Below are positions 1-64,000 of a stretch of DNA of 64,000 bases, one piece after another. Both the position numbers and the translations under genes were made by a program. The notes under the pieces were generated by a model. The model made no database searches, was not told where the DNA came from, and saw nothing but the letters and a program-made list of their open reading frames with translations. The DNA is taken from IMG/VR virus record IMGVR_UViG_3300044680_000280, positions 342,735 through 406,734 of that record; one strand, 5' to 3'. Positions within the stretch are counted from its first letter, which is position 1. The number at the start of each line of letters is the position of its first letter.

Positions 1-30
1 GACGTTGTGCGCGTTTGCGGCGCGTCAGGT

Positions 31-52
31 TGAGCCCCCGTAAGGGGGCTCA
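31..52. terminator. GC-rich hairpin, probable terminator of the minus-strand 54-1422 unit
   Basis: TGAGCCCCC-GTAA-GGGGGCTCA perfect 9-bp stem just past the stop of ORF 54..488. Confidence 0.55.
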
Positions 53-53
53 G

Positions 54-488
54 TCATTTTGTCACCATCGGGTTCTCTTTGTAGACCGGTGTGATGACGA
101 CGTTGGGGTTTGGTAGGTCGTCGCCGTCGTCGTCGTAGCACTCGTAATTCCAAATAGACCATCGGGCGAACTGCATTGAGTTGATGGCGGCGGCTAGTTC
201 GCTCGGGTAGATGATCGACGCGATGTCCGCCGAATTAATGGCAACACCTTTGATCAAGTCGATTTGACCGAAGGTGTCCGTACTTGGGTCATCATTCTTT
301 CGAAACAGGATGGTGCACAGCCCTGGGTATCGAATCTTCCCACTGATGCGGCCTTCCACGATTTGCCAGCCATTTCCCAGGGGAATGTCCGAGAGTTGGA
401 CACGGTAGTACACCACCTCAAGAGATGGCCTCACCCCTTCGTGTGGGATAGTAGCTCCGCAATTCGGACATTCGATGGGTGTGGTCAT
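54..488 (-). CDS. hypothetical protein, N-terminal CPNC knuckle
   Basis: 144-aa ORF, co-directional with upstream genes. Confidence 0.65.
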   Translation of the reverse strand: MTTPIECPNCGATIPHEGVRPSLEVVYYRVQLSDIPLGNGWQIVEGRISGKIRYPGLCTILFRKNDDPSTDTFGQIDLIKGVAINSADIASIIYPSELAAAINSMQFARWSIWNYECYDDDGDDLPNPNVVITPVYKENPMVTK

Positions 489-501
489 GACTCGTGATCC
501 C

Positions 502-831
502 TTACGCGACTAGGGTTCCGCACCAGTAACAGTTTCGTCCGACGTCGTTGACTCGTTGGCAACTGGAGTTTGGGCACGGGGCCTCCCTCGGCGGGATGAG
601 CTTCCACTGTCCAGTAACCCTGGCCGTATGGTGCATGTACAAAACCCTACCACGGTGTCTTGGAGCGACATACTCCACCGGGGCCATCACCCACGAGTCC
701 TCCCCGGCATCGTTCTCTTCGTTCGGGCGGATCACGTAGCAATGGGCTCCGACGAGCATGTCCTTGATCGAAGCGGATGTGTTGTCGCTTCCAACGAATT
801 CCCAAACCTGCCCCACCCTCACGTCGGTCAT
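502..831 (-). CDS. hypothetical protein with C-terminal CPNxxCxxxNDxGxNCYWCG zinc ribbon
   Basis: C-terminal module shared with 19045..19578 and 25057..25521. Confidence 0.8.
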   Translation of the reverse strand: MTDVRVGQVWEFVGSDNTSASIKDMLVGAHCYVIRPNEENDAGEDSWVMAPVEYVAPRHRGRVLYMHHTARVTGQWKLIPPREAPCPNSSCQRVNDVGRNCYWCGTLVA

Positions 832-834
832 GGG

Positions 835-1422
835 TCAATATCCGCCACGAATGTGTTTCTGAAGGTCCAGGTCAAGAGCAATGCGAGTGAGGGCATCCGC
901 GTGGTGGAGAAACTCGTTTCTTCGGTCGAGCCTTCGCGCGGTTTCCTGATCCTCTTTATCAAAGTCATCGGCAACGTGCCGAGCCGCACTCCTCAGTTCT
1001 TCTGCTCGAGATCGAATGTATCGTACGACCGGATCTCCGAGACGAATCTCGATCTCTTCAGGTGATAGTCCCCCCGCGAGCATGGCAGCAATACGAGCTC
1101 GTCCATCGAGTCTGTTAAACGCCACACGAATGTTCGGGTGATCGGAGGCGAATCTCCGCATGTCTTGCACTTCGATACAAAAGCGCCAGCCTTTTTCCTC
1201 CTCATGGGTGGATGCCCGGGCACTCAGGTAGAAACCCAGGGCGGGCGGGAACACCGTTGGGTCGTCGGATGCGAGCACATTCACCGGGGTGTGCTCGTTG
1301 TTCGTGCTCAACAGAATGACACCCACGTGTATCGCCCCCATAAGGTCGAGTACGTTCGAGTACGTGGTGATGGTTTCTGGTTCGGGCATCGAGAGGTACT
1401 TCAGACACTCGCGGGTCAACAT
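835..1422 (-). CDS. hypothetical protein
   Basis: 195 aa; CGGTGTA motif 10 nt upstream of ATG. Confidence 0.75.
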   Translation of the reverse strand: MLTRECLKYLSMPEPETITTYSNVLDLMGAIHVGVILLSTNNEHTPVNVLASDDPTVFPPALGFYLSARASTHEEEKGWRFCIEVQDMRRFASDHPNIRVAFNRLDGRARIAAMLAGGLSPEEIEIRLGDPVVRYIRSRAEELRSAARHVADDFDKEDQETARRLDRRNEFLHHADALTRIALDLDLQKHIRGGY

Positions 1423-1633
1423 GCTCTGTTAATACACCGGGAGCCGTCGCTTCAGATGGTGTAAGAATGGGGTATGCGCATCATCGGGCGGATCGGATAC
1501 GCTGACCATCAAGATGCGAGAACCTCTCGGGGAGCTCTCGGACGAGCAGGTTGCGGCTCTTATGGCTCCGCGTACCGGTCAAGTGGGCGTTTCTGATTGA
1601 ACCTTGATCCCTTCCGTGCTCTATTGACCTCCC

Positions 1634-2002
1634 ATGAGCAGCACACCCATTGAGATACCCGTTGCCATTCGTAGGGTACGTTTCAATCCGTTACCCGGGG
1701 TATCTTTTCGCCTCACCATGTGGGAGACTCGCGAAAAGTCCCTCCTGGGGGGCAACACGATCAGTTACCGTCTCATGATGCACGTGACGGGGCATCCGGC
1801 CGTTGAGCTCTTCAATGGAACCCAGTTCTCCGTACTCAAACACACTACGGAGTCGGATGAGGCTCTGAGCCTTCTAATGTTTTACCTTGTGTTCGCGAAA
1901 GAGGCGAACCCCGCTACTGCGAAACATCACCAGGAATTCGTCGAAAAATACGCCGTCACCCTTTGGTCCGAGGTAGAGGACCGATTTGGAGGACTCCCGT
2001 GA
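1634..2002 (+). CDS. hypothetical phage protein
   Basis: TTGAAC-class motif upstream; first gene of an overlapping + strand run. Confidence 0.75.
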   Translation: MSSTPIEIPVAIRRVRFNPLPGVSFRLTMWETREKSLLGGNTISYRLMMHVTGHPAVELFNGTQFSVLKHTTESDEALSLLMFYLVFAKEANPATAKHHQEFVEKYAVTLWSEVEDRFGGLP

Positions 2003-2346
2003 TTGAGAGAGCTGTGGAACGAGTGCGTGTAGGGGCGGCCATTGGGACAGCGTACCTGTCCACCGGGGTTGCGTATCTGTCGTCCGGTCTGGCCAAGCTG
2101 GGGGTCGTTTCCCACGGGTACGCTTGCGGTAGGCACATGGACGCTATCGATGCCCACGAGCTGTGCCACGACTGGAATGGGACCACGCGGCACATCGAAC
2201 AGATGGCGCTGGAAGTCGAGCTTCAGAAGGCATGGGAACTCACCGAGGAGCTCCGCCTTCGGGAACGACGGTTCGGCCCCCTACCTGCTGACGAAGTCAA
2301 CCAGATGAAGGCTGAGTCCACCGTGCGGCTTTCGGGGTCCAAGTGA
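1999..2346 (+). CDS. hypothetical protein
   Basis: GTGA start/stop overlaps with both neighbours. Confidence 0.6.
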   Translation: MIERAVERVRVGAAIGTAYLSTGVAYLSSGLAKLGVVSHGYACGRHMDAIDAHELCHDWNGTTRHIEQMALEVELQKAWELTEELRLRERRFGPLPADEVNQMKAESTVRLSGSK

Positions 2347-2777
2347 GCGCGGCGCCCGGCTACTACGTGTCGGCTATAAGAGGAGAACTCGTTGCATTGC
2401 CCGCCGGACCGTTTGCAACTCATGCCGAGGCCATCGCATCCGTCGACAGTGTTCGAACGCGATGGGCGGATTTGGACCCGTCAACACACTTTGCGGCCTG
2501 GGGCACGTGCCGGGTTCGCGCGGATGGAGAGGCTGCTCCCGAGAAGCCGAAGCGCCGTGTGCGCCTGCCGCTGTTTGATCCGTTGCCGAGCAAAGGTCGA
2601 TTTCGCGTGTACGTGAACTCTATCGGCTCACTCTGTTGGCGCCCCGCTGGCGCCCCGATCCCCGATAACGGACGATGGGAAGAACTTGCACGCGTGAACA
2701 TGCCGCGTGGACGAGAAACCGACCTCAACGGCGTGTTTGCTGCATATGACGCGTTGCTTAGGGTGTACGCGTTATGA
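2343..2777 (+). CDS. hypothetical phage protein
   Basis: 144 aa, GTGA overlap; YYVS..GPF.TH.EA pattern. Confidence 0.7.
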   Translation: MSAAPGYYVSAIRGELVALPAGPFATHAEAIASVDSVRTRWADLDPSTHFAAWGTCRVRADGEAAPEKPKRRVRLPLFDPLPSKGRFRVYVNSIGSLCWRPAGAPIPDNGRWEELARVNMPRGRETDLNGVFAAYDALLRVYAL

Positions 2778-2837
2778 GTACGGATCTCTACTCTGGTGAG
2801 TGCAAGCATTCTTGTGCGTCAACCGGATAAGCATGGC

Positions 2838-2865
2838 TTGAACTTCTCGCTGGCCGGGCTGTACT
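2838..2865 (+). promoter_or_regulatory. class II promoter motif TTGAAC-N17/18-GTACT (representative copy; about 16 in window)
   Basis: recurs upstream of starts at 1634, 2888, 3435, 5060(-), 7264(-), 7787, 9446, 16873(-), 18351, 21930, 28968, 29777, 30259, 38487, 47372, 63299. Confidence 0.7.
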
Positions 2866-2887
2866 CCCCCCAAGGAAGAAAAAACGA

Positions 2888-3118
2888 ATGATTACATTTG
2901 CAGCCGTGATGTCGTGCGACCATCCTGAATGTGAAACGAAGGTTGAAGTTAAACTTTACCTCAGGATGAAGACTGGACGAGTCGGGTATGACGGAGGAGT
3001 GGGACGAGAAGTCCCAGAGCTGGGTTTTAATCACCCCTTAGGTTGGAGCGAGGAGCAGGACTGTTCCGGTCGGATGCGAAACTTTTGTAAGGAGCACGTC
3101 CAGGGGGAACGACGATGA
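2888..3118 (+). CDS. small Cys-containing hypothetical protein
   Basis: class II promoter and AAGGA upstream; CDHPEC...FCKEH. Confidence 0.7.
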   Translation: MITFAAVMSCDHPECETKVEVKLYLRMKTGRVGYDGGVGREVPELGFNHPLGWSEEQDCSGRMRNFCKEHVQGERR

Positions 3119-3396
3119 AGGCCGCCGACAAGATTTGGATCTACTACCAGTTTTTCACGAAGGAGCCCGCGTTCAAGGAGATCCTTCGTGATGATCCGAG
3201 GCTCGAATGGGACGCTCCGGGCACCCCTCCGGGCACAGTCCGTTACTCCCATCGAAAAGGGGGGAAGTGGACCTACGCCAACTTCGGCAACACCAAGCAG
3301 GAAGCCGCGGACAGCGCCAATCGTTACGATTTCGAAAAGATCGCGAAACTCGAAGCCGAGATCACTAGGATCAAGGCGAGACTCGTCAAGCCGTAA
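3115..3396 (+). CDS. hypothetical protein
   Basis: ATGA overlap with the previous gene. Confidence 0.7.
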   Translation: MKAADKIWIYYQFFTKEPAFKEILRDDPRLEWDAPGTPPGTVRYSHRKGGKWTYANFGNTKQEAADSANRYDFEKIAKLEAEITRIKARLVKP

Positions 3397-3434
3397 AGGT
3401 TGAACTTCCCTCACTCCAGCGCTGTACTACTCCC

Positions 3435-3794
3435 ATGCTCACCAACTTTTCGATCGGTCGCCGCTACCTTTGCACTCCAAAGGGTCGCGCCCACTTCTAC
3501 TTCACGATCCTCGGTCCCGGGCCGAACTACGCGGACAAGCCGTCGAAGACGCACAAACTGTGCCGCATCGACGTTCTCCCCGACCATCTCAACATGCCCG
3601 GCGGATCGTCCAACGGTTCCGTGGCGACCTACTCCCACTCACATTTGAAGAAATACGGGAAGCTCGTCGAGGTCAAGTCGCTCGAGGTGAAGCCTGGGGC
3701 CTTCTGTATGTACGCGGAGTATGTTACGCTCGAGGGTGAGACCGTCTCGATCAGTCTGGAGGGCGAGAACCGAGCCCCCGCGAGCCTCACATGA
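3435..3794 (+). CDS. hypothetical protein
   Basis: class II promoter directly upstream. Confidence 0.7.
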   Translation: MLTNFSIGRRYLCTPKGRAHFYFTILGPGPNYADKPSKTHKLCRIDVLPDHLNMPGGSSNGSVATYSHSHLKKYGKLVEVKSLEVKPGAFCMYAEYVTLEGETVSISLEGENRAPASLT

Positions 3795-3991
3795 AAACTC
3801 GAATGACCAAGGTCGACCGTACTGCCGCGTGGTCCAGGCTCGGTAAAGAGATCTCGCGCTGGCAGAAGCTCAGTGAAACGGACCTCTTTGAGGAGGTCAA
3901 AAGGGAATGGCCCAGCGTCGTCAGCGCGACGCGCGATGAGTGCCTACGATTTCTCGTGCTCAACTTTGTGTCGCGTCACTTCGACGCGTAG
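3791..3991 (+). CDS. hypothetical protein
   Basis: ATGA overlap. Confidence 0.6.
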   Translation: MKTRMTKVDRTAAWSRLGKEISRWQKLSETDLFEEVKREWPSVVSATRDECLRFLVLNFVSRHFDA

Positions 3992-4007
3992 TAGTCGGAG
4001 TCGGAGT

Positions 4008-4014
4008 CGGTGTA
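4008..4014 (+). promoter_or_regulatory. class I promoter motif YGGTGTA, 9-11 nt before the start codon (representative copy; about 60 in window)
   Basis: CGGTGTA-ctgataaggc-ATG; same spacing before dozens of genes on both strands. Confidence 0.8.
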
Positions 4015-4024
4015 CTGATAAGGC

Positions 4025-4273
4025 ATGGACGATCCTCACGTTGAGGTTTGGGTAAAGTGTCTCCCGTGCAACGGAACGGGTGACGAGCCCCATTTGCCTT
4101 TCGAGCAGTACAAGCCCTGGGAAGTACCGCTGGACATCATTGCGACCGGTCATCCACGTCCGTGCCTCCAGTGCAATGCTCATCACACTGGGAAGCATCC
4201 TGGACGAGTTATGATTCTGGTGCCGGTGTCTGAGCTCAAGCCCGCCGTGGACCGTGGGGTGGTCGAGGCATGA
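4025..4273 (+). CDS. small zinc-binding protein (CxxCxGxG...CxxC)
   Basis: class I motif; CLPCNGTG and CLQC. Confidence 0.7.
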   Translation: MDDPHVEVWVKCLPCNGTGDEPHLPFEQYKPWEVPLDIIATGHPRPCLQCNAHHTGKHPGRVMILVPVSELKPAVDRGVVEA

Positions 4274-4569
4274 AGCCCTGCCCCAACTGCGGCTCGACGA
4301 GCCCACGGCGCTTGCACGACCCGGACACGGGGGTCTGCAAGAACGAGTACGGTTGTCTCTCCCGCTGCTGCCGACGCCGCAAGGAAGAGGACGACAAGCG
4401 ATTCGGGGGCAAGCGGCGGGTGCAGTGCACCGCAACGACCGGACATCTGAGCATCACCTTCTGTGAGCTGGGAGAAGGGCACACGGGACTCCACCAACGC
4501 AATACGAAGCAGTGGGGAGGTAACTGCACGCACCCTCTGGCCGCCGCTCTCCACGCGGGGCTCGCGTAA
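4270..4569 (+). CDS. Cys/His-rich hypothetical protein
   Basis: ATGA overlap; several Cys/His clusters. Confidence 0.65.
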   Translation: MKPCPNCGSTSPRRLHDPDTGVCKNEYGCLSRCCRRRKEEDDKRFGGKRRVQCTATTGHLSITFCELGEGHTGLHQRNTKQWGGNCTHPLAAALHAGLA

Positions 4570-4577
4570 ACCCATAC

Positions 4578-5060
4578 CTACTTCCGAAGGGCTAGCTTCG
4601 TTCCCGTGGCGACCGAGTTAACGAAGATCAAGTACCCGAGAGCGACGTACGGCATCGCGTGAAGAATCTCGGGCATCGGGGTGATCAGGACGAGCTCGAT
4701 GAGTGCGACGAAACCGAGCGCCTTTCGCTTGCAGAAAAACGCACGAGCCGTCCACTCGTAGACCGTCGGGGCGCTGAAAAGCAGGGCTCCCGCGACGATG
4801 ACGAGGTAGGAGGCGAGGAGCGGCATCGGGGTCGTCGCCGTGATCGCCAGGTGGCTGATGCAGTAGGCAAACGACGGGACGACTGCTCCGAACGCCCCAC
4901 CCATTAGGGTAGCAAGGCAGTTCTCCGGGCGGCACGCAACCTGAATCTGCTCGACCACACCCATCGCATTGATTTCGGTCTTCGACCGCTTCGCGCTGAC
5001 CTTGCGGGCCGACTTCGGTGACTCTTCCTCGGGTCCAATGAGCTTCAGATTCGGGTTCAT
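4578..5060 (-). CDS. multi-pass membrane protein
   Basis: class II promoter plus AAGGAG RBS; about 4 hydrophobic segments. Confidence 0.75.
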   Translation of the reverse strand: MNPNLKLIGPEEESPKSARKVSAKRSKTEINAMGVVEQIQVACRPENCLATLMGGAFGAVVPSFAYCISHLAITATTPMPLLASYLVIVAGALLFSAPTVYEWTARAFFCKRKALGFVALIELVLITPMPEILHAMPYVALGYLIFVNSVATGTKLALRK

Positions 5061-5144
5061 CGTTGTCTCCTTGGGAATGAGTACAACGCGACAAGTGGGA
5101 AGGTTCAAACCCCAAATGGAGTGAATCGGTGTATACGCCTATTC

Positions 5145-5606
5145 ATGACGAAGGACGAACGAATTCAAGCTCTTTGCATCAGCCTCGCCAGCTTCATTGC
5201 TGAGATTGACACCAGTAGCATCAAGGTCGCGACCTATTTGGAACAGAGGTTGCGTCCGATTCTCTCCGAAGTAAGCAATGACCTGCTTGACCAAGTCGGG
5301 AACGACGGTCGGAAGTTGCTCGAGCCATCAGCGCTACCACCGGGCGACGTGGTGAACCCCGTGGACTGTCGCCATGGGAATTCCGAATCCGAATGTTGGG
5401 TGTGTGCTGACAGCCGTGCCGATGAGACCATTCAAAAACTCCGAGATTCTCTTATCTCTTCAAGGGAAACTCTGCTCGACTGCCATCGAGCCCTGAGAAG
5501 TCTGAAACCGTATCAAGCGATGCTCGTCGCCGAGCTCGAAGAGGCCTTCAAGAAGATCGATGAGATTCTCAGTGGGACTTGCGGAGGTCCACGCTCCGAG
5601 ATATAA
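5145..5606 (+). CDS. hypothetical protein
   Basis: class I motif 11 nt upstream. Confidence 0.7.
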   Translation: MTKDERIQALCISLASFIAEIDTSSIKVATYLEQRLRPILSEVSNDLLDQVGNDGRKLLEPSALPPGDVVNPVDCRHGNSESECWVCADSRADETIQKLRDSLISSRETLLDCHRALRSLKPYQAMLVAELEEAFKKIDEILSGTCGGPRSEI

Positions 5607-5734
5607 TCATGGGGATCCTCGGAAGATATTGGCGCCTTAGATCCGAAGGGGTTGTGCTGGGGCTGCGACCAAGCTTACTGGCACCCCGTGGGGTTGACCG
5701 ACCGTAACAAGTCGGCGGCCCCACGTTCTTTCCA

Positions 5735-6505
5735 TCAGAATTGCAGTTTCGGACTGTCGCCCGGGTCGTCGCCCGCTATCGGCTCATCGTTCAATATGCC
5801 TCTGGCGATGCATATATCCCAGAAGGCATACCAAACAGTTCGAGTCTCCGCGCGGACTGCATTCAAGGCGCGGAGAACAATGTTTTTGTCGTCCTCGTTT
5901 TCTGCCTTCTCGTAGATGTCTCGTAGATGTTGGATACTGGTATGGAGGACACCCAATCCTGACACCCAATCCACGTCCTGTTTGATATTTGAGTCGTCGG
6001 GTATCAACTTCGTCAGGGCCCAAAGGACACGGTAGATGTCCCCCGTTGAGAGGACGAATCGGTCAGGATCAGAAGAGTTCCACCGTTTCTCGAACTCGGT
6101 TTTCCATTCAGGAGGGGGGTAGAGAGGTGCTTCTGGCGCCCCTCGGAGAAGGAACTTCTTGAGGCTCGGGAACTCTTGAGCGAGCTTGCATACGCTTGCC
6201 CACTGTCGGCTCGTCGGAGCCCTCAGAACGCCATCGAGCGCCTCATTCAAGTGCTCAACCGGGATTCCGTGCTCAGTGGCGAAGTGAGCACACTGTCGGT
6301 CATTTGGATCACAATCCCAACGACGGCCTCGGATAATACGCTTGAGCTCAGTGGCAAGCGAGACGTTCGTGTAGGCGGCGATGTCGGTCGGAAGCGGGGG
6401 CTCGACGTAGACGTACGGTCTCTCTTCTTCCTCGAGAATGTGTTCCCACACCGACTTTTTCGGCTCCCGCATGGGAGCCTTTGCACGGCGCAAGCTGATT
6501 GCCAT
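5735..6505 (-). CDS. hypothetical protein with N-terminal KKSVWEHILEEE tag
   Basis: 256 aa; class I motif. Confidence 0.75.
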   Translation of the reverse strand: MAISLRRAKAPMREPKKSVWEHILEEEERPYVYVEPPLPTDIAAYTNVSLATELKRIIRGRRWDCDPNDRQCAHFATEHGIPVEHLNEALDGVLRAPTSRQWASVCKLAQEFPSLKKFLLRGAPEAPLYPPPEWKTEFEKRWNSSDPDRFVLSTGDIYRVLWALTKLIPDDSNIKQDVDWVSGLGVLHTSIQHLRDIYEKAENEDDKNIVLRALNAVRAETRTVWYAFWDICIARGILNDEPIAGDDPGDSPKLQF

Positions 6506-6527
6506 GCACCTATACGTACACCGATCC

Positions 6528-6923
6528 TCACGAGACGACTAGAACGGTTTTTGGGGCTAGTTTCCTGTCAACCGACACGTGCACGGCGCTGGGTGAACCG
6601 TCATCCATGAGCGATAAACACCCTAGGATGCCCCGACGGTTCAAGGCCGAGTCGACGACCATCTTGATCCGATGCCACGCGTACTGGCGGATGGCGGCGA
6701 AGTCCTCCGGGTACAGGGCGATTTGTATGGCCTCCGTAGGGATTCGGTTGATCAAATCGAGGACTTCGGGCGGGCACCTATTGTCCAGCTCTTTTTCCAG
6801 CTCTTGTATTCGATTCCACAAGAGAACTTCCTCTCGAGTGGCTTCGTGTTCTTCACAAGGTGAGCGGAAACCGACTCTTTCAATCCACCCCGTCGAGTCT
6901 TTGTAGTTGAAATCGAAACCCAC
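6528..6923 (-). CDS. hypothetical protein
   Basis: class I motif before GTG. Confidence 0.65.
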   Translation of the reverse strand: MGFDFNYKDSTGWIERVGFRSPCEEHEATREEVLLWNRIQELEKELDNRCPPEVLDLINRIPTEAIQIALYPEDFAAIRQYAWHRIKMVVDSALNRRGILGCLSLMDDGSPSAVHVSVDRKLAPKTVLVVS

Positions 6924-7060
6924 ACCGTATCAGTACACCGACGCCCGTAAAATCCTAGGTAGACCGTTCCCACAAATAAAACGCTTGTACACCCACCCTA
7001 AGCTTCAAACGCCGAAGACATTGTCAGGCAAAGCCCGACGCAACGACGGAATGCGTGTCC

Positions 7061-7612
7061 TTACATCAAATCGGCGGGGTCGCCCGGCTCGGCGTCCGCC
7101 GGACCATCGAACTCAACCGAACCCTTGACGAGGTCCTTTTTGAACTGTCGCTTGAGGAACTTCTCGAGCGCGACCAGGAACTCGGGCGAGTTGGCGACAT
7201 CCGAGACGTCCGCCGTCGCTGTAAATAGGACGTTCATCTTGTGGTAAAAAGGCTGCTTGTTCATGGTGTCAGTACGGCGTGGCGAGTGTGGGGGTTCAAG
7301 TGCTTCGTCCATGAGGTGGCTCCAAATGGTGCGACGCGGTCCGTTTGGAGCCACCTTGGGCTCCTCCTTCAGCTCTTCGACCAAAGACTGACGCTCATCC
7401 CGCTCTCGAATGATTCGTCGTAAGACGTCGACGGCGCCCCCATCCGGCCCATGTTCACCGACGTGTTGGACGAGTATTTGTAGCAGCTCCCCGTACGTGC
7501 CTGGAACCGCCATTGCTTCCCCATCCTGAAGCTGAGACAGGAGATCGGAAACGGCATCGAGCTCCCCTGGGAGCAGGTCACCGAGCAAGTCTCGTTGGAG
7601 GGTAAAAGGCAT
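7061..7612 (-). CDS. hypothetical protein; likely in-frame join of a tagged gene (..RRTIWSHLMDE) and a second gene starting at 7264
   Basis: class I motif upstream; internal class II promoter before ATG 7264. Confidence 0.65.
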   Translation of the reverse strand: MPFTLQRDLLGDLLPGELDAVSDLLSQLQDGEAMAVPGTYGELLQILVQHVGEHGPDGGAVDVLRRIIRERDERQSLVEELKEEPKVAPNGPRRTIWSHLMDEALEPPHSPRRTDTMNKQPFYHKMNVLFTATADVSDVANSPEFLVALEKFLKRQFKKDLVKGSVEFDGPADAEPGDPADLM

Positions 7613-7786
7613 CGTCAGATTTACCTACACCGGATCTGGACTTACGGCCCGACGGGGGTTTCATCTTCCACTTGTCGATCGCGTTAGGGTATGATCCCCC
7701 TCGTGGCTCGCGTTGTGAGACGTGGTCGGAACTTTTAGGAACTGTTTTAAGTTGAACCCTAGGGGAGACCGCGCTGTACTCCCCCC

Positions 7787-8146
7787 ATGGAAGACCGGCT
7801 CATTCTAATCTCAGCCTTTTGGCGGAACGATTGCCCCGACGGAGTCGGCTGCACGTTCGAGTTCCAAGGGAACGATGGGGAAACGATGGCGAAGTTGATC
7901 GAGGATACCGTCAAGGTGTACGATCAGCACCCTGAGGTTCCCGTCGAGGAGTACGTTGAACAGTTGCGAGCGATTGGGCTGACCCCGATAGATCTCCGAG
8001 ACGAGCAGATGCTGATGCTCGCGATGATCAACATCGCCTGGCTCGAGCGTCGCGGCCACATTCCGACGGATGAGTTCAACGGAATGCTCTACGTGCGGTT
8101 GATCAAAGGTGAACCCACTCCGTCGAAGGTGCCCTTCACCAACTGA
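7787..8146 (+). CDS. hypothetical protein
   Basis: class II promoter, ATG follows without an RBS. Confidence 0.75.
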   Translation: MEDRLILISAFWRNDCPDGVGCTFEFQGNDGETMAKLIEDTVKVYDQHPEVPVEEYVEQLRAIGLTPIDLRDEQMLMLAMINIAWLERRGHIPTDEFNGMLYVRLIKGEPTPSKVPFTN

Positions 8147-8149
8147 GTC

Positions 8150-8824
8150 TCAGAGGTGGTGGAAGTCGATTTCGATGTGGCTGATTTCGTTGCGATCGAT
8201 TCGGCGAGGTAGGTAGTCCAGTGGGTACTTGCCGTTTGTTTTGTAAACTTGCCGCCGATGGTCGGCTCTTTCAATGTTGATGATCGCATCGGTGACCCGC
8301 GTCCAACCACCACGAAACACACGGACAGCATCCAAGGACAGTGGGTTGGCGGTGTAGAAGGGCGGTATCTGTGGGTGAATGCTCGAGCCGTCGTGGAAGT
8401 ACATCACTGGGGGTGTGGAGAAAAGCAACCCCTCTTTCTCTCCCCAGAGCTTCCCATCTTGCGTGAAGACTCGCAGCTCCATTGATGTGTCGATCCTCGG
8501 GACGTCCGTAATGGAAAGAACCGCCTCTTTGAAGGTTCTTACGATGCGGGACCCTCTTCTGGCGGCGCACTGCTCCTCGTACATCTGACGTATGCGGCCC
8601 GGTTCTAAATTGCTGAATGGATCGTTCTCTCGTCGCGGCCACAGGCGATTGAGCTCGTTGAGGTCGACGGGTAGGGAAATCCGACTGAACCTCGTTCCAG
8701 GGAGTTTATCCTCGGGAGTTCTCTCGACAGCCTCTTTGGTCGCTGCGTTGGCACGGGAACCCGCAAAGAGAGCGGTGGGAATGGCGGCAAGGCCGGATAG
8801 AAGGGATCTTCTGGTGGTGTGCAT
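8150..8824 (-). CDS. putative Tat-exported protein
   Basis: N-terminal TRRSLL twin-arginine motif, hydrophobic stretch, ANA cleavage site; class I motif. Confidence 0.65.
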   Translation of the reverse strand: MHTTRRSLLSGLAAIPTALFAGSRANAATKEAVERTPEDKLPGTRFSRISLPVDLNELNRLWPRRENDPFSNLEPGRIRQMYEEQCAARRGSRIVRTFKEAVLSITDVPRIDTSMELRVFTQDGKLWGEKEGLLFSTPPVMYFHDGSSIHPQIPPFYTANPLSLDAVRVFRGGWTRVTDAIINIERADHRRQVYKTNGKYPLDYLPRRIDRNEISHIEIDFHHL

Positions 8825-8899
8825 GGAGAAAGGTTACACCAACGCCTGGGCGTTTTGGGATTCTTCGGCAATTTCTCCCAACGGTGTAATCTTTCTCCC

Positions 8900-9247
8900 A
8901 TGAGCACCCAATTGCAAATGAATGCTCGGTATGCCGAGACCCGCATCGAAAACGCGAAGGGTCAGACCATGGACGAGGTGGTCGAGGAGATGCGACAGAA
9001 GCACTGGGTGCCACTTCGCCGGGCTCTACTGCTGGAAGGTGTGACCCTAAGTCGCTACTGCGACTTTCTCAACGCTTGGCGAAAAGGGATCACGCGTTAC
9101 ATAACCCACGGTTGGCCGGAATTTTGCTACATTCGTCTGCAACCGGGGTCGATTTCGTCGCTGGCGCACCCGGATCAAGGTCGCGGGCTGACCGAGGTAG
9201 GGGTTGTAGACGAGGTTCATGCAGGAAATACAGCGAATGAGCTCTAG
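8900..9247 (+). CDS. hypothetical protein
   Basis: class I motif. Confidence 0.7.
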   Translation: MSTQLQMNARYAETRIENAKGQTMDEVVEEMRQKHWVPLRRALLLEGVTLSRYCDFLNAWRKGITRYITHGWPEFCYIRLQPGSISSLAHPDQGRGLTEVGVVDEVHAGNTANEL

Positions 9248-9445
9248 AAGTTCAAGAGTTGCGGGAAGCTAAAGTTTTCCGGAAACCCTACCCAATCACC
9301 CCTCAATGGGGACGAGTCCTGGAAGGCCCCGAGACGGGTCGAGTCGTGACGGGACTCACTCGAGGTACGCTGAGAACGGAGCGTTGAATTTTTCACTTGA
9401 ACCCGGGTCGGGTTGTGGCTTTACTGTCAACACAAGGAGACAACG

Positions 9446-9709
9446 ATGAAGACTTTTCAGGTGGCAGATCGTGAACACATGGGCGGACACGTTGCGGTTC
9501 TCAAGCGGGTGGACAACGCCGAAGTTCAAGTGCCCCCGTCGAAGGGGTTCTACGTCCGGGCCATCCGAGCCGATGGTTCCCCCAGCACGATCGGCTTCTA
9601 CTCCGACGAGCATACGGCCAACACCGAAATCTCGTTCCTGAAAGGGAACCGTATCCCGGACCCCAAGCTGGCGGACGCCGTCGACTTCGACATCGTTCCC
9701 GGCCGCTGA
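9446..9709 (+). CDS. hypothetical protein
   Basis: class II-like promoter plus AAGGAG RBS. Confidence 0.75.
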   Translation: MKTFQVADREHMGGHVAVLKRVDNAEVQVPPSKGFYVRAIRADGSPSTIGFYSDEHTANTEISFLKGNRIPDPKLADAVDFDIVPGR

Positions 9710-9752
9710 TTCCGACACACAGAAGACCTCTCACCCACACGCAAGAAAGACC

Positions 9753-9890
9753 ATGGAGACCGACAACCAGACCAACGAACAGAACGAGCAGACCAACGAA
9801 CAGGAGATGCCTGACGCCGAACCGGAGTTCAAACTCACGGTACGGAAGCTCGAAATGCCCGTGCGACCGCGCGGCGTCCTGGCCGAGTAA
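9753..9890 (+). CDS. 45-aa peptide METDNQTNEQNEQTNEQEMPDAEPEFKLTVRKLEMPVRPRGVLAE
   Basis: below the ORF-track cutoff; translated by hand; followed by a terminator. Confidence 0.65.
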   Translation: METDNQTNEQNEQTNEQEMPDAEPEFKLTVRKLEMPVRPRGVLAE

Positions 9891-9905
9891 CCGACAACCA
9901 AAAAC

Positions 9906-9943
9906 AAACGGGGTGTGGGCCTTAAAAGGTTCACACCCCGTTT
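9906..9943. terminator. bidirectional intrinsic terminator
   Basis: AAACGGGGTGTG...CACACCCCGTTT stem between convergent genes. Confidence 0.75.
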
Positions 9944-9961
9944 CTATTCCATACCGTGGAA

Positions 9962-10312
9962 TCACTCGTCTTCCACGAGGCGTTGCCATAAGGTCGTTCG
10001 TGGCTCGGAAGGGGGCTCCTCAGGGCACGGTTCTTTCGTGAGGGTTAGGAGGTACTTCCAGACAGGACAGTCGTTGTCGTGTCGCCTCTCGTTGGGCATG
10101 ATGCTTTCAGAGTCGAATCCGCAGAACAGACATTCCCCTGCCTGTTCTGCGTACTCAACGGCATCCTGACCGATTTCGGCTCGGGCGATGAGCTCCTCAA
10201 GAACGCTTTCAAATTCATCCCACACCTTCTTGGCGTATTCGGGCGAACTGAGCGCCTGGGTCCTCCTGGCTTTTTTCAGGAGCGCAAGGGCCTCTTCCCC
10301 GGAACAGGGCAT
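9962..10312 (-). CDS. hypothetical protein, CxxC/H-C zinc motif, C-terminal RTTLWQRLVEDE tag
   Basis: TGATG coupling with the upstream gene. Confidence 0.7.
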   Translation of the reverse strand: MPCSGEEALALLKKARRTQALSSPEYAKKVWDEFESVLEELIARAEIGQDAVEYAEQAGECLFCGFDSESIMPNERRHDNDCPVWKYLLTLTKEPCPEEPPSEPRTTLWQRLVEDE

Positions 10313-10599
10313 CAGTTCGCGGCCGTGTTCCGCGGAGAAGCCTCGGGAGTCGGCATGGCGTCGTTGTGTCCCCTGTCCCAAGCTTCAACCTGCTCCATAG
10401 TAGGCTCGCACCCGACCCAAATTCGTTGTGCGTTGTAGGCCGACATGTCGTAGGAGATGGGGTCGACGAGGGCCGCCGTCTCCGCGGCGGCTTCCGTGAG
10501 GGTCTCGAGGATTTCGTCGAGATCGAACTGCTCCTTCTTAAGTTCAGCCTCCACGAGGGCCTTGATGGATCGCTGAAAGTCCGAGAGCTCTCTGGTCAT
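10312..10599 (-). CDS. hypothetical protein
   Basis: class I motif. Confidence 0.7.
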   Translation of the reverse strand: MTRELSDFQRSIKALVEAELKKEQFDLDEILETLTEAAAETAALVDPISYDMSAYNAQRIWVGCEPTMEQVEAWDRGHNDAMPTPEASPRNTAAN

Positions 10600-10679
10600 G
10601 CTCTAAGCGTTACACCGCCCGGAGCCCCGGGGACGAATCTTTTTCGATCTTCCGCTTCCCGTCGGTGTAATGCTAGAGC

Positions 10680-11690
10680 ATGGAGATCACCGAGGTGGAC
10701 GCCATTCGGCTTACTCACTGTGGCCCTATCGCGAAACGGCCCTGTTTCGAATGTGACTTGCCTTGGATCGAACGGACCTGTAAAAAGATCGAGGAAACTG
10801 AGGTCGTAAGTCTTGCTCCGTGGATCGGTCAGACCCTGCAAACGGCCGTCGAGGCAATTATTGCCGACACCTCGAAGAAAAAGGAGTACCTATCCTCCTT
10901 CAATTTGTTGGTTCGGAACGATCGTCATATCGATCGTTCCCCGGACCCGGAGTTTCCCGAACTCGCGGTCAATAAGTATGGGTGGTCGTATAATGTGTCA
11001 CGGGACTATGTCGTCCAAAAAGGAGACGATATTTTACTCTGGGTCAACACTTACTACCACCATTTGTGCAGCAAAAGGCGCGTGGAACGGCTCTATCGCG
11101 AGCAGTTTGAGGGCATTTTCAAGTCGGCTGGAGTAGAAGCAACCCTCACCAGCATTCCCAACGAATACTGCCCATGCGATAATTGCGGACCCTGGTTCAC
11201 GGCTCAAATGCCGTTCGGAACGCTGAAGCTTGGGTGGCGGAAAAGGGTCATCAACATCGATTGGTCTGACACGGGTTTGGACCTACAAGACCTCTTTATC
11301 AATGAGAGCACGACCAAAGGCGCGCATTTCATTCACGCTTGGGGTGTCAAGAAGGCGGTCGAGTACCTACAGTTGATAGTGAAACATATGCCTGCGAACA
11401 ACGACCTCGAAGTGAAGAGACGAGAGATCCTCGCGATCCACTACCACAACGCTTTGCTCCACACGGTCAAGTTGCAAGACGCTTTAAAAAAGGTCGTCAG
11501 TTTACTCGGTAGCCCCGAGGCTACCGCTCAACTATCAGCCTTCTCCGTGGCCAAAGCCGCTCTCGAGAGCACCGTCTCCCCTCCCAACCCTCTTGCCAAC
11601 CTTTATGATCAGGGGTTCCATACGGGTCACTTGTTTCCCGAGTACATGCATCTGCCTATGAGACCGGAAGACCCGTACATCGAGCCTTGA
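10680..11690 (+). CDS. hypothetical phage protein (IPNEYC..PWF..GWRKRVINIDW motif)
   Basis: 336 aa; class I motif. Confidence 0.8.
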   Translation: MEITEVDAIRLTHCGPIAKRPCFECDLPWIERTCKKIEETEVVSLAPWIGQTLQTAVEAIIADTSKKKEYLSSFNLLVRNDRHIDRSPDPEFPELAVNKYGWSYNVSRDYVVQKGDDILLWVNTYYHHLCSKRRVERLYREQFEGIFKSAGVEATLTSIPNEYCPCDNCGPWFTAQMPFGTLKLGWRKRVINIDWSDTGLDLQDLFINESTTKGAHFIHAWGVKKAVEYLQLIVKHMPANNDLEVKRREILAIHYHNALLHTVKLQDALKKVVSLLGSPEATAQLSAFSVAKAALESTVSPPNPLANLYDQGFHTGHLFPEYMHLPMRPEDPYIEP

Positions 11691-11879
11691 CAGTTACGGT
11701 GGGGTGACTTACTCATGTGGTGGGCCCTACCATCGTAGGCCTCATCTCGCTCTGTTCGACCTACCCTCGAACTCACTGCGGGACAAAGAGGGAGATCCTC
11801 GGCGGGGTGCATTTTTCTCTAGTGCGCTGGTCGGTTTCGGGGTGGGCGGGAGCGACCAGTTGCTCGCTGGAGAACGACG

Positions 11880-12878
11880 ATGCCCACCAACAAGAAGAAG
11901 CGAATCCGTGCCCGCATGGCCAAAACGGGTGAGTCCTACGTGACCGCCAAACGCCACGTCGATCCGCCGCCGACCGAAGAGAAACCCCTCGTTGAGGAGC
12001 GGCCCGTTGCCCACTTCAGAGATGAAAAAACTGGGTTGTACTTGGATTCGTATCCGCCCGAAATCACATATGACAACCTGAACGACAAAATGGCCCGAGC
12101 CCCAACCTATGCAACGATAGGTGAGGGTCACGCCCACTACATTTATCAGAAGCACAATGCCCCATTGAGAGTTCGCGAAGATGCCACAAGCTTCGTCGTC
12201 ACTATGTACTATGACTTTGATGAGGCGGCAGCCATTCGAGATCTTTGCAATGTTGGTTGTAATGAAATCCTCATCGTTCGGGACGAAATAGGATCTATCG
12301 GGGGAGCCACGGGAAGCCGCCCCATCATAGCATCTTGGCTCGGTTCGACCGTACAAAGTACAAGTGGTAAGTACTACGACTCCATCGGTGAACTGCAACA
12401 GGTTATCCTGTACTATAAGAGACTCAAGGGAAGCCTCCCCATCGTCGCGATCACGCATCCTAAAGAGCTGCGATGGGAATTCAAAGCTGGAAACCTGTCG
12501 TGGTTTATTAGAGTCTCGACTTTGGTGAAGCACGGCAACAAGGAATCGGTTCTCAGCTCCTACTTCAAGACGGATGAGGGACTGAAGGCTCTCACGTCCT
12601 TGTGGAACAAAGGCTTCGAGCCTGTTACGCCCTTCGTTGAGACTGTGCTTCGCACGAAGGCCCCTACTCCCGAGGTTAACGAACAGGCGGTCGAAATCCT
12701 TGCAAAGTCCGAAGTAGCACGGCTACGGCGTGTTGAAGCTGCGGCTAGGACGTGTCTCGAACAACTTCGAACCCCGAGCTCCACGTACACCCTCAGGGAA
12801 ACCTCACTTGAGTGCATACTCCTTCAGGCGTTCGACGTTCAGGTTCCCCTTCAGAATCAACCGCCACCGACTTCTTGA
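11880..12878 (+). CDS. hypothetical protein with N-terminal KKRIRARMAKTGESY module
   Basis: 332 aa; GGAG RBS; long structured leader. Confidence 0.75.
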   Translation: MPTNKKKRIRARMAKTGESYVTAKRHVDPPPTEEKPLVEERPVAHFRDEKTGLYLDSYPPEITYDNLNDKMARAPTYATIGEGHAHYIYQKHNAPLRVREDATSFVVTMYYDFDEAAAIRDLCNVGCNEILIVRDEIGSIGGATGSRPIIASWLGSTVQSTSGKYYDSIGELQQVILYYKRLKGSLPIVAITHPKELRWEFKAGNLSWFIRVSTLVKHGNKESVLSSYFKTDEGLKALTSLWNKGFEPVTPFVETVLRTKAPTPEVNEQAVEILAKSEVARLRRVEAAARTCLEQLRTPSSTYTLRETSLECILLQAFDVQVPLQNQPPPTS

Positions 12879-12907
12879 ATTTTAGGCCTTTTGGTGTAAG
12901 GTAGAGG

Positions 12908-13564
12908 ATGACCGCGTACTTCGACAAGAAGGGCATCGACCTGGCGAACATGGAGAGGTCGCTGAAAAACGGCGTCCTCTCTCTGACAGCCTTCGGGACG
13001 CAGATCGACGAACTCGAGCAGGAACTCGTCTGGGATGTCACGATCGCAACAGAGTTCCCTGGGTTCCCGCCAGACCTAGCAACCGAGGTCAATGAGGCCA
13101 TCCTCAAACGTGGCACGGTGACTCAACCCCTCAACGCCTCTCGCCCGTCGTTCGAGACAGTGGAAGATCACGTGTACAACTTGTCGTCTCTTGTCGGAGA
13201 CTTCCACTCAATCTTCCACAAAGTCTCACAGCGCAAGATTGTCGGGTTCTCCGACGATCCTCGGAGCCCGCTCCGAGTCCTCTACGCGAAGTCCGAGGAA
13301 AAACGGGAAATGATGGTCGAGAGGAAAAACAGGGACGCCAAAATCAAGGAGCTTTACGTCCAACGCCGCCCCTTGACTCGAAAGAAGCGCCTCAAGGGTC
13401 ATTTGTCCGAAAAAGACGCTGCTGACCTCGCTCGAATTGAGAGAGAGATCAATGACCTACAGATGTTGGAGGCGGCGGCCCAACCTCCGTTCGCGAACGT
13501 TCTCATAGAGGCGCTGGAAGACTTGAACAAGACGATGGAGCTTCACTTTCGGGTCAAATCTTGA
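12908..13564 (+). CDS. hypothetical coiled-coil protein
   Basis: class I motif. Confidence 0.75.
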   Translation: MTAYFDKKGIDLANMERSLKNGVLSLTAFGTQIDELEQELVWDVTIATEFPGFPPDLATEVNEAILKRGTVTQPLNASRPSFETVEDHVYNLSSLVGDFHSIFHKVSQRKIVGFSDDPRSPLRVLYAKSEEKREMMVERKNRDAKIKELYVQRRPLTRKKRLKGHLSEKDAADLARIEREINDLQMLEAAAQPPFANVLIEALEDLNKTMELHFRVKS

Positions 13565-13610
13565 GTCGATTTTTTCTTGCATCCGGGTTCCGATGGTGTA
13601 TAACTTTGAT

Positions 13611-13748
13611 GTGCGCCTGGAGCCGGGACACTGATGGCCCGACTCAGCCGCAGTTACGTGAGTAAGGAGAGCCCTCGAGCCTAGTCCAACAGGGGGTGTT
13701 GTGGGGTCGGGTTAGCTACCCGAATGATTCGGATTCCCCAGTCCGCAC
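13611..13748 (+). ncRNA. candidate rod-shaped small RNA of unknown family
   Basis: TTGCAT-N16-TATAAC/GGTGTA promoter; 5'/3' ends pair (GUGCG/CGCAC, CUGG/CCAG, CCCGACUC/GGGUCGGG); terminator follows. Confidence 0.6.
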
Positions 13749-13789
13749 GGCCGCCGCCCTTGGATCCAGGACGGCGGCCGTTTCTTTTT
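13748..13789 (+). terminator. intrinsic terminator
   Basis: CGGCCGCCG...CGGCGGCCG stem followed by TTTCTTTTT. Confidence 0.8.
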
Positions 13790-13825
13790 GGTTCCTCTCA
13801 CGTCTCTTCGGTGTAGCTACTCAGA

Positions 13826-14356
13826 ATGCCCTCAGAGATCAGCAAGAAGTACACGCCCAAAACCACTCCGGAGAAACTGGGCTACCTCGTAGAGGAGTGT
13901 GGAGAAACCCTCGCGGCAGTGGGCAAAACTCTTCGGTGGGGGTTGGAGAGCTACAATCCCGAGCTCCCCGTCGCTGAGCGGGAAACAAACCGTGATTGGA
14001 TCCTGCGGGAGATTCACGACCTCGAGCGGGCGATCACCCTCGTCCGAGAGGCCCTTACAAAAGTCCGGGTCACCTACGACCACAAGAGTGACGTCCTCTA
14101 CGTGAAGAATACGGAGACGGACATCTACAGCAGTCAGGAGCTCCCGGACGACACCTTCGTCATTGTGAACCGAGACTACCACGGGAATCCCGTTGGTCTC
14201 CAAGTCCTCGAAGCGAGCAAGACGACCACGGCTTGGCACCTCTACGAGAAGGCTATTCCCAAATACTTGTTTGTCGCGGTCTCCGATTGGATCAGTCGGC
14301 TCGGTACTCGAGCCGAACTCATCGGTCATTTAGTACAAGGAGAGGAAAAGTCATGA
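13826..14356 (+). CDS. MazG-like NTP-pyrophosphatase domain fused to DUF2283-like domain
   Basis: LVEECGE..AVGK..RWG..REIHDL, then VTYDHKSDVLYV..GNPVGLQVL. Confidence 0.55.
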   Translation: MPSEISKKYTPKTTPEKLGYLVEECGETLAAVGKTLRWGLESYNPELPVAERETNRDWILREIHDLERAITLVREALTKVRVTYDHKSDVLYVKNTETDIYSSQELPDDTFVIVNRDYHGNPVGLQVLEASKTTTAWHLYEKAIPKYLFVAVSDWISRLGTRAELIGHLVQGEEKS

Positions 14357-15309
14357 ACATGGCCGAACTAGAGTTACGGTTGCGCCGCCAATTTTCCATC
14401 GACGCTGGGGAAGCCCTTGTCGACTACATGAACGCCACCGTGGTGAGTAAACTTCAAGCGCTCAATGTCATCTGTCGGCACAGCATCTGTCCGCCCGGGG
14501 CTTGCGGCCCCTGTTACGACGATAGAGAGTGGCAGGATGAAGTCGCACGAGCCTCTTACGGTAACTTCTGTCCCCAATGTGGGGCAAAAATGCCCGGTCA
14601 GCACGAACTGTCCTGCATGTATGTGTTACCGGCCGATGAGTGTGTTGACGCACTGGTCGATGAGGGCGTTAACGTGCCCACGCCACCTTCTTCCGAGTCT
14701 GAAGATTCGCGCGACCACCTCATCGACGATCTCAGTCGCCAACTCACCGAAATGACCGAACGTTACTCGATGGCAATGGGGCCCGGTTCATCGTTTGCCG
14801 TCGTCAACCACTTTGAGCGGGCTAAAGAGCTCCTCGGCGCCGGTCAGGAATTCATCGACGAAGCCGTCGAACGGGTTCTCAAGGCTCGACAAGAACGGGA
14901 AGCTGCCCTCGAAGCCGAACTCGCTGAGGCAAAGAAGGACCGCGACACCCTACGAGACCGTGCGGTCGAAGCTCTACAGCAAAGGGATCGAGCCCGGGAT
15001 GAAACGGACGCTATTCGAAAGGAGCTGAACGCCCTTAAAGACCAGGGACCATTTGTGCGTTCCGTCAAAAAATCGCCCAAATCTGACACGTACCGCGTCC
15101 CCCGAGCAAAGTGCATCACGTGTGATACGGAATTGAGTTTCCGCCAACACCTTCCCGCCGTACCCGAGTCTCCTGAAGACCCACCCGGGCCGGCTTTCAA
15201 TGTTTTCGTTCACACCGACCCCTGTTCGCAAGGATGGGTGTGTCCAGCCGGGGGAAAGATCATCGGGGCGAATGGATTGGTGCGTTTAAACGAAGCGCCG
15301 ATGCCCTAG
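14353..15309 (+). CDS. zinc-motif plus coiled-coil hypothetical protein
   Basis: ATGA overlap; CPQCG and heptad region. Confidence 0.7.
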   Translation: MNMAELELRLRRQFSIDAGEALVDYMNATVVSKLQALNVICRHSICPPGACGPCYDDREWQDEVARASYGNFCPQCGAKMPGQHELSCMYVLPADECVDALVDEGVNVPTPPSSESEDSRDHLIDDLSRQLTEMTERYSMAMGPGSSFAVVNHFERAKELLGAGQEFIDEAVERVLKARQEREAALEAELAEAKKDRDTLRDRAVEALQQRDRARDETDAIRKELNALKDQGPFVRSVKKSPKSDTYRVPRAKCITCDTELSFRQHLPAVPESPEDPPGPAFNVFVHTDPCSQGWVCPAGGKIIGANGLVRLNEAPMP

Positions 15310-15563
15310 CCGTTCCATGTTGTCCGCTTTAGCCATTGCTCGCGCTGCCAATCGGGACCCGTGGTGACGGTAGCTTGGCGATCCCGTAGAGTCTTCTCCC
15401 CAAGAGCGGCGACCTCGAGCTTGTCCGCAATGCGATCTAGCTCGATGGCGGCCTGCCTAGGATTGAACCCTAAGGGCTTGGTCAAAAGGCGGTGTCTCAG
15501 GCTGTCAAGTTCCCGAAGAACCGTGTTCACGTCCGTCACTTTGAAATTCTGCTGAAAAGGCAT
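15306..15563 (-). CDS. hypothetical protein
   Basis: GAGGG upstream of ATG 15563. Confidence 0.55.
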   Translation of the reverse strand: MPFQQNFKVTDVNTVLRELDSLRHRLLTKPLGFNPRQAAIELDRIADKLEVAALGEKTLRDRQATVTTGPDWQREQWLKRTTWNG

Positions 15564-15599
15564 AGCGCGACCCTCATTCGTCCGGTGTACTACTGTAGG

Positions 15600-15815
15600 A
15601 TGAGAGTTCTCTGGTGCTCGTGCCAATGGCAGGTACAACTTTTCAGTAGGGTGTGGACAATTCGTAGCCCTCTCTGTCAGGCTCACGGGTGGAAGTCCCT
15701 TCACCGCTGGCACCGACTGGGGCCCAAGAAGCGGTCTGTCCTGGCTCCAAAGAGCATCCTTCGGAGCCTCGGAACGGAGCGTCTCAAAAAGGCATTGGAT
15801 CCGACGAAGCCCTGA
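15600..15815 (+). CDS. small basic hypothetical protein
   Basis: class I motif 10 nt upstream. Confidence 0.5.
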   Translation: MRVLWCSCQWQVQLFSRVWTIRSPLCQAHGWKSLHRWHRLGPKKRSVLAPKSILRSLGTERLKKALDPTKP

Positions 15816-16296
15816 CCCGGAGGCGAACCTCGTTTGCCTCTTTCAGCGAAAAAAGCCTCAGATCGGTGATGTTCTGTGGGCGTTCGGTCGCCAAACGCGA
15901 CACGAACGCCCGTACCGCCATCCCGATCTTTTTGTCCTGCTCCTCGAGTGACGGATCCAAGTGCACCCACGGGCCGTCGAACAGGTAAACATGCCCAAAG
16001 ATTTTGGGCGGCTCATCCGAATTCCACGCACGGTACTCGACGAAAGCGTCCGGCTCCTTACCGCGGCAATACTCCTCTTGGGCTTCCGTCAGAATCCGTT
16101 CGGTCTCCTCCTCGGTGTCCATGTAGTTACGCCAAGCGCCCGTGAGGATCGACTGGATCTCTCCGTCAACGTAACGGACGAGTTGGTCTCGGTTGGGTCC
16201 GTTCCACTGTCGTCCGCCGTTAGCCACGTTGCCGATCCCAGCGGCGAGGTAGTTCGTGATGGCGACAACGATCTGGTCGATTTTTTTGGGTTCCAT
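15784..16296 (-). CDS. hypothetical protein
   Basis: class I motif. Confidence 0.7.
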   Translation of the reverse strand: MEPKKIDQIVVAITNYLAAGIGNVANGGRQWNGPNRDQLVRYVDGEIQSILTGAWRNYMDTEEETERILTEAQEEYCRGKEPDAFVEYRAWNSDEPPKIFGHVYLFDGPWVHLDPSLEEQDKKIGMAVRAFVSRLATERPQNITDLRLFSLKEANEVRLRVRASSDPMPF

Positions 16297-16340
16297 TTGA
16301 CCATAGTACACCGGTCGTGAGTGGTGTAATCCTAGAAGGT

Positions 16341-16658
16341 ATGGCTTACGATGCGGACACCGTCACGGCTCAGGTGGCTCCTCAGTTGGACCGTCTGTTC
16401 GCCCCCTGGCGGGTAGGTCGACCCGATGGGTGGATTCCCGACCCACGAACGAAGGAACTCGTCTGCATCGGTCTGTGGCTCCGTGAGGAACTCACCCGTC
16501 TAGGACTATCCGATACGGACCGTAAGACGCAGGAAGGCTACTATCATCGGCACAGCCGTAGCGACGAGAACCTTTACGAGCTTGCTGCCAAGGTTCTCAA
16601 TGATGCGGTCGCTGGGGATATTCCTCAGAATCGCAAACCTCATCGACGGTGGGGCTGA
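16341..16658 (+). CDS. hypothetical protein
   Basis: class I motif. Confidence 0.7.
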   Translation: MAYDADTVTAQVAPQLDRLFAPWRVGRPDGWIPDPRTKELVCIGLWLREELTRLGLSDTDRKTQEGYYHRHSRSDENLYELAAKVLNDAVAGDIPQNRKPHRRWG

Positions 16659-16660
16659 CC

Positions 16661-16873
16661 TCAGTCCTTGTCGTTGATGCGATAGAGGTTGATGTAGACG
16701 TTGTCCTTCCACGAGATCACGGCGCAAGGATCGAGTTGAATCGAGATTCCTTGCTCGTCTTCCCAAGCCGCACCGATTCGGTGAAAACGTTTCGCTTCTT
16801 TATCCCCTTTGTCTCCCGTCGGCTTGACCTTTACGGTCATGATGTAGTCCGGTTTTCTCGACGCGTTTGCCAT
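16661..16873 (-). CDS. small beta-rich protein (RIGAAW motif, DUF736-like)
   Basis: class II promoter; RIGAAWEDEQGISIQLD. Confidence 0.6.
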   Translation of the reverse strand: MANASRKPDYIMTVKVKPTGDKGDKEAKRFHRIGAAWEDEQGISIQLDPCAVISWKDNVYINLYRINDKD

Positions 16874-17054
16874 GAGTCGAATACAACGCAGGTAGTCGAA
16901 AGGTTCAAGAGTACGTGGCTAGGAGATTTTGCACAGGAGCTTGTTGGCTCCGTACAAGCCAGAGTAGGTCTGTCTCGGCGTACCGAGCATTCGTTTGAAG
17001 TGTAAGGTCGATGCTTACACGAGCACTTCCCCGCCACACCCCGCGCAACGTTTG

Positions 17055-17360
17055 TCAGGCATCCGGATTAGATACCTCAGACTTGAGTTTCGTCAAGAGT
17101 CGCTCGATTCCGAGGGCGATGTTGTCGTAAATGGGGCGCCTCATCGCTGGGTGCGGGGCGGTCCGACCGTTTTTCCAACGTTCGAAACTCGACACGCTCA
17201 AACCGAACCGTACTCTGAGGACCTTCTCCTCGTCAAATACCCTCAGTTCTACCATCCGGTTGATAAGTTCTCGAAAAGTATCAGAGCTGTGCGTGGGGGC
17301 CGCCTTCAGATCCTCCATGAGTTTCGTGAGTTCTGCGATACGGTTGGACACGGTAAACAT
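17055..17360 (-). CDS. XRE-like helix-turn-helix protein
   Basis: FGLSVSSFERWKNGRTAPHP. Confidence 0.6.
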   Translation of the reverse strand: MFTVSNRIAELTKLMEDLKAAPTHSSDTFRELINRMVELRVFDEEKVLRVRFGLSVSSFERWKNGRTAPHPAMRRPIYDNIALGIERLLTKLKSEVSNPDA

Positions 17361-17417
17361 TCTACTACACCAAGATTCTCGATGAGTCAAGACCTCAGCC
17401 GGTGTAACCTGGGAACT

Positions 17418-18152
17418 ATGGGCAACCCGCAAGACCGCATCATTTTCGCTTTGGACCTTCCCACCTACAAGGAAGCCGCCGGTTACGTTTCCGCTCTGCG
17501 GGAACACGTCGGCTGCTTCAAGGTGGGGCTCGAGCTTTTTATGGTTGATGGCCCTTTAATGGTTCACCATATTCAACACGTACACAAAAGGTCGGTCATG
17601 CTCGACCTGAAGTTTCACGATATCCCTGAAACCGTTGCGCGAGCCCTCGTCCAGGCGGGGGATATGGGCGTGCGGTTCGCCACGATTCACGTGCAGCAAA
17701 GAGCAACGATGAAGAAGGCTGTCACGGTGGCAAAGCAGTACGGCATCCAACTCCTCGCCGTGACAGTTCTGACGTCGATGACGGACGATGACCTTTTCGA
17801 CCTGGATATGTCGCCGCCGTTCCTTGGTTTTTTCCCCGGTGGAGTATCGAACCGTGTCGAACGTCTGGCAAAGCTTGCCTGGTCGGAGGGTGTCACGGGC
17901 TTCGTTTGCTCTCCCATGGAGGTGAAGCGGCTCCGTAACAGTTTGCCCAATGCTGTCCTCGTGACCCCAGGAGTGCGTCCCGCGGGTAGTGATGTCGGAG
18001 ACCAAAAACGAATCGGGACGCCGTCTCAAGCTATTTCTGACGGAGCAAACTACATCGTCGTAGGTCGTCCGATTCGAGATGCCGCCGATCCTGTCGCCGC
18101 CGCGGCTCTGATCGCAAAAGAGATCGACTTCGACTTGGTGGACTCCCCTTGA
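17418..18152 (+). CDS. pyrF: orotidine-5'-phosphate decarboxylase
   Basis: IFALD, FKVGLELF, LDLKFHDIPETV, VTVLTS, VTPGVRP, DQKR, VVGRPI; class I motif sets the start. Confidence 0.96.
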   Translation: MGNPQDRIIFALDLPTYKEAAGYVSALREHVGCFKVGLELFMVDGPLMVHHIQHVHKRSVMLDLKFHDIPETVARALVQAGDMGVRFATIHVQQRATMKKAVTVAKQYGIQLLAVTVLTSMTDDDLFDLDMSPPFLGFFPGGVSNRVERLAKLAWSEGVTGFVCSPMEVKRLRNSLPNAVLVTPGVRPAGSDVGDQKRIGTPSQAISDGANYIVVGRPIRDAADPVAAAALIAKEIDFDLVDSP

Positions 18153-18186
18153 CGTGTTCCCCGGACGGGGTAGGATTCGAGCCACC

Positions 18187-18297
18187 ATGAAACAAGAAAG
18201 CTCCGAAACCGTTCTAAACATCGTCATTACGACCGCCCTTCTCGCCCTCGGGGTGGCGTTCATCATCGGTTCTTACCAAGGGTGGCTCACGCAGTAA
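18187..18297 (+). CDS. 36-aa single-pass membrane peptide
   Basis: TTGACG...TAGGAT sigma70-like promoter; MKQESSETVLNIVITTALLALGVAFIIGSYQGWLTQ. Confidence 0.5.
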   Translation: MKQESSETVLNIVITTALLALGVAFIIGSYQGWLTQ

Positions 18298-18350
18298 GGT
18301 TGAACCGACCGCCCTTCCGTGTTGTACTCCCGTTAAAGGACGAGCGAACC

Positions 18351-18695
18351 GTGGCGAACAAGATCAAATGGGCGTGCCCCAGGTGCGGCGCTCCGGCAAA
18401 CGAACACGGTAAGGGTGGTCACGACACATGCCACTCTCATAAGCGCGGTGCGGATCCCAACAACGCATGCATGGGGTTCATCTGCGATTGCGACTGGGAG
18501 ACCGGACCTGAGCACGGAGAATCCTACCAGGATCCGTGCGAGGAAGCTTACTGCTACCATTGCGGATGGGGTGGCACGTTTCCCGAGAAGCCGAAGGGTC
18601 TCCAGTCGTGGGAAAAGAAAGCCCTTGATGCAGGGTGGACGATGCCCGAAGCTCGTATGGCAGAACTCGGGCTCGCCACGGAAAAGAAGAAGTAA
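18351..18695 (+). CDS. Cys/His-rich zinc-binding protein
   Basis: class II promoter; multiple CxxC. Confidence 0.7.
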   Translation: MANKIKWACPRCGAPANEHGKGGHDTCHSHKRGADPNNACMGFICDCDWETGPEHGESYQDPCEEAYCYHCGWGGTFPEKPKGLQSWEKKALDAGWTMPEARMAELGLATEKKK

Positions 18696-18699
18696 CCCC

Positions 18700-18987
18700 A
18701 TGTCCGTCTTTGTCACGAAAGGCATGCGAATTCGAGCCAAGTGGTTCGAGGCTCGCCTGGAGTCCCTCTCTGGAGGAGTGCCCAAGGTCGGAGCCGTCGA
18801 AAAGGTGGTGACGGGCGTCGTCCGTCACGTTCGTGGAGATCATCCGACGGATCCGAAGACGGTTCGGGTCTACGTGGAGTCGGAGGACGGACTTGGCGTT
18901 CCGTGTGGCCGCTGTCAGGTTCGCGAGATGGAGATTCACCCAGAACACATCGTCGAGGTACTCAATTCCCGGACTGTCGTCGGCTAA
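18700..18987 (+). CDS. SH3-like small protein
   Basis: follows the previous gene; VTKGMRIRAK..IHPEHIVEVL. Confidence 0.6.
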   Translation: MSVFVTKGMRIRAKWFEARLESLSGGVPKVGAVEKVVTGVVRHVRGDHPTDPKTVRVYVESEDGLGVPCGRCQVREMEIHPEHIVEVLNSRTVVG

Positions 18988-19044
18988 GTACCCGCCAAAC
19001 GAACGCGGCGCCGAGGATCGCTCCGATGATTGTCGCTGCTTTGA

Positions 19045-19578
19045 TCATGGTCCTACCACCTTCGTCCCGCACCAGTAGCAGTTCTTTCCGATGTCGTTTT
19101 TCCGTTGACAGCTAGAGTTCGGACAAAGAGCCTCCTTCGGGGCTCCTGTCGTTGCTGTCGAGTCGCCAGCCTGAACGGTGAGTTGCCACCAATTGTAGAA
19201 GTCGAATCGTTCGATCTGCGTTGTGCCGACGGGCTCTACTTCAATGGTCGGTTCCCCCAGCCGATTACCTAAGGTCACTAAGTGCCTACGAAAGGTGAAC
19301 TTCTGACCTTGTGACCAAATCCTTGACCCCGTGCTCACTACGATGGTGTCCCCATCCTTGATGGGTGTGAGGTCCTTCTCGTGAAAGGTGTGCATGGACG
19401 TGTTCGTTGGATCCACACTGAACCGTATAGACCATAGTCCCGACGGGGGAGTACCTCCGATCTGGTCGTACACGACTCCAAGCCAGGACGAGGTTGGTAC
19501 CCGGACGGGATCCCCTATTTTGGGGACGTAAGAAGCAGCGGCTACGGGATACATCCCGCCAAACGGGTACCCGAACAA
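19045..19578 (-). CDS. KOW/SH3-like protein with C-terminal zinc-ribbon module
   Basis: ends ALCPNSSCQRKNDIGKNCYWCGTKVVGP. Confidence 0.75.
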   Translation of the reverse strand: MFGYPFGGMYPVAAASYVPKIGDPVRVPTSSWLGVVYDQIGGTPPSGLWSIRFSVDPTNTSMHTFHEKDLTPIKDGDTIVVSTGSRIWSQGQKFTFRRHLVTLGNRLGEPTIEVEPVGTTQIERFDFYNWWQLTVQAGDSTATTGAPKEALCPNSSCQRKNDIGKNCYWCGTKVVGP

Positions 19579-19579
19579 C

Positions 19580-19828
19580 TCAGCCCTCTTTGGTCTTCAG
19601 TTTCGAAGCGTTGTCGTCGAGGAAGCCGCGAATCTCGTCGGCCATGTCGAGCACCTTCTCCCACTGCTCCTTGTAGAGCGTGACGGGGAAGCGCCCGAGG
19701 CCGTAGAGCGAGACGCCGCCCTTCTCGGAAACCTTGAGGCTGATTGCTCGCTTCGGTTGAGCCTTGAGCTTCTCGTTCTCAGCTCGGAGTCGATTGAGTT
19801 CGGCTTGGACTTCGGGATCGAGGGTCAT
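19580..19828 (-). CDS. conserved hypothetical protein (KVSEKGGVSLYGLGRFPVTLY family)
   Basis: class I motif; pattern I recognise from bacterial hypothetical proteins. Confidence 0.8.
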   Translation of the reverse strand: MTLDPEVQAELNRLRAENEKLKAQPKRAISLKVSEKGGVSLYGLGRFPVTLYKEQWEKVLDMADEIRGFLDDNASKLKTKEG

Positions 19829-19893
19829 GCCTTTTTATTACACCGTTTTTTTACACTCGCCGCAGGTTTTTGGCTCGGTGTACGCTATTGGGT

Positions 19894-20385
19894 ATGCCGG
19901 AGTGGCTTTCTAGCCTGCTCAGATTATTCACCGATAATGGGGTCAGGAACGGGATCGTCTCGGATCTAGCCAGTCGGTGGGGCGTTCTGTCTGACGAACA
20001 GTGGGTGAGACTGGACTACCGAGTCCGGTCGGTTTGCATCCGTGAAGCGGTGAGTCACACGAACGGTATTACGATTCTCGCTGTTTGTGAGACCGCGGCA
20101 ACTCTATGTGACCGTAGAGGTCGAGGTGAGCCCGTCACTGATGCCGAATGGTTGGACGCCCGCCGCAAGGCGTCGGCGGTGACAGGGAGTCCGGCGGTGG
20201 TGGCGTTGGCGTCGACGTTGGCAGCATCGAATTCGATGCCATGTGCATGGTTGGCGGCGAGTTCGGCATCGTCGTTGACCCGCATTGCCCAAGCCACCTA
20301 CGACCTCATCGACCAAGAAATCGATTTGACGCGAGCCGCCAGACCCAAAGCCATGACGATCTGGGAGCACATAATGGAGAATTGA
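19894..20385 (+). CDS. Ala-rich helical protein with C-terminal MTIWEHIMEN tag
   Basis: class I motif. Confidence 0.7.
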   Translation: MPEWLSSLLRLFTDNGVRNGIVSDLASRWGVLSDEQWVRLDYRVRSVCIREAVSHTNGITILAVCETAATLCDRRGRGEPVTDAEWLDARRKASAVTGSPAVVALASTLAASNSMPCAWLAASSASSLTRIAQATYDLIDQEIDLTRAARPKAMTIWEHIMEN

Positions 20386-20407
20386 CCCTAGAACCTGCGG
20401 TCGCAGT

Positions 20408-20632
20408 CTAGAAGCAGTCCTCGTTGCTGTACTCGATGCTGTCGGTTCCCATATCGTCGGCGGAGACGGGGGCGCGCCTTGAGGTGTGGCGAACGTGGGC
20501 CGCGGCGGGGGGTGCCGCCTCGCAAACCGCGTGACGGACGGGGTTGCCCTTCACCCATTCGATTTTTTCGCCGACACGGACGCGGCGGTTGCAGACCTTG
20601 CAGAACGAAGCGAACTTTGCTGTGAGGACCAT
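20408..20632 (-). CDS. small zinc-finger protein (CxxC...HxxC)
   Basis: GAGGGAG RBS; AKFASFCKVC..GEKI..HAVC. Confidence 0.7.
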   Translation of the reverse strand: MVLTAKFASFCKVCNRRVRVGEKIEWVKGNPVRHAVCEAAPPAAAHVRHTSRRAPVSADDMGTDSIEYSNEDCF

Positions 20633-20717
20633 TTTTCTGTTCTCCCTCTCACTCATATAGAACGGACCGTTCCGGAGGAACTTGAGAAAAATTCGGCGTT
20701 GCGGTGTAAGGGACCGC

Positions 20718-21290
20718 ATGCTCTCGGATCAAACGAAGGAAGCCATTCTCACCGAGTATCTCAAAAATGGTGGGCGTCACCAAAAGCCGCCTGAGACCTC
20801 ATTTGGACCGAAAACTGGGTTCCGTTGTACGTGCGGCGGCCCCCTTTACCAAAGGTACGACCTCTTCGAGTCGCGACTTCCCCCGCGCAAAGGTCCTCGT
20901 CGTAGCAAAAACCGTCGGATCGCCAAAAAGCAACTCAAGAGGTGGCTCGAGGAAGAATGCATGCTTTATCGGTTCGAGTTCGCGTTGAACCTTCTACGAG
21001 GCCCCCGCGGGTATATCTGCGGCTCTTGTTACAGAAACGTTGGATTTTACGAGGCCATCGGCCGCAACACCTTCATTGTTGAGCAACTCCCGGACGGCGC
21101 TCTGCCGATTTACGACCGAGATCCTGATGTTACGGCGTTCGATCCCGCCTCAGGACAAGCTCTTACGGTAGAGAACGTCCTCCCCGGCTCCCAAACCGTA
21201 GAGGTCCTCGATCGTTTGGATCCGATACCCCTCCCCAAAGAGGAAGGTACGGATCTCCAGGTTCCCAACCTTGGCGTCGACGAGGACTGA
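20718..21290 (+). CDS. zinc-motif protein with a segment resembling a large-phage major capsid protein
   Basis: class I motif; GRNTFIVEQLPDGALPIYDRDPDVTA. Confidence 0.6.
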   Translation: MLSDQTKEAILTEYLKNGGRHQKPPETSFGPKTGFRCTCGGPLYQRYDLFESRLPPRKGPRRSKNRRIAKKQLKRWLEEECMLYRFEFALNLLRGPRGYICGSCYRNVGFYEAIGRNTFIVEQLPDGALPIYDRDPDVTAFDPASGQALTVENVLPGSQTVEVLDRLDPIPLPKEEGTDLQVPNLGVDED

Positions 21291-21632
21291 ACGGACGCCG
21301 AACTCACGGGCGCCCTCAACCTCGACGTTCCGGACGAGGAAGGAAGCGATGTGCCGACCCCGCATGTCGGGACGGACCGTGATGTTTTTAATCTCGAGCG
21401 CGGTCGGTTCTGCCATGTGCCGCTGGTAGATTACGGCTCCGATGACATTCCCTCTTGAAAGAGCCACGAGAGCCCGTTTGGTCTCATCCTTGAGCTGGGA
21501 GTGGACCTTTTGGAGCCATCCGTCGAAGTCTGGGTAGTCCTCGTGTGGGATCCAGAGTCGCGGTCCCCGCAGGTAGTTCAAGATCTCATCCGCCCGCCGG
21601 TCCATCCCGTCGCTGGTGAACAGGAATTCCAT
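21150..21632 (-). CDS. GNAT family N-acetyltransferase
   Basis: EIKNITVRPDMRGRHIASFLV acetyl-CoA motif A; N..IRTFL..EGY. Confidence 0.85.
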   Translation of the reverse strand: MEFLFTSDGMDRRADEILNYLRGPRLWIPHEDYPDFDGWLQKVHSQLKDETKRALVALSRGNVIGAVIYQRHMAEPTALEIKNITVRPDMRGRHIASFLVRNVEVEGAREFGVRSVLVDAKVGNLEIRTFLFGEGYRIQTIEDLYGLGAGEDVLYRKSLS

Positions 21633-21635
21633 GGC

Positions 21636-21869
21636 TCAGACCTTCCGCTTTTTTGCCGTCTTTTTCTTCGCCTGCTTCTTTGGCGCCGGGGCCTTGATCT
21701 CGGTAGCCGCAATCAACCAGTCGAGATGTGACAACTCGGCGTTGTTCACGAGCATATTGTAGGCAATATGCTCGGCGAGCTCCGTAGGTGTGTAGAGCTT
21801 GTAAAAAATGCTCCTCCACTGGAGCTCGACTTCGCACTCGAAGTTTACGAGAAACGTTCGCATCCCCAT
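21636..21869 (-). CDS. small protein with Lys/Ala-rich tail
   Basis: class I motif. Confidence 0.55.
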   Translation of the reverse strand: MGMRTFLVNFECEVELQWRSIFYKLYTPTELAEHIAYNMLVNNAELSHLDWLIAATEIKAPAPKKQAKKKTAKKRKV

Positions 21870-21929
21870 GCTCCTTCTATTACACCGTTTGAACTTCGGG
21901 CAACCCCGGGTCGTACTGGAGAGGAACAC

Positions 21930-22127
21930 ATGGCCACCAAACCCGTCTTCCCGATTGGCGCCGCCGTCTACATCGATGGTCGCGATGCCGCGATCGTTCG
22001 AGCCGCCTTTCCCGAGGGCTCGTCATCTTTTCTGTTCCCGCACTACAAGGTGCACGTCATCGGCGGCGACAGAAACATGGCCGTTTCGATGTCCCGCGTT
22101 GGGGTGAAACGGAAGGAATCGGTGTAA
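21930..22127 (+). CDS. small KOW/SH3-like protein
   Basis: class II promoter plus GAGG RBS. Confidence 0.7.
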   Translation: MATKPVFPIGAAVYIDGRDAAIVRAAFPEGSSSFLFPHYKVHVIGGDRNMAVSMSRVGVKRKESV

Positions 22128-22136
22128 CTGTACAGA

Positions 22137-22445
22137 ATGGCCCACGTGTGGACTACAACGCTGCCCGACAAGACTACAGTGTGGGTGTATTCGCGCTTCT
22201 ACCATCAGGGTGTCCACTACAACGGGACCTGCTGTCAATACTGCGGAGCCCAAAAGTGCACCGTTCCGGGGAGCCGTGCGGGTCTTGTTCGCACCCTCTA
22301 CATCACATTCAAATACGGCAAACCGTATCGTTTTAGTCCCAAAGCCCCGATCTGCATTCGAGAGGACGAGACCTTTGCCGTTGAGGTACCCAAACCTCTC
22401 CCGAACAGGATGACGGTCTATGACCATCTGCTGAGCCCGAGCTAA
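22137..22445 (+). CDS. hypothetical protein with C-terminal RMTVYDHLLSPS tag
   Basis: class I motif. Confidence 0.7.
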   Translation: MAHVWTTTLPDKTTVWVYSRFYHQGVHYNGTCCQYCGAQKCTVPGSRAGLVRTLYITFKYGKPYRFSPKAPICIREDETFAVEVPKPLPNRMTVYDHLLSPS

Positions 22446-22491
22446 AGTTTCTCAGGGGACTTCCGTTCCATTGAGTAAGAGGGTACGAACG

Positions 22492-22704
22492 ATGCGAGAC
22501 TTCACCAACATCTCCCTGCACAGCCCCCGCATGATGGAGCACCACGAGACGGATCCTCGGTTCGAGCGGTTCGTCAAGCTCGCCAGCAGCATGACCGCCT
22601 TTCGGGTCTCGGTGCACGAGGTGTCCAGCGCCCTCAGGTCGATGGGCGCCAACGAGGGCGAGATTTTCATCGTCATCCACGCTGTGAAAATACTGGAGTC
22701 TTAG
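22492..22704 (+). CDS. hypothetical protein
   Basis: GAGGG RBS. Confidence 0.6.
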   Translation: MRDFTNISLHSPRMMEHHETDPRFERFVKLASSMTAFRVSVHEVSSALRSMGANEGEIFIVIHAVKILES

Positions 22705-22731
22705 CCTGCTCATCCGGTGTAAGGTTCTCTT

Positions 22732-23004
22732 ATGAACCGCACCGTTGTCGCTGCCATCCTCTGCGCCCTTTCCGTCGCCGCCTGCGAGGGTCCCCAGACG
22801 CAGCACATTTTTCGCATCCGAGCTCCGTCCGACGTCGTCTACGTTCCCATCGTCGACCACTCGAGGGAGCACGACAAGGCACTGCAAGAAGCCATCGATA
22901 AGGCCGTTCGGGCACAGGAAGTGCAAGATCTCCGGCAAGAAGTTCGTTCCGAGTTGCTCGATATCCCGAACGGCCCGTCGACCCGCTCGCTCACTCAGCA
23001 ATAA
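22732..23004 (+). CDS. putative lipoprotein
   Basis: signal peptide with lipobox VAAC; class I motif. Confidence 0.65.
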   Translation: MNRTVVAAILCALSVAACEGPQTQHIFRIRAPSDVVYVPIVDHSREHDKALQEAIDKAVRAQEVQDLRQEVRSELLDIPNGPSTRSLTQQ

Positions 23005-23213
23005 CCGTGTAGGCTTACGTGTGCCTAAATTCACCATCCAAGTCCGTCAGTCTCCCCTCATACCTGACATCCGGTGCAGGGGCTGCAACGTTCGGCCACC
23101 TCGAGACGTGACAGGATGGTTTATCGCAGCCGTCCATCTGATTCTCTGCCCCGATTGTCGTAAGAAACCGCTCAAACGTCATCATACGTAGCATTCTGGT
23201 GTACGGATAAAAC

Positions 23214-24575
23214 ATGCGAACCTCCTTCTGTGGGCGACTTCGAGACCGTGCTGAGGCCTTTTGGCAAAAGCACAAGAACTGGGAAGCCCCGCCGATCCCG
23301 AAGAACGTTCGACGAGTCGTGGGTGCGGTTCAAACTTTGCTCCCATTCCTGGCGGACAGGGAGGACACCCTTATCCAAAAGACGCTGAAGGGCATCTCTC
23401 TCGCTGAAGCCGTATACCGCATAGTGGAGGGGAACCGCCTGATTTCCGAGTATTCGGCGTACCTAGAACAGTGGGATTTGGTCCAGTCGTCAAACCGTAA
23501 CCTTGCCCAACTGCTCTCTCAGTCGAAGATCTTGGAGATGCTTCCCTGCAATGAGATCCCGCTTTCCCACGGTGAGGCCAAATTCTGGGAGATTAATTCC
23601 GAGCAGGGGAAGTTTCTACTTGGAATTGGCGAGTACAACTCCAGCCTCGCTTATCCGGAGAATTTCGACGTACCAGGACTCCTGAACAGCCTCTGGAGCT
23701 GGTACGGGAACTGTATAACGATAAGTGTCCCTAAAAGGGGACACGGTAATCTGAGTTTGGAGTCCTTCCAAGAGCACCACGGGGAAATCCTCGGGAGCGC
23801 AAAGGCCACGTACGAACACTTCCTCTCGCAGCATCGCCGCTTTAAGGCGAATGGTAAGTCACGAACTTACCTCTTCTACGGACCCCCCGGCACCGGAAAG
23901 AGCACCTTTTCTCGTAGACTGGCCTTGGAAACGAGCTCCCGCGTGCTCATCATCGACGCAACCTCCATCTCTTTTTGGGGGTGCGACGAACTTCTCTACC
24001 TGCTATCAGCTCTTCAACCGGAGTTTGTTCTGCTGGACGACATTGATCGTGCTTCGAGTTCCATGTTTCTGCCGCTCCTCGAAAGGGTCAAACAAGAGGT
24101 GCCGGAAACGTCGTTCGTAATCACGGTCAACGATGTCTCGAAGCTCGACAAGGCACTGTTTCGACCCGGTCGGATCGATACCGTGCATGAATTTCTTTCT
24201 CCGGTGGAGGACGACCGCCGTGAAGTCATCTTGGGTTATCTCAAGCAGAGTCTTCAAATCGTGGACAAGGAGACCCTGGAATTCCTAGTCAAAAGTACGG
24301 AAGGAATGTCTCAAGACTACCTCAGAGAGCTCGTTCTACGCCTCGACTACGAGGATGTGCCGAGCGCCCTCCTTTCTGTCATGAATCTGTGGAATCTTTC
24401 AGGCGGGAAATCTTCGAACAGCGCACCGGTTCCGGTCGGGTCTTCGTCAGAGCCAGAAGAGTCAGAGTCGGAGCCAAAGTCGGATAGACAACCACCGGTA
24501 AATATGACCAAAAGCACCGTTTCCTGGCGGTCTGTAAAAGATGGCTCAGTTTCGTCATACCCGATTGCCCGTTGA
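23214..24575 (+). CDS. AAA+ family ATPase
   Basis: Walker A GPPGTGKS, Walker B LLDDID, SRH LDKALFRPGRID; class I motif. Confidence 0.9.
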   Translation: MRTSFCGRLRDRAEAFWQKHKNWEAPPIPKNVRRVVGAVQTLLPFLADREDTLIQKTLKGISLAEAVYRIVEGNRLISEYSAYLEQWDLVQSSNRNLAQLLSQSKILEMLPCNEIPLSHGEAKFWEINSEQGKFLLGIGEYNSSLAYPENFDVPGLLNSLWSWYGNCITISVPKRGHGNLSLESFQEHHGEILGSAKATYEHFLSQHRRFKANGKSRTYLFYGPPGTGKSTFSRRLALETSSRVLIIDATSISFWGCDELLYLLSALQPEFVLLDDIDRASSSMFLPLLERVKQEVPETSFVITVNDVSKLDKALFRPGRIDTVHEFLSPVEDDRREVILGYLKQSLQIVDKETLEFLVKSTEGMSQDYLRELVLRLDYEDVPSALLSVMNLWNLSGGKSSNSAPVPVGSSSEPEESESEPKSDRQPPVNMTKSTVSWRSVKDGSVSSYPIAR

Positions 24576-24584
24576 GTCTCAATT

Positions 24585-25037
24585 ATGAGTAAACTTCACC
24601 ACATTTCCCGCAGGTTCGGTTCCCAAGACTCAGCGCGAAGAGCCGTAAGCGCCCTCGTTTCCTCCCTCCTGGATTACGTTGAGGTTCATGCAACGGGGGA
24701 CGTTCGCAACGGTCGTCTAGCACCATTTACGGTCTCTGTGACCGTCGATAACCTGGACGATAAAGTCCTTGCCGTGTCCCTTATGGGAGCGTTCGGCGCT
24801 CTTTCTCCGACGATGGCGGAGGACTCGGCGATCGGGTTCGAGGATTCGAACTGGCACCCCCGAGTCCTGACCTGGGGAGATGAGAAATGGGGAAGCGTGG
24901 ACCCGACAGTCATGATTCCCTCGTCCATTCGGGTCTACAGCGACGGTTCAGCTCTGGCGGTCCATGACGGGGAGGTGAGTAAACCGTTCCCGTCCCTGTC
25001 CGAACTCTCAACAACATATCGCATCGACGTCCATTAG
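24585..25037 (+). CDS. hypothetical protein
   Basis: 150 aa directly after the ATPase. Confidence 0.6.
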   Translation: MSKLHHISRRFGSQDSARRAVSALVSSLLDYVEVHATGDVRNGRLAPFTVSVTVDNLDDKVLAVSLMGAFGALSPTMAEDSAIGFEDSNWHPRVLTWGDEKWGSVDPTVMIPSSIRVYSDGSALAVHDGEVSKPFPSLSELSTTYRIDVH

Positions 25038-25056
25038 CTCGGTGTATACTAAGGGG

Positions 25057-25521
25057 ATGGTGTATCAGCCTAGGTCGGGAGATATTGTTCGGAGTGTCAT
25101 ACCCGATTGCCCGTTGAGCGCTCGAATTGGTGTGGTGCGGTCGCTGACTCCGGGTGGGTCGTACAACGTTGCCTTTTCGAATACCTCCGTGGCCGTGTAT
25201 ACAGCCGATGAGATCGTCCCGCTCGTGGAAGGGGTAAATCGAGTCGAGCTGATCGGCGGTGTAAGCGCCATGGGTACTTATGCTGGGAAGTACCTACATA
25301 GTCCGGTGCACGGAATCTCCATCGACTGGGACCAGCACGGACGTGGAACTTTTCTGTTCGTCAACTCCGTACAAGCGTGTGATTGGGATCGTCTCAGACT
25401 CGTTGACAAAGTTGGTATGTCGATGACAGCCCCGAGGGAGATCCCGTGCCCAAACAAGAGCTGCCAACGGAAGAACGATATCGGACGAAACTGCTACTGG
25501 TGCGGAACCCTCGTAGTATAA
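25057..25521 (+). CDS. KOW/SH3-like protein with C-terminal zinc-ribbon module
   Basis: class I motif; ends IPCPNKSCQRKNDIGRNCYWCGTLVV. Confidence 0.8.
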   Translation: MVYQPRSGDIVRSVIPDCPLSARIGVVRSLTPGGSYNVAFSNTSVAVYTADEIVPLVEGVNRVELIGGVSAMGTYAGKYLHSPVHGISIDWDQHGRGTFLFVNSVQACDWDRLRLVDKVGMSMTAPREIPCPNKSCQRKNDIGRNCYWCGTLVV

Positions 25522-25530
25522 TCAAGGCTC

Positions 25531-25917
25531 ATGCCGTATAGCGAAAAAGTCATCAATCACTTCGAGAATCCTCGCAACGTTGGCTCCCTCGATAAGAACG
25601 ATCCGAACGTCGGAACGGGCGTCGTCGGCGCCCCGGCCTGTGGAGACGTGATGAAGCTCCAGATCCTCGTCAACGACGACGGGGTCATCGAGGATGCTAA
25701 ATTCAAAACCTTTGGGTGTGGAAGCGCGATTGCCAGTTCGTCCCTCGCGACCGAGTGGATCAAAGGCAAAACGCTCGACGAGGCGCAAGCCCTCAAGAAC
25801 ACGTCCATCGTCGAGGAACTCTGTTTGCCTCCCGTCAAAATTCACTGCTCTGTCCTGGCCGAGGATGCCATCAAGAGCGCCATCGCTGATTACAGGAAAA
25901 AGAAGGGTTTGACTTGA
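25531..25917 (+). CDS. iscU: Fe-S cluster assembly scaffold IscU
   Basis: YSEKV.HFENPRNVG, GAPACGDVMKLQI, KTFGCGSAIASSS, LPPVKIHCS. Confidence 0.97.
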   Translation: MPYSEKVINHFENPRNVGSLDKNDPNVGTGVVGAPACGDVMKLQILVNDDGVIEDAKFKTFGCGSAIASSSLATEWIKGKTLDEAQALKNTSIVEELCLPPVKIHCSVLAEDAIKSAIADYRKKKGLT

Positions 25918-26282
25918 CTGGCTGGGGTGCATACGTTGTTGTCATGAATCGTACACTGTTGGTCAAGTTTCCGTTTTTCCACGCTTTCAAATTACTGTTT
26001 GGGTATGGCGCAGTGGTCTGTCTGGACGATGGTCTGGAGGGCCACGAACCAGATTTGTACGTTACGGTGTCTGTCCGACCAGAAGTTGGAGACGGTAAAT
26101 CTAGATCCACCATCCAAGGTAAGCTGACTCGCGAGGGCTTCTTTCCACGGGGAACTTGGGGAGGCGGTGGAACGTGGGGTGAATCAGGTTTAAGGTGGGG
26201 TAAGAAAGCCTGAAGGCTCACTCCCTCTTTAATTCGTGATACCGCTCTGTCTCTTTCAATTCGGCTTGACAGAGCCTAACAC

Positions 26283-27356
26283 TTAAACAGGATGACTCTC
26301 AATCCAATCCAACACTCGACGAACAATAAGGTTGACTGACTCCAGAGCCTCTCGGGCCTCCTCCGGTCGGACACCGGGTAACGGTCCAGAGGGATTGTCC
26401 GCCAAGAGTCGCCCAGGGTGGATCCACTGGCGAGTTTGACAGAGGCGATCTGCTCTGTCCCGAGCCTTCGGATCTAGGATCGCGTTCGGTCCCCCTTTTG
26501 ACGCGCTACTCAAAAGCTCATCAAATGACCACCTTGTAGGTGATTCATTGAAGGTCTTAGACGCTAGTGTGCCAGAGCCTGTATCTCTAGCCCGCTTGAC
26601 GACGAACGTTAAAGCCCCCTCCGATAGCGCTGCCGCAAGAACACATATTGTGATGGACGATGTGGACGGATTCGCCCTTTGTAGCTCGTCGCATGTGGCG
26701 GTCCACCACACTCGAAATCTTCCGTGTCCCAGCGACTCCAATACAGATCCAAAAGCTATTAGGGGTTCAACAGAGACAGGGCGACCGCTCGTACGTTTTT
26801 GAATTACATCTTTGACAATACCGTGGATTTCCGCCATACCGGAACGAGGCTGCTTGTGGAATTGGTGCGGGACAGTATGACTCGGAAGCCACTGACTATA
26901 ACTTCGCCCCCGTGGAAACGTAATCATACCGTCGTCTCGCAAAGTGAGCGCCCGGTCATGCAGGTAGAGGGTGATGGCCACCTCCACATCGTTTTCCGGA
27001 ATACCATCTTTAATCGCGTTTGCTACAATTACATTGCGAGGCGCCATCGCATTAGCCATCGTCTCCAAGCGCCCGATATCCTGTAGATAACTGATAACGA
27101 AATCAAACGCAAGTGCGTTCCTGTATTCAGGTTCGTAGCCTATGGAAAAATTGGTCAGCATTCCATTTTGTGGAAGTTGGTGGCGGCCTTTTTGCGCAGG
27201 AAACCCCCGTAACCCGTCGATGATTTCTCCTCGCCGAAAATTCAACCGACTGGCCACCTCAATCAACTCATCACACGTCAATCCAGGTTCACGCGGACTA
27301 TGGTAAACACTGCACTCCAAAGCCCACATAATAACATGCTCAACCGACAAACTCAT
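26283..27356 (-). CDS. hypothetical protein with putative C-terminal HEPN-like domain
   Basis: GGAGGAG RBS; AALSEGAL helix and RQWIHP (Rx4H-like); lower GC than flanks. Confidence 0.6.
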   Translation of the reverse strand: MSLSVEHVIMWALECSVYHSPREPGLTCDELIEVASRLNFRRGEIIDGLRGFPAQKGRHQLPQNGMLTNFSIGYEPEYRNALAFDFVISYLQDIGRLETMANAMAPRNVIVANAIKDGIPENDVEVAITLYLHDRALTLRDDGMITFPRGRSYSQWLPSHTVPHQFHKQPRSGMAEIHGIVKDVIQKRTSGRPVSVEPLIAFGSVLESLGHGRFRVWWTATCDELQRANPSTSSITICVLAAALSEGALTFVVKRARDTGSGTLASKTFNESPTRWSFDELLSSASKGGPNAILDPKARDRADRLCQTRQWIHPGRLLADNPSGPLPGVRPEEAREALESVNLIVRRVLDWIESHPV

Positions 27357-27387
27357 ACTCTCCTCCATACACCAACGGTTCTCCCGT

Positions 27388-27567
27388 TTATCGAAACATC
27401 GGGTCGTCCGAATCCGTCTCGATGATAAGGTCACCGTTCCTTACATCGTCGATCTCGAGAAACTCGTAAAGCCCAGCCTCTTTGCCGTTGATCTCGAGAC
27501 ATGCCCATCTCCCCTTCGGGAGCACGGCTCCGTCCGGGTGATGTCTCAGGTACACTAAAATGTTCAT
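27388..27567 (-). CDS. small hypothetical protein
   Basis: ATGA coupling with 27564..27818. Confidence 0.5.
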   Translation of the reverse strand: MNILVYLRHHPDGAVLPKGRWACLEINGKEAGLYEFLEIDDVRNGDLIIETDSDDPMFR

Positions 27568-27818
27568 TGGACGTCGTCCTCGACTCCGCCGCCGCCCATG
27601 AGCTGGGCCTCCAGGCAATCGTACACGCTCTCGGTGATGAGCATGCACCGCATCATTGCTCGATTGGACAGGGCCTGGGAGTGATACTTGCACGACGCGA
27701 TCAGTCCTCCGGTAGAGGAGTAGAATACCGTCGGCTTGTTTACGCATACGAAGGGGTTATCGTTGTCAAGATTCGCCAGGAATAGTGAGGCGAACCCCAT
27801 GCAGCAGATCCTAGCCAT
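27564..27818 (-). CDS. small Cys-containing protein
   Basis: TAATG coupling with pyrE. Confidence 0.55.
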   Translation of the reverse strand: MARICCMGFASLFLANLDNDNPFVCVNKPTVFYSSTGGLIASCKYHSQALSNRAMMRCMLITESVYDCLEAQLMGGGGVEDDVQ

Positions 27819-28429
27819 TAGCGAGAAAGGTCCGTGATGTGAAACAGACTTAGAACTCGGTAAATTCGGCCCCTCTCGGTGTCCTTCAATGGGACATCGA
27901 GGTTTGGGTATCTGCGCTCGACAACGGTCACGATTCCGACGACCAAGTATTGGTTGGAGTCCTCGAGTGCTCGGATGGCTTTAATGGAGGACCCGCCCGT
28001 TGTGACAACGTCCTCAACCAAAACGACTCTGTTTAGCCTACCCTCGACCGGAGCGGGACCCTCGATGAGATTCTTCGTTCCGTGGTCTTTTGCTTCCTTG
28101 CGAACGTGAAGGACGTCCAGGGGGAGGTCCTCGAGTGCGGCTTGGAAGCCCACGAGGCTTGCCAGGTGGCACCCGCCGAGGGCAACGCCCGCCACGGCAT
28201 CGAATTGACTAACACCGACGAGCTGAAGCACGTGTTGGTGTAGGACGTAGGCGAGGGTCCGTTGAATCGAATGGTGCATCGACGACTTTTTGACGTCGAT
28301 GTAAACGTCCGACTTCTCTCCAGAGGCGAGGGTGAAGGGCTCCCCCTCCGGTGCGATTCGAACGGATCGCTCTTTCATGACATCTCTGATTCGATTCAAA
28401 TGAGGACGGAGATTCTCTCGGATGCTCAT
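27818..28429 (-). CDS. pyrE: orotate phosphoribosyltransferase
   Basis: FTLASGEKSDVYID, VRKEAKDHGT, PRPP motif VVLVEDVVTTGGS. Confidence 0.95.
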   Translation of the reverse strand: MSIRENLRPHLNRIRDVMKERSVRIAPEGEPFTLASGEKSDVYIDVKKSSMHHSIQRTLAYVLHQHVLQLVGVSQFDAVAGVALGGCHLASLVGFQAALEDLPLDVLHVRKEAKDHGTKNLIEGPAPVEGRLNRVVLVEDVVTTGGSSIKAIRALEDSNQYLVVGIVTVVERRYPNLDVPLKDTERGRIYRVLSLFHITDLSR

Positions 28430-28899
28430 GTGTTCTCCTTCGCCATGCGGGTGCGGTAGCCCGGGATGTAATCGTCGAGAATGATGGTGATGCCATCAAC
28501 GTAGACGTCCCACTCCACTTTCTCGTCGCCCCAGCTCTCGCAGAGAGTGAGCTCATGCGTAACGGGGTAAGAGGTGTAGATCGAGTTCTTCCATGTGACG
28601 GCGAGGTAGTTGTATCTAAGTTGCTGGTTTTCCCCGACTCGAACTTCCGGTCGGTCGATTGCGTACAGGTGAATCCCGACGCTTTCGAGAGTCACGTCAT
28701 TCTGACCTTTTCCGACGTCCTCGGTTGGAGTCAGACGCTTCTGCCTTTTTCCTTCTTCGCTCGAGTGAAACCCATTGTGTCGACCCGCAAACACCCCGCA
28801 CTCTTTGCGGCCCTGATCCGAATCGATCAGGACGGCGAGGGTCGTCTGGTACTGGTGGGGGTCGATGACGAGCCGTCCCTGGGAGAAGTCGATGAGCAT
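28426..28899 (-). CDS. hypothetical protein
   Basis: class I motif; coupled to pyrE. Confidence 0.7.
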   Translation of the reverse strand: MLIDFSQGRLVIDPHQYQTTLAVLIDSDQGRKECGVFAGRHNGFHSSEEGKRQKRLTPTEDVGKGQNDVTLESVGIHLYAIDRPEVRVGENQQLRYNYLAVTWKNSIYTSYPVTHELTLCESWGDEKVEWDVYVDGITIILDDYIPGYRTRMAKENT

Positions 28900-28967
28900 G
28901 GGTGATTCTTACACCAGGTTCCGCGAAGGATGGTTGAACTTTCGGGCGGGTGTGTTGTATCTATTCC

Positions 28968-29162
28968 ATGTCTAAGCGCGGGTTTCGATTCTTCGATGAT
29001 AGGGAATACATGCTCGTTCAGAAGCACACGGGAGAACTCTCTAAGGAAGCGGCCGATGAGCAGGCCGATCGTCTCCGTAAGGAGGGCTTCTTGGTGCGGG
29101 TCGTCAAGAGTGGCCGCTTTTCACACTCTGTCTACTCGCACCTACCGGACGACTCCCCGTAA
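28968..29162 (+). CDS. small hypothetical protein
   Basis: class II promoter. Confidence 0.6.
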   Translation: MSKRGFRFFDDREYMLVQKHTGELSKEAADEQADRLRKEGFLVRVVKSGRFSHSVYSHLPDDSP

Positions 29163-29423
29163 TTTCGCCACGGACGCGAGCAGGTCGGATGCGTCCTTGG
29201 TCTGCCTCGTCGGCGGACGGTCATCCTCATCGTCGTCCTCTGGTGGAGTCGGTTGAGCTTCGGGAGGTTTGGGGGTTACGGGTTGGACGGTGTGCTTGAT
29301 GGGCTTTCCGACGATGAGCTTGGCGATGAAGTCGTCCCAGCTCATGTTGCCCTTCAGTTGACGGGCGGTCTCGTAGACCTCGTCGCTGAGCTGGGCTTTA
29401 ATCCATCGGTAACCAGCGGCCAT
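29142..29423 (-). CDS. ribbon-helix-helix-like DNA-binding protein
   Basis: WIKAQLSDEVYETARQLKGNMSWDDFIAKL. Confidence 0.6.
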   Translation of the reverse strand: MAAGYRWIKAQLSDEVYETARQLKGNMSWDDFIAKLIVGKPIKHTVQPVTPKPPEAQPTPPEDDDEDDRPPTRQTKDASDLLASVAKLRGVVR

Positions 29424-29776
29424 GACTCATTCTGTTACTACACCGATCCTGGAAGACTCGGGCATTTAATCCCGGTGTAACTGGAAGTTCACTCTCCGAT
29501 CCCGTCCTCGTCAAACTGACCAAGTAACGTAATGGGTGCGGCGCCGTCGACATCCACTTCGTCTCGTGTGGTTGTTGATTGTGCTTTGGTTTCGGAGCTG
29601 GCGGCTTCTCTGGAGGTGCCCCATCTGCTCGAAGGTCAGGCGCTGGGGAACCGAACACCCGCTCGACACGTATCCGATGTTATGCGACATGTGGAACCAG
29701 CCGGAGTGCTGTCGTCGAGAGTTTCCTAAATGGGCGTACGCTTGAACTTTCCGATGCTCCGCGCCGTACTCCCGCC

Positions 29777-30199
29777 ATGGGTCTCATCGAACGTTTAATG
29801 CGGGAATTCCAGGATCGAAAAGCTCGTTGGCAACCAATTCGAGCAGCCATCCTCGCCCTTTCTGCCGAAGAACGCCTACAGTTCCTCGCGGAAATGATCA
29901 CTGAAATCGAGGACAAAACCCCTAAAGGCAGACAGCTTAACAGCCACGATCACCTGTTAGCCGGGCCCGGTGAGTACACGTTTGGAGCGTCCAGGTTCCG
30001 CCTCAGTCGCAAAGTTGCAAAGAGGGTGGATCGCATCGCCAATGCGCACGGCTTTTGTCTGATTGAGGTCTCGAACTTTCCTGGTGGCGTGGAGTACCAG
30101 CGGTGGTTTTCTGGTCCGAGTCGTGGCAGCCCCATCGATGAAGAGACTGAGGTTGCCATTCTATCCGACATCGAGAAGGATGGGATCCCCTTGTGGTGA
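29777..30199 (+). CDS. hypothetical protein
   Basis: class II promoter directly upstream of ATG. Confidence 0.7.
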   Translation: MGLIERLMREFQDRKARWQPIRAAILALSAEERLQFLAEMITEIEDKTPKGRQLNSHDHLLAGPGEYTFGASRFRLSRKVAKRVDRIANAHGFCLIEVSNFPGGVEYQRWFSGPSRGSPIDEETEVAILSDIEKDGIPLW

Positions 30200-30258
30200 C
30201 ACTCGACGTTTGAACTTTCGGCTACACCACGCCGTACTTTCATGAGACAGGAACTTCA

Positions 30259-30441
30259 ATGTCACGCCCTACCAAAGCATCGCAATTCGTAGAAAGCCTT
30301 ACAACGACTCAACGTCTCGCACTGATCGAGCTCATTGCTGGTACTGACGAGCTTGTCGGGCAGAAGAAGGCGACGTGCATACGTGACGCCCGGGCGCTCC
30401 TAGTGGGTGCCCTCGATCGCCTCTGCAAAGAATCTTGGTAA
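30259..30441 (+). CDS. small hypothetical protein
   Basis: class II promoter, AGGA RBS. Confidence 0.55.
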   Translation: MSRPTKASQFVESLTTTQRLALIELIAGTDELVGQKKATCIRDARALLVGALDRLCKESW

Positions 30442-30443
30442 CC

Positions 30444-30737
30444 TCAGTCGTCTCCCATCATCTGCTCAAAAATACTCTTCCGGGGCGGCGGTTCAGGAGG
30501 CGCGGGCGGGGGAGACGACGGTGTTCTCGGACGGTTCCCATGCCACGCCTCGATGTTCTCCAGGCTCCGCCTAGTCGTCGACGGACACGGTAGCTTCTCA
30601 GGATCGGTCTCGCCCGTAAAGTTGATTCCCCACGCCTCCCGCAACTCCTGCCATTCTGGGTGGCTATCACAGTACTCACATTTTGCGGGGGCATGAAGTA
30701 CGGATGAGTCGCAGTGGGGGAATTGCTCGATGGGCAT
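30444..30737 (-). CDS. zinc-binding protein with Pro linker and C-terminal RKSIFEQMMGDD tag
   Basis: class I motif; PHCD..LHAP..CEYCD. Confidence 0.75.
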   Translation of the reverse strand: MPIEQFPHCDSSVLHAPAKCEYCDSHPEWQELREAWGINFTGETDPEKLPCPSTTRRSLENIEAWHGNRPRTPSSPPPAPPEPPPRKSIFEQMMGDD

Positions 30738-30787
30738 TCCCTTCCATACACCACGCACCGTGCCGACGGGCGGTGAGTCCGATGTTC

Positions 30788-31138
30788 CTACCCCAGGTCC
30801 CCGTCCCGATAGGGCCCGTGATCGTCGCCCAGGCTCGGGCGCGCAAGCACGGACATCGCTCCATGCTTGGGACCCAAGCATCGGCAGGAATGGCCTTCCT
30901 TAGATGGCGCCTTCTCCAGCTCGGGAAGGAGCTTCTCAATGGCGGCCTGGACCTTCTTGAAGTCGCCTACATAGAGCACGTTCGCGCGCCCTCCCGAGTA
31001 GTGCCAGTCCACGGCCTGACCGCTCTCCTTGGCGACGGCCTTGACCCACTTCTCGACCCGGTGCGAACAGCCGTCGAGAATGATGGCCGAGTGGCCTTTC
31101 TTGAACACCTTGTCGTTGCAGGGCGGCGGCGAGGGCAT
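30788..31138 (-). CDS. hypothetical protein (VDWHYSGGRANVL)
   Basis: class I motif. Confidence 0.7.
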   Translation of the reverse strand: MPSPPPCNDKVFKKGHSAIILDGCSHRVEKWVKAVAKESGQAVDWHYSGGRANVLYVGDFKKVQAAIEKLLPELEKAPSKEGHSCRCLGPKHGAMSVLARPSLGDDHGPYRDGDLG

Positions 31139-31235
31139 ACCATATCTATACACCGGCGACGCGTCTGCCGAGCTTCTTGTTCGCCATGAACGGAACGACA
31201 CCCACAGGACTCGGGAACTTCACGGGTTTCCCGGT

Positions 31236-31574
31236 TCACTTTCGTCGATGTCTGGCATCGATGACCTCTATGACGACGGAGTTTCCCAGGACTTCTTTAC
31301 ACCAGGAGGCGCCGTACCCTGGACGAGCCTCGAGTTGGGCTGACGGGGTGACGCCGAGCCCAGGAAAGGTGCTCGGAGCATCAAAGGTGATAAGAATGCG
31401 ATCCACATCATAACTTGTCACAACCATTACCTTTTTGACTTTAAGCATCGAGGTCTTGTCGTGGGCGCCGGGTTGAGCTCTTCTTGCAGCCTGCGGTAAC
31501 ATCCCAACATTTAAGCTCGGTAGTGTTTCGGGCACATGCTGTTGCAGTATTTTGGTCATCTCTTTTTCGGGCAC
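31236..31574 (-). CDS. hypothetical protein
   Basis: 112-aa ORF; TTGAAC upstream. Confidence 0.5.
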   Translation of the reverse strand: MPEKEMTKILQQHVPETLPSLNVGMLPQAARRAQPGAHDKTSMLKVKKVMVVTSYDVDRILITFDAPSTFPGLGVTPSAQLEARPGYGASWCKEVLGNSVVIEVIDARHRRK

Positions 31575-31662
31575 CTGCGTGGAAGACCTCTCTAGTCGCG
31601 GCCGCCTCCCGGTTCAAGAGAAATCGCGGGTCGCAATCCCCATCCGGTGTATCACTAGGGTT

Positions 31663-32013
31663 ATGAGGCGATTTCTGTCCGTCGTTTTCCTCTCGCTCCC
31701 CATTCTGCTCGGCGTCCGCACGGTTTCCGCGAGCGAGGAGAATTTTCCACAGGGTCCCCGTCAGTTCGGTTGCGCTCTCGCCGTCGACCCATTCGGCGAG
31801 CGGGAGGTGTCGAACGTCTACTTCTACCCCACTGTCGGCGGTATCGTTTACTGGGACGAGCATTTCCGGGCATGGATCGGCCCCTACGGCTGGTGGACGC
31901 CCTCCGGGTCATATCACCCTGGCTTTTTCCTACACGGGTACCGTGACCTCTATCGGGCTTCTTACCGCCCGTACCGCTTGAGCCACAGTCACGGCGGACG
32001 TCCCTGCAAGTGA
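31663..32013 (+). CDS. putative secreted protein
   Basis: class I motif; Sec-type signal MRRFLSVVFLSLPILLGVRTVSA. Confidence 0.65.
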   Translation: MRRFLSVVFLSLPILLGVRTVSASEENFPQGPRQFGCALAVDPFGEREVSNVYFYPTVGGIVYWDEHFRAWIGPYGWWTPSGSYHPGFFLHGYRDLYRASYRPYRLSHSHGGRPCK

Positions 32014-32227
32014 CCACGCCGTATCGAGCCATGCCGGAGGTTCCCGTCGTCGACCCGAAGCCTCTTCGATGTCGTCTCGGTTGGCACGTATGGTGCTACG
32101 TCCTCGGTGATGTCCTTCTCGGCTACACGACGTGCGCCCTCTGTGACCATCGTCGCCCATTTTTCGTCTTCTAACGTTCAAGCTTTATCGTAAGCCGACC
32201 GTTCTCTCCTGGACAAGGAGATGAAGT

Positions 32228-32494
32228 ATGGCAGTACAAAATACGATGCTTCTGAAGGCGCACCACCTCGGCAGTACGATCATGGTCAAAGGGTGCGGCG
32301 AGCCTGGAACCATCTTAGGTACGTCCTTCGAGTACGAGGGGCACTACATTGTGGGTTTCGACAGTAAAGATGGTCACACCGTGAAGTGGATCCGCCCCGA
32401 CGAGATCCTCGAACTCTCGGACATTACCGAAAAACTCAAAGATCCCACTTACCTTCGTTCACTCGCTTCGAAAATTGTTGAGAACGGAATTTGA
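32228..32494 (+). CDS. small SH3-like protein
   Basis: AAGGAG RBS. Confidence 0.65.
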   Translation: MAVQNTMLLKAHHLGSTIMVKGCGEPGTILGTSFEYEGHYIVGFDSKDGHTVKWIRPDEILELSDITEKLKDPTYLRSLASKIVENGI

Positions 32495-32497
32495 GCC

Positions 32498-32707
32498 ATG
32501 CGCCTCCCATTCGACCGCATTGAATCTCTCGCCTCCATGCCGGGTGTCCACAGACTCTCTGTTGAGAACTTTCTCGCCACGTTAGATGGGTTGACTCAAG
32601 CAGAGGCTCTTGCTAATCTCGAGCAAGACGTGCGAGCCAACGGTTGGAACACCCAAACGGGTCGAGCCATTCAACAGGGCATCGCAGAAGCTTCCGAGGA
32701 CACATGA
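32498..32707 (+). CDS. small hypothetical protein
   Basis: operonic, ATGA overlap with the next gene. Confidence 0.6.
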   Translation: MRLPFDRIESLASMPGVHRLSVENFLATLDGLTQAEALANLEQDVRANGWNTQTGRAIQQGIAEASEDT

Positions 32708-33318
32708 TCTCCTTCGTTGATCTCGTGCGGGTTGGACGGTCTGAGGCGAATCTCGATGTCCGGAAAACCATCGGCACTCTGGCGTCCGCCGCCCTGCCTC
32801 AACTCAGTTTTCAACGACTGAGGACATCGCTACTTCGGGCGACGGGGGTTCGTATCGGCGCTCGTTCGACCTTTCTGGGCACCCTTCGGATGACCGGGTC
32901 GGGTGACCCTTCTCTCCTATCTATCGGTGACGATACAACCATTACGGGTCCTCTTCATGTGGACCTGAGCGCTCCCATCTCAATCGGGAACCACGTTCAG
33001 ATAGGGCACGATGTCGCTCTTCTGACGGTGAATCACGAGATCGGGCCACCCAAACACCGGTGTGGGAAAATGACGACCTCGCCCATCTTCATTCAAGACG
33101 GGGTTTGGTTGGCCTCCAGGGTGGTCATTCTGCCAGGTGTCATCGTGGGCATGGGTTCGGTTGTCGCGGCGGGCGCCGTTGTGACCAAGGACGTCCCCGC
33201 AAACACGCTGGTCGGTGGTGCCCCAGCTCGTGTGATACGAAGCCTCACGGAGACTGCAAGAAGCATCGAGTATCACACCTGGATGAAAGATCTGGACGTC
33301 GAGACCCTTCCTGCCTAA
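32704..33318 (+). CDS. hexapeptide-repeat (LbH) O-acetyltransferase, MAT/GAT-like
   Basis: ISIGNHVQIG, PIFIQDGVWL, ILPGVIVG.GSVVAAGAVVTKDVP, GGAPARVIR. Confidence 0.92.
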   Translation: MISFVDLVRVGRSEANLDVRKTIGTLASAALPQLSFQRLRTSLLRATGVRIGARSTFLGTLRMTGSGDPSLLSIGDDTTITGPLHVDLSAPISIGNHVQIGHDVALLTVNHEIGPPKHRCGKMTTSPIFIQDGVWLASRVVILPGVIVGMGSVVAAGAVVTKDVPANTLVGGAPARVIRSLTETARSIEYHTWMKDLDVETLPA

Positions 33319-33522
33319 CGTAATTTACGGTCGGCTGCACCCTCCCCCTCTCGCGGCCGACCATCGAAGCCCCTGAGCCTAAAACTCGGGGGCTTCGACC
33401 TTTACTGGTCAGAATGAGGACGCTGCGAAACCTCGGCGTGGTTCGCACTTCGGCCTGTCCAGCTTGCGGGAACCCCGAGAATAGCTAAACTTCTTGTGGA
33501 TTTGGATCAGGTGGAGATAAGC

Positions 33523-33723
33523 ATGGCAACCCCTGCCCTCATGGATGGAGACCGACAACTTGTCGGCACATATCGCAGGTTTGGAGAATCTGGGCCGGTT
33601 TACGAGATCCTCGCCATAAGGACAGAGGGTAAAGCGAAGCTAGTTGAAGTTGAGCTCCCTGAGAGCGGCGAGAAAGCGATCGTCAAACTCGAAGACGTGC
33701 TCTCGGATCCCAAGGCCGAGTAG
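33523..33723 (+). CDS. DUF5397-like protein
   Basis: LVGTYRRFGESGPVYEIL..ESGE....L.DP; GGAG RBS. Confidence 0.65.
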   Translation: MATPALMDGDRQLVGTYRRFGESGPVYEILAIRTEGKAKLVEVELPESGEKAIVKLEDVLSDPKAE

Positions 33724-33780
33724 TGTACGCGCGCGTGACTCCCGGTTAAGGTAAGCCGTCAGAATGGTGTATGCTCACTC

Positions 33781-34149
33781 GTGGTAGACAACCTTCGAAA
33801 GTATGACCGACCGACTGGGTACGCCGCCAAAGCCCACGACTTCGTCAAAAAGCGTACCATCCACCCGTGGCGTCCACGCCGACCATCGGAGAAACTCCTG
33901 AACCGAGTCGTCTGGGGCACGGAGGACATTCTCTTCACTGCGATGCAGGTGGTGTACGGATTAGACCCGCTCGTTGCCGTGAACCTCACGAAGGATCCCC
34001 TCTTCGGTTTCGACGTTGACCTCCAAACCGAGTTAGAGGAGTGGCAACGTAAGCCAGTGACGTCCAAAGGGTCTGCCGACGTCCTTGAGGAACTGAAGGA
34101 GCACATCGAGCTCGCTCGTAAGTACTGCTACGAGTCCATCGTTATTTGA
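33781..34149 (+). CDS. hypothetical protein
   Basis: class I motif. Confidence 0.7.
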   Translation: MVDNLRKYDRPTGYAAKAHDFVKKRTIHPWRPRRPSEKLLNRVVWGTEDILFTAMQVVYGLDPLVAVNLTKDPLFGFDVDLQTELEEWQRKPVTSKGSADVLEELKEHIELARKYCYESIVI

Positions 34150-34280
34150 CCACACTCTCGTCACAACTTCGACCGTGAGGACACTTCGAACGGTCACGTT
34201 GCCATTTCATCCACCACCGAGAGTGGAGTGACGCACCTTTCGGTGTGGTGCCAGACGGTGCCGCTAACCCTCCCCAAGAA

Positions 34281-34577
34281 CTAGTACGAGGAGAGGCGCT
34301 CGATGGTGACGTCCTCTTCCACCGGAGGCAGAGGAAGCAGTTTCCCCTTGGCCGCGAGAACGTTCTCCCCGAAGGTGGTCGGGACCCAGGCGACCTCGAC
34401 GTCGGATCGTGTGAGATCGAGAGATCGGCTGACGCAGTTTTTGCGGTAAAGAGCTTCGATCGTGCCCGTGTGGTATCGGCTGACCGGAGCGAAAAGCCCG
34501 CGCTTCAAGCGTTGGAGGAGTCGAAACTGGGCGACGGTCAGACTCGTGTAGCGAGGCTCTCCGGATTGAGTGGTCAT
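34281..34577 (-). CDS. winged-helix-like hypothetical protein
   Basis: class I motif; LTVAQFRLL..TIEALYRK..PTTFG. Confidence 0.55.
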   Translation of the reverse strand: MTTQSGEPRYTSLTVAQFRLLQRLKRGLFAPVSRYHTGTIEALYRKNCVSRSLDLTRSDVEVAWVPTTFGENVLAAKGKLLPLPPVEEDVTIERLSSY

Positions 34578-34607
34578 GTTCCTACCAATACACCGAACGG
34601 AAGGGGT

Positions 34608-34770
34608 GAACCGTACGAAAATGACCGAGCTGTTTACAGGCACATGGCCCCAGTTTGGCCTTACTCGGTCCTGACGGTATCGCCCGTCCGCTTTTTCCCG
34701 TGATGTGCTGCGGAGCACGGCGGGGCGCTACGGACCCGAATCAGGAGCGTGGGCCATTTTCGTACGGTTC
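34608..34770. repeat. 163-bp element bounded by a 16-bp perfect inverted repeat, internally structured
   Basis: GAACCGTACGAAAATG (34608-34623) / CATTTTCGTACGGTTC (34755-34770). Confidence 0.85.
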
Positions 34771-34826
34771 GGGAAGACGACGTTTTACCGCTCGCTTTCT
34801 GACTCATCCGGTGTAAGGATAGTTTC

Positions 34827-35246
34827 ATGGAGATCTACGACAACCCGGACTTCCAGGGTTTGGGGTACAGCGGCGCGGAACTCTTTCATTTTCAGTTGGA
34901 GCCGTCCACGACTGTTGAAGTCAGTATGGTTCGGACAAATGATCCCCGACACATACTGGGGGAAAACTACCGTCAGTACGTCATCTACGTTGAAATGATC
35001 GGCGGCACTCGCTTCCTAGAATTTCACGCCTGCGAGGGCGGGGCCGTCTACCGTTACCTCAGCGGCAAAACCGACAAGGATTTCGTAGATTGTGAACCCC
35101 GTTACACTTTGCTGGACATGATCCTCGGACAGTCAAAGAATCTCATGGAATTGATCCAAAAGGCCGTGTCATATGCCTACACTAGGGGTTTCCAAGACGG
35201 GAAAGAAGACATTCAAGGCGATCTGAGAAACCTACTCGGTCTCTAG
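34827..35246 (+). CDS. hypothetical protein
   Basis: class I motif. Confidence 0.7.
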   Translation: MEIYDNPDFQGLGYSGAELFHFQLEPSTTVEVSMVRTNDPRHILGENYRQYVIYVEMIGGTRFLEFHACEGGAVYRYLSGKTDKDFVDCEPRYTLLDMILGQSKNLMELIQKAVSYAYTRGFQDGKEDIQGDLRNLLGL

Positions 35247-35266
35247 GGCGGTGTAATGGGCGGGGC

Positions 35267-36118
35267 ATGACAGCCGTCCATACTGCCTTGGCAAAGAGGT
35301 TCCCGAACCCCGAGTGGGCGACGTTCTTCGAGGTTCGCAATGACGCCGGCTTTCGGGCGTCGCGTTCCGCCGACTTAGTTGCGATGAACACGTGGCCGTC
35401 CCGGGGACTCGCCGTTCATGGGGTTGAAGTGAAGGTCTCTCGGTCGGACTGGCTTCGAGAACTCGCTGATCCCGAAAAGAGCACGGCCGTGCAACGCTTC
35501 TGCGACCGATGGTGGCTTGCTACATTGGACGACAAGATTGCGAAGCTGGAGGAAATACCCGAACTATGGGGACTGCTCGTCCTTCGGGGTAAGAGTCTCG
35601 TCGCGGTGAAGGAAGCTCCCGAGCTCAAGCCTGAACCGTTTACCCGCGGATTCGTGGCGGTTCTGCTACGCTCGGCGAACAAGGGGATGGTGCCGGCCTC
35701 GACGATCGACGAAGCGGTCAACAAACTGGTCGACGAACGCACCAAGTATCTCGACAAAAACCATGAATCGGAAAGGGCACGCATGCGGGACGAACTCAAC
35801 ACGCTCCGTAAGCGTGTGCAAGACTTCGAACGCGCCAGCGGCATCAACCTCGACAACCGCTACGGCCGCTTCAACGGCCTTGCGGACCCGACGGTGTTGG
35901 GCGCTACGGTTGAAGCCATCCTGTCCAGGTCTAGGGGGTTAAATACGGAAACCCTCCGACCGCTCAGAAATCAGCTCGAAGGTGTGCTATCGAGCCTCGA
36001 CACCGTTCTAGAGACCGTGCGGTCTCTAGAGTGCACTGTGGAACTCAGCACTCCTCCAGCAAGTGCTCCCACGCCGACTTCCTCGGAAGCTTCACAGGGA
36101 GACCGTGCGGACATTTGA
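35267..36118 (+). CDS. PD-(D/E)xK nuclease, MmcB-like, with C-terminal coiled coil
   Basis: FEV...RSAD.VAM..WPSRG..VHGVEVKVSRSDWLREL.DP.K. Confidence 0.8.
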   Translation: MTAVHTALAKRFPNPEWATFFEVRNDAGFRASRSADLVAMNTWPSRGLAVHGVEVKVSRSDWLRELADPEKSTAVQRFCDRWWLATLDDKIAKLEEIPELWGLLVLRGKSLVAVKEAPELKPEPFTRGFVAVLLRSANKGMVPASTIDEAVNKLVDERTKYLDKNHESERARMRDELNTLRKRVQDFERASGINLDNRYGRFNGLADPTVLGATVEAILSRSRGLNTETLRPLRNQLEGVLSSLDTVLETVRSLECTVELSTPPASAPTPTSSEASQGDRADI

Positions 36119-36512
36119 TGCCCCCTTGTCCCATGTGGTATTGGTTGCAAGAGGAGCACCAAAACTCTACGCCCTGAGGAACGGAGCTACCCGGGGTGAT
36201 GATCGCCACGGACTCTTCTAGGGTCATGCCGTCGGTGATCTCTAGTCTTCCGTCATAAGAATTGGGAACCGTTTCCCAGCCGGGTCGATCCAACGTTTTT
36301 GGGTAAAATGTCACACGGTATTCAAGAAAAACGCTATCATTCTCGATCTCGATGTGCAGGGGTAAGATTACTCCCATGTCCCGATGCATAGGTAGAGTTT
36401 GCCCCATCAGAACGAGCCTTCTCCAGCAGCTCGCGGTCATCAGATCTCTTCCGTCGACCGTCGTCAGATGTGGGGCGCCGCCGAGCCATTTTTCTAGGGT
36501 TTCTGAAGGCAC
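36045..36512 (-). CDS. hypothetical protein with C-terminal RKSAWEHLLEEC tag
   Basis: start uncertain (GTG 36512 avoids overlap with the divergent gene); zinc motif, then tag. Confidence 0.55.
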   Translation of the reverse strand: MPSETLEKWLGGAPHLTTVDGRDLMTASCWRRLVLMGQTLPMHRDMGVILPLHIEIENDSVFLEYRVTFYPKTLDRPGWETVPNSYDGRLEITDGMTLEESVAIITPGSSVPQGVEFWCSSCNQYHMGQGGIKCPHGLPVKLPRKSAWEHLLEEC

Positions 36513-36533
36513 GGTTCGGTGTACTCTCCTAGC

Positions 36534-37232
36534 ATGGCCGTGTCGGTTGAGTTCGCGCAGAAGGTTTTGACCTCTGTAGAATATACCATATTTTACCTTG
36601 GGGTTGATGAGATAGAGGCCGAACGACGACGAACTGAGATTCGGCAGTGGCTTGATGAGCTTCAAGAGCCAGTAGGTTTTGGGAATTGGACTCGAATGTT
36701 CAGGGCTGATATTTCTGAGGAAGCCCAAAAAAAGGCGAGGCGCATCCTACTGGAGCACTTGAGTCCCGAACAGCTCGAGGAGTACACGAAAGACAACTTA
36801 TTCCATGTGACGGCGCAAAATGGTCGTCGTTTTCGCATTAAAGAGAAGGGGGTTACGGAGCTCAATGAGGCGGGAGAGGAGGCCTTTTTCATTTGCTCTC
36901 ATCCAAAGGGGAAGCTTCCCTCGGCTGACGTCATGTTGGCCCAAAAGCTTGCACTCGAGATCAATTCTGAGGTCATGCTGTCTATCGCCAATCGGCGTTC
37001 TATGAAAGAGGAACAGGCTTCAAATGAGCTCACGAACGAACTTGCTCGGGTCATCGCGCCCCTTCTGAACGAGGAAGAGGATCGTATTCGAATGGAAGAC
37101 TTCCGTCGAAGAGTTGCTGAAGCGCTCGAGGACGGGGCGCGTCGTTACGGTGGAGGACAGGCTCTCGTTGCGATCGAGGAGGCAAACGGAGAAATTAAGG
37201 TGGTCCAAGATCCAGTCGTCGGTGTAGGGTAG
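36534..37232 (+). CDS. hypothetical protein with ICSHP..LP..DVMLAQKLAL motif
   Basis: class I motif; partner of the downstream GG-ending protein. Confidence 0.7.
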   Translation: MAVSVEFAQKVLTSVEYTIFYLGVDEIEAERRRTEIRQWLDELQEPVGFGNWTRMFRADISEEAQKKARRILLEHLSPEQLEEYTKDNLFHVTAQNGRRFRIKEKGVTELNEAGEEAFFICSHPKGKLPSADVMLAQKLALEINSEVMLSIANRRSMKEEQASNELTNELARVIAPLLNEEEDRIRMEDFRRRVAEALEDGARRYGGGQALVAIEEANGEIKVVQDPVVGVG

Positions 37233-37237
37233 TGGCT

Positions 37238-37540
37238 ATGACGACGGACATTGACACCCACGGGCTCGAGACCGTGGATTCGGATTTTGAGAACATCTCC
37301 GAGGAACTCGGCGCGGCCTCCATTATGGGCTCGAACGGGGATACCAAGATCATCTGGGACCCGAAGAAGGAATCGGACGTTAAGTCCGCCGAAGCGATTT
37401 TCAAAGACATGCGAGCGAAGAACTATCTGGCGTTCCGCGTCAAGGGGCGAAAGTCTGAACAGGGGGAGCAACTCAATGAGTTCGACCCCAAAGCTGGACG
37501 GATGCTTCTCATTTTCGTTCCTCCGTTTCAGGGGGGCTGA
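37238..37540 (+). CDS. small protein ending in LIFVPPFQGG (ubiquitin/MoaD-like tail)
   Basis: class I motif 11 nt upstream; C-terminal di-glycine. Confidence 0.7.
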   Translation: MTTDIDTHGLETVDSDFENISEELGAASIMGSNGDTKIIWDPKKESDVKSAEAIFKDMRAKNYLAFRVKGRKSEQGEQLNEFDPKAGRMLLIFVPPFQGG

Positions 37541-37543
37541 CCG

Positions 37544-37855
37544 ATGTTAACCGACACACGCACCTTCCAAACGACAGATGGTGATGGAAATTTCTCTGAG
37601 TGGGTGACGATTGGTAAGTGTAGTAGTGGTAGGGTGGTCGTCGGAATCGGCGTGACAGACGAAGAGTCGAAGCGTAACGCCGCCAAAAGTGTCGAAAAGT
37701 ACGAGAAGTTCATCGCTCAGAATCCAAGGGATCGTCTTAGAGAGTTGCTGGCTGGCGCCCCACGGCCGGAATACCTCCTCGCTGCCGACGTGACAGAGGC
37801 GATTAGGTCCATCGCGGAAATTCTACTCGAGGAGCCCTACGCGGTTTGCGGGTAA
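37544..37855 (+). CDS. hypothetical protein
   Basis: operonic. Confidence 0.6.
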   Translation: MLTDTRTFQTTDGDGNFSEWVTIGKCSSGRVVVGIGVTDEESKRNAAKSVEKYEKFIAQNPRDRLRELLAGAPRPEYLLAADVTEAIRSIAEILLEEPYAVCG

Positions 37856-37898
37856 AAATTCTTGACCCGGCCACCTCTTCCGGTGTATTAGTCAGAGC

Positions 37899-38237
37899 AT
37901 GGATCCGGAAGAGTCGTTCTATCTCGTCGTATTCCTGTTCCTCGTTGCGGCCGCCCTCTTTTGGCTCTTGACGACTCTTGTCCGAGAGCGGAGAGATTCG
38001 GAAGGTTCAGTCACCCCTTCGTGGCGACAGTGGTGGGAAGAGGGGGACCGTGATGTGTCCCTTCCGCCCGTAAAGCTGGTGGGGGACTTCAGGAGGGAGC
38101 CGATCGAGTGGGCTCTGGGACCCGTGGCAACGTTTGGGGATCCTGATGAAGCTGACGGCGTCGCAGAACTGCTGTCTCAACTGCAATCCGGGGACCTTCC
38201 CGTCGAAGAGGAGTGGTTCATCGATGTTGCTGAGTGA
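37899..38237 (+). CDS. membrane-anchored hypothetical protein
   Basis: class I motif; N-terminal TM helix. Confidence 0.65.
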   Translation: MDPEESFYLVVFLFLVAAALFWLLTTLVRERRDSEGSVTPSWRQWWEEGDRDVSLPPVKLVGDFRREPIEWALGPVATFGDPDEADGVAELLSQLQSGDLPVEEEWFIDVAE

Positions 38238-38445
38238 CATCCAACCTGGTCTCCTGGTGTGGTACTGGGCCACACCAAGAAGTTCCCCGCCGTGGTCGAC
38301 GGTCCGCTACGAAAGCGCGGCGAGTCCTACGTCGTTCGTCTGATCGATCTTCCACCCGAGTACGGGACTTACCGAGGTTGTCCGGGAAAGACCCACGTCA
38401 ATGACGCGGCCGTTCACTGTTTGGACCCTCGTTTGGACTTGAACC
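38224..38445 (+). pseudogene. frameshifted Tudor/SH3-like gene
   Basis: MLLSDIQPGLLVWY continues plausibly as GHTKKFPAVVDGP only after a frame change near 38265. Confidence 0.4.
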
Positions 38446-38486
38446 CGGTCTACTTCGAAGCTGTACTGCTACGCAAGGAGAGCTAC

Positions 38487-38864
38487 ATGCCCAAAAAGAA
38501 CAAGACAGAATCCCCCGTGCCCGTCAAGAACGCGTCGTCCATCGAAGGCACGTTCACCTTGCTCATCTACGAGGAGGTGCCCGAAAACACGAACCTCTAC
38601 CTCATTCCCAACGAGGTCGCAAACTCGTACCGGGGCCACCTGCGAGAAGCGCACGGGAGGTACATCAATGCGGACCAATCGAACGACGGAATGCAGTTCC
38701 TCAGCAACGCGCTCGGGGAGCCGCGGGACTCGGACGAGCACTGGAAAGACATCGCCGGCGTCCTTCGCGAGTACAAGGTGGCCAAACAAGACAAGGACGG
38801 CAACATGCCCCAGATCACGGGCGTTGTCGTGACGGACGTCTGCATCTCGGGATTCATCCTCTAA
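38487..38864 (+). CDS. hypothetical protein
   Basis: class II promoter plus AAGGAG RBS. Confidence 0.75.
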   Translation: MPKKNKTESPVPVKNASSIEGTFTLLIYEEVPENTNLYLIPNEVANSYRGHLREAHGRYINADQSNDGMQFLSNALGEPRDSDEHWKDIAGVLREYKVAKQDKDGNMPQITGVVVTDVCISGFIL

Positions 38865-39136
38865 CGAGGACCCGCCGACTCGCACTCGTTAGTGGGGGTA
38901 CACACTGCGGTGGGTGCCCCCGCCGCCTTTTTGACGACCTTGTGCGGGTGCGTGATCCCTTTGAGCTTCTTCAGCCAGTCCGCCTCGATTCGAACGTCCC
39001 GACCGTTGGAACGGACCACGATGTCGGCGAAATGGCAGCCACGAAGGGGCGCCCCCTCCAGGGTACGACACATATAGTTGTATGTGCGTTTCCCAAACAC
39101 GAGACGTAGAAGAAACCTTCGGACGGCGTTCAACAT
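38861..39136 (-). CDS. hypothetical protein
   Basis: class I motif. Confidence 0.65.
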   Translation of the reverse strand: MLNAVRRFLLRLVFGKRTYNYMCRTLEGAPLRGCHFADIVVRSNGRDVRIEADWLKKLKGITHPHKVVKKAAGAPTAVCTPTNECESAGPR

Positions 39137-39160
39137 TCCGTCCTGATTACACCGATGGGG

Positions 39161-39424
39161 TTACTCGAGTCCGTCTAAAAGTTCACCGACCCGACTCGGG
39201 TGCACCTCTTCGAGGTGCTTTCGTACTTTGGCGAGAAAAGGCTTCCTAGAGGGAAGGTGCTGGTCGGCCGACCGGGTGATTGAGGCGAAAGCCAGGACGT
39301 GCTCTATGGGTAGGGCGGTGACAGGAAGATCTTGAAGGAGTTCGTCGACCTCGGTGAAAGCCCCGTCGAGAAGAAGAATGTTCACGTCCGCATAAATCAG
39401 GTCGAGCGCATCCTCAAGTTCCAT
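39161..39424 (-). CDS. hypothetical protein
   Basis: follows the lipoprotein gene; ALDLIY..LLLDGAF.EVD. Confidence 0.65.
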   Translation of the reverse strand: MELEDALDLIYADVNILLLDGAFTEVDELLQDLPVTALPIEHVLAFASITRSADQHLPSRKPFLAKVRKHLEEVHPSRVGELLDGLE

Positions 39425-39428
39425 GGCC

Positions 39429-39791
39429 TTACTCGGTTGGTTTCTTGACCCCAGAGGGTAGTGGTCCGAGAAGATTGGCGCAGCCATCGGCGCTGTAGGT
39501 CTGTCCCTCGATGACCGTCAATACCGTCGTTATGACCGATAGAGACGCCGCACTGACGATGCCCACGGCGAGCGCGTTCTTCGTGGCCGTGTTGGGGAAT
39601 TGGGTTTCCGCTGAGGCCATCGCCCCCTCCGACCCCGTCAGGACGAGTCCCGTGATTAAGGAGGTGTTGTGAACCCCCGCCAGGGTTTGGCATGAGGACA
39701 ACTGAGCCGGGGATGCGGTCGTCGGTCCCTTGGGGACGGCGGCCAAACAGCCCGACAGGAGGAGGAAACCAAGAGCCAGGATCTGTCGCAT
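39429..39791 (-). CDS. putative lipoprotein with hydrophobic hairpin
   Basis: MRQILALGFLLLSGC lipobox; GGAG RBS. Confidence 0.7.
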   Translation of the reverse strand: MRQILALGFLLLSGCLAAVPKGPTTASPAQLSSCQTLAGVHNTSLITGLVLTGSEGAMASAETQFPNTATKNALAVGIVSAASLSVITTVLTVIEGQTYSADGCANLLGPLPSGVKKPTE

Positions 39792-39834
39792 GCCTAGGGC
39801 TCCATATAAGTGAAATTTGGTGTAGACTAAAGTA

Positions 39835-40386
39835 GTGCCGACTTTCATCGTTCGCATTCCTGTGTCGGTTCATGATCCGTCCGTACAGGATCTGGAGGAA
39901 CGAGACCCGATGGGGAGGATAATACGAGACCCCGGGTACCACACTCGATTGGAAGTGGCGGTTGAGTGCGCGAACGAAAGGGAAGCGGTCGCCGTCCTAG
40001 CCTCGGAGCTGTCCAACGCAGGAATAGGGGCATTTCGTCGTCAAGAACAACCGATGGGATGCGCTTTTCGATTGAGGGTACAGAGAGATCTCGCTCCGTA
40101 CTTGAATGTGCCGAGTGAAGGCGAGTACCTAGGTCGTCGGCACATCATGCATGCGGGTACCATCGGTCAACTGGTGAGGCTTCACGACGGCTATTTCACC
40201 ATTCGAATCCATTTCAGCGAAGGCACTCTACTTTGGAAGGATTTCGAATTCAGTTTGAGCGAAATGGCCACACTCTGGGAACAAGTCAGTCCCCCGACAT
40301 TTCAGAATCAACAGGGATCGGAAGGGGCAAAGCCTTCGAAGGATAGACGGACCCTGTACCAACACATCATGGAAGAGGGTGATTAG
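39835..40386 (+). CDS. hypothetical protein with C-terminal RRTLYQHIMEEGD tag
   Basis: class I motif. Confidence 0.7.
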   Translation: MPTFIVRIPVSVHDPSVQDLEERDPMGRIIRDPGYHTRLEVAVECANEREAVAVLASELSNAGIGAFRRQEQPMGCAFRLRVQRDLAPYLNVPSEGEYLGRRHIMHAGTIGQLVRLHDGYFTIRIHFSEGTLLWKDFEFSLSEMATLWEQVSPPTFQNQQGSEGAKPSKDRRTLYQHIMEEGD

Positions 40387-40622
40387 TCCAGTCGGTCCCG
40401 ATAAACAGGATCCGTGTGGGTGGGTTGTCGCAACTTGAGGGGCCACGCCTCCATCTCGTCGCACTCGTCACATATCCAAGTGCCGTTCGACCGCTTTTTG
40501 AAGCCCATGTTGATCGCGTTTTGTTCGGCTCCTAAAGGTTCGTTCCAATCGTCGGCCGTTGACGTGTTGCAGCTAGGGGCGTCACAGCTAATCCACCAAT
40601 GCGTACGGTCGTGCAGTCCCAT
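40383..40622 (-). CDS. small zinc-binding protein (CDxxxC..CxxC)
   Basis: GAGGAG RBS. Confidence 0.65.
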   Translation of the reverse strand: MGLHDRTHWWISCDAPSCNTSTADDWNEPLGAEQNAINMGFKKRSNGTWICDECDEMEAWPLKLRQPTHTDPVYRDRLD

Positions 40623-40623
40623 A

Positions 40624-41217
40624 TCAGTCCTCCTCAAGCATGAGTCGTTCGTAAGAGCTCGTTCTGGGGGCGGTTGAGACCGGGTACTCGTCATCAAATT
40701 CTGGGGGTACGGATGTCCAAATCAAGTCCCCGCGGCCCACGGAACCAAGGGATTCGGCAATTTCTGAGTCGGTTGAGGGTCGAAAGTTACTGACAAGAGC
40801 CAGGACGTTGACCTCAAGGAACTCCGACGGCACCCCTAAGTCGTCAATCTCATTCATCGGGGCGGGGTTCAGATGGGCAAGATGACCGTTGTAGTGGTCG
40901 ATTCTCCATGCAAGAGGGTTAGGGAGTTGGATATTACTAACCCAACTGAACAGTTCAATCCACCGTAATGCTTCAGCTCTACCTAGGTAATGGAAAGCCG
41001 AGTATTCCGCTGTCAGGGCCGCAATAGGAATCCACCAATGATCGAATGGTTCCGAGTGTAACGTCACAAGGTGAGCCTGACCGTTCCGAACTTCCACGAC
41101 CTGAACCGTGTGCCCAGTACCCGCGAAGTTTTCCTCAATGGTCGCCAGGGTGAAATACATCCACCGAGTTCCGTTGAAGTCGCAGTCTGCCGTATTTGGA
41201 AGAGCAGGTCTGGGCAT
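40624..41217 (-). CDS. hypothetical protein with C-terminal RTSSYERLMLEED tag
   Basis: class I motif. Confidence 0.7.
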   Translation of the reverse strand: MPRPALPNTADCDFNGTRWMYFTLATIEENFAGTGHTVQVVEVRNGQAHLVTLHSEPFDHWWIPIAALTAEYSAFHYLGRAEALRWIELFSWVSNIQLPNPLAWRIDHYNGHLAHLNPAPMNEIDDLGVPSEFLEVNVLALVSNFRPSTDSEIAESLGSVGRGDLIWTSVPPEFDDEYPVSTAPRTSSYERLMLEED

Positions 41218-41227
41218 GGTGTTAAGT

Positions 41228-42043
41228 CTACACCGGACGCTTCGGCGGGACTTCTTTCAAAGCGGTTAGAACGCCATACCGCTCGAGGTCCTTCAACTCT
41301 CGATCCTCCGGTTTCCGAAAAACCCATAGATAGCTGTGTCGTTTGCGGGCATGCTGCTGAACCACGTGTTGGACCACCGGGTCCTTGTTCTGGACGAGCA
41401 CAAATAAGTCCTTCGCGTAAAGTCCCATATTGAGGGCGTCCCTCATGACTTCTACATGCGACCAGCGATTAAAAGAACTCTCCACCTCATCCTGACACTT
41501 GACCCATATTAGCCCCCCTTTTTTGACGAACCGCTTAGCCTCAAGCATTCCGTCTCGATAGAGCTCGATGATATCGTTGTGGTACATACCTCGAGTTGTT
41601 TCGCTGTTCTGGTAGTTTGCGTTGACGATCATCTGCCCCGGGTTGTGGGCGTACGGGGGGTCCAAGACGGCGACGTCGAAGGAGTCATCCGGATACTTGT
41701 CCCGGGGAAGGCTACGGAAGTCGTACGGGGCATCGGGGCACGTGATGATGTCCGATTTGTGAAAATCGTACCGTCGAAGGTGTATGCCTCTCCAGAAGAC
41801 ACCCTTGCCCCAGGTCACGTCAGCGACCTTGCTCCCATTGGGCAAGTACATACGGCAAACCTCTTTGACCAAGGCGCTATTGTTTTGGGCGACGTACGCA
41901 CTGTAGACGGGACGGTTGAAGTCGAGGGGCTCGTCCTCCGCACCGCCTAAATTGGCATCGTCAAGGCGCTCACACTCTTCGGCTTCGTTGAGGGTCCCGA
42001 ATGTCTCACCGCAAATATCACAAGCGAAGAAGGGGGTGGGCAT
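41228..42043 (-). CDS. amino (N6A/N4C) DNA methyltransferase-like protein
   Basis: SAM motif VADVTWGKGVFW, catalytic VLDPPY, GGLIWVKCQD; class I motif. Confidence 0.8.
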   Translation of the reverse strand: MPTPFFACDICGETFGTLNEAEECERLDDANLGGAEDEPLDFNRPVYSAYVAQNNSALVKEVCRMYLPNGSKVADVTWGKGVFWRGIHLRRYDFHKSDIITCPDAPYDFRSLPRDKYPDDSFDVAVLDPPYAHNPGQMIVNANYQNSETTRGMYHNDIIELYRDGMLEAKRFVKKGGLIWVKCQDEVESSFNRWSHVEVMRDALNMGLYAKDLFVLVQNKDPVVQHVVQQHARKRHSYLWVFRKPEDRELKDLERYGVLTALKEVPPKRPV

Positions 42044-42063
42044 AGCCGCCCCCTTACACCTAT

Positions 42064-43224
42064 TTAGAGTTGGATCTCGGTCAAAATGGTTGAAAGATTC
42101 TTACAACCCCTGATGCATAGCGCGTAGTCAAGGAAGAGTCCCTCCCTCTCGTTGCCATCGCCCTCGTGGATGTAACCAAAATCGTTCCGATCCCGGCTAG
42201 GGGTATCGAACACGGACCACTTTCTTATTAGGTTGGCCCACCAGAGATCATTTACGTCCTCGTACAGCGTAAATGGGTGCTGGTGACACTTCAGTGACGG
42301 ATCGAAAAGAATCATACCCATGACGGTCGTCATGCCGACATGTTCCTCGGGAACCCATAGACTGGTCGGAGAGGAATACAAGAAGCAGTTTTTGACATAA
42401 CGGTGTAAACCGCTAAAGTCCCTAACTCCAGTTTCCTCGGTATACGTAGAGGCAAGCTTTTCTAAGGAGTTTTCGTTCCCACGTAGAAAGAGCAGGCATA
42501 AGCAAGCAAGCTCCTGGAAGAAGCTATTCGTCGCTTCTCGAAACCCCTTGTGCTTTGCAAAGGGTTTACCTAAGGTGTACCCTCTTTGATACAGCTCCTG
42601 TACGAACCATTTCAGACCGTGGTCTTGCAGAACCCGGTTCTGCAAATTTCCGTATTGGTCAAGGAGCATCCTGTACTCCTCGGATACTCCAATAGAGCTT
42701 CCGTCTTTTAGCACTTCGAATGTGACACGAGTGAGGCTAGAGGCATTGACTAGGGACGGAGGTGAGCCGCCTAAGCCCTTGAGGGAGTACCCGTGTTTGA
42801 CATCCTTTCTCACTTCTATTTTCAGGTCTACTTTGGTTGTGTTTGGGGCAGCCCCATGGGGTATTCTGAGTTTTGAGGACACTTCGATTGCATCTTTGTT
42901 TGGGCGCCGGGCCGCTGCCTTTATCGAGCGTATGTGCGACTCGAGGAGCTCGTTTAGGCTTAGTTGAGCGTACTTCGGAGTCCCAGGATATCGGTCAAAT
43001 CTCGGGAACTCTTTATTGCCGACCCACAGAGCCTCATATTCGATGTTCATCTTTTTTGTGGCACTGTAGATGGGCTGACCCAACGCAATGTGATTGCGGG
43101 CGATCATTTCCGCCATCTCCCCAAGGTTGGGCCCATTTCGATGGACTTCTGGCGGATCCGACGGGAGTTTAAGCCCTAGAGCTTGCTGGTAATCCTCGTC
43201 GTCGCACTCGTACTCTTCAAACAT
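42064..43224 (-). CDS. hypothetical protein
   Basis: about 386 aa; class I motif. Confidence 0.7.
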   Translation of the reverse strand: MFEEYECDDEDYQQALGLKLPSDPPEVHRNGPNLGEMAEMIARNHIALGQPIYSATKKMNIEYEALWVGNKEFPRFDRYPGTPKYAQLSLNELLESHIRSIKAAARRPNKDAIEVSSKLRIPHGAAPNTTKVDLKIEVRKDVKHGYSLKGLGGSPPSLVNASSLTRVTFEVLKDGSSIGVSEEYRMLLDQYGNLQNRVLQDHGLKWFVQELYQRGYTLGKPFAKHKGFREATNSFFQELACLCLLFLRGNENSLEKLASTYTEETGVRDFSGLHRYVKNCFLYSSPTSLWVPEEHVGMTTVMGMILFDPSLKCHQHPFTLYEDVNDLWWANLIRKWSVFDTPSRDRNDFGYIHEGDGNEREGLFLDYALCIRGCKNLSTILTEIQL

Positions 43225-43243
43225 ACGATGGGTTACACCGACG

Positions 43244-43564
43244 TCAGAAGCCACTTCCCGGGCAAATGTCTGGGGGGAACCCGTGCTCGAAAAGCCATTC
43301 GACGTCGACGCCCTTTTGGTACGGGCTGTCGAGCGAGGAGAACTGTCCTGACCAAGAGAACCGTCTCAGGGTTCCCGTGTATCGGTCGAACCCCGGTTGA
43401 TGGATCGAGGCAAGGCCGAGGACTTTGGAGCCCCACGCGCGCGCCGTGGGTTGGCTACATGCCGTACAGATGAACACCCAAGCGCTCCCGTTCGCTCGAG
43501 ACTCGAGGCAGGGCGACATTTTGGGGTGGAGAGAACAACGCGGAACGTTTCTGACGGGGGTCAT
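43244..43564 (-). CDS. zinc-motif hypothetical protein
   Basis: class I motif. Confidence 0.6.
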   Translation of the reverse strand: MTPVRNVPRCSLHPKMSPCLESRANGSAWVFICTACSQPTARAWGSKVLGLASIHQPGFDRYTGTLRRFSWSGQFSSLDSPYQKGVDVEWLFEHGFPPDICPGSGF

Positions 43565-43569
43565 TCCCC

Positions 43570-44184
43570 CTACTTTACACCAGATTCACCTTCCGTACCG
43601 TCCGACTGAAGGAAGTTTTGAGCAACGTAGTACCCGTCAGGCAGTTCGCTCCAAACGTCATCGGTTTTGACCCGCAGGATCCGCCACACGGGGCGACCCC
43701 CGGGCGTGAAATGAACTCGACCCTCGAGCTCTAATTGAACTCCGGGCATAAATGGTCGGTTCAGAATGCGCACGGGGCGGAGCAGCACGCGAGTGGTTGT
43801 CGGCACGGGACTCCTTGATGCCGACTGAATTTGAATCGCGATTCCCGCAACGTACGCCGCCTTGGTGATGGTTTCGAACGGCTGCACGGGGTCACCCTTA
43901 TCATTGCGGTACCACGTGCCGTTCAGGGAAATCCTGAACATGCGCTTTTGCTGGTGGTGGACGGGCAGGATTTCCCAAATGTTATCCCCGCATTCGTACC
44001 TCCATTTGTCTACACCTGTGCTCCGCCAAGGGCGGTCGCCGCGGTGTCCCCCTGTGTTGTTGCTCATGACCGAAGTACAACCGGCCCCCCAACATGGTTC
44101 AAGTATTTCACGCAATTTTTTCAATTCGACGGGCTGGCCGGGGCTTTTTGTCAAAACCCGGTGAATAACCCTTGACGTCCCCAT
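43570..44184 (-). CDS. hypothetical protein
   Basis: about 200-aa ORF in a minus-strand run. Confidence 0.6.
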   Translation of the reverse strand: MGTSRVIHRVLTKSPGQPVELKKLREILEPCWGAGCTSVMSNNTGGHRGDRPWRSTGVDKWRYECGDNIWEILPVHHQQKRMFRISLNGTWYRNDKGDPVQPFETITKAAYVAGIAIQIQSASRSPVPTTTRVLLRPVRILNRPFMPGVQLELEGRVHFTPGGRPVWRILRVKTDDVWSELPDGYYVAQNFLQSDGTEGESGVK

Positions 44185-44213
44185 TGAGGGGTGATTGAAG
44201 AACGCATACACCC

Positions 44214-44480
44214 ATGAACCAATTCGACCCGACCCTGATTCTCACCTGGAAAACCATGATCAACGTCGCAAAGAACGTGCCGGGGATACCATTGAGGCTC
44301 GTACGGGATATGTCCGACCGAATCGACGAACTCCTAGCGGTTCCAGACTCGGAGTTCCTCGAACAAGTCCGAGCTTTCGAGGCTGTCGTCGACGCTCGAA
44401 GAAACTTGAGCCGCGCGCTTTTTTGCTCGTACGACGCCGTTCCCGTTCCCGTTCCCGTTCGCCCGGCTACGCTGGGCTAG
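44214..44480 (+). CDS. hypothetical protein
   Basis: 88-aa helical ORF. Confidence 0.5.
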   Translation: MNQFDPTLILTWKTMINVAKNVPGIPLRLVRDMSDRIDELLAVPDSEFLEQVRAFEAVVDARRNLSRALFCSYDAVPVPVPVRPATLG

Positions 44481-45491
44481 ATCAAACGGGACGAGGCGTG
44501 AGCATCGGTAATGGACGAGGTCACCCGTTGCAGTCTGAGACACGTCCTTCACGACCGGTTTCCTGCATACCACACATGTTGACATCTCCCCCACCTCGGA
44601 GCTGAAGCTTTGGCATGATCTAGCCCAGCAGTCAACAATCGTTTTCACTGGGCTTGTCAAGGAGTTGGCGCCGATGCTAATCAGTTCGGGCTAATGCCAG
44701 TGCTGACGGTCGCAGACTTCCCCAGGTTCCGTTCTCGCTCGATCTCAATGGAGAATAGCGCCGCCCATTGTGCGGGCGTCAGGTGGTCGAGGACCTGAGT
44801 GACATTTCGGACAACGAGGTAGTACCCGTCCTCAACCTGCTCGTCGGACAGATCAACACTCTGACCGTCGGCAATGAGATACGTGGCCACAATCGCATAC
44901 GAACCGTTCTTCCTCAAAATGACGACTTGCACATTGCTCCTTGCAGATGTTGCAGATGGACGGACTGCACCACGAAAGATTGAAAGTTGGGGTGGGGGGT
45001 AAATACTCCCACTGTGGAATAGTACACCGAGCCGAAACAATTCAGTCAGGTATTTGGAAGTTATTTGGATGTATGCACCGGCTTACCAGCCGGTCAAACC
45101 CGTCGAACTGTAGCCTTTCGCCACTATGCATGAGTTTACGTGACACATTTGATCCCACCTTCTGAAAATTCCAGCCGTACGGGTGAGTTACGGCGGAGCT
45201 GGATAAAAATGGGCTCGGGGAGACCATGGTCAAGGGGTGCACGCCTTGTGGGAAAACCGTGTGAAACAAAACTCCTTCAAGATACACCGATTCGTAACAA
45301 AACCAGCCATTTTATTTCGCAAAATGCAGAGGCCGTCTGCAAAAAACCCCCTCTGAACACCGTGGCAGTAGTGTAATGGTTTCCGATACTTGCGACCATC
45401 CGTACCGAACGGTACAGGTGGCCCCGGTCTTGCACCTCTTACGCGGCGACACGGGAAACCACCCAATCAAACAAGTAGAGAGACATTCCAA

Positions 45492-46058
45492 ATGAGCATC
45501 AACGATCAGACTGCGGTTCACGAGATTTCCGAGCACGAGGCCACCTTCACGAAGATTTTGGCTCGCCAACGTCGAAGTCATGGTCGGGCACGGTCGAAAA
45601 ACTGGGCGAACTCTTCTTTGCCCGACTCACAACCGTACATCCTCGTAGGCAGCCCCGTCAATAATATCGTCGCCCTCAAGAAAGCGACGTGGGGCTGCAA
45701 CCGCGAAATGACTTACAAAAACGGTGACCCATTTCTCTGGTACGAGTCGGCCGAACGAGCCGAAAACGGCGATCACAAGGGCGGCGGACGCGGCATCTTC
45801 GCCGTGGGCGAGTTTACCAGTGATGTCTTCGAGAGCCGCGCGAAGCTCTGGCCAGACGGCCTCTACCCGTACCGCGTTGGGATCCGCATCGTCCGCCTCC
45901 TCGAGAGCACCGTGGACATGGCAGCCTTGAAGGAGACCCTGGCCCCCGACGCGGGCGTCAACTGGCGGTTCGTTCGCCGCGACCGTCAACTGAGCGACGA
46001 GGAGTGGACCGCCCTCAAGCCGATCCTTGCCCGTATGGTCAACAGCTCGAAGAACTGA
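45492..46058 (+). CDS. EVE (PUA-like) domain protein
   Basis: YILVGSP.N....WG, GDPFLWYES, GIFAVGEFTSDVF..LW.D..YPYRV.I, LSDEEW. Confidence 0.75.
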   Translation: MSINDQTAVHEISEHEATFTKILARQRRSHGRARSKNWANSSLPDSQPYILVGSPVNNIVALKKATWGCNREMTYKNGDPFLWYESAERAENGDHKGGGRGIFAVGEFTSDVFESRAKLWPDGLYPYRVGIRIVRLLESTVDMAALKETLAPDAGVNWRFVRRDRQLSDEEWTALKPILARMVNSSKN

Positions 46059-46074
46059 GCCATTATTACCGGGC

Positions 46075-46776
46075 TTAGCGCTTCACCATCTTGTCGAGCT
46101 CTGCAAGAACCTCGTCGCTGGTAGCGAGAGCATCGCCGCTACCTCTGAGGATCTCGGTCATGCGAGCGTACAGCTTGGGACACGAGCCGGACGGAAGCTC
46201 CTCCTCATATAGCTTCTCGAGCTCGTCCCACGCCTCGGCCAATCCCGCCCACTCCGAGTTCGACCTCATCTCTCCGATGCGATCACGCCAGCCGGGAATC
46301 GCCTCCAACAAGCGGTGACACCGCCCGAAGTCGTCGGGATCCCTCGGAACCGTGTTCTTCTCTGTTGGCGCTATCCCCTCCCTTAGTTGTCGCCAAATCG
46401 CCTTCGATGAGCGACCCGTGTCGGGTCCGTTCCACCACCGCTCGGGATCCCCCTTGTAGTCAAGTCTCGGACACGCTTTGGGCTCGTGCCCGAACCTTAG
46501 GCAGTGAAAGCACGAGAGTCCCAACGCCTTGATCAGGCGGCACTTCTTGTGCTCCTTGTCGAATGCCTTACTAATCGCGGTGAAGACGTTCATTGAGACG
46601 GGCAGTGTCGGCTGGTAAGTCTCCCCGCACCTTCGGCAGAAAAGTGTGCCATTTGCGAGAAATCGCACATGACTTTCCTTCTTTTTCGGGCTCGGTTTGC
46701 TGGAGTTCGGAATCATGACCACTTGCACACTTTGAGCGATGCCCGGTATTGAGCTCACCTGCATTAGCATACCCAT
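46075..46776 (-). CDS. hypothetical phage protein (DTG.SS..IW / P.DPDDFGRC..LL)
   Basis: class I motif. Confidence 0.75.
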   Translation of the reverse strand: MGMLMQVSSIPGIAQSVQVVMIPNSSKPSPKKKESHVRFLANGTLFCRRCGETYQPTLPVSMNVFTAISKAFDKEHKKCRLIKALGLSCFHCLRFGHEPKACPRLDYKGDPERWWNGPDTGRSSKAIWRQLREGIAPTEKNTVPRDPDDFGRCHRLLEAIPGWRDRIGEMRSNSEWAGLAEAWDELEKLYEEELPSGSCPKLYARMTEILRGSGDALATSDEVLAELDKMVKR

Positions 46777-46801
46777 AGGGTACTCATACACCGACTAGGG
46801 G

Positions 46802-47341
46802 GTGAGTCTTACCTCTCGCGTCGTTGCTCGGTATCTGAACCGTCAGGCGGACCTATCCCCACCGATCGGTCACCCAGGTGGACCGTGCCAAGTCGTCGAC
46901 CGAGTCGAAAAGAACATTCGAACTCCACATCTTCGCCAGCACCTCATAGAAGAGGTGGAAATGGGCGGCACCCTCTCGAACCCCGACGCCGCCAAGGTCT
47001 ACCGTACCGAAATTGAGCACGGAAAAGGCCTGTTCAAGACCTTGGTCTTCGGACCTCATGCGCAATACCGCATGGACCTACGAAGCGTGACGATTCCCCA
47101 AGTACGGGCCGCGCTCGAGGTTCTGTCCCGCAAGTATTTTGACCTCAAGTCCAGGGGAGGGCCCGATTTTCAAGAGCTCGATCGTGCCCTCCAGAGGGAA
47201 CGGTTCGTTTGGACGGCGCCGAAGTTGGGTCTGACCGTCGTCTTTGTCCTCAAGGACCAAGGATCGGCCCACCTCATCACGGCGTACTGGGAGGGGGAGC
47301 CAGACCCAAAAGCGACGCCCGGGGAGTGCGAGCCAGGTTGA
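46802..47341 (+). CDS. hypothetical protein; N-terminal RVVARYL, C-terminal DUF4258/RelE-like pattern
   Basis: HAQYRMDLRSVT..LTVVF..LITAYW. Confidence 0.55.
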   Translation: MSLTSRVVARYLNRQADLSPPIGHPGGPCQVVDRVEKNIRTPHLRQHLIEEVEMGGTLSNPDAAKVYRTEIEHGKGLFKTLVFGPHAQYRMDLRSVTIPQVRAALEVLSRKYFDLKSRGGPDFQELDRALQRERFVWTAPKLGLTVVFVLKDQGSAHLITAYWEGEPDPKATPGECEPG

Positions 47342-47371
47342 ACTCCGGTCTCCCCGGGCTGTATTGCCCCC

Positions 47372-48205
47372 ATGGAACGGACGGATTTCTCGGGCGTAAC
47401 GACGGACGCTGAACTCGTTCACCTCTGGCTGTCGAGCCGACCCGAGTCGACCGTTCGGGTGTACCGACCCGTCGCTGAGATCTTCCTCGCACGGATTGCT
47501 CCGAAGGGGCTACGAGACTTGACCGTATCGGACATCACCGATTGGCGGGAGTCTCTCGTTGGCGCGGACACGACGAAAGCTCGTTTCGTCAGCACCGTGA
47601 AGTCCCTCCTCAGCTTCGCCTGGCGGACGGGCTACTGCTCCGTCAACGTCGGTCGAATTCTCCGATGCGTCAAAATTGTGTCGCGACTCCATGAGAAGCT
47701 TCTGGAAGAGGATCAGGTTCGGGACCTCATCGGTGCGGCGAGCTCGAAGCGAGACGGGATTCTCATTCGTCTACTCTACATTGGTGGTTTGCGAATCAGT
47801 GAAGCGATCAAGCTACGCTTCGTTGACATCGGCAAGGGCCGCGTGACGGTTGTCGGTAAAGGTGCGAAGGTTCGTACCATCGTCGTCCCTGACAGCATCG
47901 TGGACGGACTAAAGTCCCTTCGTCAACCTTCGGACCGTCCTGAGTCCCTCGTTTTTACCTCGTACCGAGGGCGACCCCTCGGAGTCCGCGACGCAAGGGA
48001 AGCGGTGTACAAAGCCGCCCGCGAAGCAGGGCTGAAATTATCGCCCCATCATCTGAGGCACACGCACGCGACCCATGCTCTCGAACGTGGGGCGAATCTC
48101 GCGCTCATTCAGCGATCCCTCGGTCATGCGAACCTGGCAACGACCAGCGTTTATCTTCATGTCCGTCCGACCGCCGGGTCAAGCCAGTTCCTGCCAGAGG
48201 TCTAG
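47372..48205 (+). CDS. tyrosine recombinase, XerC/D-like
   Basis: GLRISE (R), GKGAK (K), PHHLRH (HxxR), LGH, TTSVYLH (Y); class II promoter. Confidence 0.95.
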   Translation: MERTDFSGVTTDAELVHLWLSSRPESTVRVYRPVAEIFLARIAPKGLRDLTVSDITDWRESLVGADTTKARFVSTVKSLLSFAWRTGYCSVNVGRILRCVKIVSRLHEKLLEEDQVRDLIGAASSKRDGILIRLLYIGGLRISEAIKLRFVDIGKGRVTVVGKGAKVRTIVVPDSIVDGLKSLRQPSDRPESLVFTSYRGRPLGVRDAREAVYKAAREAGLKLSPHHLRHTHATHALERGANLALIQRSLGHANLATTSVYLHVRPTAGSSQFLPEV

Positions 48206-48459
48206 TGGACGATCTTCTCCGGGTCCGGGTGAATGTATACTCCATGCCGGGTGTCGTAAAAGTTGCATTCGAAGAAGACCCCGTACACCCCGAGGTTGAA
48301 TCGTACGCCTGGATGGTCACCACGGGTCTTGACCCTAAAGTCATAGTAGACCCCGCGGGACTCCCCGAGTTGGAACCCAGTCTCGATGCACTTATTGAAT
48401 AAGGGCCCCAAAACGAGGTAGGCGTTCTTTTCCCAGAGGATGGTCCGAACTCCGAACAT
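48202..48459 (-). CDS. hypothetical protein
   Basis: class I motif. Confidence 0.65.
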   Translation of the reverse strand: MFGVRTILWEKNAYLVLGPLFNKCIETGFQLGESRGVYYDFRVKTRGDHPGVRFNLGVYGVFFECNFYDTRHGVYIHPDPEKIVH

Positions 48460-48468
48460 ACCCTTTGC

Positions 48469-48909
48469 TTACACCGAGGGATCGACAACTACGCCCGCGT
48501 CCTTCAGGAAATCAACGTCGTCCAGCTCAAACGGAACTCTCGTGACTGACGGCTCCGCCTTGACCATCGAACCCGCCTCGATGGCCGCCTCTTCAGGTTC
48601 TTCGAATTTGACCTCTTCGATCTCCTCTTCGACCTCGACCTCGACGGGCTCTTTTCTAGGGGCCTTTCGAGCTTTTCGCATGGCGGCGGTTACGGCCTTG
48701 CGGTTGTAGGCCATGGCGGCCGCGACGTCCGATTGGTCACCGATCACGAGAAGTCCCTCTTGCTCCTGCAAAAGGAAACCCATTTCGAGTATGAGTTTTG
48801 TATACGTGCTCACATGTAGCCCGTACGCTCCAGCACCCTCAGCCAGACGCTTCAAAAGCGACTCAGGCATACGGATTGACCACATTTTGGAGCGCGGGGC
48901 TTTAGCCAT
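48469..48909 (-). CDS. ribbon-helix-helix protein with acidic tail
   Basis: SIRMPESLLKRLAEGAGAYGLHVSTYTKLIL; class I motif. Confidence 0.7.
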   Translation of the reverse strand: MAKAPRSKMWSIRMPESLLKRLAEGAGAYGLHVSTYTKLILEMGFLLQEQEGLLVIGDQSDVAAAMAYNRKAVTAAMRKARKAPRKEPVEVEVEEEIEEVKFEEPEEAAIEAGSMVKAEPSVTRVPFELDDVDFLKDAGVVVDPSV

Positions 48910-48920
48910 GAGTTTCTAAT

Positions 48921-49505
48921 TTACACCGATTTTTGGGCCCTGTAGTGAGGGCATTCCTCGATCGCGTGTTTAAGTGGACATGCACAAGGTTCGCAAGGTC
49001 CAACGTGTGCATATCCCCCCGATAGATCGCAGTCATCGTCGATGCAAACTGAAACGAGGGGTTGGCTTCGCAGGGCAATGACGTCGGGGGTGCAGTAGGG
49101 ATCCGAAACCCTCTTGAGTGGCTTATCCGGGCCGGCAACAACGACAGAGAGGTAAGACTCCGTCCAATTCAAAGAAGCCATCTCGAAGTATCGAACGGCG
49201 TCCTCATACGATGAGAACTCCGTGACTTCGGGAACGCCCTCTCGAGCGACCGCGACAAGGTGAGTGGTCGGCTTTTTGATCATCCGGGTTGACTTTTTAT
49301 CTTGGTAGGTGCGTGGACAGTTTCTAGGAATCTTCTCCTGTCCGAGCTCCTTCATCGTCGGGGGAGTCCCCAGTTTGGTGCGGAATCCCCTTTCCTTGTC
49401 GTCCAAAATGATCCGTTTGTCACAGCACCGGCATCGCCAGGTTGTTCGCGTTTCGGAGCGAAATTCAACGCTCCAAAAATGCATTCGAATCAGTTCGGCG
49501 ACCAT
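48921..49505 (-). CDS. Cys-rich hypothetical protein
   Basis: 194 aa. Confidence 0.6.
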   Translation of the reverse strand: MVAELIRMHFWSVEFRSETRTTWRCRCCDKRIILDDKERGFRTKLGTPPTMKELGQEKIPRNCPRTYQDKKSTRMIKKPTTHLVAVAREGVPEVTEFSSYEDAVRYFEMASLNWTESYLSVVVAGPDKPLKRVSDPYCTPDVIALRSQPLVSVCIDDDCDLSGGYAHVGPCEPCACPLKHAIEECPHYRAQKSV

Positions 49506-49580
49506 AACCTACACTGTAACATGTAGGAGGGTACTCTACACGTCTCATTTTAGATCCCATTCCGAGTGAACAGGATCTTC

Positions 49581-49915
49581 TCACCAGGTGCCGTCTTTGA
49601 CTCCGAAGGACGGCGTCTTGATGTTGACGACATGGGCTGGTTTGACGTCGACGCTTTCGTTGTCGGGTAGGAGGGGGAGCCCGCCTTTTTCCGCCTGGAG
49701 CTGAGCGGCGCTCTTGATCTTTTTCGTTTCCTCGGTGGCCTTGAAGCTGCCAAGCTCGCTGTAGAACTCGAACCAGGGAAGGCCGTAGTTCGCATAGTCC
49801 TTGGCATTTCGGGGGGTCGAGGGCGGCTCCTTGCCTGTAACCAACTTCCATGACATCGAGTTCAGCAGGTGGACGAACACGCGGCTCGAGTGCGTGCGGT
49901 CCCACACGTCGAATC
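49581..49915 (-). pseudogene. 3' remnant of a conserved gene (GFDVWD..RVFVHLLNS..GLPWF)
   Basis: begins abruptly at the junction with the GIY-YIG fragment; no own start signal. Confidence 0.55.
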
Positions 49916-50155
49916 CAGCTCTGACGGACTGTCATGACTTTCCAGCACAATAATCTCGGGTTTGAACCCATTTGAAACGATGCCCCGGATCCAATGGTTT
50001 TTGTGAGATTTTTGCAGGAGGCTGGAGGGGTGGGAGTGGCTTTTAGGTCGTGTCATACCCGTGGAAGTTTGTCCTATATAGCGAAGCTCCCCGTTCCTTG
50101 GATCAATCAATCCGTAGATGAAGTTTTTGAGACTGGGGTCGTGGGTTGTAGACAA
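49910..50155 (-). pseudogene. truncated GIY-YIG homing endonuclease
   Basis: FIYGLIDPRNGELRYIGQT...R..H..K..WI; breaks off at ELDS. Confidence 0.75.
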
Positions 50156-50332
50156 GCTGCCCCGTAACCTATGTCGTTTTTCTCTCTGGCCAGACGGTCG
50201 CGCCAGAAATGGGCTCCCCGTCATGCGTCTTGAGGGCCTCCCAGGCTTCGATCTCCGTGTCGAAGGGACCCATTCGTTTGATGTTCCCGCCGCGGGCGAA
50301 GTACTGGACTCTGGTCCTCATTTGTTTCGTCT

Positions 50333-50596
50333 TCATTTTGCGCCACCGCACGGGCAGGTGAAGTCTCCCGGACCGGGGATGATCGTCTTCTGGTCACACG
50401 CGTTGCACCTGAAAATGACATGCACCCCGGCGTCGTCGACCCAGATAGTCCCCATCTTTTTGTAAGGCCCCACGTTTGGGAAGTGTACAGACTTATCGCC
50501 CCACCCGTCGAAAAAGAAGTAGTCGTCTCCCCAAATGTGCTTGACAACCGGCCCGACGGGTTTGCCTAGGATCGTAATTTTCGGGTCGCCACTCAT
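50333..50596 (-). CDS. zinc-ribbon hypothetical protein
   Basis: class I motif. Confidence 0.6.
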   Translation of the reverse strand: MSGDPKITILGKPVGPVVKHIWGDDYFFFDGWGDKSVHFPNVGPYKKMGTIWVDDAGVHVIFRCNACDQKTIIPGPGDFTCPCGGAK

Positions 50597-50605
50597 GAGC
50601 TATTC

Positions 50606-51010
50606 TTACACCACCTCAAATAATCCAAGGCGGCCTTTCAGCGGTCTAAACGGTAGTTCCTGAGCATCCTTCAGGAGCCACCCGTACTGAGGTTGTCCCT
50701 TGTTGTTGTACGGCATGTACCATTTGCCGTATGGGCCTCGGTTCGGTACTACAAAACCCCAGATGTTTGCCTTTCCGACAATTCCACCGCGAGGCAGGTC
50801 CGAGATGGAAGGCACGTCCGTCCTGGCACGTATGAGCTCATGCTCGAGCATCCAGTCGACCGCCTCGTCGTACTCCTTCTTCGAACAACCCGCTCCCGCG
50901 TGTATAAGAATGTCGCCTAGATGGCTAGTTCTCCACGAACGATTCTCCAGGTTTTTTCCCAGGTGGAGGATCGCAAAGGCCCACGGTTGGCGTATCGAGA
51001 GAGTTTTCAT
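50606..51010 (-). CDS. ASCH domain protein
   Basis: MKTLSIRQPWAFAIL..GKNLENRSW..G.ILIHAG..GGIVG..KGRLGLF. Confidence 0.9.
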   Translation of the reverse strand: MKTLSIRQPWAFAILHLGKNLENRSWRTSHLGDILIHAGAGCSKKEYDEAVDWMLEHELIRARTDVPSISDLPRGGIVGKANIWGFVVPNRGPYGKWYMPYNNKGQPQYGWLLKDAQELPFRPLKGRLGLFEVV

Positions 51011-51093
51011 TCTTCTGCGGAGAACTTCTAGGGTAGCTTCGCCTTGTCCAGCACCAGAACGAGAGTGTTCTCTTCCTTGGTAGGTTCCATGGA

Positions 51094-51327
51094 TCAGTCC
51101 GTACAGGGGAGAGCGTAGTATGTATCGTCCGTTACGACGGGCTTCGACTCGCAGAAGATTCGAGCTTCCGTCACCCGGAGAGCGAGTTCCCTGGAGAGCT
51201 TGTCGTACGGGTGACGTCTGACGAGAGACCGAAGGGTCTCGAGGGGCCAGCCTCTCTGGTCGAGGTAGTGGCCCTCTGCCATCCAACGGTCAATTTCTCC
51301 GAGGGCGACATCTTTTGTGAGAGGCAT
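51094..51327 (-). CDS. hypothetical protein
   Basis: class I motif. Confidence 0.6.
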   Translation of the reverse strand: MPLTKDVALGEIDRWMAEGHYLDQRGWPLETLRSLVRRHPYDKLSRELALRVTEARIFCESKPVVTDDTYYALPCTD

Positions 51328-51386
51328 AGGATAACCATACACCGTTTGGACGGTTCAGCCACCGGTAATGACCCGATGGCTGACTG

Positions 51387-52019
51387 TCACTTGTTGAGGA
51401 GGGGTCGAACGCTGACCCCGATCGATTTCACCGTTTGAATGAGGAGCATGGTGCTCTTGCGCCGGTCCTCGTCCAATTTCAGGGTGTCGGGGTTTCCGAT
51501 GACGCTGCTCAGAACCTCTGCGGTAGCCGTTGCCCGCGTGATTCGATCCGTGACCCTGGACAGGTCAGTGATGTGGTCCTCGCGAGTGGTGTACCCTTGA
51601 ATGGTACCCGCCTTGATGAGAAAGGAGTAATTGTACTTGCTGAGCATCAAGGATCGGGCTCGACCGACCTTTTTGATGAACTTGCAGACGTCGTCCGAAT
51701 CCGCGCTCTTGAGCGTCTTGCCGCCGTAGCACATCCAGTAGAGAACCGGACCAGGAATCGAAATGCCGGGGTACTCGTGCGTCAGCCAGTGGATGGCGTT
51801 GACGATCCGCTCCTTTTCGTCCAGCGAGATATCGATCAACTTCGCGTAGTGTTGCTGGATCGTCTTGGCGATCTTCGAGTCTGCGACGTTGTCAAGTGTG
51901 ACGACCTTGACCCCCGTCTTTTTGGACCTGGATTTGGACGCCGAGCCCCTTCCGCCCACTACGGTGTGAATGAGAGCAATGTCGGGGTCGTTCGTGCGTT
52001 TGTTGTCTTGAAGTGCCAT
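51387..52019 (-). CDS. hypothetical protein
   Basis: GGAG RBS; third gene of the 54149-51387 unit. Confidence 0.7.
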   Translation of the reverse strand: MALQDNKRTNDPDIALIHTVVGGRGSASKSRSKKTGVKVVTLDNVADSKIAKTIQQHYAKLIDISLDEKERIVNAIHWLTHEYPGISIPGPVLYWMCYGGKTLKSADSDDVCKFIKKVGRARSLMLSKYNYSFLIKAGTIQGYTTREDHITDLSRVTDRITRATATAEVLSSVIGNPDTLKLDEDRRKSTMLLIQTVKSIGVSVRPLLNK

Positions 52020-52036
52020 GATGCAAATCTCCGTGA

Positions 52037-53101
52037 TTAACCGTTGGGATACGTTTCGTGGTAGGTCGTGACGATCGAATAGGCTTGAGAGTGCGGGTTG
52101 AAGATACTGGCGGATTCTGGGCTCGAGTTGATGTCTGGGTGGTGCAACTTGGCAACTTCTCGCCAGAGCTTCTTGACCTTTGACAAATCTCCCAGGGTTC
52201 CAGTGGGGGGCAGAGCGCCTGTTAGACGCTGATAGGCGTCCTCGTACTCAGAACGCTTCTCCGCATGAGAGGCGACTATTCCAGTACGTTGAGCCTCTTT
52301 CTCACGTTCGAGAAGGCGGACGCTCGTAACCCGAACATAGTCCAAGGCTTCCTGAAGAATGTTCTTAGCCGACGATTGCATTCGGAATCGGGCTTCATGG
52401 TTGAGCATCGTTTCGGTGTATCCCTCGATGTACCTTTCGAAGGAGGTTTGAATTTCCCGTACCAGAGCTTTTCGCGCTTCGACAGGGAAAGGCGAAACCT
52501 TTTCGTCTTTAGGAGGTTCTACACTAGCGGGGACCCTTTTCACTCGGACCTTCCCACCATTGCCCTTGCTCTTCGGAGGGGGCAGTTCGAAAGCTTCTCG
52601 AACCTTCTGGGGTACCCTTTTGGTCATTACACCGTTTAGCCCGCGCTTCCCGCTAGAATCGAACTCTTTGAACTTTTTAATGACGTCTTTGAACGCCTGT
52701 CGTAGGCTCATCCCACACTTTTCGTGCACCTCGATGGCGATGCGAAGCACCTTCTCGACGGGCTCCGCATGGACTTTCAGTGCGTCCATAAGCTCGAAGG
52801 ACAGGTCGGCGGTTTCAGGTTCCCGACCGAGTTTCAGAAGCTCGTAAAACGTGTGGACGGTGTAGTAGTACTCTCCCCGCTTGCCACGTCGATTCGGCAC
52901 AATCTGCTTGAAGAGCTCCAAGAGCTCTTTGGCTGATCCCGTGGGAGTGCGGCTACTTGAGCCCAAGAGGAGAAGTATCTCCTCCATGGCGTAGTACTTC
53001 TCCTTGGCGCCCAACGACTCTATCTTTGAGTCCAGGGCAAGGACGGCTTCAGACAGTTGCTTGGTCGATCGCGTCGCTGCTGCTTCCATCGTAGTTCTCA
53101 T
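52037..53101 (-). CDS. protein with C-terminal J-domain (DnaJ-like)
   Basis: VKKLWREVAKLHHPDIN..AYSIV with HPD motif. Confidence 0.75.
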   Translation of the reverse strand: MRTTMEAAATRSTKQLSEAVLALDSKIESLGAKEKYYAMEEILLLLGSSSRTPTGSAKELLELFKQIVPNRRGKRGEYYYTVHTFYELLKLGREPETADLSFELMDALKVHAEPVEKVLRIAIEVHEKCGMSLRQAFKDVIKKFKEFDSSGKRGLNGVMTKRVPQKVREAFELPPPKSKGNGGKVRVKRVPASVEPPKDEKVSPFPVEARKALVREIQTSFERYIEGYTETMLNHEARFRMQSSAKNILQEALDYVRVTSVRLLEREKEAQRTGIVASHAEKRSEYEDAYQRLTGALPPTGTLGDLSKVKKLWREVAKLHHPDINSSPESASIFNPHSQAYSIVTTYHETYPNG

Positions 53102-54149
53102 TGGTGGTCGTCTGATCCCCTGGCATATTTCGCATAAAACCGATCCGCTCTTTGGCACGAGCGATCAGGTAGCTGATGCCAGCCTGGGTCATGCCCAGTT
53201 TGGTTGCGATTTCTGCTTGAGTCATGTCGTCGAGTAGGTACATCCGCAGAGCGTCCGCCTCTCGGGGTGGTATACGCTTCAAATACTCCAGAAAGCTGCT
53301 GTCAAAGTCTGGGGAGACCGCCATGCATTCCAACGCCTTCTCGTAGTCCTCTGCCTTTCCGTCGCGACTCACTTGAGACAGAATGTCTTTTGCCCGTTGA
53401 GCCCCGAGTCCTCGGTCCAAGGCGTTCCACAGGGGCGCCGCTTCTTCCCCCCGTTTGAGAAGTCGGTCTCGAAGGGTAAAGTGGTATACGTCTCGGCAGT
53501 CCAAGTACTCCCCTAGCCAATCCATGGGGTTTCGGCCCGCAAAGTCCCGCTGTTCCTTCGTGGAAAGATTTGAGATCGATCGCTCCATGAGGGCCTTGTG
53601 CCTCCACGAAAGAGACGAACAGAACTCATTGTATTGTTCCACCAGGTCCTCGAACTTCACTTCTCTCGGCTTGTCACCCGAGAGGTGTTCGAGATGGGGA
53701 GACGTCGGTACCGGCACGAATTCAACGGTGGGCTCAGGCTCCTGTTCAGGTGGCGCTGGTTCAATAACTGGAGAAGGCTCTGGTTCGGACGGCGTTAACC
53801 CCAACATACGGATTAACTTCAAAGCCAAACTCGCCCCGTCCGGCTGTACAAGACGATTGATCAGAATGTTGAAGTTTGGGGAATCGACGCCCACGCTGTA
53901 ACGCGAAAGCTCATCCAGGATTTGAATACGCGTGCTTTGGAGTTCGTGGTACGCGGTAGCGAGGGCGACCAAATGTTCGGGCTCGCCCAATTTTGGAACG
54001 TGCGGTTCCTCTTTCGTCCCCTCGTGAACGTATCCGTCGACAAGGCCTTGAATTAAGGCGTCCACTCCCACCGAATAAGACTCGGCTTGCTTTTTCAACC
54101 ACTCCCACGCTGGAGCGGGAAGCAGAATCGATAGCGTGAGAGACTCCAT
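53049..54149 (-). CDS. regulator: N-terminal RHH-like domain plus C-terminal sigma70 region-4 HTH
   Basis: LSILLPAPAWEWLKKQA; IPPREADALRMYLLDDMTQAEIATKLGMTQAGISYLIARAKERI. Confidence 0.7.
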   Translation of the reverse strand: MESLTLSILLPAPAWEWLKKQAESYSVGVDALIQGLVDGYVHEGTKEEPHVPKLGEPEHLVALATAYHELQSTRIQILDELSRYSVGVDSPNFNILINRLVQPDGASLALKLIRMLGLTPSEPEPSPVIEPAPPEQEPEPTVEFVPVPTSPHLEHLSGDKPREVKFEDLVEQYNEFCSSLSWRHKALMERSISNLSTKEQRDFAGRNPMDWLGEYLDCRDVYHFTLRDRLLKRGEEAAPLWNALDRGLGAQRAKDILSQVSRDGKAEDYEKALECMAVSPDFDSSFLEYLKRIPPREADALRMYLLDDMTQAEIATKLGMTQAGISYLIARAKERIGFMRNMPGDQTTTNENYDGSSSDAIDQATV

Positions 54150-54198
54150 GGACCTATTCGTACCCCATCCGGAGTGAAGGTCAAGCAAAAGTTCACCG

Positions 54199-54570
54199 TC
54201 ACGGTGTATGGATCTTGTACCCCAGCGCGGCCGCTCTCCCGGGGTACTCGTTGAAGAAGGACTTCAGCGAGTCTTCCGACTCCCCGTACGTCGGCCATCG
54301 GCGACCCATGATCTTTTGGCTCAAGAAGTCAGCGATCATCGATCGGACTTCCGTGTCACTGGCGCCGAAGGCCTTGACATTGCTCAGGACGGAGGGATCC
54401 GCTAAAACCTCGTCGAGTTGCTCGTCTGTCAGCGAAAGACCTGTCTCGTCACGGACCCCATTTCTGACTTCCTCCCGGAGCTTTGCCAGGTCCTTGTCCA
54501 ACACTTTGTCCAGACAGTCAGCACAAATCACGGCAGAAGTAGGGCTCTCGCAGAGGGGGCACGGCGTCAT
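54199..54570 (-). CDS. hypothetical protein
   Basis: ATGA coupling. Confidence 0.65.
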   Translation of the reverse strand: MTPCPLCESPTSAVICADCLDKVLDKDLAKLREEVRNGVRDETGLSLTDEQLDEVLADPSVLSNVKAFGASDTEVRSMIADFLSQKIMGRRWPTYGESEDSLKSFFNEYPGRAAALGYKIHTP

Positions 54571-54959
54571 TCTTTGACCTCGTTAGTAAGGGCATCCTCG
54601 ACTTTTCCGAGGAGATTGTTCCATCGTTTTCTCCACTGCACTCCGGCGAGAGGTTCCATGGTTAGCACGTACCCTCTATCCAACTCCTCCGTGATGCCCT
54701 TCTTACAGTCCTCGAGCGTCTTGCGGGCCTTTTCGAGTTCGCTTTTAAGGTCACGGATTTCTTCCTCGGCTTTCGCCCAGCGTTCCCTCGTCTCCAGAGC
54801 GGCTGTGATGGCTTCGCGCAATCGCCACGGGCGGGGTTCTTGCAGGACTCGTCCGAAGTAGACACCACCCGATTGCGCCGCCGCAACCCACTCGTGGAGC
54901 AGGTCCTCGAGTCGCTGCACGTGACGCTTGAGAAGTTCCGTCTGCTCCGCAATGTTCAT
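54567..54959 (-). CDS. coiled-coil hypothetical protein
   Basis: 130 aa, operonic. Confidence 0.65.
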   Translation of the reverse strand: MNIAEQTELLKRHVQRLEDLLHEWVAAAQSGGVYFGRVLQEPRPWRLREAITAALETRERWAKAEEEIRDLKSELEKARKTLEDCKKGITEELDRGYVLTMEPLAGVQWRKRWNNLLGKVEDALTNEVKE

Positions 54960-55043
54960 CGGGTTCCCGGGTACAAGCGAAAGGCGATCAACACGAGGAT
55001 CATAAGGATCCCGAAACCGACGATGTTGATGATCTGTTGAATT

Positions 55044-55331
55044 TCAGACGGGCTCGGGTCCTGGCGACTCATGTTGGCTCACAGGGGTGAGGGAGAGGGT
55101 GAAGAATTTTCGGAACACCCCTTCGAGGGTGATGGCTTCGAGCTCGGTAACGGGCACCCCGTCAATTTCGATGAAGACCTCGAATCCTACGTCGAGGGAC
55201 TCCGTGCGCACATGCACCCTTTCCGGGTCCACTTTGAACACATGCGCCGTGACTTTCTGAAAGCCTAGGGCGACGTCAGAGGGGTTTCCGCCTTGTTCGA
55301 CCCAAGAAAAGCGCTCTCGATTTCCAAGCAT
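55044..55331 (-). CDS. hypothetical protein
   Basis: class I motif. Confidence 0.55.
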
Positions 55332-55398
55332 GTCTACCCATCTGTACACCGGGTTTTATCCCTTGAATAGAGCTGATCGCTGGTGTAAGGTCAAATTT

Positions 55399-56343
55399 AT
55401 GGACGCTGACATCGAAGGGGCGATCATTCGTTTGAAGCGCGAACGGAACGCTGTTCTCTTGGCTCACTACTACCAGGACAGTGAGATTCAGGATGTCGCG
55501 GATGTCATCGGCGATTCTCTTCAGCTTGCGCGAACGGCGGCGGAGACGACAGCGGACGTCATCTGCTTTGCCGGAGTTCACTTCATGGCGGAGACCGCAA
55601 AAATCTTGAACCCGACGAGAACGGTCATCCTACCCGACCTCAACGCTGGGTGCTCCCTCGCCAACGGGTGCCCCGCGGATCGATTCGCCCAATGGGTGGA
55701 TAACTGTAGGAAGCACGCTCCAAACAACGACGTGACGGTTGTCAGCTATATCAACTGTACGGCCGAGGTCAAGGCGCTCTCGGACATCATCTGCACGTCG
55801 TCCAACGCGGTGAGGGTCATCGAGAGCATCCCCGAGAGCAGCACGATTCTCTTCGCGCCCGACAAGAACCTTGGCATGTGGGTCCGCAAAAAGACCGGAC
55901 GACCTATGGTCTTTTGGCAGGGTACTTGCATCGTCCATGAAACATTCAGCCAGCGAAAGCTCATCGGACTCAAGACGCAGTATCCTGGAGCTCAGGTCAT
56001 CGCCCACCCCGAATGTGAACCCGCGGTTTTGGACATGGCCGACTTCGTGGGGTCAACGACGGCCCTTCTGAGCTATGCGGTCGCCAGCTCCTGGGACCAG
56101 TTCATCGTCGTCACCGAGTCTGGCATCCTGCACCAGATGCAGAAAGAGGCGCCAGAAAAGACGTTCATCCCCGCGCCTCCCGACGGCAACTGCGCCTGCA
56201 ACGAGTGCCCGTACATGAAAATGAACACACTCGAGAAGGTGTACGCCTGTCTCCGAGACTTGTCGCCTCGCATCGAGATGGACCCCGCCCTGCTTGCGCG
56301 GGCTCGGGTTCCGATCGATCGGATGATGGCAATCTCAGTCTAA
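55399..56343 (+). CDS. nadA: quinolinate synthase
   Basis: [67 protein letters not shown]. Confidence 0.97.
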
Positions 56344-56453
56344 TCCGAGTAGGTAACGGATAATTCGTCCAAACTCATACATGTAGACCGTAGGCCAATA
56401 CCGCCAGCCGAGCCGCTCTTTCGAGGCGTTACCCGTGGTCAGGTGGGTGTAGG

Positions 56454-56702
56454 TCATGATGCGGCGACGGGCTCGGGGACAGGCATCCAGTGGGTGACCT
56501 GTTCGCCGATCTGGAGTTTGCCGTGAGAACCGATCATGTCCGACTCGAAGCCCTGCGGGATTCTCTTTGGGCCCAGTTCCCACTCGAGGAGCGGCACGAG
56601 ACGCCCGATGCTGACGGAGAACCCCCTCGACGTTCTGTGTTGGAGGAGGACGGTTTCGTAAAGGAGCGGTAGACGTTCGTCAACTTTTACCCAAGCGACC
56701 AT
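56454..56702 (-). CDS. DUF551-like phage protein
   Basis: WVKVDERLP...VTHWMPVPEP; AGGAGG RBS. Confidence 0.75.
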   Translation of the reverse strand: MVAWVKVDERLPLLYETVLLQHRTSRGFSVSIGRLVPLLEWELGPKRIPQGFESDMIGSHGKLQIGEQVTHWMPVPEPVAAS

Positions 56703-56868
56703 AGTTGTCCTCCTTGATTACGTTTCAGTCTTCCGTTTCAGTCTTCTTGTCTCGGTGTAAGTCCCACTTCTTCCAAGTGGCAACTCCGGCCACGAGCACG
56801 AACGTCATGATTACGGGTCCCCAGAGAACGAGGGATAGTGTTAGGTTGGGATCAAACATGGCTTGCAC

Positions 56869-57177
56869 CTACACCACCCAATCGGGCGGTTTCTGCTCTG
56901 GATACCCTGAGATTTTCATAGGGTAATAGTAGTCTAAGTCTTTTCCGCACTCGGAGCAGACGAGAATCCTCCAGGTATCGGAAATCGACAGTGTGGATCG
57001 GAACTCCGTTTTCTTAACTTCCACGAATTTCCTACACACGGGCTGATGCGGAATACCGACCTTCCCCTTGCACCACTTCTTCTTGTTCTTCGAGGCGCGG
57101 TGGGGGGTTGTCTGGTCGGGCACCTTTTGTGACCGCTCGTCTCGCCGCTTTGCGGATGAGATTTTCCGGTCGCTCAT
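56869..57177 (-). CDS. basic zinc-motif protein
   Basis: KKWCKGK.G.PH...CSECGK. Confidence 0.65.
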   Translation of the reverse strand: MSDRKISSAKRRDERSQKVPDQTTPHRASKNKKKWCKGKVGIPHQPVCRKFVEVKKTEFRSTLSISDTWRILVCSECGKDLDYYYPMKISGYPEQKPPDWVV

Positions 57178-57193
57178 GGTGAAAGTGTAGCAC

Positions 57194-57514
57194 TCAGTGG
57201 AGGGTGTTCAGGGCGGCATCCAAGCCGAATGTGAACGACACATGCCTAGATACGACTTGGGCGTGATCCGCTTCCGATTTACGGTAGAGCTCGGTCAACC
57301 TCTTCACGAGGGATTCTCGAAGATTCTCGGCCGCCTCCTCGAGAACAGTTCCGGAGCCCATCGCTGAAAGACCCCGAGCCGTGTCGGGTTCACACAAGAA
57401 GAGTTGGAGAGTCTTGTCCTGAAAGACCTTAGTCGTAATGGTAGGTTTCGAACCCGGGTACACGGTCTTATACGCCTCTATGGAGAGTCGAATGTTTTCT
57501 TCAGGGGACCGCAT
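57194..57514 (-). CDS. hypothetical protein
   Basis: operonic. Confidence 0.6.
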   Translation of the reverse strand: MRSPEENIRLSIEAYKTVYPGSKPTITTKVFQDKTLQLFLCEPDTARGLSAMGSGTVLEEAAENLRESLVKRLTELYRKSEADHAQVVSRHVSFTFGLDAALNTLH

Positions 57515-57848
57515 AGCCGCCAGCTCCTTGTATGAACTCTTGCATGGTCATTGATGCTCGTTCGTACTTCAACCAGACTTGTCCGAGGGGGTCCTCTGGG
57601 ACACACTTCTCAGACGGCAGTATTCTTACGAGGGACTCCTTTTTACGGAGCTGATTCATGATCAGAACAACTCCGTCAAGGCAGTTCACAACGAACGGTT
57701 GAAGTCCTTGCTTCCTTTTGTACACCGTTCTGTAGCTCGTCAGATCCAGCAGTGCGTAACCAACGATCTTTGCGCCCGGACCTAGGATCGGCAAGACGGC
57801 TCGGGGGCTTTTGCCTTTTTCCAAAACTTGTAGGAACGGGGTGGTCAT
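57501..57848 (-). CDS. hypothetical protein
   Basis: class I motif. Confidence 0.65.
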   Translation of the reverse strand: MTTPFLQVLEKGKSPRAVLPILGPGAKIVGYALLDLTSYRTVYKRKQGLQPFVVNCLDGVVLIMNQLRKKESLVRILPSEKCVPEDPLGQVWLKYERASMTMQEFIQGAGGYAVP

Positions 57849-57875
57849 AGCCTATTCCTACACCGGAGGCGCCCG

Positions 57876-58193
57876 CTAACTGGACGAAATCGTGAACGTA
57901 TCCTTCAACCCGTGATTGAACATGAGGAGCTGATACTCTCCCGCTTCACCGGGTTTCGTGTGCACGACGCATGAGTTGTTCCCGCCGTCGTCTCGAGAGA
58001 CGAACTTCTTGTCCGGACCGTAAAGGTAGCAGTCGATGTCTCCGCCCCCTTGTCCCGTCACTCTCAAGGTCCTGACGTCAGTCTCGACACCGGTGATGTG
58101 GACTCGCATCCACCCCTCAGACTTGATCTCGAAGGATGGGGCAACCCCGAGGGTAAGGGCCGAGAACAGTAGAGCGTGGATAAAGGGGTGCAT
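57876..58193 (-). CDS. secreted protein, PPC-like beta-sandwich
   Basis: signal peptide; GGGDIDCYLY..VSRDD..C..AGEYQLLMFN. Confidence 0.65.
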   Translation of the reverse strand: MHPFIHALLFSALTLGVAPSFEIKSEGWMRVHITGVETDVRTLRVTGQGGGDIDCYLYGPDKKFVSRDDGGNNSCVVHTKPGEAGEYQLLMFNHGLKDTFTISSS

Positions 58194-58195
58194 GT

Positions 58196-58627
58196 TCAGT
58201 TGGGCCTTTTCGATGGGGGAGCTTTGCAAGTCAAAACCGTGGCTCCGGGTTCACCGTTCTCCGTATCCTGAATGACCAGAACACGGACGTGATTGAGCTG
58301 GGGAGGCGTGGTCAACGCTTCGGTTGCCTTCACCATTGTTCTTTCGATGGCCGCTTTCGTGGCGGCGAGCGGAAGGACCATGATGTACGGAGCGCCGATG
58401 AGAGCCATGAGCTCGAGGTCCGCATTCGGCTTCGGGGCGGCGTCTTCTTCCCGTAGTGCCGCGCAATAGCTGGCCTTCACGAGGTGAACCCCGAACTCAT
58501 CGTTGGGGTCCACGACGATGATGATGTGTTTCGACGGGTCCCCATTCACTCGAGCGAATTGCTGTAGAGCTTGGGTCCTGATCCCTTCCCAGAGAGCGAC
58601 GCGAGGAGCTGATTCGGTGGTTGCCAT
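58196..58627 (-). CDS. hypothetical protein
   Basis: class I motif. Confidence 0.7.
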   Translation of the reverse strand: MATTESAPRVALWEGIRTQALQQFARVNGDPSKHIIIVVDPNDEFGVHLVKASYCAALREEDAAPKPNADLELMALIGAPYIMVLPLAATKAAIERTMVKATEALTTPPQLNHVRVLVIQDTENGEPGATVLTCKAPPSKRPN

Positions 58628-58652
58628 ACGTGTATTTCTACACCGATCGAAT

Positions 58653-58982
58653 TCACCGAATGCCAACTAAAATGGTCTCGGGAAGAACTTCGTTTGAACT
58701 TCGGATTTCCCAGTCACGGCACCCAACAGGTCTCACGCCTTCCCACGGTTCAGCACGGTCGTACACCTGCTGATATGTTTCGGAAATGGGGGGTGTGTCC
58801 GAAAAAGGGCGCTTGTCGTCGAGTCGATCCCAGAGCGCCTGCGCGGTCATTGCCCGTCGCAAACGAACCAGAGCCACCTGTGGTGTGCTCCCCTGGGACA
58901 TGATGTCGTATTCCATGAGACAGGCAACGATGATTCCTTCTTCGTTCAACAGTAGAACTCTCATGGCGCACCTTCTTTTCAT
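58653..58982 (-). CDS. HicB-like antitoxin-domain protein
   Basis: IVACLMEYDIMSQGSTPQVALVRLRRA. Confidence 0.55.
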   Translation of the reverse strand: MKRRCAMRVLLLNEEGIIVACLMEYDIMSQGSTPQVALVRLRRAMTAQALWDRLDDKRPFSDTPPISETYQQVYDRAEPWEGVRPVGCRDWEIRSSNEVLPETILVGIR

Positions 58983-59524
58983 AGTCGGCCGTTTTGGCGC
59001 AACCTACAACAGGCGGCACAATGGTGTATTATTTCCCCTTTCACTTCGAAGAGGTACACGGCATTTGGAGCTCCGCAATTGGTGCAGTTTCGCCCTGGAT
59101 TGCCGAGTCGAGGCGTTCGATCAGGTGGAAGGTCTCCCCGCAGCGTTGGACCCGTGTCGTAAGAATAGTTGGGTCGACCGAAGGCCGTCTGTTCTGTCCA
59201 CCTCGGCTTTGTGGGGATCCCGCACGAGTGAACCGGATCCCCGCCGTAGCATCCGTAACAGAGCGCGCGAGGCGGCGGCGTCACAAGGGCGGGCTCCTCG
59301 ATTTTGGCCGAGGCAACAGGTTCTGTCGTGTCTGTGAAAAAGTAGGACTTGGTAATTCGAGCGATTCGCCCTACAAACTTGAGATCGTCGAAGCCAGCCT
59401 CGTGCGCGATTGTGTCCGTCACCATCGTAACGGTAACCTGGGCGCTTTCGACCGTTATACAGTAGGCGTACCCCACCACGAGTCTTTGCTTTTCTGAGTA
59501 CCACCCAAATTTCGTGTTTTCCAT
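58979..59524 (-). CDS. Cys-rich hypothetical protein
   Basis: AGGA RBS; several CxxC. Confidence 0.6.
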   Translation of the reverse strand: MENTKFGWYSEKQRLVVGYAYCITVESAQVTVTMVTDTIAHEAGFDDLKFVGRIARITKSYFFTDTTEPVASAKIEEPALVTPPPRALCYGCYGGDPVHSCGIPTKPRWTEQTAFGRPNYSYDTGPTLRGDLPPDRTPRLGNPGRNCTNCGAPNAVYLFEVKGEIIHHCAACCRLRQNGRL

Positions 59525-59531
59525 GGTCCTA

Positions 59532-60014
59532 CTATCCCGGTAATACGCCAACGGTTGGATACTCGTACGGTCTCCAAAGGTTTCCGCATCCCTTTCGTTT
59601 ACCGTAATCCACGCAAAGGTGCGTCTTGTGCGGTCGAATTGCGAACTCCCCCTCGTCGACGTGTTGGAGTCCACACTTAGGACACCATAGCTCCATCGAC
59701 ACGGGGACGTCCTTACTCTGAGCCGCAATTTGCTTACGCTGGTACTCAGCCTCAAGAGAATTCAAATGCCCGGCCAAGGAGGAATGTTTGAGGCAGTGCG
59801 AAAGGGAAATTGGAGAAATGGTGGCTCCGCTCATTGGACGGGGACAGTCCGGATAGAAGCAACGCATCGCCCAACGATGCTTCAACCTCTTGACCTGATT
59901 CCTACGCGTGACGAGCTCGAGGAGGTAGGGGAGAGCATCTTTGAGCAGCAACCCCTCAGAGGCAAGCTCGCCCATCTCAATCAGATGCTTCAGACTCGAT
60001 TTGAATTCGGTCAT
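59532..60014 (-). CDS. zinc-binding phage protein (CPKCGLQHVD..PHKTHLC..CGNLW)
   Basis: ATGA coupling. Confidence 0.7.
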   Translation of the reverse strand: MTEFKSSLKHLIEMGELASEGLLLKDALPYLLELVTRRNQVKRLKHRWAMRCFYPDCPRPMSGATISPISLSHCLKHSSLAGHLNSLEAEYQRKQIAAQSKDVPVSMELWCPKCGLQHVDEGEFAIRPHKTHLCVDYGKRKGCGNLWRPYEYPTVGVLPG

Positions 60015-60259
60015 CGTGCCGTCCTCAAATACATCCAAGCCGCTCGACCCGTGGCATCCCTTTGATCGAACCAGGCATCTTTCCACGCATCCCGTTCTGC
60101 CTTCAGGTTGCTGACTTGACGACGTAAGCAAAACTCAACCGTGTGGGGTTCCGTCATCATCGCAATGTCGACCTTACAGTCCAGACAGATCAGCGGGCCC
60201 CCCGCAATGAGACACGGGTGCGGGTCGAATGTTCTTCCACAGTCGGGGCAAGGGTTCAC
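60011..60259 (-). CDS. small zinc-motif protein
   Basis: class I motif before GTG. Confidence 0.65.
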   Translation of the reverse strand: MNPCPDCGRTFDPHPCLIAGGPLICLDCKVDIAMMTEPHTVEFCLRRQVSNLKAERDAWKDAWFDQRDATGRAAWMYLRTAR

Positions 60260-60305
60260 GGATTATTGTTACACCGGAAGTCTCGAATTCGGTGTAACCT
60301 AATGC

Positions 60306-60512
60306 ATGGCTCAATTTTTCAACGCCGATTTCGAGAAGGGTCGGCTCTACAGCCTACGGGTTTCCCCGGTTCAATCGACCTCCTTCCGATGGTCAAACTC
60401 CAAGGAGTGCCGAGATTTCCCTGACGGAGGGCACACTTGCATCGTTTTGGCAGAGTCGTTTGATGAAGCCTACCGTGCGGTAAAACAGAAGCACGAGACT
60501 ACGGCGACGTAA
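60306..60512 (+). CDS. small hypothetical protein
   Basis: class I motif. Confidence 0.6.
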   Translation: MAQFFNADFEKGRLYSLRVSPVQSTSFRWSNSKECRDFPDGGHTCIVLAESFDEAYRAVKQKHETTAT

Positions 60513-61038
60513 CAGGGGTCGTCGTGAACTTGCACCCGCACGTGGACATCATGATGACCCCGGGCTTGAGCGGATGACCAACGTGCTCGTACTTTTGCTT
60601 ACACGTAGGGCAAGTGTCTAGCGGACGGTCCACGACCGTGACGTCTGGCCTCCTGGAGATTCCCTCGGTCGGACGGATGTCCTTGGCCATTCCGTCTAAT
60701 TGAGCCATGAGATCGGCTGGGAGGTAGCGGTACTCAAGGGGTATCCCGTTTTTCATATGAAGTTCGATCCCCATCTTCATGCCGCTTGAGATCCCCAGAT
60801 CTTCGTAGACAACAGCGGCCTCCCCACAGGCGCCCCAGATGAAACCGACCTGCATGCCGAGCTTTCGCTCCTCGGGCGACGCGTCATCGAGGAATTGAGT
60901 CATGAGGAGGTGACTCGCGTATGGGGCTTCTTTTCTTCGAAGGCAATCCACGGCACAAAGTCGAGCGTACTTGATGTTCTCCTCGAAGGTTCGGCCATTG
61001 GAAGGAGACAAGGGGGATTCAATGACGACTTTTCGCAT
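60499..61038 (-). CDS. nucleoside 2-deoxyribosyltransferase-fold protein (DUF4406/DUF7768-like)
   Basis: VVIESP..NIKYAR..EAPYASHLL.TQ.LDD..ER.LG..GISSGM..GI. Confidence 0.75.
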   Translation of the reverse strand: MRKVVIESPLSPSNGRTFEENIKYARLCAVDCLRRKEAPYASHLLMTQFLDDASPEERKLGMQVGFIWGACGEAAVVYEDLGISSGMKMGIELHMKNGIPLEYRYLPADLMAQLDGMAKDIRPTEGISRRPDVTVVDRPLDTCPTCKQKYEHVGHPLKPGVIMMSTCGCKFTTTPVTSP

Positions 61039-61090
61039 GGGAACCTCTTTCGAGGCTCCCCTACACCACGGACCGGTGTAAAGATGGGAA

Positions 61091-61510
61091 ATGGAACTCT
61101 CCTCTTCTGACCGCCGACTCTCCCTCTGGGAAAAGTACGGTCCGGGTACAGTAAAAAAGTTTCAACACATCCGTTCGGCCGAGACTCACGTCATCCTCAT
61201 GATCGACATTCGGTCTCCGGACGGCCCCGACATCATACGGTCTCTTTATACCATATCCGGAAGCAATACGGAGAGGCACGGTAAAGTCGAGGACAACGCG
61301 GAAGCGGAAATCGCTCGCCTGCAAAAGAGCGGGGAGCCGTTCATCATGGCTCTCGCGTTGGAACCCACGATCGCCATTTTCAAAAGCGTCAGGTCGAAGA
61401 TCGCCGAAGGACTCAGCGCCGAATTGACTCCGAACCATGTTCGAGCCGTCATTCTGGCAGAGAAGGGCGCTATCCTCGTTCAAGAACCCATCCGGGTCGG
61501 CACGAACTAG
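61091..61510 (+). CDS. hypothetical protein
   Basis: class I motif. Confidence 0.7.
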   Translation: MELSSSDRRLSLWEKYGPGTVKKFQHIRSAETHVILMIDIRSPDGPDIIRSLYTISGSNTERHGKVEDNAEAEIARLQKSGEPFIMALALEPTIAIFKSVRSKIAEGLSAELTPNHVRAVILAEKGAILVQEPIRVGTN

Positions 61511-61701
61511 AGGAGTTTTCCGGCCACGAGTCGCGGTTGGAAAATCGCCGCTCGAAAGGCCTCTCCTGGCGGGAGTTCGATGCGTCGGTACTCCCTTATA
61601 GGCCTCTTGTCCTCTCCAAATGTTCGTTTGATAAAGTCGGATTCGTCCTCTGCGGACACGACGAGAACCTCGTCCTCAGTGCAATATGCAACGACGCCCA
61701 T
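61507..61701 (-). CDS. small hypothetical protein
   Basis: GGAGG RBS. Confidence 0.5.
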   Translation of the reverse strand: MGVVAYCTEDEVLVVSAEDESDFIKRTFGEDKRPIREYRRIELPPGEAFRAAIFQPRLVAGKLL

Positions 61702-61758
61702 TCCTCCATCTTACCACTTTTCTTCTATCGGGGAAGGGTTCGGTGTAAAGAGGAGTCC

Positions 61759-62055
61759 ATGTCGAAACGCGCTGATGACCTTCTCATGCTCGAGGAAGTC
61801 CTGGATGATGACGAGCTGTCGGACGACGAACGAGAAATCTTCGAGAGTATGCTCGAGAGCCTCAATGAGACCACGACTCGCATTCTCTCGGAGAAACAAC
61901 GGAACATGCTTCTGAAGGTTCATGACCGATCCCACCCAGCGTACGCAAACCTGTACAGCTCGGGAAAGGTTCCGGAAGGAAATCCCGTTCCGACGCCGCC
62001 CGTTCTCCAGAACCTTCCCAAATTTCCCCCGGGACGGAAACCGAAATCGGTGTAG
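61759..62055 (+). CDS. hypothetical protein
   Basis: class I motif plus GAGGAG. Confidence 0.7.
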   Translation: MSKRADDLLMLEEVLDDDELSDDEREIFESMLESLNETTTRILSEKQRNMLLKVHDRSHPAYANLYSSGKVPEGNPVPTPPVLQNLPKFPPGRKPKSV

Positions 62056-62064
62056 ATAGAAACA

Positions 62065-62331
62065 ATGGCGACTCAAAGGCTGCTCACCGCCACAAAGCGT
62101 GAGGACACGACGCAAAGCTGGGAAGTCTTCCGCTTCGAGGGTCTCCGAAGAGATGTCATCGGCTGTGTATTCGCCTCGTCCGTGGAAGACGCACTTCGAA
62201 TCGCTCGTCGAAACTATCCCGATCACCGGGACTTGATCGTCAAACAGGACGAGGATCCCTATTTCTTGGGGGACGAGTCAATCACCAAAAATGAGGGAGA
62301 CTATGGACCAAGAACAGACCGAAGCAACTGA
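62065..62331 (+). CDS. hypothetical protein
   Basis: class I motif. Confidence 0.65.
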   Translation: MATQRLLTATKREDTTQSWEVFRFEGLRRDVIGCVFASSVEDALRIARRNYPDHRDLIVKQDEDPYFLGDESITKNEGDYGPRTDRSN

Positions 62332-62560
62332 AGCGGAATCGACTGAAGCCGTCTACGACACGAGGACCCACTTTGAGCGGCACCCGAACGATTCGCCAGC
62401 TCACTTAGGTATGATCCGAGTTCGTATCGACGGCGGGGACAGCACAACGAAGCGTGAGGACCGTCAGTACTTCTTCGTCAAAGCGGGATACGGAGAGAAG
62501 CAGAGAATCAAAGCTGCTCGGGCCTTCTTTGCATCAAAGATGGGACAAGACCTCGAGTAA
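62303..62560 (+). CDS. hypothetical protein
   Basis: GAGGGAG RBS. Confidence 0.6.
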   Translation: MDQEQTEATEAESTEAVYDTRTHFERHPNDSPAHLGMIRVRIDGGDSTTKREDRQYFFVKAGYGEKQRIKAARAFFASKMGQDLE

Positions 62561-62604
62561 GGATGAGCTGTTCAACGACTTTCTTTTTGTCGACCGTGTA
62601 GTCG

Positions 62605-62958
62605 ATGGCTTGGAAGTCGGATGAGAGAGAAGACTACGTCCAATCGCTCCTGACGGATGAGGTTCTCGAGGCCTACAACGAGGCGTCTGAGAAGTTCAAA
62701 ACGGGAGATCTCGTCATCCTATTCCGTGAGGAACAGATTTCGGTCTATCCGAGACAGAAGCTATTTGAGCATTTGAAGTCGGTTGAGGCTTCCATCCACC
62801 TCATTGACAAGCTCTCGGCGCCCGCCAGTGAGTCTTTGGTTCTCTTCCGAGGTTTGGGTATGCCCTCATTTTGGTTCGTCACAGACCTACCTAACTCGGA
62901 CGAGACGGTATGCTGCGCCATCGCAGCGGCGAGAACCCTGGGCGGGGGTCTATCCTAA
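62605..62958 (+). CDS. hypothetical protein
   Basis: 117 aa, operonic. Confidence 0.65.
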   Translation: MAWKSDEREDYVQSLLTDEVLEAYNEASEKFKTGDLVILFREEQISVYPRQKLFEHLKSVEASIHLIDKLSAPASESLVLFRGLGMPSFWFVTDLPNSDETVCCAIAAARTLGGGLS

Positions 62959-62978
62959 AATCGGTGTAATAACCGTTC

Positions 62979-63227
62979 ATGGCTAAGAAGTCGAAGCCTA
63001 AGAAGCTCAAGAAGGTCCCGAGGTCAACGAAAGAGTTCAGTGGGATCCGAGTCCAGCTCGATTTTACGATCTCGTTTGACTCGGATCAGAAGGTCAACTC
63101 TCTCCCCCACCTCGATGACGTCAACGATCTCATCTTGAACGGCATCGTGGCCAGCGCATTTTTTGCGGAAGGTAAAGAAGGCTACATCGAGCCGGGGGCC
63201 ATACTGAACATGCGACTCATAAAGTAG
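62979..63227 (+). CDS. hypothetical protein
   Basis: class I motif. Confidence 0.65.
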   Translation: MAKKSKPKKLKKVPRSTKEFSGIRVQLDFTISFDSDQKVNSLPHLDDVNDLILNGIVASAFFAEGKEGYIEPGAILNMRLIK

Positions 63228-63298
63228 GTCTTGAACTATCCGGACCTCCGTGTTGTACTACTTCAAAAGGGGTGCTCGGTACGCCGAGACCTAAAACC

Positions 63299-64000
63299 AT
63301 GCCGAAGTTCAGAGACATTCCGCAGTTTACCCGCAACGCCACGTACGCTGTAGATGTGAGCTGGCAGTATCTGCCCACTTTCTATGTCAATCACGTGACG
63401 GAGTATGGGCTGAATGTATCCCCGGACTTCCAACGTGGGTACGTGTGGACGCTATCCCAAAAAGTGCGTTTCATCGAGTACATTCTCCGGGGCGGCGCAA
63501 CAGGCAAGAATATCTACTGCAACAGCCCCAGTTGGAACACCCTTACGGACATGAAGGACTACGTGCTCGTTGACGGCAAGCAGCGCCTTGACGCCGTGCT
63601 CGGGTTCCTGTCTAACGAGTTCCCCATCTTCGGTGAAAATTACTGCCGGGACTACGAGGATACTCCGTCCATGCTTCGCTCATCGTTCCGCTGGCACGTT
63701 AACGACCTCCAGACGCGAGATGAAGTACTGACGTGGTACTGCGACCTCAACAGCGGGGGCACCATCCACTCCGAAGAGGAGCTTGATCGGGTCCGTGCTC
63801 TGAAGGGACAGCCGACGGAAATCATCACCTCAGAACAAATTCTCGAAAGCGCCAACTTGAACCGTGGCCCCCTCAAGGTGGCTTACATGAAAGCCCTCGA
63901 AGAGAAGAGCGAGATGGAAGCCGCGCGCACTCTCCAAGCATCGTTGCCCCAGTCTCCATCCAAAGTCAAACGTGGGAAAGGGAAACATGGTGTGCGCTAA
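63299..64000 (+). CDS. DUF262 (ParB-like/GmrSD N-terminal) domain protein
   Basis: PDFQRGYVW, LVDGKQRL, LNSGG; class II promoter. Confidence 0.85.
   Translation: MPKFRDIPQFTRNATYAVDVSWQYLPTFYVNHVTEYGLNVSPDFQRGYVWTLSQKVRFIEYILRGGATGKNIYCNSPSWNTLTDMKDYVLVDGKQRLDAVLGFLSNEFPIFGENYCRDYEDTPSMLRSSFRWHVNDLQTRDEVLTWYCDLNSGGTIHSEEELDRVRALKGQPTEIITSEQILESANLNRGPLKVAYMKALEEKSEMEAARTLQASLPQSPSKVKRGKGKHGVR

What the first reader, a model, noticed from the sequence alone, without database searches (positions are those of the whole stretch)
502..25521. Portable ~90-bp C-terminal zinc-ribbon cassette on three different proteins
Seen: 502..831(-), 19045..19578(-) and 25057..25521(+) have dissimilar KOW/SH3-like N-termini but end in P[RK]ExxCPNxSCQRxND[VI]G[RK]NCYWCGTxV. 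Copies 1 and 3 remain visibly alike in DNA (CCGAGGGAG..CCGTGCCCAAAC..TGCCAACG..CGGACGAAACTG.TACTGGTGCGGAACCCT). Inference: a second appended address module, spread by recombination, parallel to the helical tag. Together they suggest a modular tail-tagging strategy for accessory proteins.
Basis: partly seen in the sequence, partly recalled or inferred. Interest (0 to 1): 0.65.

Follow-up and report, generated by a model that had tools for sequence, protein, structure and literature searches.

The report
Shared zinc-ribbon tail on phage proteins
Three small genes of an uncultured 400-kb peat phage end in the same 28-residue four-cysteine zinc-ribbon; two are old duplicates, the third has an unrelated front half and probably got its tail by recombination, and what the tail does is unknown.

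Summary
ORFs 502-831(-), 19045-19578(-) and 25057-25521(+) all end in P[RK]ExxCPNxSCQRxND[VI]G[RK]NCYWCGTxV. These are the only three copies in the 406,734-bp virus record, a tailed jumbo phage from peat.

"Three different proteins" is only partly right. Genes 2 and 3 also share a homologous N-terminal Tudor/KOW/SH3-like barrel (SW 64 against 24±4.8 in shuffles), so they are old paralogues. Their middle parts are not detectably alike.

Gene 1's front half matches neither, as protein or as DNA. Yet its tail is the one closest to gene 3's: 69/84 nt, 17 of 23 identical codons against 8.7 expected (P=1.5e-4), site patterns 14:6:5. That conflict points to 3'-end exchange or gene conversion.

An exhaustive HMM search (1.84 billion representatives) and DNA-pattern scans found five more proteins with this tail. 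All carry it at the extreme C-terminus, on unrelated front parts, and two are next to phage replication genes.

The tail matches no Pfam or PHROG family. Its cysteine spacing and a confident AlphaFold model resemble RanBP2/NZF zinc ribbons, but that support is weak (Z about 2).

The "address tag" idea is untested. A zinc-held docking knob for a shared partner is my best guess. Interest is modest.

The parts
502..831 (-). Gene 1 (P0001, 109 aa): unrelated head plus ribbon tail
   Evidence: Translation. The ESM Atlas holds this exact sequence. The head shows no similarity to genes 2 or 3 at protein level (SW 21 against 25 in shuffles) or DNA level.
508..591 (-). Gene 1 zinc-ribbon tail (residues 81-108, PREAPCPNSSCQRVNDVGRNCYWCGTLV)
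   Evidence: AlphaFold pLDDT is 95-96 over residues 80-109.
592..831 (-). Gene 1 head (residues 1-80); possibly a small beta-barrel, low confidence
   Evidence: AlphaFold pLDDT is below 50. The Atlas model resembles DUF1653-like small proteins (TM 0.47 by query, 0.71 by target).
19045..19578 (-). Gene 2 (P0002, 177 aa, TTG start 5 nt after AGAGGG): barrel, variable middle, ribbon
   Evidence: Called as 177 aa in two public assemblies. The Atlas model resembles tandem KOW/Tudor/SH3 domains at TM about 0.35.
19057..19140 (-). Gene 2 zinc-ribbon tail (residues 147-174)
   Evidence: and 103 (inverted repeat I1 with the gene 3 tail).
19351..19530 (-). Gene 2 N-terminal barrel (residues 17-76), homologous to the gene 3 barrel
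   Evidence: SW score 64 against shuffle mean 24.1, sd 4.8, 0 of 2000 shuffles reaching it.
19144..19350 (-). Gene 2 middle part (residues 77-145), not detectably similar to the gene 3 middle
   Evidence: SW 22 against 21.4 in shuffles.
25057..25521 (+). Gene 3 (P0003, 154 aa): barrel, variable middle, ribbon. It lies between a 150-aa ORF after an AAA ATPase and an IscU/NifU_N gene that starts 9 nt downstream
25063..25233 (+). Gene 3 N-terminal Tudor/KOW/SH3-like barrel (residues 3-59)
   Evidence: AlphaFold pLDDT 74-82 over residues 1-57. VIA-align Z 7-8.2 to PWWP, Tudor, NdhS and KOW domains. Many small phage KOW-like proteins appear in BFVD.
25234..25428 (+). Gene 3 middle part (residues 60-124), fold not predicted
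   Evidence: pLDDT below 50. No similarity to the gene 2 middle.
25432..25515 (+). Gene 3 zinc-ribbon tail (residues 126-153)

Best explanation
The three ORFs are real small accessory genes of an uncultured tailed jumbo phage. Each ends in a 28-30-residue Cys4 zinc ribbon that no Pfam or PHROG family covers. Its signature is E-x2-C-x(2,4)-C-x-[RK]-x-[NK]-D-x-G-x2-C-[YW]-W-C-G followed by 1-6 residues and the stop.

Shown: genes 2 and 3 are old paralogues (barrel, variable middle, ribbon). Gene 1 has an unrelated head.

Inferred: gene 1's ribbon is nearest to gene 3's at the DNA level, so it was acquired or overwritten by recombination at the 3' end. A C-terminal cassette needs only one in-frame junction because it brings its own stop codon.

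Inferred, and weaker: the ribbon is a metal-held docking knob of RanBP2/NZF-like topology that contacts one common partner, either single-stranded nucleic acid or a host or phage protein, while the beta-barrel heads supply the variable function. Between paralogues 2 and 3 the tail keeps 22/28 residues, including surface residues, while the barrel keeps about 30% and the middle nothing. That asymmetry is what a conserved interaction surface would give.
For: - Motif and copy number.
- Coding constraint, with differences at third codon positions.
- Homology of the gene 2 and gene 3 barrels.
- Gene 1 head unrelated.
- Closer DNA ancestry of the gene 1 and gene 3 tails: 17/23 identical codons against 8.7 expected, P=1.5e-4. 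Gene 1 versus gene 2 gives 10/21 against 8.3, which shows the null model is calibrated. Site patterns are 14:6:5, P=0.016.
- Portability: the tail sits at the extreme C-terminus of P0004, P0005, P0007, P0008 and the L021 ORF, on unrelated heads. P0008 lies next to RNA ligase, Pol III alpha and a capsid-like gene. P0005 lies next to a phage family-A DNA polymerase.
- Fold: the gene 1 tail has pLDDT 95-96. It superposes on the RBM5 RanBP2 finger 2lk1_A (rmsd 1.9 Å over 28 residues), Npl4 NZF 1q5w_A (2.3 Å over 30) and TAB2 NZF 7e62_J (2.5 Å over 28).
- The spacing C-x4-C-x3-N-x5-C-x2-C is close to the RanBP2 consensus, which I take from established knowledge.
- RanBP2-type fingers bind ssRNA at micromolar affinity (PMC6384913).
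- Phage identity: terminase, portal and tail fibre.
Against: - There is no functional data at all: no RNA runs and no sequence variants in the three peat runs.
- The structural Z scores for the ribbon are only 2.1-2.8, which is expected for 30 residues but not discriminating.
- No HMM links the tail to RanBP2, NZF, Zn_Ribbon_1 or DZR.
- The recombination inference rests on 84 nt.
- Basic charge of the tail is not conserved in P0005 or L021, which weakens a general nucleic-acid-binding reading.
- Residues invariant across the eight proteins are mostly structural, so a partner shared by the whole family is not required.
Confidence: 0.5

Rival explanations
1. Ordinary paralogue family. All three genes descend from one ancestral small-barrel-plus-ribbon gene. 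The heads diverged beyond recognition while the metal-binding tail stayed fixed, and no cassette ever moved.
For: - Genes 2 and 3 are demonstrably paralogues whose middle parts have already lost all similarity.
- Gene 1's head may also be a small beta-barrel (Atlas model).
- P0007 from another metagenome has the same barrel-plus-ribbon layout in 80 aa.
- P0001 and P0002 land on the same two top Atlas feature clusters.
Against: - The tail tree groups gene 1 with gene 3 (14:6:5 sites; codon sharing P=1.5e-4), while the heads group gene 2 with gene 3.
- At the synonymous divergence seen between the gene 1 and gene 3 tails, even neutrally evolving heads should keep detectable DNA similarity. None is seen: local score 8 against 10.6 in codon shuffles.
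- Tails also occur on helical and larger non-barrel heads elsewhere.
Confidence: 0.2
2. Address tag. The ribbon is a sorting signal read by one receptor. It would send different cargo proteins to a common place, such as the capsid for co-injection or a phage-made compartment.
For: - The tail always sits at the extreme C-terminus, in 8 of 8 proteins.
- Surface residues are highly conserved among the three copies within this phage.
Against: - No candidate receptor and no localisation or virion data.
- A related 435-kb phage lacks both the tail and the three genes, so no conserved sorting machinery is implied.
- Only three cargoes in more than 400 kb.
- A folded metal domain is an unusual sorting signal (my own judgement).
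Confidence: 0.1
3. Redox or iron site. The Cys4 knuckles bind Fe in a rubredoxin-like way rather than Zn, and gene 3 works with the IscU scaffold encoded 9 nt downstream.
For: - Gene 3 is directly followed by a strong NifU_N/IscU gene (E 2.8e-53).
- The window also encodes the Fe-S enzyme NadA.
- Gene 3's barrel resembles the ferredoxin-binding NdhS among many other barrels (Z 7.2-7.8, 22-25% identity).
Against: - Genes 1 and 2 have no such neighbours.
- The NdhS match is tied with dozens of Tudor and KOW hits.
- The nine-residue spacing between the two knuckles is typical of zinc ribbons.
- Adjacency alone is weak evidence.
Confidence: 0.05
4. Not a protein feature. The 84-nt similarity is a repeated DNA or RNA element that happens to lie in open frames.
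For: The copies form an 81-nt inverted repeat at DNA level.
Against: - Differences concentrate at third codon positions.
- The peptide is conserved at 79-86%, while synonymous sites between gene 2 and the other two are at or near the level codon bias alone predicts.
- Relatives in other metagenomes keep the peptide, not the DNA.
Confidence: 0.01

Closest known systems
RanBP2-type / NZF zinc fingers (Pfam zf-RanBP PF00641; for example ZRANB2, RBM5, Npl4, TAB2)
   Same: An autonomous Cys4 zinc ribbon of about 30 residues made of two knuckles. Spacing is C-x(2,4)-C-x3-N-...-C-x2-C with a conserved Asn. The predicted fold superposes at 1.9-2.5 Å over 28-30 residues. These fingers serve as small docking modules for ssRNA, ubiquitin or Ran (PMC6384913 for RNA).
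   Different: No HMM match. One residue fewer between the Asn and the third Cys. It lacks the W-x-C tryptophan and the NZF T-F/hydrophobic ubiquitin motif. It has its own C-[YW]-W-C-G and N-D-x-G signatures. It is phage-borne and always at the extreme C-terminus.
Prokaryotic zinc-ribbon families Zn_Ribbon_1 (PF13240) and DZR (PF12773)
   Same: CPxC...CxxCG-type knuckles appended to many unrelated proteins. The Atlas feature search lists DZR/Zn_Ribbon_1 clusters as weak look-alikes (scores 0.79-0.81).
   Different: No HMM match at E up to 10. The first knuckle is mostly C-x4-C. The signature between the knuckles is distinctive.
Lineage-specific zinc-ribbon expansions in jumbo phages (about 35 copies in Bacillus phage G; Iyer et al. 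2021, PMC7824862)
   Same: A small zinc-ribbon module multiplied within one jumbo phage, with unknown function. The authors suggest transcription factors or structural roles.
   Different: Only three copies here, fused to beta-barrel heads. I made no sequence comparison with the phage G ribbons, which are not in hand.
C-terminal cassette exchange in polymorphic toxin systems (PMC3482391)
   Same: New combinations arise by recombination that replaces the 3' end of a gene (analogy only; the paper appeared).
   Different: No standalone spare cassettes in this genome, no immunity genes and no toxin domain. In those systems the exchanged tip is the variable part; here it is the constant part.

Membership tests
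zf-RanBP / NZF (PF00641) | Match to the family HMM at or near the gathering score | tested here: not met
   No Pfam hit for the whole proteins at E<=1 or for seven isolated tails at E<=10. The PDB profile search found only eL40, at E 0.31.
zf-RanBP / NZF (PF00641) | Consensus W-x-C-x(2,4)-C-x3-N-x6-C-x2-C (from established knowledge) | tested here: not met
   C-x(2,4)-C-x3-[NK] is present, but the next loop is x5 and there is no W-x-C (alignment). The family's W lies between Cys3 and Cys4 instead.
zf-RanBP / NZF (PF00641) | Two-knuckle zinc-ribbon fold | tested here: inconclusive
   The confident model (pLDDT 95-96) aligns to 2lk1_A, 1q5w_A and 7e62_J over nearly their full lengths at rmsd 1.9-2.5 Å, but with Z of only 2.1-2.2.
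Zn_Ribbon_1 / DZR (PF13240, PF12773) | HMM match | tested here: not met
   Only weak language-model look-alikes, with scores below 0.9.
SH3-like small beta-barrel (Tudor/KOW/PWWP class), heads of genes 2 and 3 | Five-stranded barrel fold | tested here: met
   Gene 3 residues 1-60: pLDDT 74-82 and Z 7-8.2 to Tudor, PWWP, NdhS and KOW domains. Gene 2 follows by homology and from the Atlas model.
KOW motif (PF00467) | HMM match | tested here: not met
   No Pfam hit. The resemblance is at fold level only.
   Genes 2 and 3 share the barrel and the tail but not the middle part. Gene 1 shares only the tail.
Metal-binding ribbon | Stoichiometric Zn (or Fe) bound by the four Cys | not testable with these tools
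   The four Cys are invariant in all eight proteins. The identity of the metal needs chemistry.

The most novel reading that the evidence does not exclude
The ribbon is a portable docking or addressing signal specific to phages. One receptor, either a phage or host protein or a defined RNA, reads the same 28-residue knob on several different cargo heads. Phages would then retarget accessory proteins simply by swapping a 90-bp 3' cassette.
Probability: 0.1. Interest if true: 0.7.

Novelty: new variant of a known kind. Interest (0 to 1): 0.3.

Why it matters
Zinc ribbons are among the most often shuffled small domains, so a shared ribbon is not surprising in itself.

What is new is a sharply defined and very rare subtype. 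I found eight proteins: seven in an exhaustive search of representatives of about 15 billion predicted proteins, and one more by a DNA-pattern scan of metagenome contigs. It is absent from Pfam and PHROGs, is always at the extreme C-terminus, lies in phage contexts wherever the contig shows one, and here shows a small but measurable trace of 3'-end exchange between unrelated genes.

If the ribbon proves to bind one defined partner, it would be a compact 28-residue handle for studying how jumbo phages wire orphan accessory proteins into a common pathway.

Tried and rejected
- Near-identity search of phage records: no match.
- Word-index protein searches with P0003, with its tail region, and with the 7-protein alignment: only proteins already in hand.
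- Pfam and PHROGs on the three proteins, on the tails and on neighbouring genes: nothing consistent.
- IMG/VR scans with tail alignments: one false hit, L003, which aligns only to the linker, then none.
- DNA pattern for NDxGxxC[YW]WCG: in IMG/VR, two out-of-frame chance hits inside a 2497-aa gene. In metagenomes, 23 hits of which only L021 is real.
- Related 435-kb phage found through the AAA ATPase (33% identity): no tail and no homologue of any of the three genes. The genes are therefore not conserved in the one relative I could reach.
- Paralogues of the heads elsewhere in the genome: none.
- Read laying on three peat runs: all pieces over this phage are 100% identical, so no dN/dS could be computed, and no listed run is on record as RNA.
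- Foldseek against BFVD with the gene 1 model: nothing below E 0.37. The model is poor outside the tail.
- Complex prediction was not used. I claim no specific binding pair, and adjacency to IscU alone does not justify a job.
- No alternative genetic code was used or needed.
- P0006 and P0009 from the HMM search are low-complexity repeat proteins, not members.
Full report
**What the window is.** The window is the last 64 kb of a single-contig virus record of 406,734 bp with 55% G+C. IMG/VR labels it "provirus, 85% complete". The same DNA lies on a 463,523-bp JGI contig and a 231,823-bp Logan contig, both 100% identical over the 20 kb compared. It also occurs in three peat metagenome runs. The genome encodes a large terminase, a portal and a tail-fibre protein, plus a RecD-like helicase, an NAD-dependent ligase and a class II ribonucleotide reductase. 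It is therefore a tailed jumbo phage. No close relative exists among deposited phages.

**Checking the observation.**
- P0001 (109 aa) ends in PREAPCPNSSCQRVNDVGRNCYWCGTLVA.
- P0002 (177 aa) ends in PKEALCPNSSCQRKNDIGKNCYWCGTKVVGP.
- P0003 (154 aa) ends in PREIPCPNKSCQRKNDIGRNCYWCGTLVV.

Pairwise BLASTP of the shared part gives E values from 6e-18 to 7e-16. A six-frame regex, a protein HMM and a DNA HMM each find exactly these three copies in the whole genome and no decayed fourth copy.

The shared DNA is 84 nt long. It starts at the Pro codon before [RK]-E and stops at the Val two to four codons before the stop codon. Nothing upstream or beyond the stop aligns. Identities by codon position are 24/23/13, 24/25/20 and 24/22/15 of 28, which is the signature of a peptide under purifying selection. 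P0002 and P0003 appear among the genes called on the two public contigs of this phage, and the ESM Atlas holds the sequences of P0001 and P0002.

**Are these three different proteins?** Not quite. BLASTP of the N-terminal parts alone was non-significant. Smith-Waterman scoring against shuffles tells a different story for one pair. Residues 17-76 of P0002 and 3-59 of P0003 score 64, against a shuffle mean of 24.1 with sd 4.8, and none of 2000 shuffles reach that score. Genes 2 and 3 are therefore paralogues. Their middle parts (P0002 77-145, P0003 60-123) show no similarity (22 against 21.4).

Gene 1's head matches neither the barrel nor the middle of the others. This holds at protein level (18-21 against 23-25) and at DNA level (8-9 against 10.5). 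The heads have no further paralogue anywhere in the genome.

On structure, AlphaFold gives a confident five-stranded barrel for P0003 residues 1-57 (pLDDT 74-82). That barrel matches PWWP, Tudor, NdhS and KOW domains at Z 7-8.2 and many small uncharacterised phage proteins. The Atlas model of P0002 resembles tandem KOW/Tudor/SH3 arrays at TM about 0.35. Gene 1's head is poorly predicted; its Atlas model weakly resembles DUF1653-like small proteins.

**Did the cassette move?** I asked whether the tails share synonymous codons more often than the genome's codon usage predicts.

| Pair | Identical codons | Expected | P |
|---|---|---|---|
| Gene 1 vs gene 3 | 17 of 23 | 8.7 | 1.5e-4 |
| Gene 2 vs gene 3 | 13 of 21 | 8.9 | 0.05 |
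| Gene 1 vs gene 2 | 10 of 21 | 8.3 | 0.29 |

The last row shows that the null model is calibrated. Counting variable sites in the tail, 14 group genes 1 and 3 together, 6 group genes 2 and 3, and 5 group genes 1 and 2 (P=0.016 against one third).

So the tail tree pairs gene 1 with gene 3, while the heads pair gene 2 with gene 3 and leave gene 1 unrelated. At the modest synonymous divergence between the gene 1 and gene 3 tails, even neutrally drifting heads should still align as DNA, and they do not. The simplest reading is that gene 1 received a gene-3-like 3' end, or had its own overwritten by one. Genes 2 and 3 arose by an older whole-gene duplication. The evidence is real but thin, because it rests on 84 nt.

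**Is the tail portable beyond this phage?** An exhaustive HMM search of 1.84 billion cluster representatives with the three tails returned four more genuine members besides the three queries:
- P0004, 96 aa, with a helical head.
- P0005, 62 aa.
- P0007, 80 aa, with a barrel-like head beginning MAYSVGDRVRMYD.
- P0008, 204 aa, AT-rich.

A DNA-pattern scan of metagenome contigs added one more: the L021 ORF of at least 227 aa, ending CATCGKPNDVGCTCWWCGNRST.

In all eight proteins the ribbon is followed by only 1-6 residues. P0008 lies beside RNA ligase, Pol III alpha and a capsid-like gene. P0005 lies beside a phage family-A DNA polymerase. IMG/VR holds no other copy. A 435-kb distant relative of this phage has neither the tail nor the three genes. 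The module is thus rare, phage-associated wherever the context can be read, strictly C-terminal, and found on unrelated heads. This supports "portable module" in the general sense.

**What kind of ribbon is it?** Invariant positions are a Glu three residues before Cys1, the four Cys, [RK] two residues after Cys2, D, W and the final G. No Pfam or PHROG model matches the proteins or the isolated tails. A PDB profile search gives only a non-significant eL40 hit.

AlphaFold predicts the gene 1 tail at pLDDT 95-96 as two beta-hairpin knuckles. A full scan of 48,161 PDB representatives aligns it over nearly the whole length of three fingers: the RBM5 RanBP2 finger (2lk1_A, 1.9 Å over 28 residues), the Npl4 NZF (1q5w_A, 2.3 Å over 30) and the TAB2 NZF (7e62_J, 2.5 Å over 28). 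All have Z about 2.1-2.2. The spacing C-x4-C-x3-N-x5-C-x2-C is one residue short of the RanBP2 consensus and lacks its W-x-C. I therefore describe it as RanBP2/NZF-like in shape, not as a member of that family.

**How it most likely works.** This part is inference. Within the paralogous pair of genes 2 and 3, the tail keeps 22 of 28 residues. Over the same span of time the barrel keeps about 30% and the middle part nothing. The kept tail residues include surface ones, so the constraint looks functional rather than only structural.

RanBP2-type ribbons are docking knobs for ssRNA, ubiquitin or Ran (PMC6384913). Small Tudor/KOW barrels commonly bind nucleic acids or peptides. Iyer et al. noted lineage-specific zinc-ribbon expansions in jumbo phages and guessed at transcription-factor or structural roles (PMC7824862).

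My best guess is a zinc-held knob that contacts one common partner, either nucleic acid or protein, with variable heads. A rubredoxin-like iron site linked to the IscU gene 9 nt downstream of gene 3 is a minor rival.

**Verdict.** The tail is a new, narrowly defined variant of the zinc-ribbon kind, and interest is modest.

Noticed in passing
window 24554-24576 and 25096-25118: An exact 23-nt direct repeat (GTCATACCCGATTGCCCGTTGAG). One copy spans the stop codon of the AAA ATPase gene. The other lies in a different frame inside gene 3, where it encodes VIPDCPLS, exactly where gene 3 has a 5-residue insertion relative to its paralogue gene 2. The two copies bracket the 150-aa ORF P0011 and the start of gene 3. 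This may be a footprint of illegitimate recombination. The chance expectation is about 3e-7 (my rough estimate, not a tool result).
   Followed up: partly
window 19588-19744, inside ORF 19580-19828(-) (P0010, 82 aa), immediately upstream of gene 2: Many other contigs in the peat runs match this stretch at about 85-90% identity, with differences every third base. It is therefore a small protein (…KGGVSLYGLGRFPVTLYKEQW…) that is widespread in that community. It has no significant Pfam or PHROG match.
   Followed up: partly
window 25531-25917(+), 55330-56343(+), 16995-18152(+), 21150-21632(-), 27818-28429(-): This arm holds a cluster of auxiliary metabolic genes: IscU/NifU_N (E 2.8e-53), quinolinate synthase NadA (E 3.5e-118), OMP decarboxylase PyrF, a GNAT acetyltransferase and a phosphoribosyltransferase. 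An Fe-S scaffold together with an Fe-S enzyme in one phage is notable.
   Followed up: no
window 20661-21290(+) versus genome 165095-166021(-): This ORF shares two short segments with the N-terminal part of a 308-aa protein encoded 200 kb away; one is 81% identical over 31 aa (E 4e-12). A Cys-rich insert (CTCGG…CGSCY) lies between them. It looks like a partial duplicate with an inserted metal-binding loop. One public gene call includes it and the other does not.
   Followed up: partly
window 19873-19887 and 25037-25051: The motif GCTCGGTGTAYRCTA occurs twice, against 0.22 expected. Each copy lies just upstream of a start codon: gene 3, and the 171-aa ORF 19870-20385, which itself has a 45%-identical paralogue at genome 316170-316691. 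It may be a shared promoter or leader.
   Followed up: partly
window 24885-25034 (C-terminus of P0011) versus genome 300591-300848(+): A second case of a shared C-terminal stretch. The last 48 aa of the 150-aa ORF upstream of gene 3 are 33% identical (E 3e-6) to the C-terminus of an 85-aa ORF elsewhere in the genome.
   Followed up: no
window 54-488(-) (P0013), directly downstream of gene 1: This ORF begins MTTPIECPNCG…, a different zinc-knuckle motif placed at the N-terminus. No family match.
   Followed up: no
whole record G000: IMG/VR classes the record as a provirus at 85% completeness. Its parent contig is 463,523 bp, and the record encodes terminase, portal and tail fibre. The "provirus" trimming may be an artefact, and the true genome may be about 460 kb.
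   Followed up: no

What the first reader, a model, noticed from the sequence alone, without database searches (positions are those of the whole stretch)
1420..62980. About 60 copies of YGGTGTA 9-11 nt upstream of start codons: gene-by-gene promoter making leaderless mRNAs
Seen: by eye, about 30 copies per strand of (C/T)GGTGTA at a nearly fixed distance from ATG/GTG, e.g. before 4025, 5145, 8900, 10680, 13826, pyrF, 23214, 35267, nadA, 62979 (+) and 1422, 6505, 8824, 19828, 28899, 42043, 48909, 57848 (-). Most of these genes lack a Shine-Dalgarno, and no conserved -35 is visible. The same motif lies 10 nt before the 5' end of the structured RNA at 13611, which argues it fixes a transcription start and is not a ribosome site. 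Inference: a -10-only promoter (conceptually like T4 late promoters) read by a phage sigma/RNAP, with +1 at the start codon. Host-type genes (pyrF, nadA) have been brought under it.
Basis: partly seen in the sequence, partly recalled or inferred. Interest (0 to 1): 0.75.

Follow-up and report, generated by a model that had tools for sequence, protein, structure and literature searches.

The report
Invariant phage promoter making leaderless mRNAs
An exact six-letter signal, GGTGTA, sits 16-17 bases before the start codon of about 60 genes in this stretch of a roughly 400-kb phage genome (and in its relatives), and is most likely a phage-specific promoter that starts each mRNA at its start codon, so that these genes need no ribosome-binding site.

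Summary
YGGTGTA occurs 83 times in the window (8.3 expected); 62 copies (31 per strand) lie 16-17 nt before a start codon. The hexamer is all-or-none (58 exact against 4 one-mismatch copies at that distance). Everything testable without RNA data favours a promoter over a ribosome site. Motif genes lack Shine-Dalgarno sequences (11% against 40%) and use ATG (91%). The motif is concentrated at divergent gene starts. It also precedes ORF-free units (an sRNA-like unit, a tRNA-like gene, the tmRNA). When it lies further upstream, a normal Shine-Dalgarno fills the leader, starting at the predicted +1. The same hexamer at the same distance is found in 12 of 14 related huge phages with GC from 44 to 65%, but not in host-lineage (Polyangiales) DNA. 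In one AT-rich relative it sits in a full -35/17-bp/-10 frame. I also found a second, bipartite promoter class (TTGAAC-N17-TGTAYT-N6-ATG) that is likewise leaderless. No phage RNA polymerase was found. A clade-conserved, very divergent sigma-like protein is the best candidate reader. Transcription starts are unmapped because no RNA run was listed. It is a new variant of a known kind.

The parts
1420..62980 (.). Region holding 64 start-associated GGTGTA sites (31 on +, 33 on -; 62 preceded by C or T). The full coordinate list is in the full report.
4008..4014 (+). CGGTGTA, 17 nt before ATG 4025 (82-codon ORF)
5127..5133 (+). CGGTGTA, 18 nt before ATG 5145 (153 aa)
8882..8888 (+). CGGTGTA before ATG 8900; back to back with the site at 8835-8841 (-)
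8835..8841 (-). TGGTGTA before ATG 8824 (224 aa); partner of the divergent pair
10663..10669 (+). CGGTGTA before ATG 10680 (336 aa, no family)
10611..10617 (-). CGGTGTA before ATG 10599 (95 aa); the 80-bp divergent spacer holds only these two motifs
13594..13600 (+). TGGTGTA in front of an ORF-free unit
13611..13792 (+). ORF-free transcription unit (sRNA-like): predicted +1 at 13611; hairpin at about 13747-13781, then TTTCTTTTT
13809..13815 (+). CGGTGTA before ATG 13826 (DUF2283 protein, 176 aa)
17400..17406 (+). CGGTGTA before ATG 17418 of pyrF (OMP decarboxylase)
23197..23203 (+). TGGTGTA before ATG 23214 (AAA ATPase, 453 aa)
35249..35255 (+). CGGTGTA before ATG 35267 (phrog_14517, 283 aa), 3 nt after the stop of the preceding gene
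55381..55387 (+). TGGTGTA before ATG 55399 of nadA; TTGAAT lies 13 nt upstream, as in relative G010
55345..55351 (-). CGGTGTA before ATG 55331 (95 aa); divergent partner of the nadA site
62962..62968 (+). CGGTGTA before ATG 62979 (82 aa)
1433..1439 (-). CGGTGTA before ATG 1422 (195 aa); faces the site at 1457-1463 (+)
6517..6523 (-). CGGTGTA before ATG 6505 (256 aa)
19839..19845 (-). CGGTGTA before ATG 19828 (82 aa); faces 19876-19882 (+)
28910..28916 (-). TGGTGTA before ATG 28899 (157 aa); faces a class-2 promoter at 28934 (+)
42055..42060 (-). GGTGTA preceded by A (the one start-associated site with A in place of the usual C/T) before ATG 42043 (DNA methyltransferase-like, 271 aa)
48922..48928 (-). 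CGGTGTA, 19 nt before ATG 48909 (146 aa)
57859..57865 (-). CGGTGTA before ATG 57848 (115 aa)
7752..7780 (+). Class-2 promoter (TTGAAC, 17-bp spacer, TGTACT), then 6 nt and ATG 7787: leaderless form
38439..38467 (+). Class-2 promoter followed by 7 pyrimidine-rich nt and a leader that begins AAGGAG: leadered form
53049..54149 (-). Gene of a 366-aa sigma-like protein (Sigma70 region 4 certain, the rest suggestive), unique to this phage; candidate reader of class 2

Best explanation
GGTGTA is the core of a phage-specific promoter. In a sigma-70-like frame its TA occupies -12/-11 and GGTG occupies -16 to -13, where an extended -10 element lies. Transcription then starts 16-17 nt after the first G, on the A of the ATG (or at most 2-5 nt before it). 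The result is mostly monocistronic leaderless mRNAs that ribosomes must initiate on without a Shine-Dalgarno. The enzyme is most likely the host core RNA polymerase carrying a phage-encoded sigma-like factor. The best candidate is a divergent sigma-like protein conserved in the clade (G000 251198-252322, minus strand, outside the window). Shown here: the motif, its invariance, its geometry, its gene context and its conservation.
For: (1) Position lock and invariance. 160 of 258 genomic copies are start-associated, against 8-19% for control words. There are 58 exact against 4 one-mismatch copies at 16/17 nt. Start-associated copies are preceded by C/T in 62 of 64 cases; the others are unbiased. 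(2) It is not a ribosome site. Shine-Dalgarno frequency is 11% against 40%, and ATG is used in 108 of 119 motif genes. The other genes of the same genomes use canonical AGGAG starting 11-12 nt upstream. GGTG ends 12 nt from the ATG, and the invariant TA cannot pair with the 16S tail (established anti-SD sequence). (3) Transcription-unit logic. The motif heads 50 of 108 genes with a divergent neighbour, but only 17 of 127 genes that follow a co-directional gene within 10 nt (p 2e-8). Divergent spacers of 17-80 bp hold two facing motifs and nothing else conserved. Sigma-70 consensus sites are not above chance. (4) Non-coding targets. These are the ORF-free unit at 13611-13792 with a terminator-like end, an intron-bearing tRNA-Thr-like gene starting 2 nt after the predicted +1, and the tmRNA 35 nt after it. 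(5) Leadered variants. When the motif is 23 nt or more from the start, 14 of 24 leaders hold a Shine-Dalgarno; at 28-29 nt it begins exactly 16 nt after the first G in 3 of 4 cases. (6) Comparative evidence. YGGTGTA-N10-11-ATG is enriched in 12 of 14 portal relatives (for example 77 against 2, and 59 against 3) across GC 44-65%. It is kept at 7 of 13 orthologs of motif genes against 2 of 83 others (p 5e-6). It is at background in 366 kb of host-lineage loci. In G010, 22 of 53 sites have TTGAA(T/C) exactly 13 nt upstream, which gives a 17-bp spacer to the TA, plus an A-tract. In G006 the hexamer continues as TARTAT. (7) A pyrimidine at -1 and A at +1, an A/T-rich -10 to -5 region, and a second promoter class with canonical geometry that also places +1 on the ATG. 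(8) Reader. There is no polymerase gene. All five orthologs of a conserved protein hit Pfam Sigma70_r2 below threshold at the same model segment (best E 7e-4). The only PDB profile hit is a sigma factor, and the C-terminus looks like a sigma 4.2 helix-turn-helix.
Against: No 5' end has been mapped; no RNA run was listed for this DNA. The exact start is ambiguous. A second conserved TA(G) lies 4 nt after the hexamer and moves with the motif, not with the ATG. If the shared TGTA is read as in class 2, +1 would fall 2-3 nt before the ATG. The T-14/G-13 of GGTG is shifted by one from the canonical extended -10 TG. The sigma-like candidate scores below Pfam's threshold, and a divergent homolog also exists in G008, which lacks the motif. 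The record is about 85% complete, so a reader could lie in the missing part. 21 window copies are not next to a start, of which about 8 are expected by chance.
Confidence: 0.78

Rival explanations
1. The motif acts in RNA. It would be an unconventional ribosome-binding or translation-enhancer sequence, the operator of a translational repressor, or a processing site that trims longer transcripts just before the start codon.
For: Strand-specific and at a fixed distance from the start codon. GGTG is part of the extended Shine-Dalgarno complement. Motif genes have no other ribosome site.
Against: It needs promoters upstream of every motif, yet divergent spacers of 17-50 bp hold nothing else, and sigma-70-like sites are at or below chance. 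The motif precedes untranslated units: an sRNA-like unit, a tRNA-like gene and the tmRNA. It is enriched at transcription-unit starts, not inside operons. The 12-nt gap from GGTG to the ATG and the invariant TA do not fit anti-SD pairing. Leadered copies carry a separate canonical Shine-Dalgarno. In G010 it sits in a -35/-10 frame.
Confidence: 0.07
2. The motif is a DNA operator for a phage repressor or activator that overlaps otherwise heterogeneous promoters. This would resemble the oriented stoperators or start-associated sequences of mycobacteriophages (my recollection of that literature).
For: An exact, non-degenerate hexamer is more typical of a DNA-binding regulator than of a -10 element. 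A conserved 212-aa protein with two helix-turn-helix domains exists in every relative.
Against: No other promoter-like signal is found around the sites. The spacing to the start codon is within +/-1 nt, which an operator does not require. T and A at -12/-11 with an A/T-rich stretch after them, and a 17-bp spacer from TTGAAT in G010, are features of a -10 element. The two-HTH protein is also present in G008, which lacks the motif.
Confidence: 0.07
3. It is a promoter, but it is read by an unmodified host holoenzyme (housekeeping or alternative sigma) and not by a phage factor.
For: No phage RNA polymerase was found. The geometry is sigma-70-like, TTGAAT resembles TTGACA, and there is an A/T patch where an UP element would lie. 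If these are early genes, no phage protein is yet available.
Against: The hexamer is identical in phages with GC from 44 to 65%, which presumably infect different hosts. It is at background in 80 Polyangiales and other cellular loci, with no ATG at the locked distance. Host -10 elements are degenerate, and this one is not. Sigma-like genes are conserved in the clade.
Confidence: 0.1

Closest known systems
T4 late promoters (TATAAATA read by gp55 with gp33 and the sliding clamp); established knowledge
   Same: A single, nearly invariant short element in the -10 region, no -35, many copies, read by host core polymerase with a very divergent phage sigma-like protein.
   Different: A different sequence. 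It serves small accessory genes and not the structural block. T4 late mRNAs have leaders with Shine-Dalgarno sequences. No gp55 homolog was identified here.
Middle/late promoters of Thermus phage P23-45 (extended -10 class; PMC7403470 citing Berdygulova 2011; that many of their transcripts are leaderless is my recollection, as the paper was not held)
   Same: Phage promoters that dispense with the -35 and rely on an extension of the -10 element, with starts at the start codon.
   Different: There the host sigma A reads a TG-type extended -10 after phage proteins block region 4. Here the extension is GGTG shifted by one base, the hexamer is invariant, and it is conserved across phages of very different GC content.
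Leaderless transcriptomes of Actinobacteria and Deinococcus-Thermus (PMC3160421; Cortes 2013 and Shell 2015 as cited)
   Same: A -10 signal (TANNNT) at a fixed short distance before the start codon, with no Shine-Dalgarno.
   Different: Those are degenerate host promoters. This is a phage-private exact word, and the presumed host lineage does not show it. The jumbo phages mapped so far, phiKZ and AR9, have no leaderless transcripts.
ECF-type sigma promoters (-35 GAAC, 16-17 bp spacer, -10 CGT/TGT; established knowledge), for the second class found here
   Same: TTGAAC, 17-bp spacer, (C/T)(C/T/G)GTAYT, with little degeneracy.
   Different: +1 falls on the ATG in 14-15 of 30 copies. The class is private to this one phage. 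No ECF sigma with a recognisable region 2 is encoded next to it.
Oriented repeated motifs of mycobacteriophages (Cluster A stoperators, Cluster K start-associated sequences); my recollection
   Same: Dozens of copies of an asymmetric short motif, oriented with transcription, near gene starts.
   Different: Those are repressor sites or include the ribosome site, and their distance to the start codon varies. Here the distance is locked and the Shine-Dalgarno is absent.

Membership tests
Sigma-70-family promoter, extended -10 class | T at -12 and A at -11 at a fixed distance (6-8 nt after the hexamer) from the transcription start | tested here: inconclusive
   T and A are invariant, and the A of the ATG lies 11-12 nt after that A, with a pyrimidine at -1. 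The start itself is unmapped.
Sigma-70-family promoter, extended -10 class | TG at -15/-14, one base before the hexamer | tested here: not met
   The TG of GGTG abuts the TA (positions -14/-13); GG precedes it.
Sigma-70-family promoter, extended -10 class | Where a -35 exists, it lies 17 +/- 1 bp from the -10 hexamer | tested here: met
   In G010, 22 of 53 sites have TTGAA(T/C)-N13-GGTG-TA, which gives a 17-bp spacer. The window nadA site has the same layout. Most window sites have no -35.
Leaderless mRNA | No Shine-Dalgarno, and a strong preference for AUG as start codon | tested here: met
   Shine-Dalgarno in 11% against 40%; ATG in 108 of 119 genes (p values).
Leaderless mRNA | Primary 5' end at (or within a few nt of) the start codon | not testable with these tools
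   No RNA run was listed for this DNA.
Shine-Dalgarno ribosome-binding site | Complementarity to the 3' tail of 16S rRNA, 5-10 nt before the start codon | tested here: not met
   Only GGTG could pair, it ends 12 nt before the ATG, and the invariant TA cannot pair. True AGGAG sites in the same genomes start 11-12 nt upstream.
T4-type late promoter system | TATAAATA at -13 to -6, serving late (structural) genes | tested here: not met
   A different word; only 6 of 114 genes in the structural block (60-200 kb) carry it.
Promoters of phage-encoded RNA polymerases (phiKZ/AR9 multisubunit, T7-like single-subunit) | The genome encodes the polymerase | tested here: not met
   There is no hit to PF00562 or PF00623 in the record. 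The one DxDGD motif in six frames lies in a 1450-aa ORF with no PHROG or PDB match. PF00623 is absent from five complete relatives. PF00940 had no hit, but its control rang nowhere, so that test is inconclusive.
Sigma-70 family protein (candidate reader, G000 251198-252322) | Region 2 (core binding and -10 recognition) and region 4 | tested here: inconclusive
   All five orthologs hit Sigma70_r2 at model positions 2-38, below the cut-off (best E 7e-4, 19.7 bits against 24). The PDB profile search returns only S. aureus sigma B, at E 2.3. The C-terminal helix-turn-helix aligns to region 4.2.
ECF-type promoter (class 2) | -35 containing GAAC, 16-17 bp spacer, short conserved -10, little degeneracy | tested here: met
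30 copies of TTGAAC-N15/16-Y(C/T/G)GTAYT; C-rich N6, then A (0.70) at position 7.

The most novel reading that the evidence does not exclude
A whole clade of 300-530-kb phages carries its own, barely recognisable sigma factor (region 2 split by an insertion of about 130 residues). This factor reads an invariant GGTGTA element, whatever the host or the genome's GC content. With it the phages have put a third or more of their genes, including captured host genes, under one-gene leaderless transcription units. Expression of the accessory genome would then bypass both host promoter recognition and Shine-Dalgarno-dependent initiation.
Probability: 0.35. Interest if true: 0.8.

Novelty: new variant of a known kind. 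Interest (0 to 1): 0.62.

Why it matters
If the reading is right, one exact hexamer marks true start codons and transcription units for hundreds of small genes of unknown function in an uncultivated clade of huge phages. That immediately improves annotation and separates expression classes. It would be the first jumbo-phage lineage with large-scale leaderless expression; phiKZ and AR9 transcripts all have leaders. It gives a compact, orthogonal promoter plus a candidate sigma pair to test. It also raises the question of how leaderless initiation is favoured in infected cells of a host lineage (probably Polyangiales) that shows no such signal. The lineage-private second class suggests that these phages swap promoter/sigma modules.

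Tried and rejected
RNA evidence: two searches for sequencing runs found three peat DNA runs and no RNA run. Read laying was therefore not used, since DNA reads say nothing about 5' ends.

Rfam: nothing in the window at gathering scores. Only terminator-like fragments matched at 13560-13830.

Phage collection: no close relative.

Sigma and polymerase search: PF04542, PF00562, PF00940 and PF00623 found nothing in the record. Large unknown proteins at 46-57 kb have no PDB sequence match.

The 366-aa region-4 protein: there are no full-length homologs in 5.8 and 1.8 billion proteins. The AF2 model has pLDDT 67, and Foldseek lists only sigma factors, none of them significant.

The 212-aa two-HTH protein: the model is good (pLDDT 88), but only its first domain matches sigma region 4.

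An apparent alternative motif in G008 (ACAGGGACC) turned out to be a palindromic repeat that contains an ATG, not a start-linked signal.

Proteins shared by four motif-bearing genomes but absent from G008: seven were found, the unknown ones without leads.

Host-type TTGACN/TANNNT promoters placed for leaderless starts: only 3 in the genome.

The literature search for the word GGTGTA was uninformative. The P23-45 paper was not held.

Full report
WHAT THE SEQUENCE IS. The window is the last 64 kb of a 406,734-bp IMG/VR virus record with GC 55%. The record carries 38 tRNA genes and a tmRNA. It also encodes a tail sheath, portal, family-A DNA polymerase, RecD-like helicase, ribonucleotide reductase, NAD ligase and GroEL. 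It is therefore a contractile-tailed huge phage, from peat. IMG/VR labels it 'provirus', about 85% complete. The window is nevertheless phage DNA and not a host flank. GC is flat, the genes are small and mostly unknown, and the motif studied here is shared with the 200-342 kb part and with relatives that have terminal repeats. NadA in the window is 73% identical to NadA of Polyangiales (Myxococcota) MAGs, one of them from a peat bog. That is a hint to the host lineage and nothing more.

THE OBSERVATION. YGGTGTA occurs 83 times in the window against 8.3 expected. Genome-wide there are 258 copies, concentrated between 200 and 406 kb. In the window, 62 copies (31 per strand) are followed by a start codon that opens an ORF of at least 30 codons, at offset 17 or 18 from the Y in 49 of them; 54 of the 62 starts are ATG. 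Control heptamers of the same composition are start-associated in 8-19% of copies, against 62% for the real word.

The word is all-or-none. At 16/17 nt before my independently scored starts there are 58 exact copies and 4 one-mismatch copies, and 4 is background. Start-associated copies are preceded by C or T in 62 of 64 cases. The 35 other GGTGTA copies in the window have no such bias.

Start-associated sites, given as the first G and then the start codon.
- Plus strand: 1458>1474, 4009>4025, 5128>5145, 8351>8371 (doubtful), 8883>8900, 10664>10680, 12893>12908, 13810>13826, 15584>15600, 16323>16341, 17401>17418, 19877>19894, 20703>20718, 22121>22137, 22716>22732, 23198>23214, 25041>25057, 31646>31663, 33766>33781, 34810>34827, 35250>35267, 36518>36534, 37221>37238, 37882>37899, 39819>39835, 55382>55399, 60291>60306, 61075>61091, 61742>61759, 62049>62065, 62963>62979.
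- Minus strand: 1438>1422, 6522>6505, 6939>6923, 6993>6973 (doubtful), 7631>7612, 8840>8824, 10616>10599, 16312>16296, 17371>17351, 19844>19828, 21886>21869, 27373>27356, 28915>28899, 30752>30737, 31154>31138, 34594>34577, 39153>39136, 41234>41217, 42060>42043, 43239>43224, 43581>43564, 45028>45012, 45288>45269, 46792>46776, 48475>48459, 48927>48909, 50612>50596, 51343>51327, 55350>55331, 56875>56859, 57864>57848, 58644>58627, 60275>60259.

PROMOTER OR RIBOSOME SITE. With a crude self-trained gene caller I called 474 genes, covering 84% of the genome.

- Start context. 119 genes have the hexamer 14-19 nt before a start. 11% of these have GGAG/GAGG/AGGA in the usual place against 40% of the rest, and 108 of the 119 start with ATG.
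- Canonical ribosome sites elsewhere. The remaining genes, and those of relative G006, use canonical AGGAG beginning 11-12 nt upstream. The ribosomes concerned therefore read an ordinary Shine-Dalgarno, and GGTGTA differs from it in both sequence and place.
- Gene context. The motif heads 46% of genes whose upstream neighbour is divergent, but 13% of genes that follow a co-directional gene within 10 nt; there a Shine-Dalgarno alone is commonest (p 2e-8).
- Divergent pairs. Many pairs are separated by 17-80 bp that contain two facing copies and nothing else conserved. Examples are starts 16296/16341, 10599/10680 and 55331/55399, and 230037/230054 in the genome, where each motif abuts the other gene's ATG. 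Sigma-70 consensus promoters are at or below chance (4 against 7.0, and 4 against 6.5).
- Untranslated targets. The motif precedes the 180-nt ORF-free unit at 13611-13792, which ends in a strong hairpin followed by TTTCTTTTT. It precedes an intron-bearing tRNA-Thr-like gene whose first base is 2 nt after the predicted +1 (G000 270437, minus strand). It also precedes the tmRNA, 35 nt after the predicted +1.
- Leadered copies. When the motif lies 23 nt or more before a gene, 14 of 24 leaders hold a Shine-Dalgarno. In three of the four cases at 28-29 nt the purine-rich Shine-Dalgarno begins exactly 16 nt after the first G, where the A of the ATG sits in the leaderless form.

RELATIVES. The portal protein finds 51 related IMG/VR contigs at 42-79% identity, many of them 300-530 kb. 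YGGTGTA-N10-11-ATG is enriched in 12 of 14 large records: 77 against 2 for the reversed control, then 59/3, 39/1, 37/0, 33/2, 31/2, 29/1, 28/6, 25/3, 22/1, 17/4 and 11/1. It is not enriched in G008 (complete by terminal repeats) or in the fragment G014.

I fetched five records whole. Start-associated copies number 105 (GC 65%), 126 (59%), 65 (48%) and 53 (44%), against 5 in G008. Between this phage and G006 (proteins about 45% identical), the motif is kept at 7 of 13 orthologs of motif genes and occurs at 2 of 83 orthologs of other genes (p 5e-6). In 366 kb from 80 cellular genomes around nadA, the word is at background and never has an ATG at the locked distance. A word that stays exact while GC moves from 44 to 65%, and that the presumed host lineage lacks, points to a reader encoded by the phages.

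GEOMETRY. In the window the flanks carry little information:
- C/T before the hexamer;
- an A/T-rich, C-poor stretch after it;
- TA(G) 4 nt after it, which moves with the motif;
- G-rich -4 to -2;
- C/T at -1 and A at +1;
- a weak A/T patch 24-26 nt before the first G.

In G006 the hexamer continues as TA(A/G)TAT. In G010, 22 of 53 sites read A-tract, TTGAA(T/C), 13 nt, GGTGTA, GTAATAG, 2 nt, ATG. That places TTGAAT 17 bp from the TA, the canonical spacer. The TA is then the start of the -10 hexamer, GGTG occupies -16 to -13, and the ATG lies 6-7 nt after the hexamer. The window's nadA site has the same TTGAAT-N13 layout. This is my main reason for placing +1 on the A of the ATG. The observed spread of 15-18 nt fits the known latitude of start-site choice with a pyrimidine-purine preference (established knowledge). 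A start 2-5 nt earlier, at the TAG or the G run, is not excluded.

A SECOND CLASS. Among genes without the hexamer, TTGAAC at -35 and TGTACT at -12 stood out. TTGAAC-N15/16-Y(C/T/G)GTAYT occurs 30 times, all between 270 and 406 kb and 16 of them in the window.
- Followed by 6 nt and ATG: 3400+, 7299-, 7752+, 9255-, 16908-, 28934+, 29742+, 44102-, 47338+.
- Followed by a short leader: 2838+, 5108-, 18300+, 21889+, 30210+, 38439+, 63231+.

The six bases after the hexamer are pyrimidine-rich. Position 7 is A in 70% of copies, whether ATG or AAGGAG follows, which is the signature of a start site. This class has textbook -35/17 bp/-10 geometry and an ECF-like look. It shows independently that this phage places promoters so that +1 is the start codon. 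It is absent from all 14 relatives.

WHO READS THEM. No RNA polymerase subunit was found in the record or in five complete relatives. I found three sigma-related proteins.

(a) Window 53049-54149 (minus), 366 aa. Sigma region 4 is certain. The rest is only suggestive of a sigma: a partial homolog carries regions 3 and 4, and Foldseek lists only sigma factors, none significant. The protein is unique to this phage, as is class 2. This co-occurrence is my only argument for pairing them.

(b) G000 187892-188530, 212 aa. It has a sigma-4-like domain plus a second helix-turn-helix, and is present in all 14 relatives including motif-less G008.

(c) G000 251198-252322 (minus), 374 aa. Orthologs exist in G005, G006, G010 and G012 at 27-29% identity. 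All five hit Pfam Sigma70_r2 at the same model segment, below threshold (best E 7e-4). A block resembling regions 2.3-2.4 follows an insertion of about 130 residues (my reading of the alignment). The C-terminus aligns to the region 4.2 helix-turn-helix of the only PDB hit, S. aureus sigma B (E 2.3). G008 has a more divergent homolog with an N-terminal extension. Protein (c) is my candidate reader of GGTGTA. That is an inference from co-conservation only.

WHAT REMAINS OPEN. On temporal class, the motif serves the small-gene regions and avoids the structural block, with 6 of 114 genes there.

COMPARISON AND VERDICT. In concept this is closest to T4 late promoters and to the extended -10 promoters of Thermus phage P23-45 (PMC7403470), and in output to the leaderless genes of Actinobacteria and Deinococcus (PMC3160421). 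It is a member of none of these. The word differs, the TG is shifted, the gene class differs, and the mapped jumbo phages phiKZ and AR9 have no leaderless transcripts. I rate it a new variant of a known kind. My confidence is 0.78 that it is a promoter giving leaderless or nearly leaderless mRNAs, and interest is 0.62.

Noticed in passing
window 2838, 3400, 5108, 7299, 7752, 9255, 16908, 18300, 21889, 28934, 29742, 30210, 38439, 44102, 47338, 63231 (first T of TTGAAC); 14 more at G000 270-342 kb: A second promoter class, TTGAAC / 17-bp spacer / TGTAYT, is followed either by 6 nt and ATG or by a short leader that begins with a Shine-Dalgarno. It is private to this phage, with 0-2 chance hits in each of 14 relatives.
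   Followed up: yes
window 53049-54149 (-), with co-directional genes 52037-53014 and 51387-52019: A three-gene block with high coding score. Its first gene encodes a 366-aa sigma-like protein with no full-length homolog anywhere. Upstream of it lies TTGACC-N17-ACGAAT-N6-ATG, a host-like and also leaderless-looking arrangement.
   Followed up: partly
G000 251198-252322 (-), outside the window (L098:11198-12322): A clade-conserved protein with a weak Sigma70 region 2 signature, a large insertion and a region-4.2-like C-terminus. It appears to be a very divergent sigma factor.
   Followed up: partly
G000 about 270300-270420 (-), outside the window: A tRNA-Thr(AGT)-like gene with a 34-nt insert in the anticodon loop, missed by the default ARAGORN run. 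It starts 2 nt after the +1 predicted from a GGTGTA site and is followed by a T run.
   Followed up: partly
leaders after GGTGTA, e.g. G000 306938, 310498, 51130, 9270, 262238: Leaders longer than about 20 nt often contain AACCCC or ACCCC. Discriminators of class 2 are also C-rich. No explanation.
   Followed up: no
window 8925-8938 (-) and 16974-16987 (+): Two nearly identical 24-nt stretches: a 5-bp-stem hairpin CTCGGC(A/G)TACCGAG followed by CATTC(A/G)TTTG, at unrelated places.
   Followed up: no
window 55399-56343 (nadA) and 17418-18152 (pyrF): Host-type metabolic genes. NadA is 73% identical to Polyangiales MAGs, including one from a peat bog, which hints at a myxobacterial host whose GC (62-70%) is well above the phage's 55%.
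   Followed up: partly
relative G008 (L181-L196), e.g. 8602 and 10704: A repeated palindromic element, ACAGGGACC..GGTCCCTG followed by ATGATTTCAACC. This complete 301-kb relative has neither GGTGTA nor any other start-locked word.
   Followed up: partly
whole record: A 463,523-bp contig holding the identical sigma-like protein is on record, so a longer assembly of this phage exists. The IMG/VR record ends at the window's end.
   Followed up: no

What the first reader, a model, noticed from the sequence alone, without database searches (positions are those of the whole stretch)
5735..41217. A shared short peptide tag on at least nine unrelated proteins: candidate addressing/docking system
Seen: otherwise unrelated ORFs carry one 11-13 aa motif, [RK]-x-[ST]-x-[WYF]-[EDQS]-[HRQ]-[ILM]-[LMV]-x-[ED], usually after a Pro-rich linker. 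At the extreme C-terminus: RTTLWQRLVEDE* (9962), AMTIWEHIMEN* (20385), RMTVYDHLLSPS* (22445), RKSIFEQMMGDD* (30444), RKSAWEHLLEEC* (36045), RRTLYQHIMEEGD* (40386), RTSSYERLMLEED* (40624). Also KKSVWEHILEEE near the N-terminus of 5735..6505 and RRTIWSHLMDE inside 7061..7612. The DNA differs between copies, so selection acts on the peptide. Inference: an amphipathic mini-helix that docks many accessory proteins onto one receptor (capsid/scaffold for packaging, a phage compartment, a host hub or a protease), analogous to encapsulin cargo-loading peptides or clamp-binding motifs. I do not recognise it as a described signal.
Basis: partly seen in the sequence, partly recalled or inferred. Interest (0 to 1): 0.85.

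Follow-up and report, generated by a model that had tools for sequence, protein, structure and literature searches.

The report
Shared address tag in a megaphage
At least 27 otherwise unrelated, unannotatable proteins of a 0.4-0.46 Mb phage-like genome end in the same ~12-residue mini-helix, which most likely sends them all to one common receptor or destination; it gives the first readable label for a large block of megaphage genes of unknown function.

Summary
All nine copies sit at the stated coordinates. A scoring matrix separates them (at least 25 bits) from everything else in the window (at most 13.3), and shuffles give 0.005 hits of 20 bits or more. The window lies in a 463,523-bp metagenome contig, also held as a 406,734-bp IMG/VR viral contig. 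Walking that contig gave 27 copies in 124.6 kb, 24 of them 0-6 residues from the stop, often on runs of 4-5 adjacent genes. Carriers share only the tag, are mostly very acidic, and have no family match except one DUF1643 domain. They also tend to start Met-Pro (p = 7e-7). The tag reads P-[KR]-x-[ST]-h-[WYF]-[ED]-[HR]-[ILM]-[LM]-acidic. It has a helix N-cap and alpha-helical amphipathicity, and its codons vary synonymously. Related huge viral contigs carry drifted versions: W-[ED]-R-L in one, and R-F-[DE]-R-x-[ED]-V-L-COOH in another, on 21 adjacent genes. No match was found in cellular genomes. The best reading is a modular address or docking peptide for one element-encoded receptor, possibly for loading into the virion as with the T4 capsid-targeting sequence. 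The receptor and destination are inferred, not shown.

The parts
5735..6505 (-). Carrier gene (256 aa) with the tag near the N-terminus: KKSVWEHILEE at 6428-6460 (residues 16-26), followed by a Pro-rich linker.
   Evidence: 37 bits. The start at 6505 lies 18 nt after CGGTGTA at 6517-6523. No Pfam, NCBIfam, PHROG or PADLOC hit.
7061..7612 (-). Carrier gene (183 aa, starts MP) with an internal tag, RRTIWSHLMDE at 7304-7336, flanked by Pro-rich linkers on both sides.
   Evidence: 28-30 bits. CGGTGTA at 7626-7632 lies 20 nt before the ATG.
9962..10381 (-). Carrier gene with a C-terminal tag, RTTLWQRLVED-E-stop, at 9968-10000. The likely start is the ATG at 10312 (116 aa, MP start). The body is Cys-rich.
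19894..20385 (+). Carrier gene (163 aa, MP start) with a C-terminal tag, AMTIWEHIMEN-stop, at 20350-20382. It has a tagged paralog elsewhere in the genome (45% identity).
   Evidence: The start is supported by CGGTGTA at 19876 and by an independent call. Paralog L022:161-670.
22137..22445 (+). Carrier gene (102 aa) with the weakest tag, RMTVYDHLLSP-S-stop, at 22407-22439.
   Evidence: Leave-one-out score 11.9 bits. CGGTGTA at 22120 lies 17 nt before the ATG. Called in the Logan assembly but not by JGI.
30444..30881 (-). Carrier gene with a C-terminal tag, RKSIFEQMMGD-D-stop, at 30450-30482, after a PPPAPPEPPP linker. The likely start is the ATG at 30737 (97 aa, MP start).
   Evidence: Logan gene call of 97 aa. 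Variant TGGTGTA motif upstream.
36045..36728 (-). Carrier gene with a C-terminal tag, RKSAWEHLLEE-C-stop, at 36051-36083. JGI calls 36045..36407 (120 aa). Its tag-coding end overlaps the 3' end of the convergent gene 35267..36118 by 74 nt.
   Evidence: It is one of the five significant hits of the tag profile search (P0043).
39835..40386 (+). Carrier gene with a C-terminal tag, RRTLYQHIMEE-GD-stop, at 40345-40377. Logan calls 39910..40386 (158 aa).
40624..41217 (-). Carrier gene (197 aa, MP start) with a C-terminal tag, RTSSYERLMLE-ED-stop, at 40633-40665.
   Evidence: The start at 41217 lies 18 nt after CGGTGTA at 41229-41235. The only homolog among 5.8 billion proteins is itself. In a low-confidence AF2 model (pLDDT 36) the tag is a helix at residues 188-195 after an unstructured stretch.

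Best explanation
The motif is a modular address (docking) peptide. It is preceded by Pro and is a short N-capped amphipathic alpha-helix: P-[KR]-x-[ST]-h-[WYF]-[ED]-[HR]-[ILM]-[LM], followed by an acidic tail. A flexible Pro- and acid-rich linker hangs it on the extreme C-terminus of at least 27 otherwise unrelated, fast-evolving, mostly very acidic accessory proteins. Rarely it sits at the N-terminus or in an inter-domain linker. The carriers are encoded in a ~95-kb stretch of a 0.41-0.46 Mb phage-like genome. The hydrophobic face (h4, W5, L8, L9) would plug into a groove of one common receptor, and the flanking basic and acidic residues would give polarity and specificity, so all carriers would be sorted to the same place. 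The tag drifts between related genomes (WEHLL, then W[ED]RL, then RF[DE]Rx[ED]VL-COOH) and is absent from cellular genomes, so the receptor is most likely encoded by the element and co-evolves with the tag. My preferred destination is the procapsid or virion: the carriers would be internal proteins ejected into the next host. This would work like the T4 capsid-targeting sequence on its diverse internal proteins, or like encapsulin cargo-loading peptides on an HK97-fold shell. Shown: existence, peptide-level selection, terminal position, modularity, helical amphipathicity, clustering in gene runs, and conservation with drift in relatives. Inferred: that there is one receptor, that it is element-encoded, and the destination. 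I put about 0.75 on 'address/docking tag for a common receptor' and about 0.3 overall on 'virion loading'.
For: Statistics and position: nine copies in the window against 0.005 expected. In 124.6 kb there are 27 copies, 24 of them 0-6 residues from the stop; the binomial P is about 2e-21 if 10% of positions count as terminal. Peptide-level selection: synonymous codons vary. Modularity: carriers of 90-421 aa share only the tag. In the DUF1643 carrier the domain fills residues 1-141 and the tag ends a 48-residue tail. The tag works at either end and always lies in a Pro-rich linker. Helix: S/T at position 3 and E/D at position 6 form a capping box (S/T-x-x-E). The hydrophobic moment is 0.43 at 100 degrees against 0.10-0.17 at 120-180 degrees. 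A low-confidence AF2 model puts a helix on the tag. Sorting of a class of proteins: proteins with recognisable functions in the same region lack the tag (pyrF, NadA, PRTase, GNAT, NifU, methylase, integrase, sigma-like, AAA, ParB-like). Carriers have no Pfam, PHROG, NCBIfam or PADLOC hit. Carriers have pI 4.5-5.2 and start Met-Pro in 8 of 10 cases against 4 of 70 for untagged genes. Co-evolving receptor: a 437-kb relative has at least 8 tags in about 36 genes with a W-[ED]-[RH]-L core, the same CGGTGTA start motif and an MP start. A 435-kb distant relative has RF[DE]Rx[ED]V[LI]-COOH on 21 consecutive genes, where the tag's R, F and R are the only invariant columns apart from the initiator Met. 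No clustered match was found in 185,579 species genomes. The only significant profile hits in 1.84 billion proteins are this genome's own proteins. [quoted passage not shown] The giant phage SPN3US has a family of 20 paralogs, mostly adjacent genes, that are all head proteins (PMC5694885).
Against: No receptor was identified. No capsid, scaffold, portal or protease gene was seen in the ~125 kb sampled. Phage identity rests on the IMG/VR classification and on phage-like relatives of single genes. The carriers are strongly acidic, whereas T4 internal proteins are basic (PMC8442874), and packing acidic proteins with DNA is electrostatically awkward. The tag is C-terminal and shows no sequence match to the T4 CTS (-0.9 bits). 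Expression of the carriers is unproven. The only two genes found shared between the two tag lineages are an AAA ATPase and a ParB/GmrSD_N-like protein. Neither is a known peptide receptor, and a phage-like contig with a 29%-identical AAA has no tags.
Confidence: 0.5

Rival explanations
1. The tag is a hub-docking motif, not a packaging signal. It tethers many small accessory (host-takeover or anti-defence) proteins to one abundant machine of the host or phage, such as RNA polymerase, the replisome clamp, the ribosome or a chaperone. Clamp-binding tails (PIP box, beta-clamp motif, T4/RB69 gp45-binding tails) work this way.
For: The tag is a terminal short motif after a flexible linker on many unrelated proteins, with a h-x-x-h-h hydrophobic pattern (W5, L8, L9) like the PIP box and LxxLL motifs (motif comparison from established knowledge). 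Drift between lineages would fit a phage-encoded hub or different hosts. Strong acidity fits DNA-mimic-like inhibitors.
Against: DNA-acting enzymes in the region (methylase, integrase, PHROG 'DNA repair' protein, sigma-like) lack the tag. It is hard to see 27-30 or more different proteins sharing one site productively. No clamp gene was seen in the sampled region.
Confidence: 0.2
2. The tag is a degron or unfoldase-recognition tag. A terminal peptide hands a class of (early) proteins to an AAA+ machine for timed unfolding or degradation. One candidate is the Cdc48/BCS1-like AAA encoded at 23214-24575.
For: Extreme terminal position is typical of tags engaged by AAA+ unfoldases (established knowledge). 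A classical AAA ATPase lies among tagged genes in both lineages and is one of only two genes shared by them. It has an intact Walker A and an RPGR second region of homology, and its ~140-200-residue N-terminal domain has diverged between the lineages.
Against: The acidic C-terminal end is unlike known ClpX, ClpA, Lon or FtsH degrons. Walker B reads DD rather than DE, and the pore-loop position is not conserved between the two homologs. A phage-like contig with a 29%-identical AAA and six further AAA-bearing viral contigs show no recurrent C-terminal motif. Internal copies of the tag exist.
Confidence: 0.12
3. The tag is an export or translocation signal. It would be an uncleaved C-terminal signal for a secretion system (T1SS- or T4SS-like) or for import into a phage-built compartment such as a phage nucleus.
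For: About 10-20% of local genes are unrelated genes without detectable relatives that share a terminal signal, which resembles effector repertoires. T1SS substrates are acidic with uncleaved C-terminal signals, and the sister-lineage tag ends [ED]-V-L-COOH at a fixed distance from the carboxylate (comparison from established knowledge).
Against: No secretion-system or chimallin-like gene was recognised in ~125 kb. DNA enzymes that a phage nucleus would need to import lack the tag. The tag is far more sequence-specific than T1SS or T4SS signals.
Confidence: 0.1
4. The tag is not a functional signal. It would be the residue of a shared 3' gene module spread by recombination or duplication, or a by-product of a DNA or RNA element at gene ends.
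For: Tagged genes cluster in runs. Some carriers are paralogs, and the sister-lineage run is a diverged paralog family.
Against: Nucleotide sequences differ while the peptide pattern is kept. The tag is the most conserved part of fast-diverging paralogs. It occurs on proteins with no other similarity, including a DUF1643 domain. It occurs on both strands and at the N-terminus. Rfam finds nothing.
Confidence: 0.05

Closest known systems
Capsid targeting sequence (CTS) of phage T4 internal proteins (IPI, IPII, IPIII, Alt)
   Same: It is a ~10-residue peptide that is the only thing shared by diverse, fast-evolving, partly anti-defence proteins, and it sorts them into the prohead (PMC3012670, PMC8442874). 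Both peptides have a K-[ST]...E...[IL].E flavour.
   Different: The CTS is N-terminal and is cleaved off. T4 internal proteins are basic, whereas these carriers are acidic. There is no sequence match (-0.9 bits). Neither capsid loading nor cleavage is shown here.
Encapsulin cargo-loading peptides and bacterial-microcompartment encapsulation peptides
   Same: A short C-terminal (sometimes N-terminal) peptide after a flexible Pro/Gly-rich linker docks unrelated cargo to the inner face of a protein shell. Encapsulin shells have the phage HK97 fold (established knowledge; 10.1101/2021.03.18.436031 for the principle).
   Different: The consensus differs: there is no GSL-type motif, and the tag is shorter than the ~18-residue microcompartment helix. 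No encapsulin or microcompartment shell gene appears in the sampled 125 kb. The number of cargo types (at least 27) is far larger.
Sliding-clamp-binding tails (PIP box, beta-clamp motif QL[SD]LF, T4/RB69 gp45-binding C-termini)
   Same: A terminal short motif after a linker is shared by many unrelated proteins, with a hydrophobic i, i+3, i+4 pattern and charged flanks.
   Different: There is no Gln anchor and the aromatic/aliphatic order differs. The carriers are not recognisable DNA enzymes.
Head-protein paralog families of giant phages (SPN3US family B with 20 members; phiKZ inner-body proteins)
   Same: Long runs of adjacent, highly diverged paralogous small genes occur in a giant phage. 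In SPN3US all of them are head proteins (PMC5694885). This resembles the 21-gene run in the sister lineage.
   Different: No shared terminal tag has been described for those families. There is no sequence or fold match: Foldseek against PDB and BFVD gives no hit with E <= 0.001 (best E 1.1 and 0.36).
C-terminal docking and sorting peptides read together with the free carboxylate (chemoreceptor NWETF for CheR/CheB; peroxisomal PTS1; PDZ class III [DE]-x-h-COOH)
   Same: An extreme C-terminal peptide after a flexible tether is read by one receptor. The sister-lineage tag sits at a fixed distance from the C-terminus and ends [ED]-[VIP]-[LI].
   Different: The sequences and biological contexts differ. 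In the window's lineage the distance to the C-terminus varies (0-6 residues). These are comparisons from memory, not tests.

Membership tests
T4-type capsid targeting sequence | N-terminal ~10-residue peptide matching MKTYQEFIAE-like consensus | tested here: not met
   The tag is C-terminal in 24 of 27 copies. The CTS scores -0.9 bits on the tag matrix (CTS sequence from PMC8442874).
T4-type capsid targeting sequence | Directs the protein into the prohead scaffold core and is removed by the prohead protease | not testable with these tools
   This needs virion proteomics or genetics. No protease or scaffold gene was seen in the sampled 125 kb.
Encapsulin cargo-loading peptide | C-terminal peptide after a flexible linker | tested here: met
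   Pro-rich linker (18% Pro) and terminal position.
Encapsulin cargo-loading peptide | Encapsulin shell gene (Linocin_M18 / HK97-fold) next to the cargo, and a GSL-type consensus | tested here: not met
   No such Pfam family appears among the roughly 250 genes called across the sampled 125 kb (about 280 rows in the overlapping loci). The consensus is PRKSxWEHLxEE.
Sliding-clamp-binding motif (PIP / beta / gp45 tail) | Consensus Qxx[ILM]xx[FY][FY], QL[SD]LF or an [ST]LDFL-type tail | tested here: not met
   Column frequencies show no Gln anchor and a W-E-H-L-L core.
Sliding-clamp-binding motif (PIP / beta / gp45 tail) | Binds the hydrophobic pocket of a clamp | not testable with these tools
   No multimer modelling was available and no clamp gene was identified.
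C-terminal degrons (ssrA-like, MuA-like) | Non-polar (LAA) or basic extreme C-terminus | tested here: not met
   The tails are acidic: positions 10-11 are E or D in 18-20 of 27 copies, followed by 0-6 mostly acidic residues.
Short amphipathic-helix linear motif (generic class) | Helical periodicity of hydrophobic residues, N-cap, disordered context | tested here: met
   The hydrophobic moment peaks at 100 degrees (0.43 against 0.10-0.17). S/T-x-x-E/D forms a capping box, and Pro is at -1 in 19 of 27 copies. The AF2 helix at residues 188-195 is low confidence.
Tailed phage (identity of the element) | Capsid, portal and terminase genes | not tested
   Only ~125 kb of 406-463 kb was read. The contig is an IMG/VR UViG. 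About 90% of genes have no Pfam hit. An integrase, a sigma-like protein and a ParB/GmrSD_N-like protein are present. An AAA relative lies in a contig with phage Gp80 and endonuclease VII genes.

The most novel reading that the evidence does not exclude
A clade of 0.4-Mb-class phages runs its own proteome-sorting code. A terminal address peptide marks 10-20% of the genes in large accessory regions. A dedicated phage-encoded receptor or translocase reads it and delivers these proteins of no known family to a single destination: the virion interior for injection, or a phage-built compartment. The code and the receptor co-evolve, giving lineage-specific 'dialects' (WEHLL, W[ED]RL, RF[DE]RxEVL-COOH). 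A second mark, the Met-Pro N-terminus, belongs to the same system.
Probability: 0.35. Interest if true: 0.9.

Novelty: new variant of a known kind. Interest (0 to 1): 0.8.

Why it matters
Most genes of huge phages have no recognisable function. Here a sequence-readable label groups dozens of them into one functional class. That makes the class testable: find the receptor, and the destination and likely role of 27 or more proteins per genome follow. If the destination is the virion, the tag lists the proteins a megaphage injects with its DNA, which are probable anti-defence or host-takeover factors. It would also give a ready-made handle for loading foreign cargo. The drift of the tag between related genomes offers a natural co-evolution series for locating the receptor by covariation.

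Tried and rejected
**Stop-codon recoding**
- Treating TGA, TAG or TAA as sense gives no clear gain.
- NadA and PyrF are full length in code 11.
- Tags are followed by all three stop codons.

**RNA or DNA element at gene ends**
- Rfam finds nothing, there are no tRNAs, and codons vary.

**Known families for the carriers**
- Pfam, NCBIfam, PHROGs and PADLOC give nothing except DUF1643.
- The word-index homolog search (5.8 billion sequences) of one window carrier and one sister-lineage carrier returned only themselves.
- The ESM Atlas gave only a weak HTH lead for 5735..6505.

**TatC resemblance**
- The metagenome scan hit KKSFWEHLxDLR near the N-terminus of ~340-residue proteins in high-GC contigs.
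- I take these for TatC N-termini from memory. They are single internal hits, not tags.

**Cellular origin or mimicry**
- The scan of 185,579 species genomes gave 8 singletons in unrelated taxa, mostly inside long ORFs.
- That is about what I expect by chance from the pattern's ~37 bits.

**AAA ATPase as receptor, tested by co-occurrence**
- Six more distant AAA-bearing viral contigs and one 60-kb phage-like contig have no recurrent C-terminal motif.
- This gives no support, although the test is weak.

**ParB-like marker**
- Three low-GC phages share the domain but have no tags.

**Structure**
- Single-sequence AF2 of a carrier was too poor to use (pLDDT 36).
- The sister-lineage family folds as an all-beta domain with a disordered tail (pLDDT 72), but matches nothing in PDB or BFVD.

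**My earlier impression that the tag is unique to one genome**
- This was wrong. It came from over-specific DNA patterns and was corrected.

Full report
**1. The observation**

Two copies fall just outside it: AMTIWEHIMEN and RMTVYDHLLSPS. A position matrix built from the nine copies scores them 25-36 bits, and the next best site in all six frames scores 13.3 bits. In 200 shuffles that keep dinucleotide content, the mean number of sites of 20 bits or more was 0.005 and the best score was 20.3.

Seven of the nine copies end 0-2 residues before a stop. One lies at residues 16-26 of 5735..6505. One lies between two Pro-rich stretches inside 7061..7612.

All-against-all BLASTP of 13 carriers finds similarity only in the 12-29 residues around the tag. 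The codons differ between copies: His is CAC 13 times and CAT 11 times, Ser/Thr uses nine codons, and mean nucleotide identity is 54%. The conservation is therefore at the peptide level.

**2. Where the window comes from**

One carrier protein is on record on a 463,523-bp JGI metagenome contig (sample 3300044797, Ga0480565_0000004) and on two Logan assemblies. A degenerate DNA pattern for the tag hit only IMGVR_UViG_3300044680_000280 (406,734 bp) among 2.9 million viral contigs. The piece returned is 100% identical to window 35972-37497. The window is positions 165,802-229,801 of the JGI contig, reversed.

Recognisable genes in the window are:
- pyrF, NadA, a classical AAA ATPase, a protein with sigma-70 region 4 and an N6/N4 methylase;
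- a tyrosine integrase;
- a GNAT, NifU_N, a phosphoribosyltransferase and a hexapeptide transferase;
- a GmrSD_N/ParB-like protein.

About nine genes in ten have no Pfam hit in the seven annotated loci of this contig that I fetched. There are no tRNAs or Rfam matches, and standard code 11 fits. I saw no capsid, portal or terminase gene in the ~125 kb read. 'Phage' therefore rests on the IMG/VR classification and on phage-like relatives of single genes.

**3. The tag is far more common than nine copies**

I walked the contig with exact-protein look-ups. This gave 124.6 kb of sequence holding 27 tags of 20 bits or more, spread over contig positions 189,137-283,914. Three weaker C-terminal variants also occur.

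Twenty-four of the 27 end 0-6 residues before the stop. If 10% of positions count as terminal, the binomial P is about 2e-21. Tags sit on runs of adjacent genes: five in a row at L020:3931-7273 and four in a row at L023:17465-20342. None occurs in window 41.3-64 kb.

Column frequencies:

| Position | Residues (counts out of 27) |
|---|---|
| -1 | Pro 19 |
| 1 | R14, K7 |
| 3 | T14, S12 |
| 4 | V, I or L 22 |
| 5 | W19, Y5, F3 |
| 6 | E14, D9 |
| 7 | H24 |
| 8 | L16, I6, M4 |
| 9 | L12, M11 |
| 10-11 | mostly E or D |

**4. Anatomy of the tag**

S/T at position 3 with E/D at position 6 is the classical helix capping box (established knowledge). Hydrophobic residues fall at positions 4, 5, 8 and 9. 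The mean hydrophobic moment is 0.43 at 100 degrees against 0.10-0.17 at 120-180 degrees. This is the signature of a short amphipathic alpha-helix.

The 15 residues upstream are 18% Pro against an 8% background. In the N-terminal copy the Pro-rich linker follows the tag, and in the internal copy linkers flank it. In a low-confidence AF2 model the tag is a helix after an unstructured stretch.

**5. The carriers**

They are 90-421 aa long and mostly strongly acidic: pI is 4.5-5.2 for 16 of 23, with net charge down to -31. They have no match in Pfam, NCBIfam, PHROGs or PADLOC.

The one exception is informative. L021:1679-2248 is a complete DUF1643 domain (residues 1-141, profile positions 4-134 of 134) followed by a 48-residue tail that ends in the tag. 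The tag is therefore an add-on to an otherwise widespread domain.

Two carriers are paralogs at 45% identity and both keep the tag.

Gene reality is supported in two ways:
- JGI or Logan independently called eight of the nine window carriers: the five in the two annotated window loci and two of the three in the part those loci do not cover, the third of which, 9962..10381, is unconfirmed.
- A start-site motif recurs across the genome. CGGTGTA occurs 58 times in the window against 5 expected, and lies 17-18 nt before an ATG in at least 32 cases.

That motif defines starts without reference to the tag. Among 80 genes with such a start, 8 of 10 tagged genes begin Met-Pro, against 4 of 70 untagged genes (Fisher p = 7e-7). 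With the starts I chose, 13 of 23 carriers begin Met-Pro, or 14 if the start of 40624..41217 is taken as the motif-supported ATG at 41217. The Pro codons vary, so this too is a protein-level feature.

**6. Distribution elsewhere**

- A PKKSxWEH pattern hit only this genome in the viral collection.
- In 241 million metagenome records the same pattern gave four hits. Two look like chance, and two are N-terminal segments that I take for TatC.
- A looser pattern in 185,579 species genomes gave eight unrelated singletons, about the chance number.
- A profile of 22 tags searched against 1.84 billion proteins gave five hits at E <= 0.001, all proteins of this genome.
- A WDH-type pattern found relatives that the first patterns had missed. 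IMGVR_UViG_3300037297_000066 (437 kb), _3300028840_002431 (417 kb) and _3300017963_000197 (173 kb) have similar GC, and their fetched pieces contain CGGTGTA at about the same density as the window.
- In 20 kb of the 437-kb relative, at least 8 of about 36 genes carry [ST]-h-W-[ED]-[RH]-L-type tags at or near the C-terminus. Examples are RKPSVWDRLLADD-stop (on a gene that starts MP), GRLRTLWERLMDF-stop and KLSAWERLTLSDEET-stop.

**7. A sister dialect**

The AAA ATPase has a 33%-identical homolog in IMGVR_UViG_3300037313_001869 (435 kb, GC 65%). That contig also shares the ParB/GmrSD_N-like gene at about 55% identity.

Its genes end in a different tag, P-x-R-[FY]-[DE]-R-x-[ED]-[VIP]-[LI]-COOH, at a fixed distance from the stop. 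A pattern scan then found a 14.4-kb piece where 21 consecutive genes end this way.

Those genes are 125-150 aa and form a barely recognisable paralog family. In their alignment the only invariant columns are the initiator Met and the R, F and R of the tag. With that alignment AF2 gives an all-beta domain (residues 1-115) and a disordered tail that carries the tag (pLDDT 72). Foldseek finds no match in PDB or BFVD.

The series WEHLL, W[ED]RL, RF[DE]R suggests that one ancestral tag drifted with its reader. This is an inference.

**8. Mechanism**

Five facts need explaining together:
- a peptide under strong constraint;
- its placement in disordered termini of unrelated proteins;
- its restriction to a class of proteins of no known family, while enzymes in the same region lack it;
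- its clustering in gene runs;
- its lineage-specific drift.

A docking peptide read by one co-evolving receptor encoded by the element explains all five. I hold this general reading at about 0.75.

For the destination I prefer the procapsid or virion, at about 0.3 overall. T4 internal proteins are the one documented case where diverse defence-related proteins share only a ~10-residue targeting peptide (PMC3012670, PMC8442874). Giant phages pack many ejection proteins and have runs of up to 20 paralogous head-protein genes (PMC5694885). HK97-fold shells are known to bind C-terminal cargo peptides (established knowledge).

Against this reading, the carriers are acidic whereas T4 internal proteins are basic, no head genes were seen nearby, and the tag does not match the T4 sequence.

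The rivals are docking to a host or phage hub, a degron for the neighbouring Cdc48/BCS1-like AAA, and an export or compartment signal. The AAA idea gained no support from co-occurrence tests. A non-functional shared module is unlikely, given the synonymous variation and the DUF1643 fusion.

**9. Novelty**

Terminal address peptides are a known kind of device. This one fails the sequence and context tests for each known family. It is used on an unusually large set of proteins. It comes with a second terminal mark (Met-Pro), and it exists in lineage-specific dialects across several 0.4-Mb viral contigs. I found no description of it in the papers searched.

Noticed in passing
window, 58 sites, e.g. 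10663-10669(+), 35249-35255(+), 62962-62968(+), 6517-6523(-): CGGTGTA occurs 58 times against 5.1 expected. In at least 32 cases it lies exactly 17-18 nt before an ATG that opens an ORF, often with a purine-rich AGRGC just before the ATG. It looks like a genome-wide promoter or initiation signal placed for very short leaders. The fetched pieces of related huge viral contigs contain it at a similar density (L053, L056, L057, L058).
   Followed up: partly
window 7612, 10312, 19894, 30737, 41217 (starts of tagged genes) and loci L020-L023: Tagged proteins start with Met-Pro far more often than untagged ones: 8 of 10 against 4 of 70 among genes whose start is fixed by the CGGTGTA motif (Fisher p = 7e-7). 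The Pro codons vary. The meaning is unknown. It may be a second terminal mark of the same system.
   Followed up: partly
L040:1-14453, L025, L034 (IMGVR_UViG_3300037313_001869, 435 kb): A distant relative uses another C-terminal tag, P-x-R-[FY]-[DE]-R-x-[ED]-[VIP]-[LI]-COOH, on 21 consecutive ~135-aa genes and on others elsewhere. The family is all-beta with a disordered tail and has no structural match.
   Followed up: yes
window 502-831(-), 19045-19578(-), 25042-25521(+): Three proteins end in nearly the same string, ...G[RK]NCYWCGT[LK]V.., which is a second recurrent C-terminal module. It has no Pfam hit. It was not compared in detail.
   Followed up: partly
window 16995-18152(+), 27818-28429(-), 55330-56343(+), 25531-25917(+), 21150-21632(-), 32704-33318(+): A viral-classified contig carries pyrF, a phosphoribosyltransferase, quinolinate synthase NadA, NifU_N, a GNAT and a hexapeptide transferase. 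The nearest Atlas clusters for NadA are Verrucomicrobiota, which is only a weak host hint.
   Followed up: partly
window 36045-36118: The tag-coding 3' end of the carrier gene on the minus strand overlaps the 3' end of the convergent gene 35267..36118 by 74 nt.
   Followed up: no
L021:2537-3096(-): A tag (KRSIYEHILDP) lies in a different frame from the called gene 2659..3096, and the two frames read like one protein joined near ...AKFN/CQVQ... This could be a frameshift, either programmed or an assembly error, and 51 more residues follow the tag.
   Followed up: no
L008:3991-4023, L009:9015-9047: High-GC metagenome contigs have GPKKSFWEHL[KG]DLR near the N-terminus of ~340-aa proteins. From memory of the HLxELR motif these are probably TatC. 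The resemblance to the tag is most likely coincidental.
   Followed up: no
whole contig: The JGI contig (463,523 bp) is 56.8 kb longer than the IMG/VR record of the same genome (406,734 bp), and gene positions differ between them. This may reflect a circular or terminally redundant genome of about 407 kb.
   Followed up: no
window 23214-24575(+): A classical AAA ATPase (best PDB relatives Cdc48/p97, AFG2 and BCS1) has Walker B DD instead of DE and an unassigned ~200-aa N-terminal domain. It is one of only two genes found shared with the sister lineage.
   Followed up: partly
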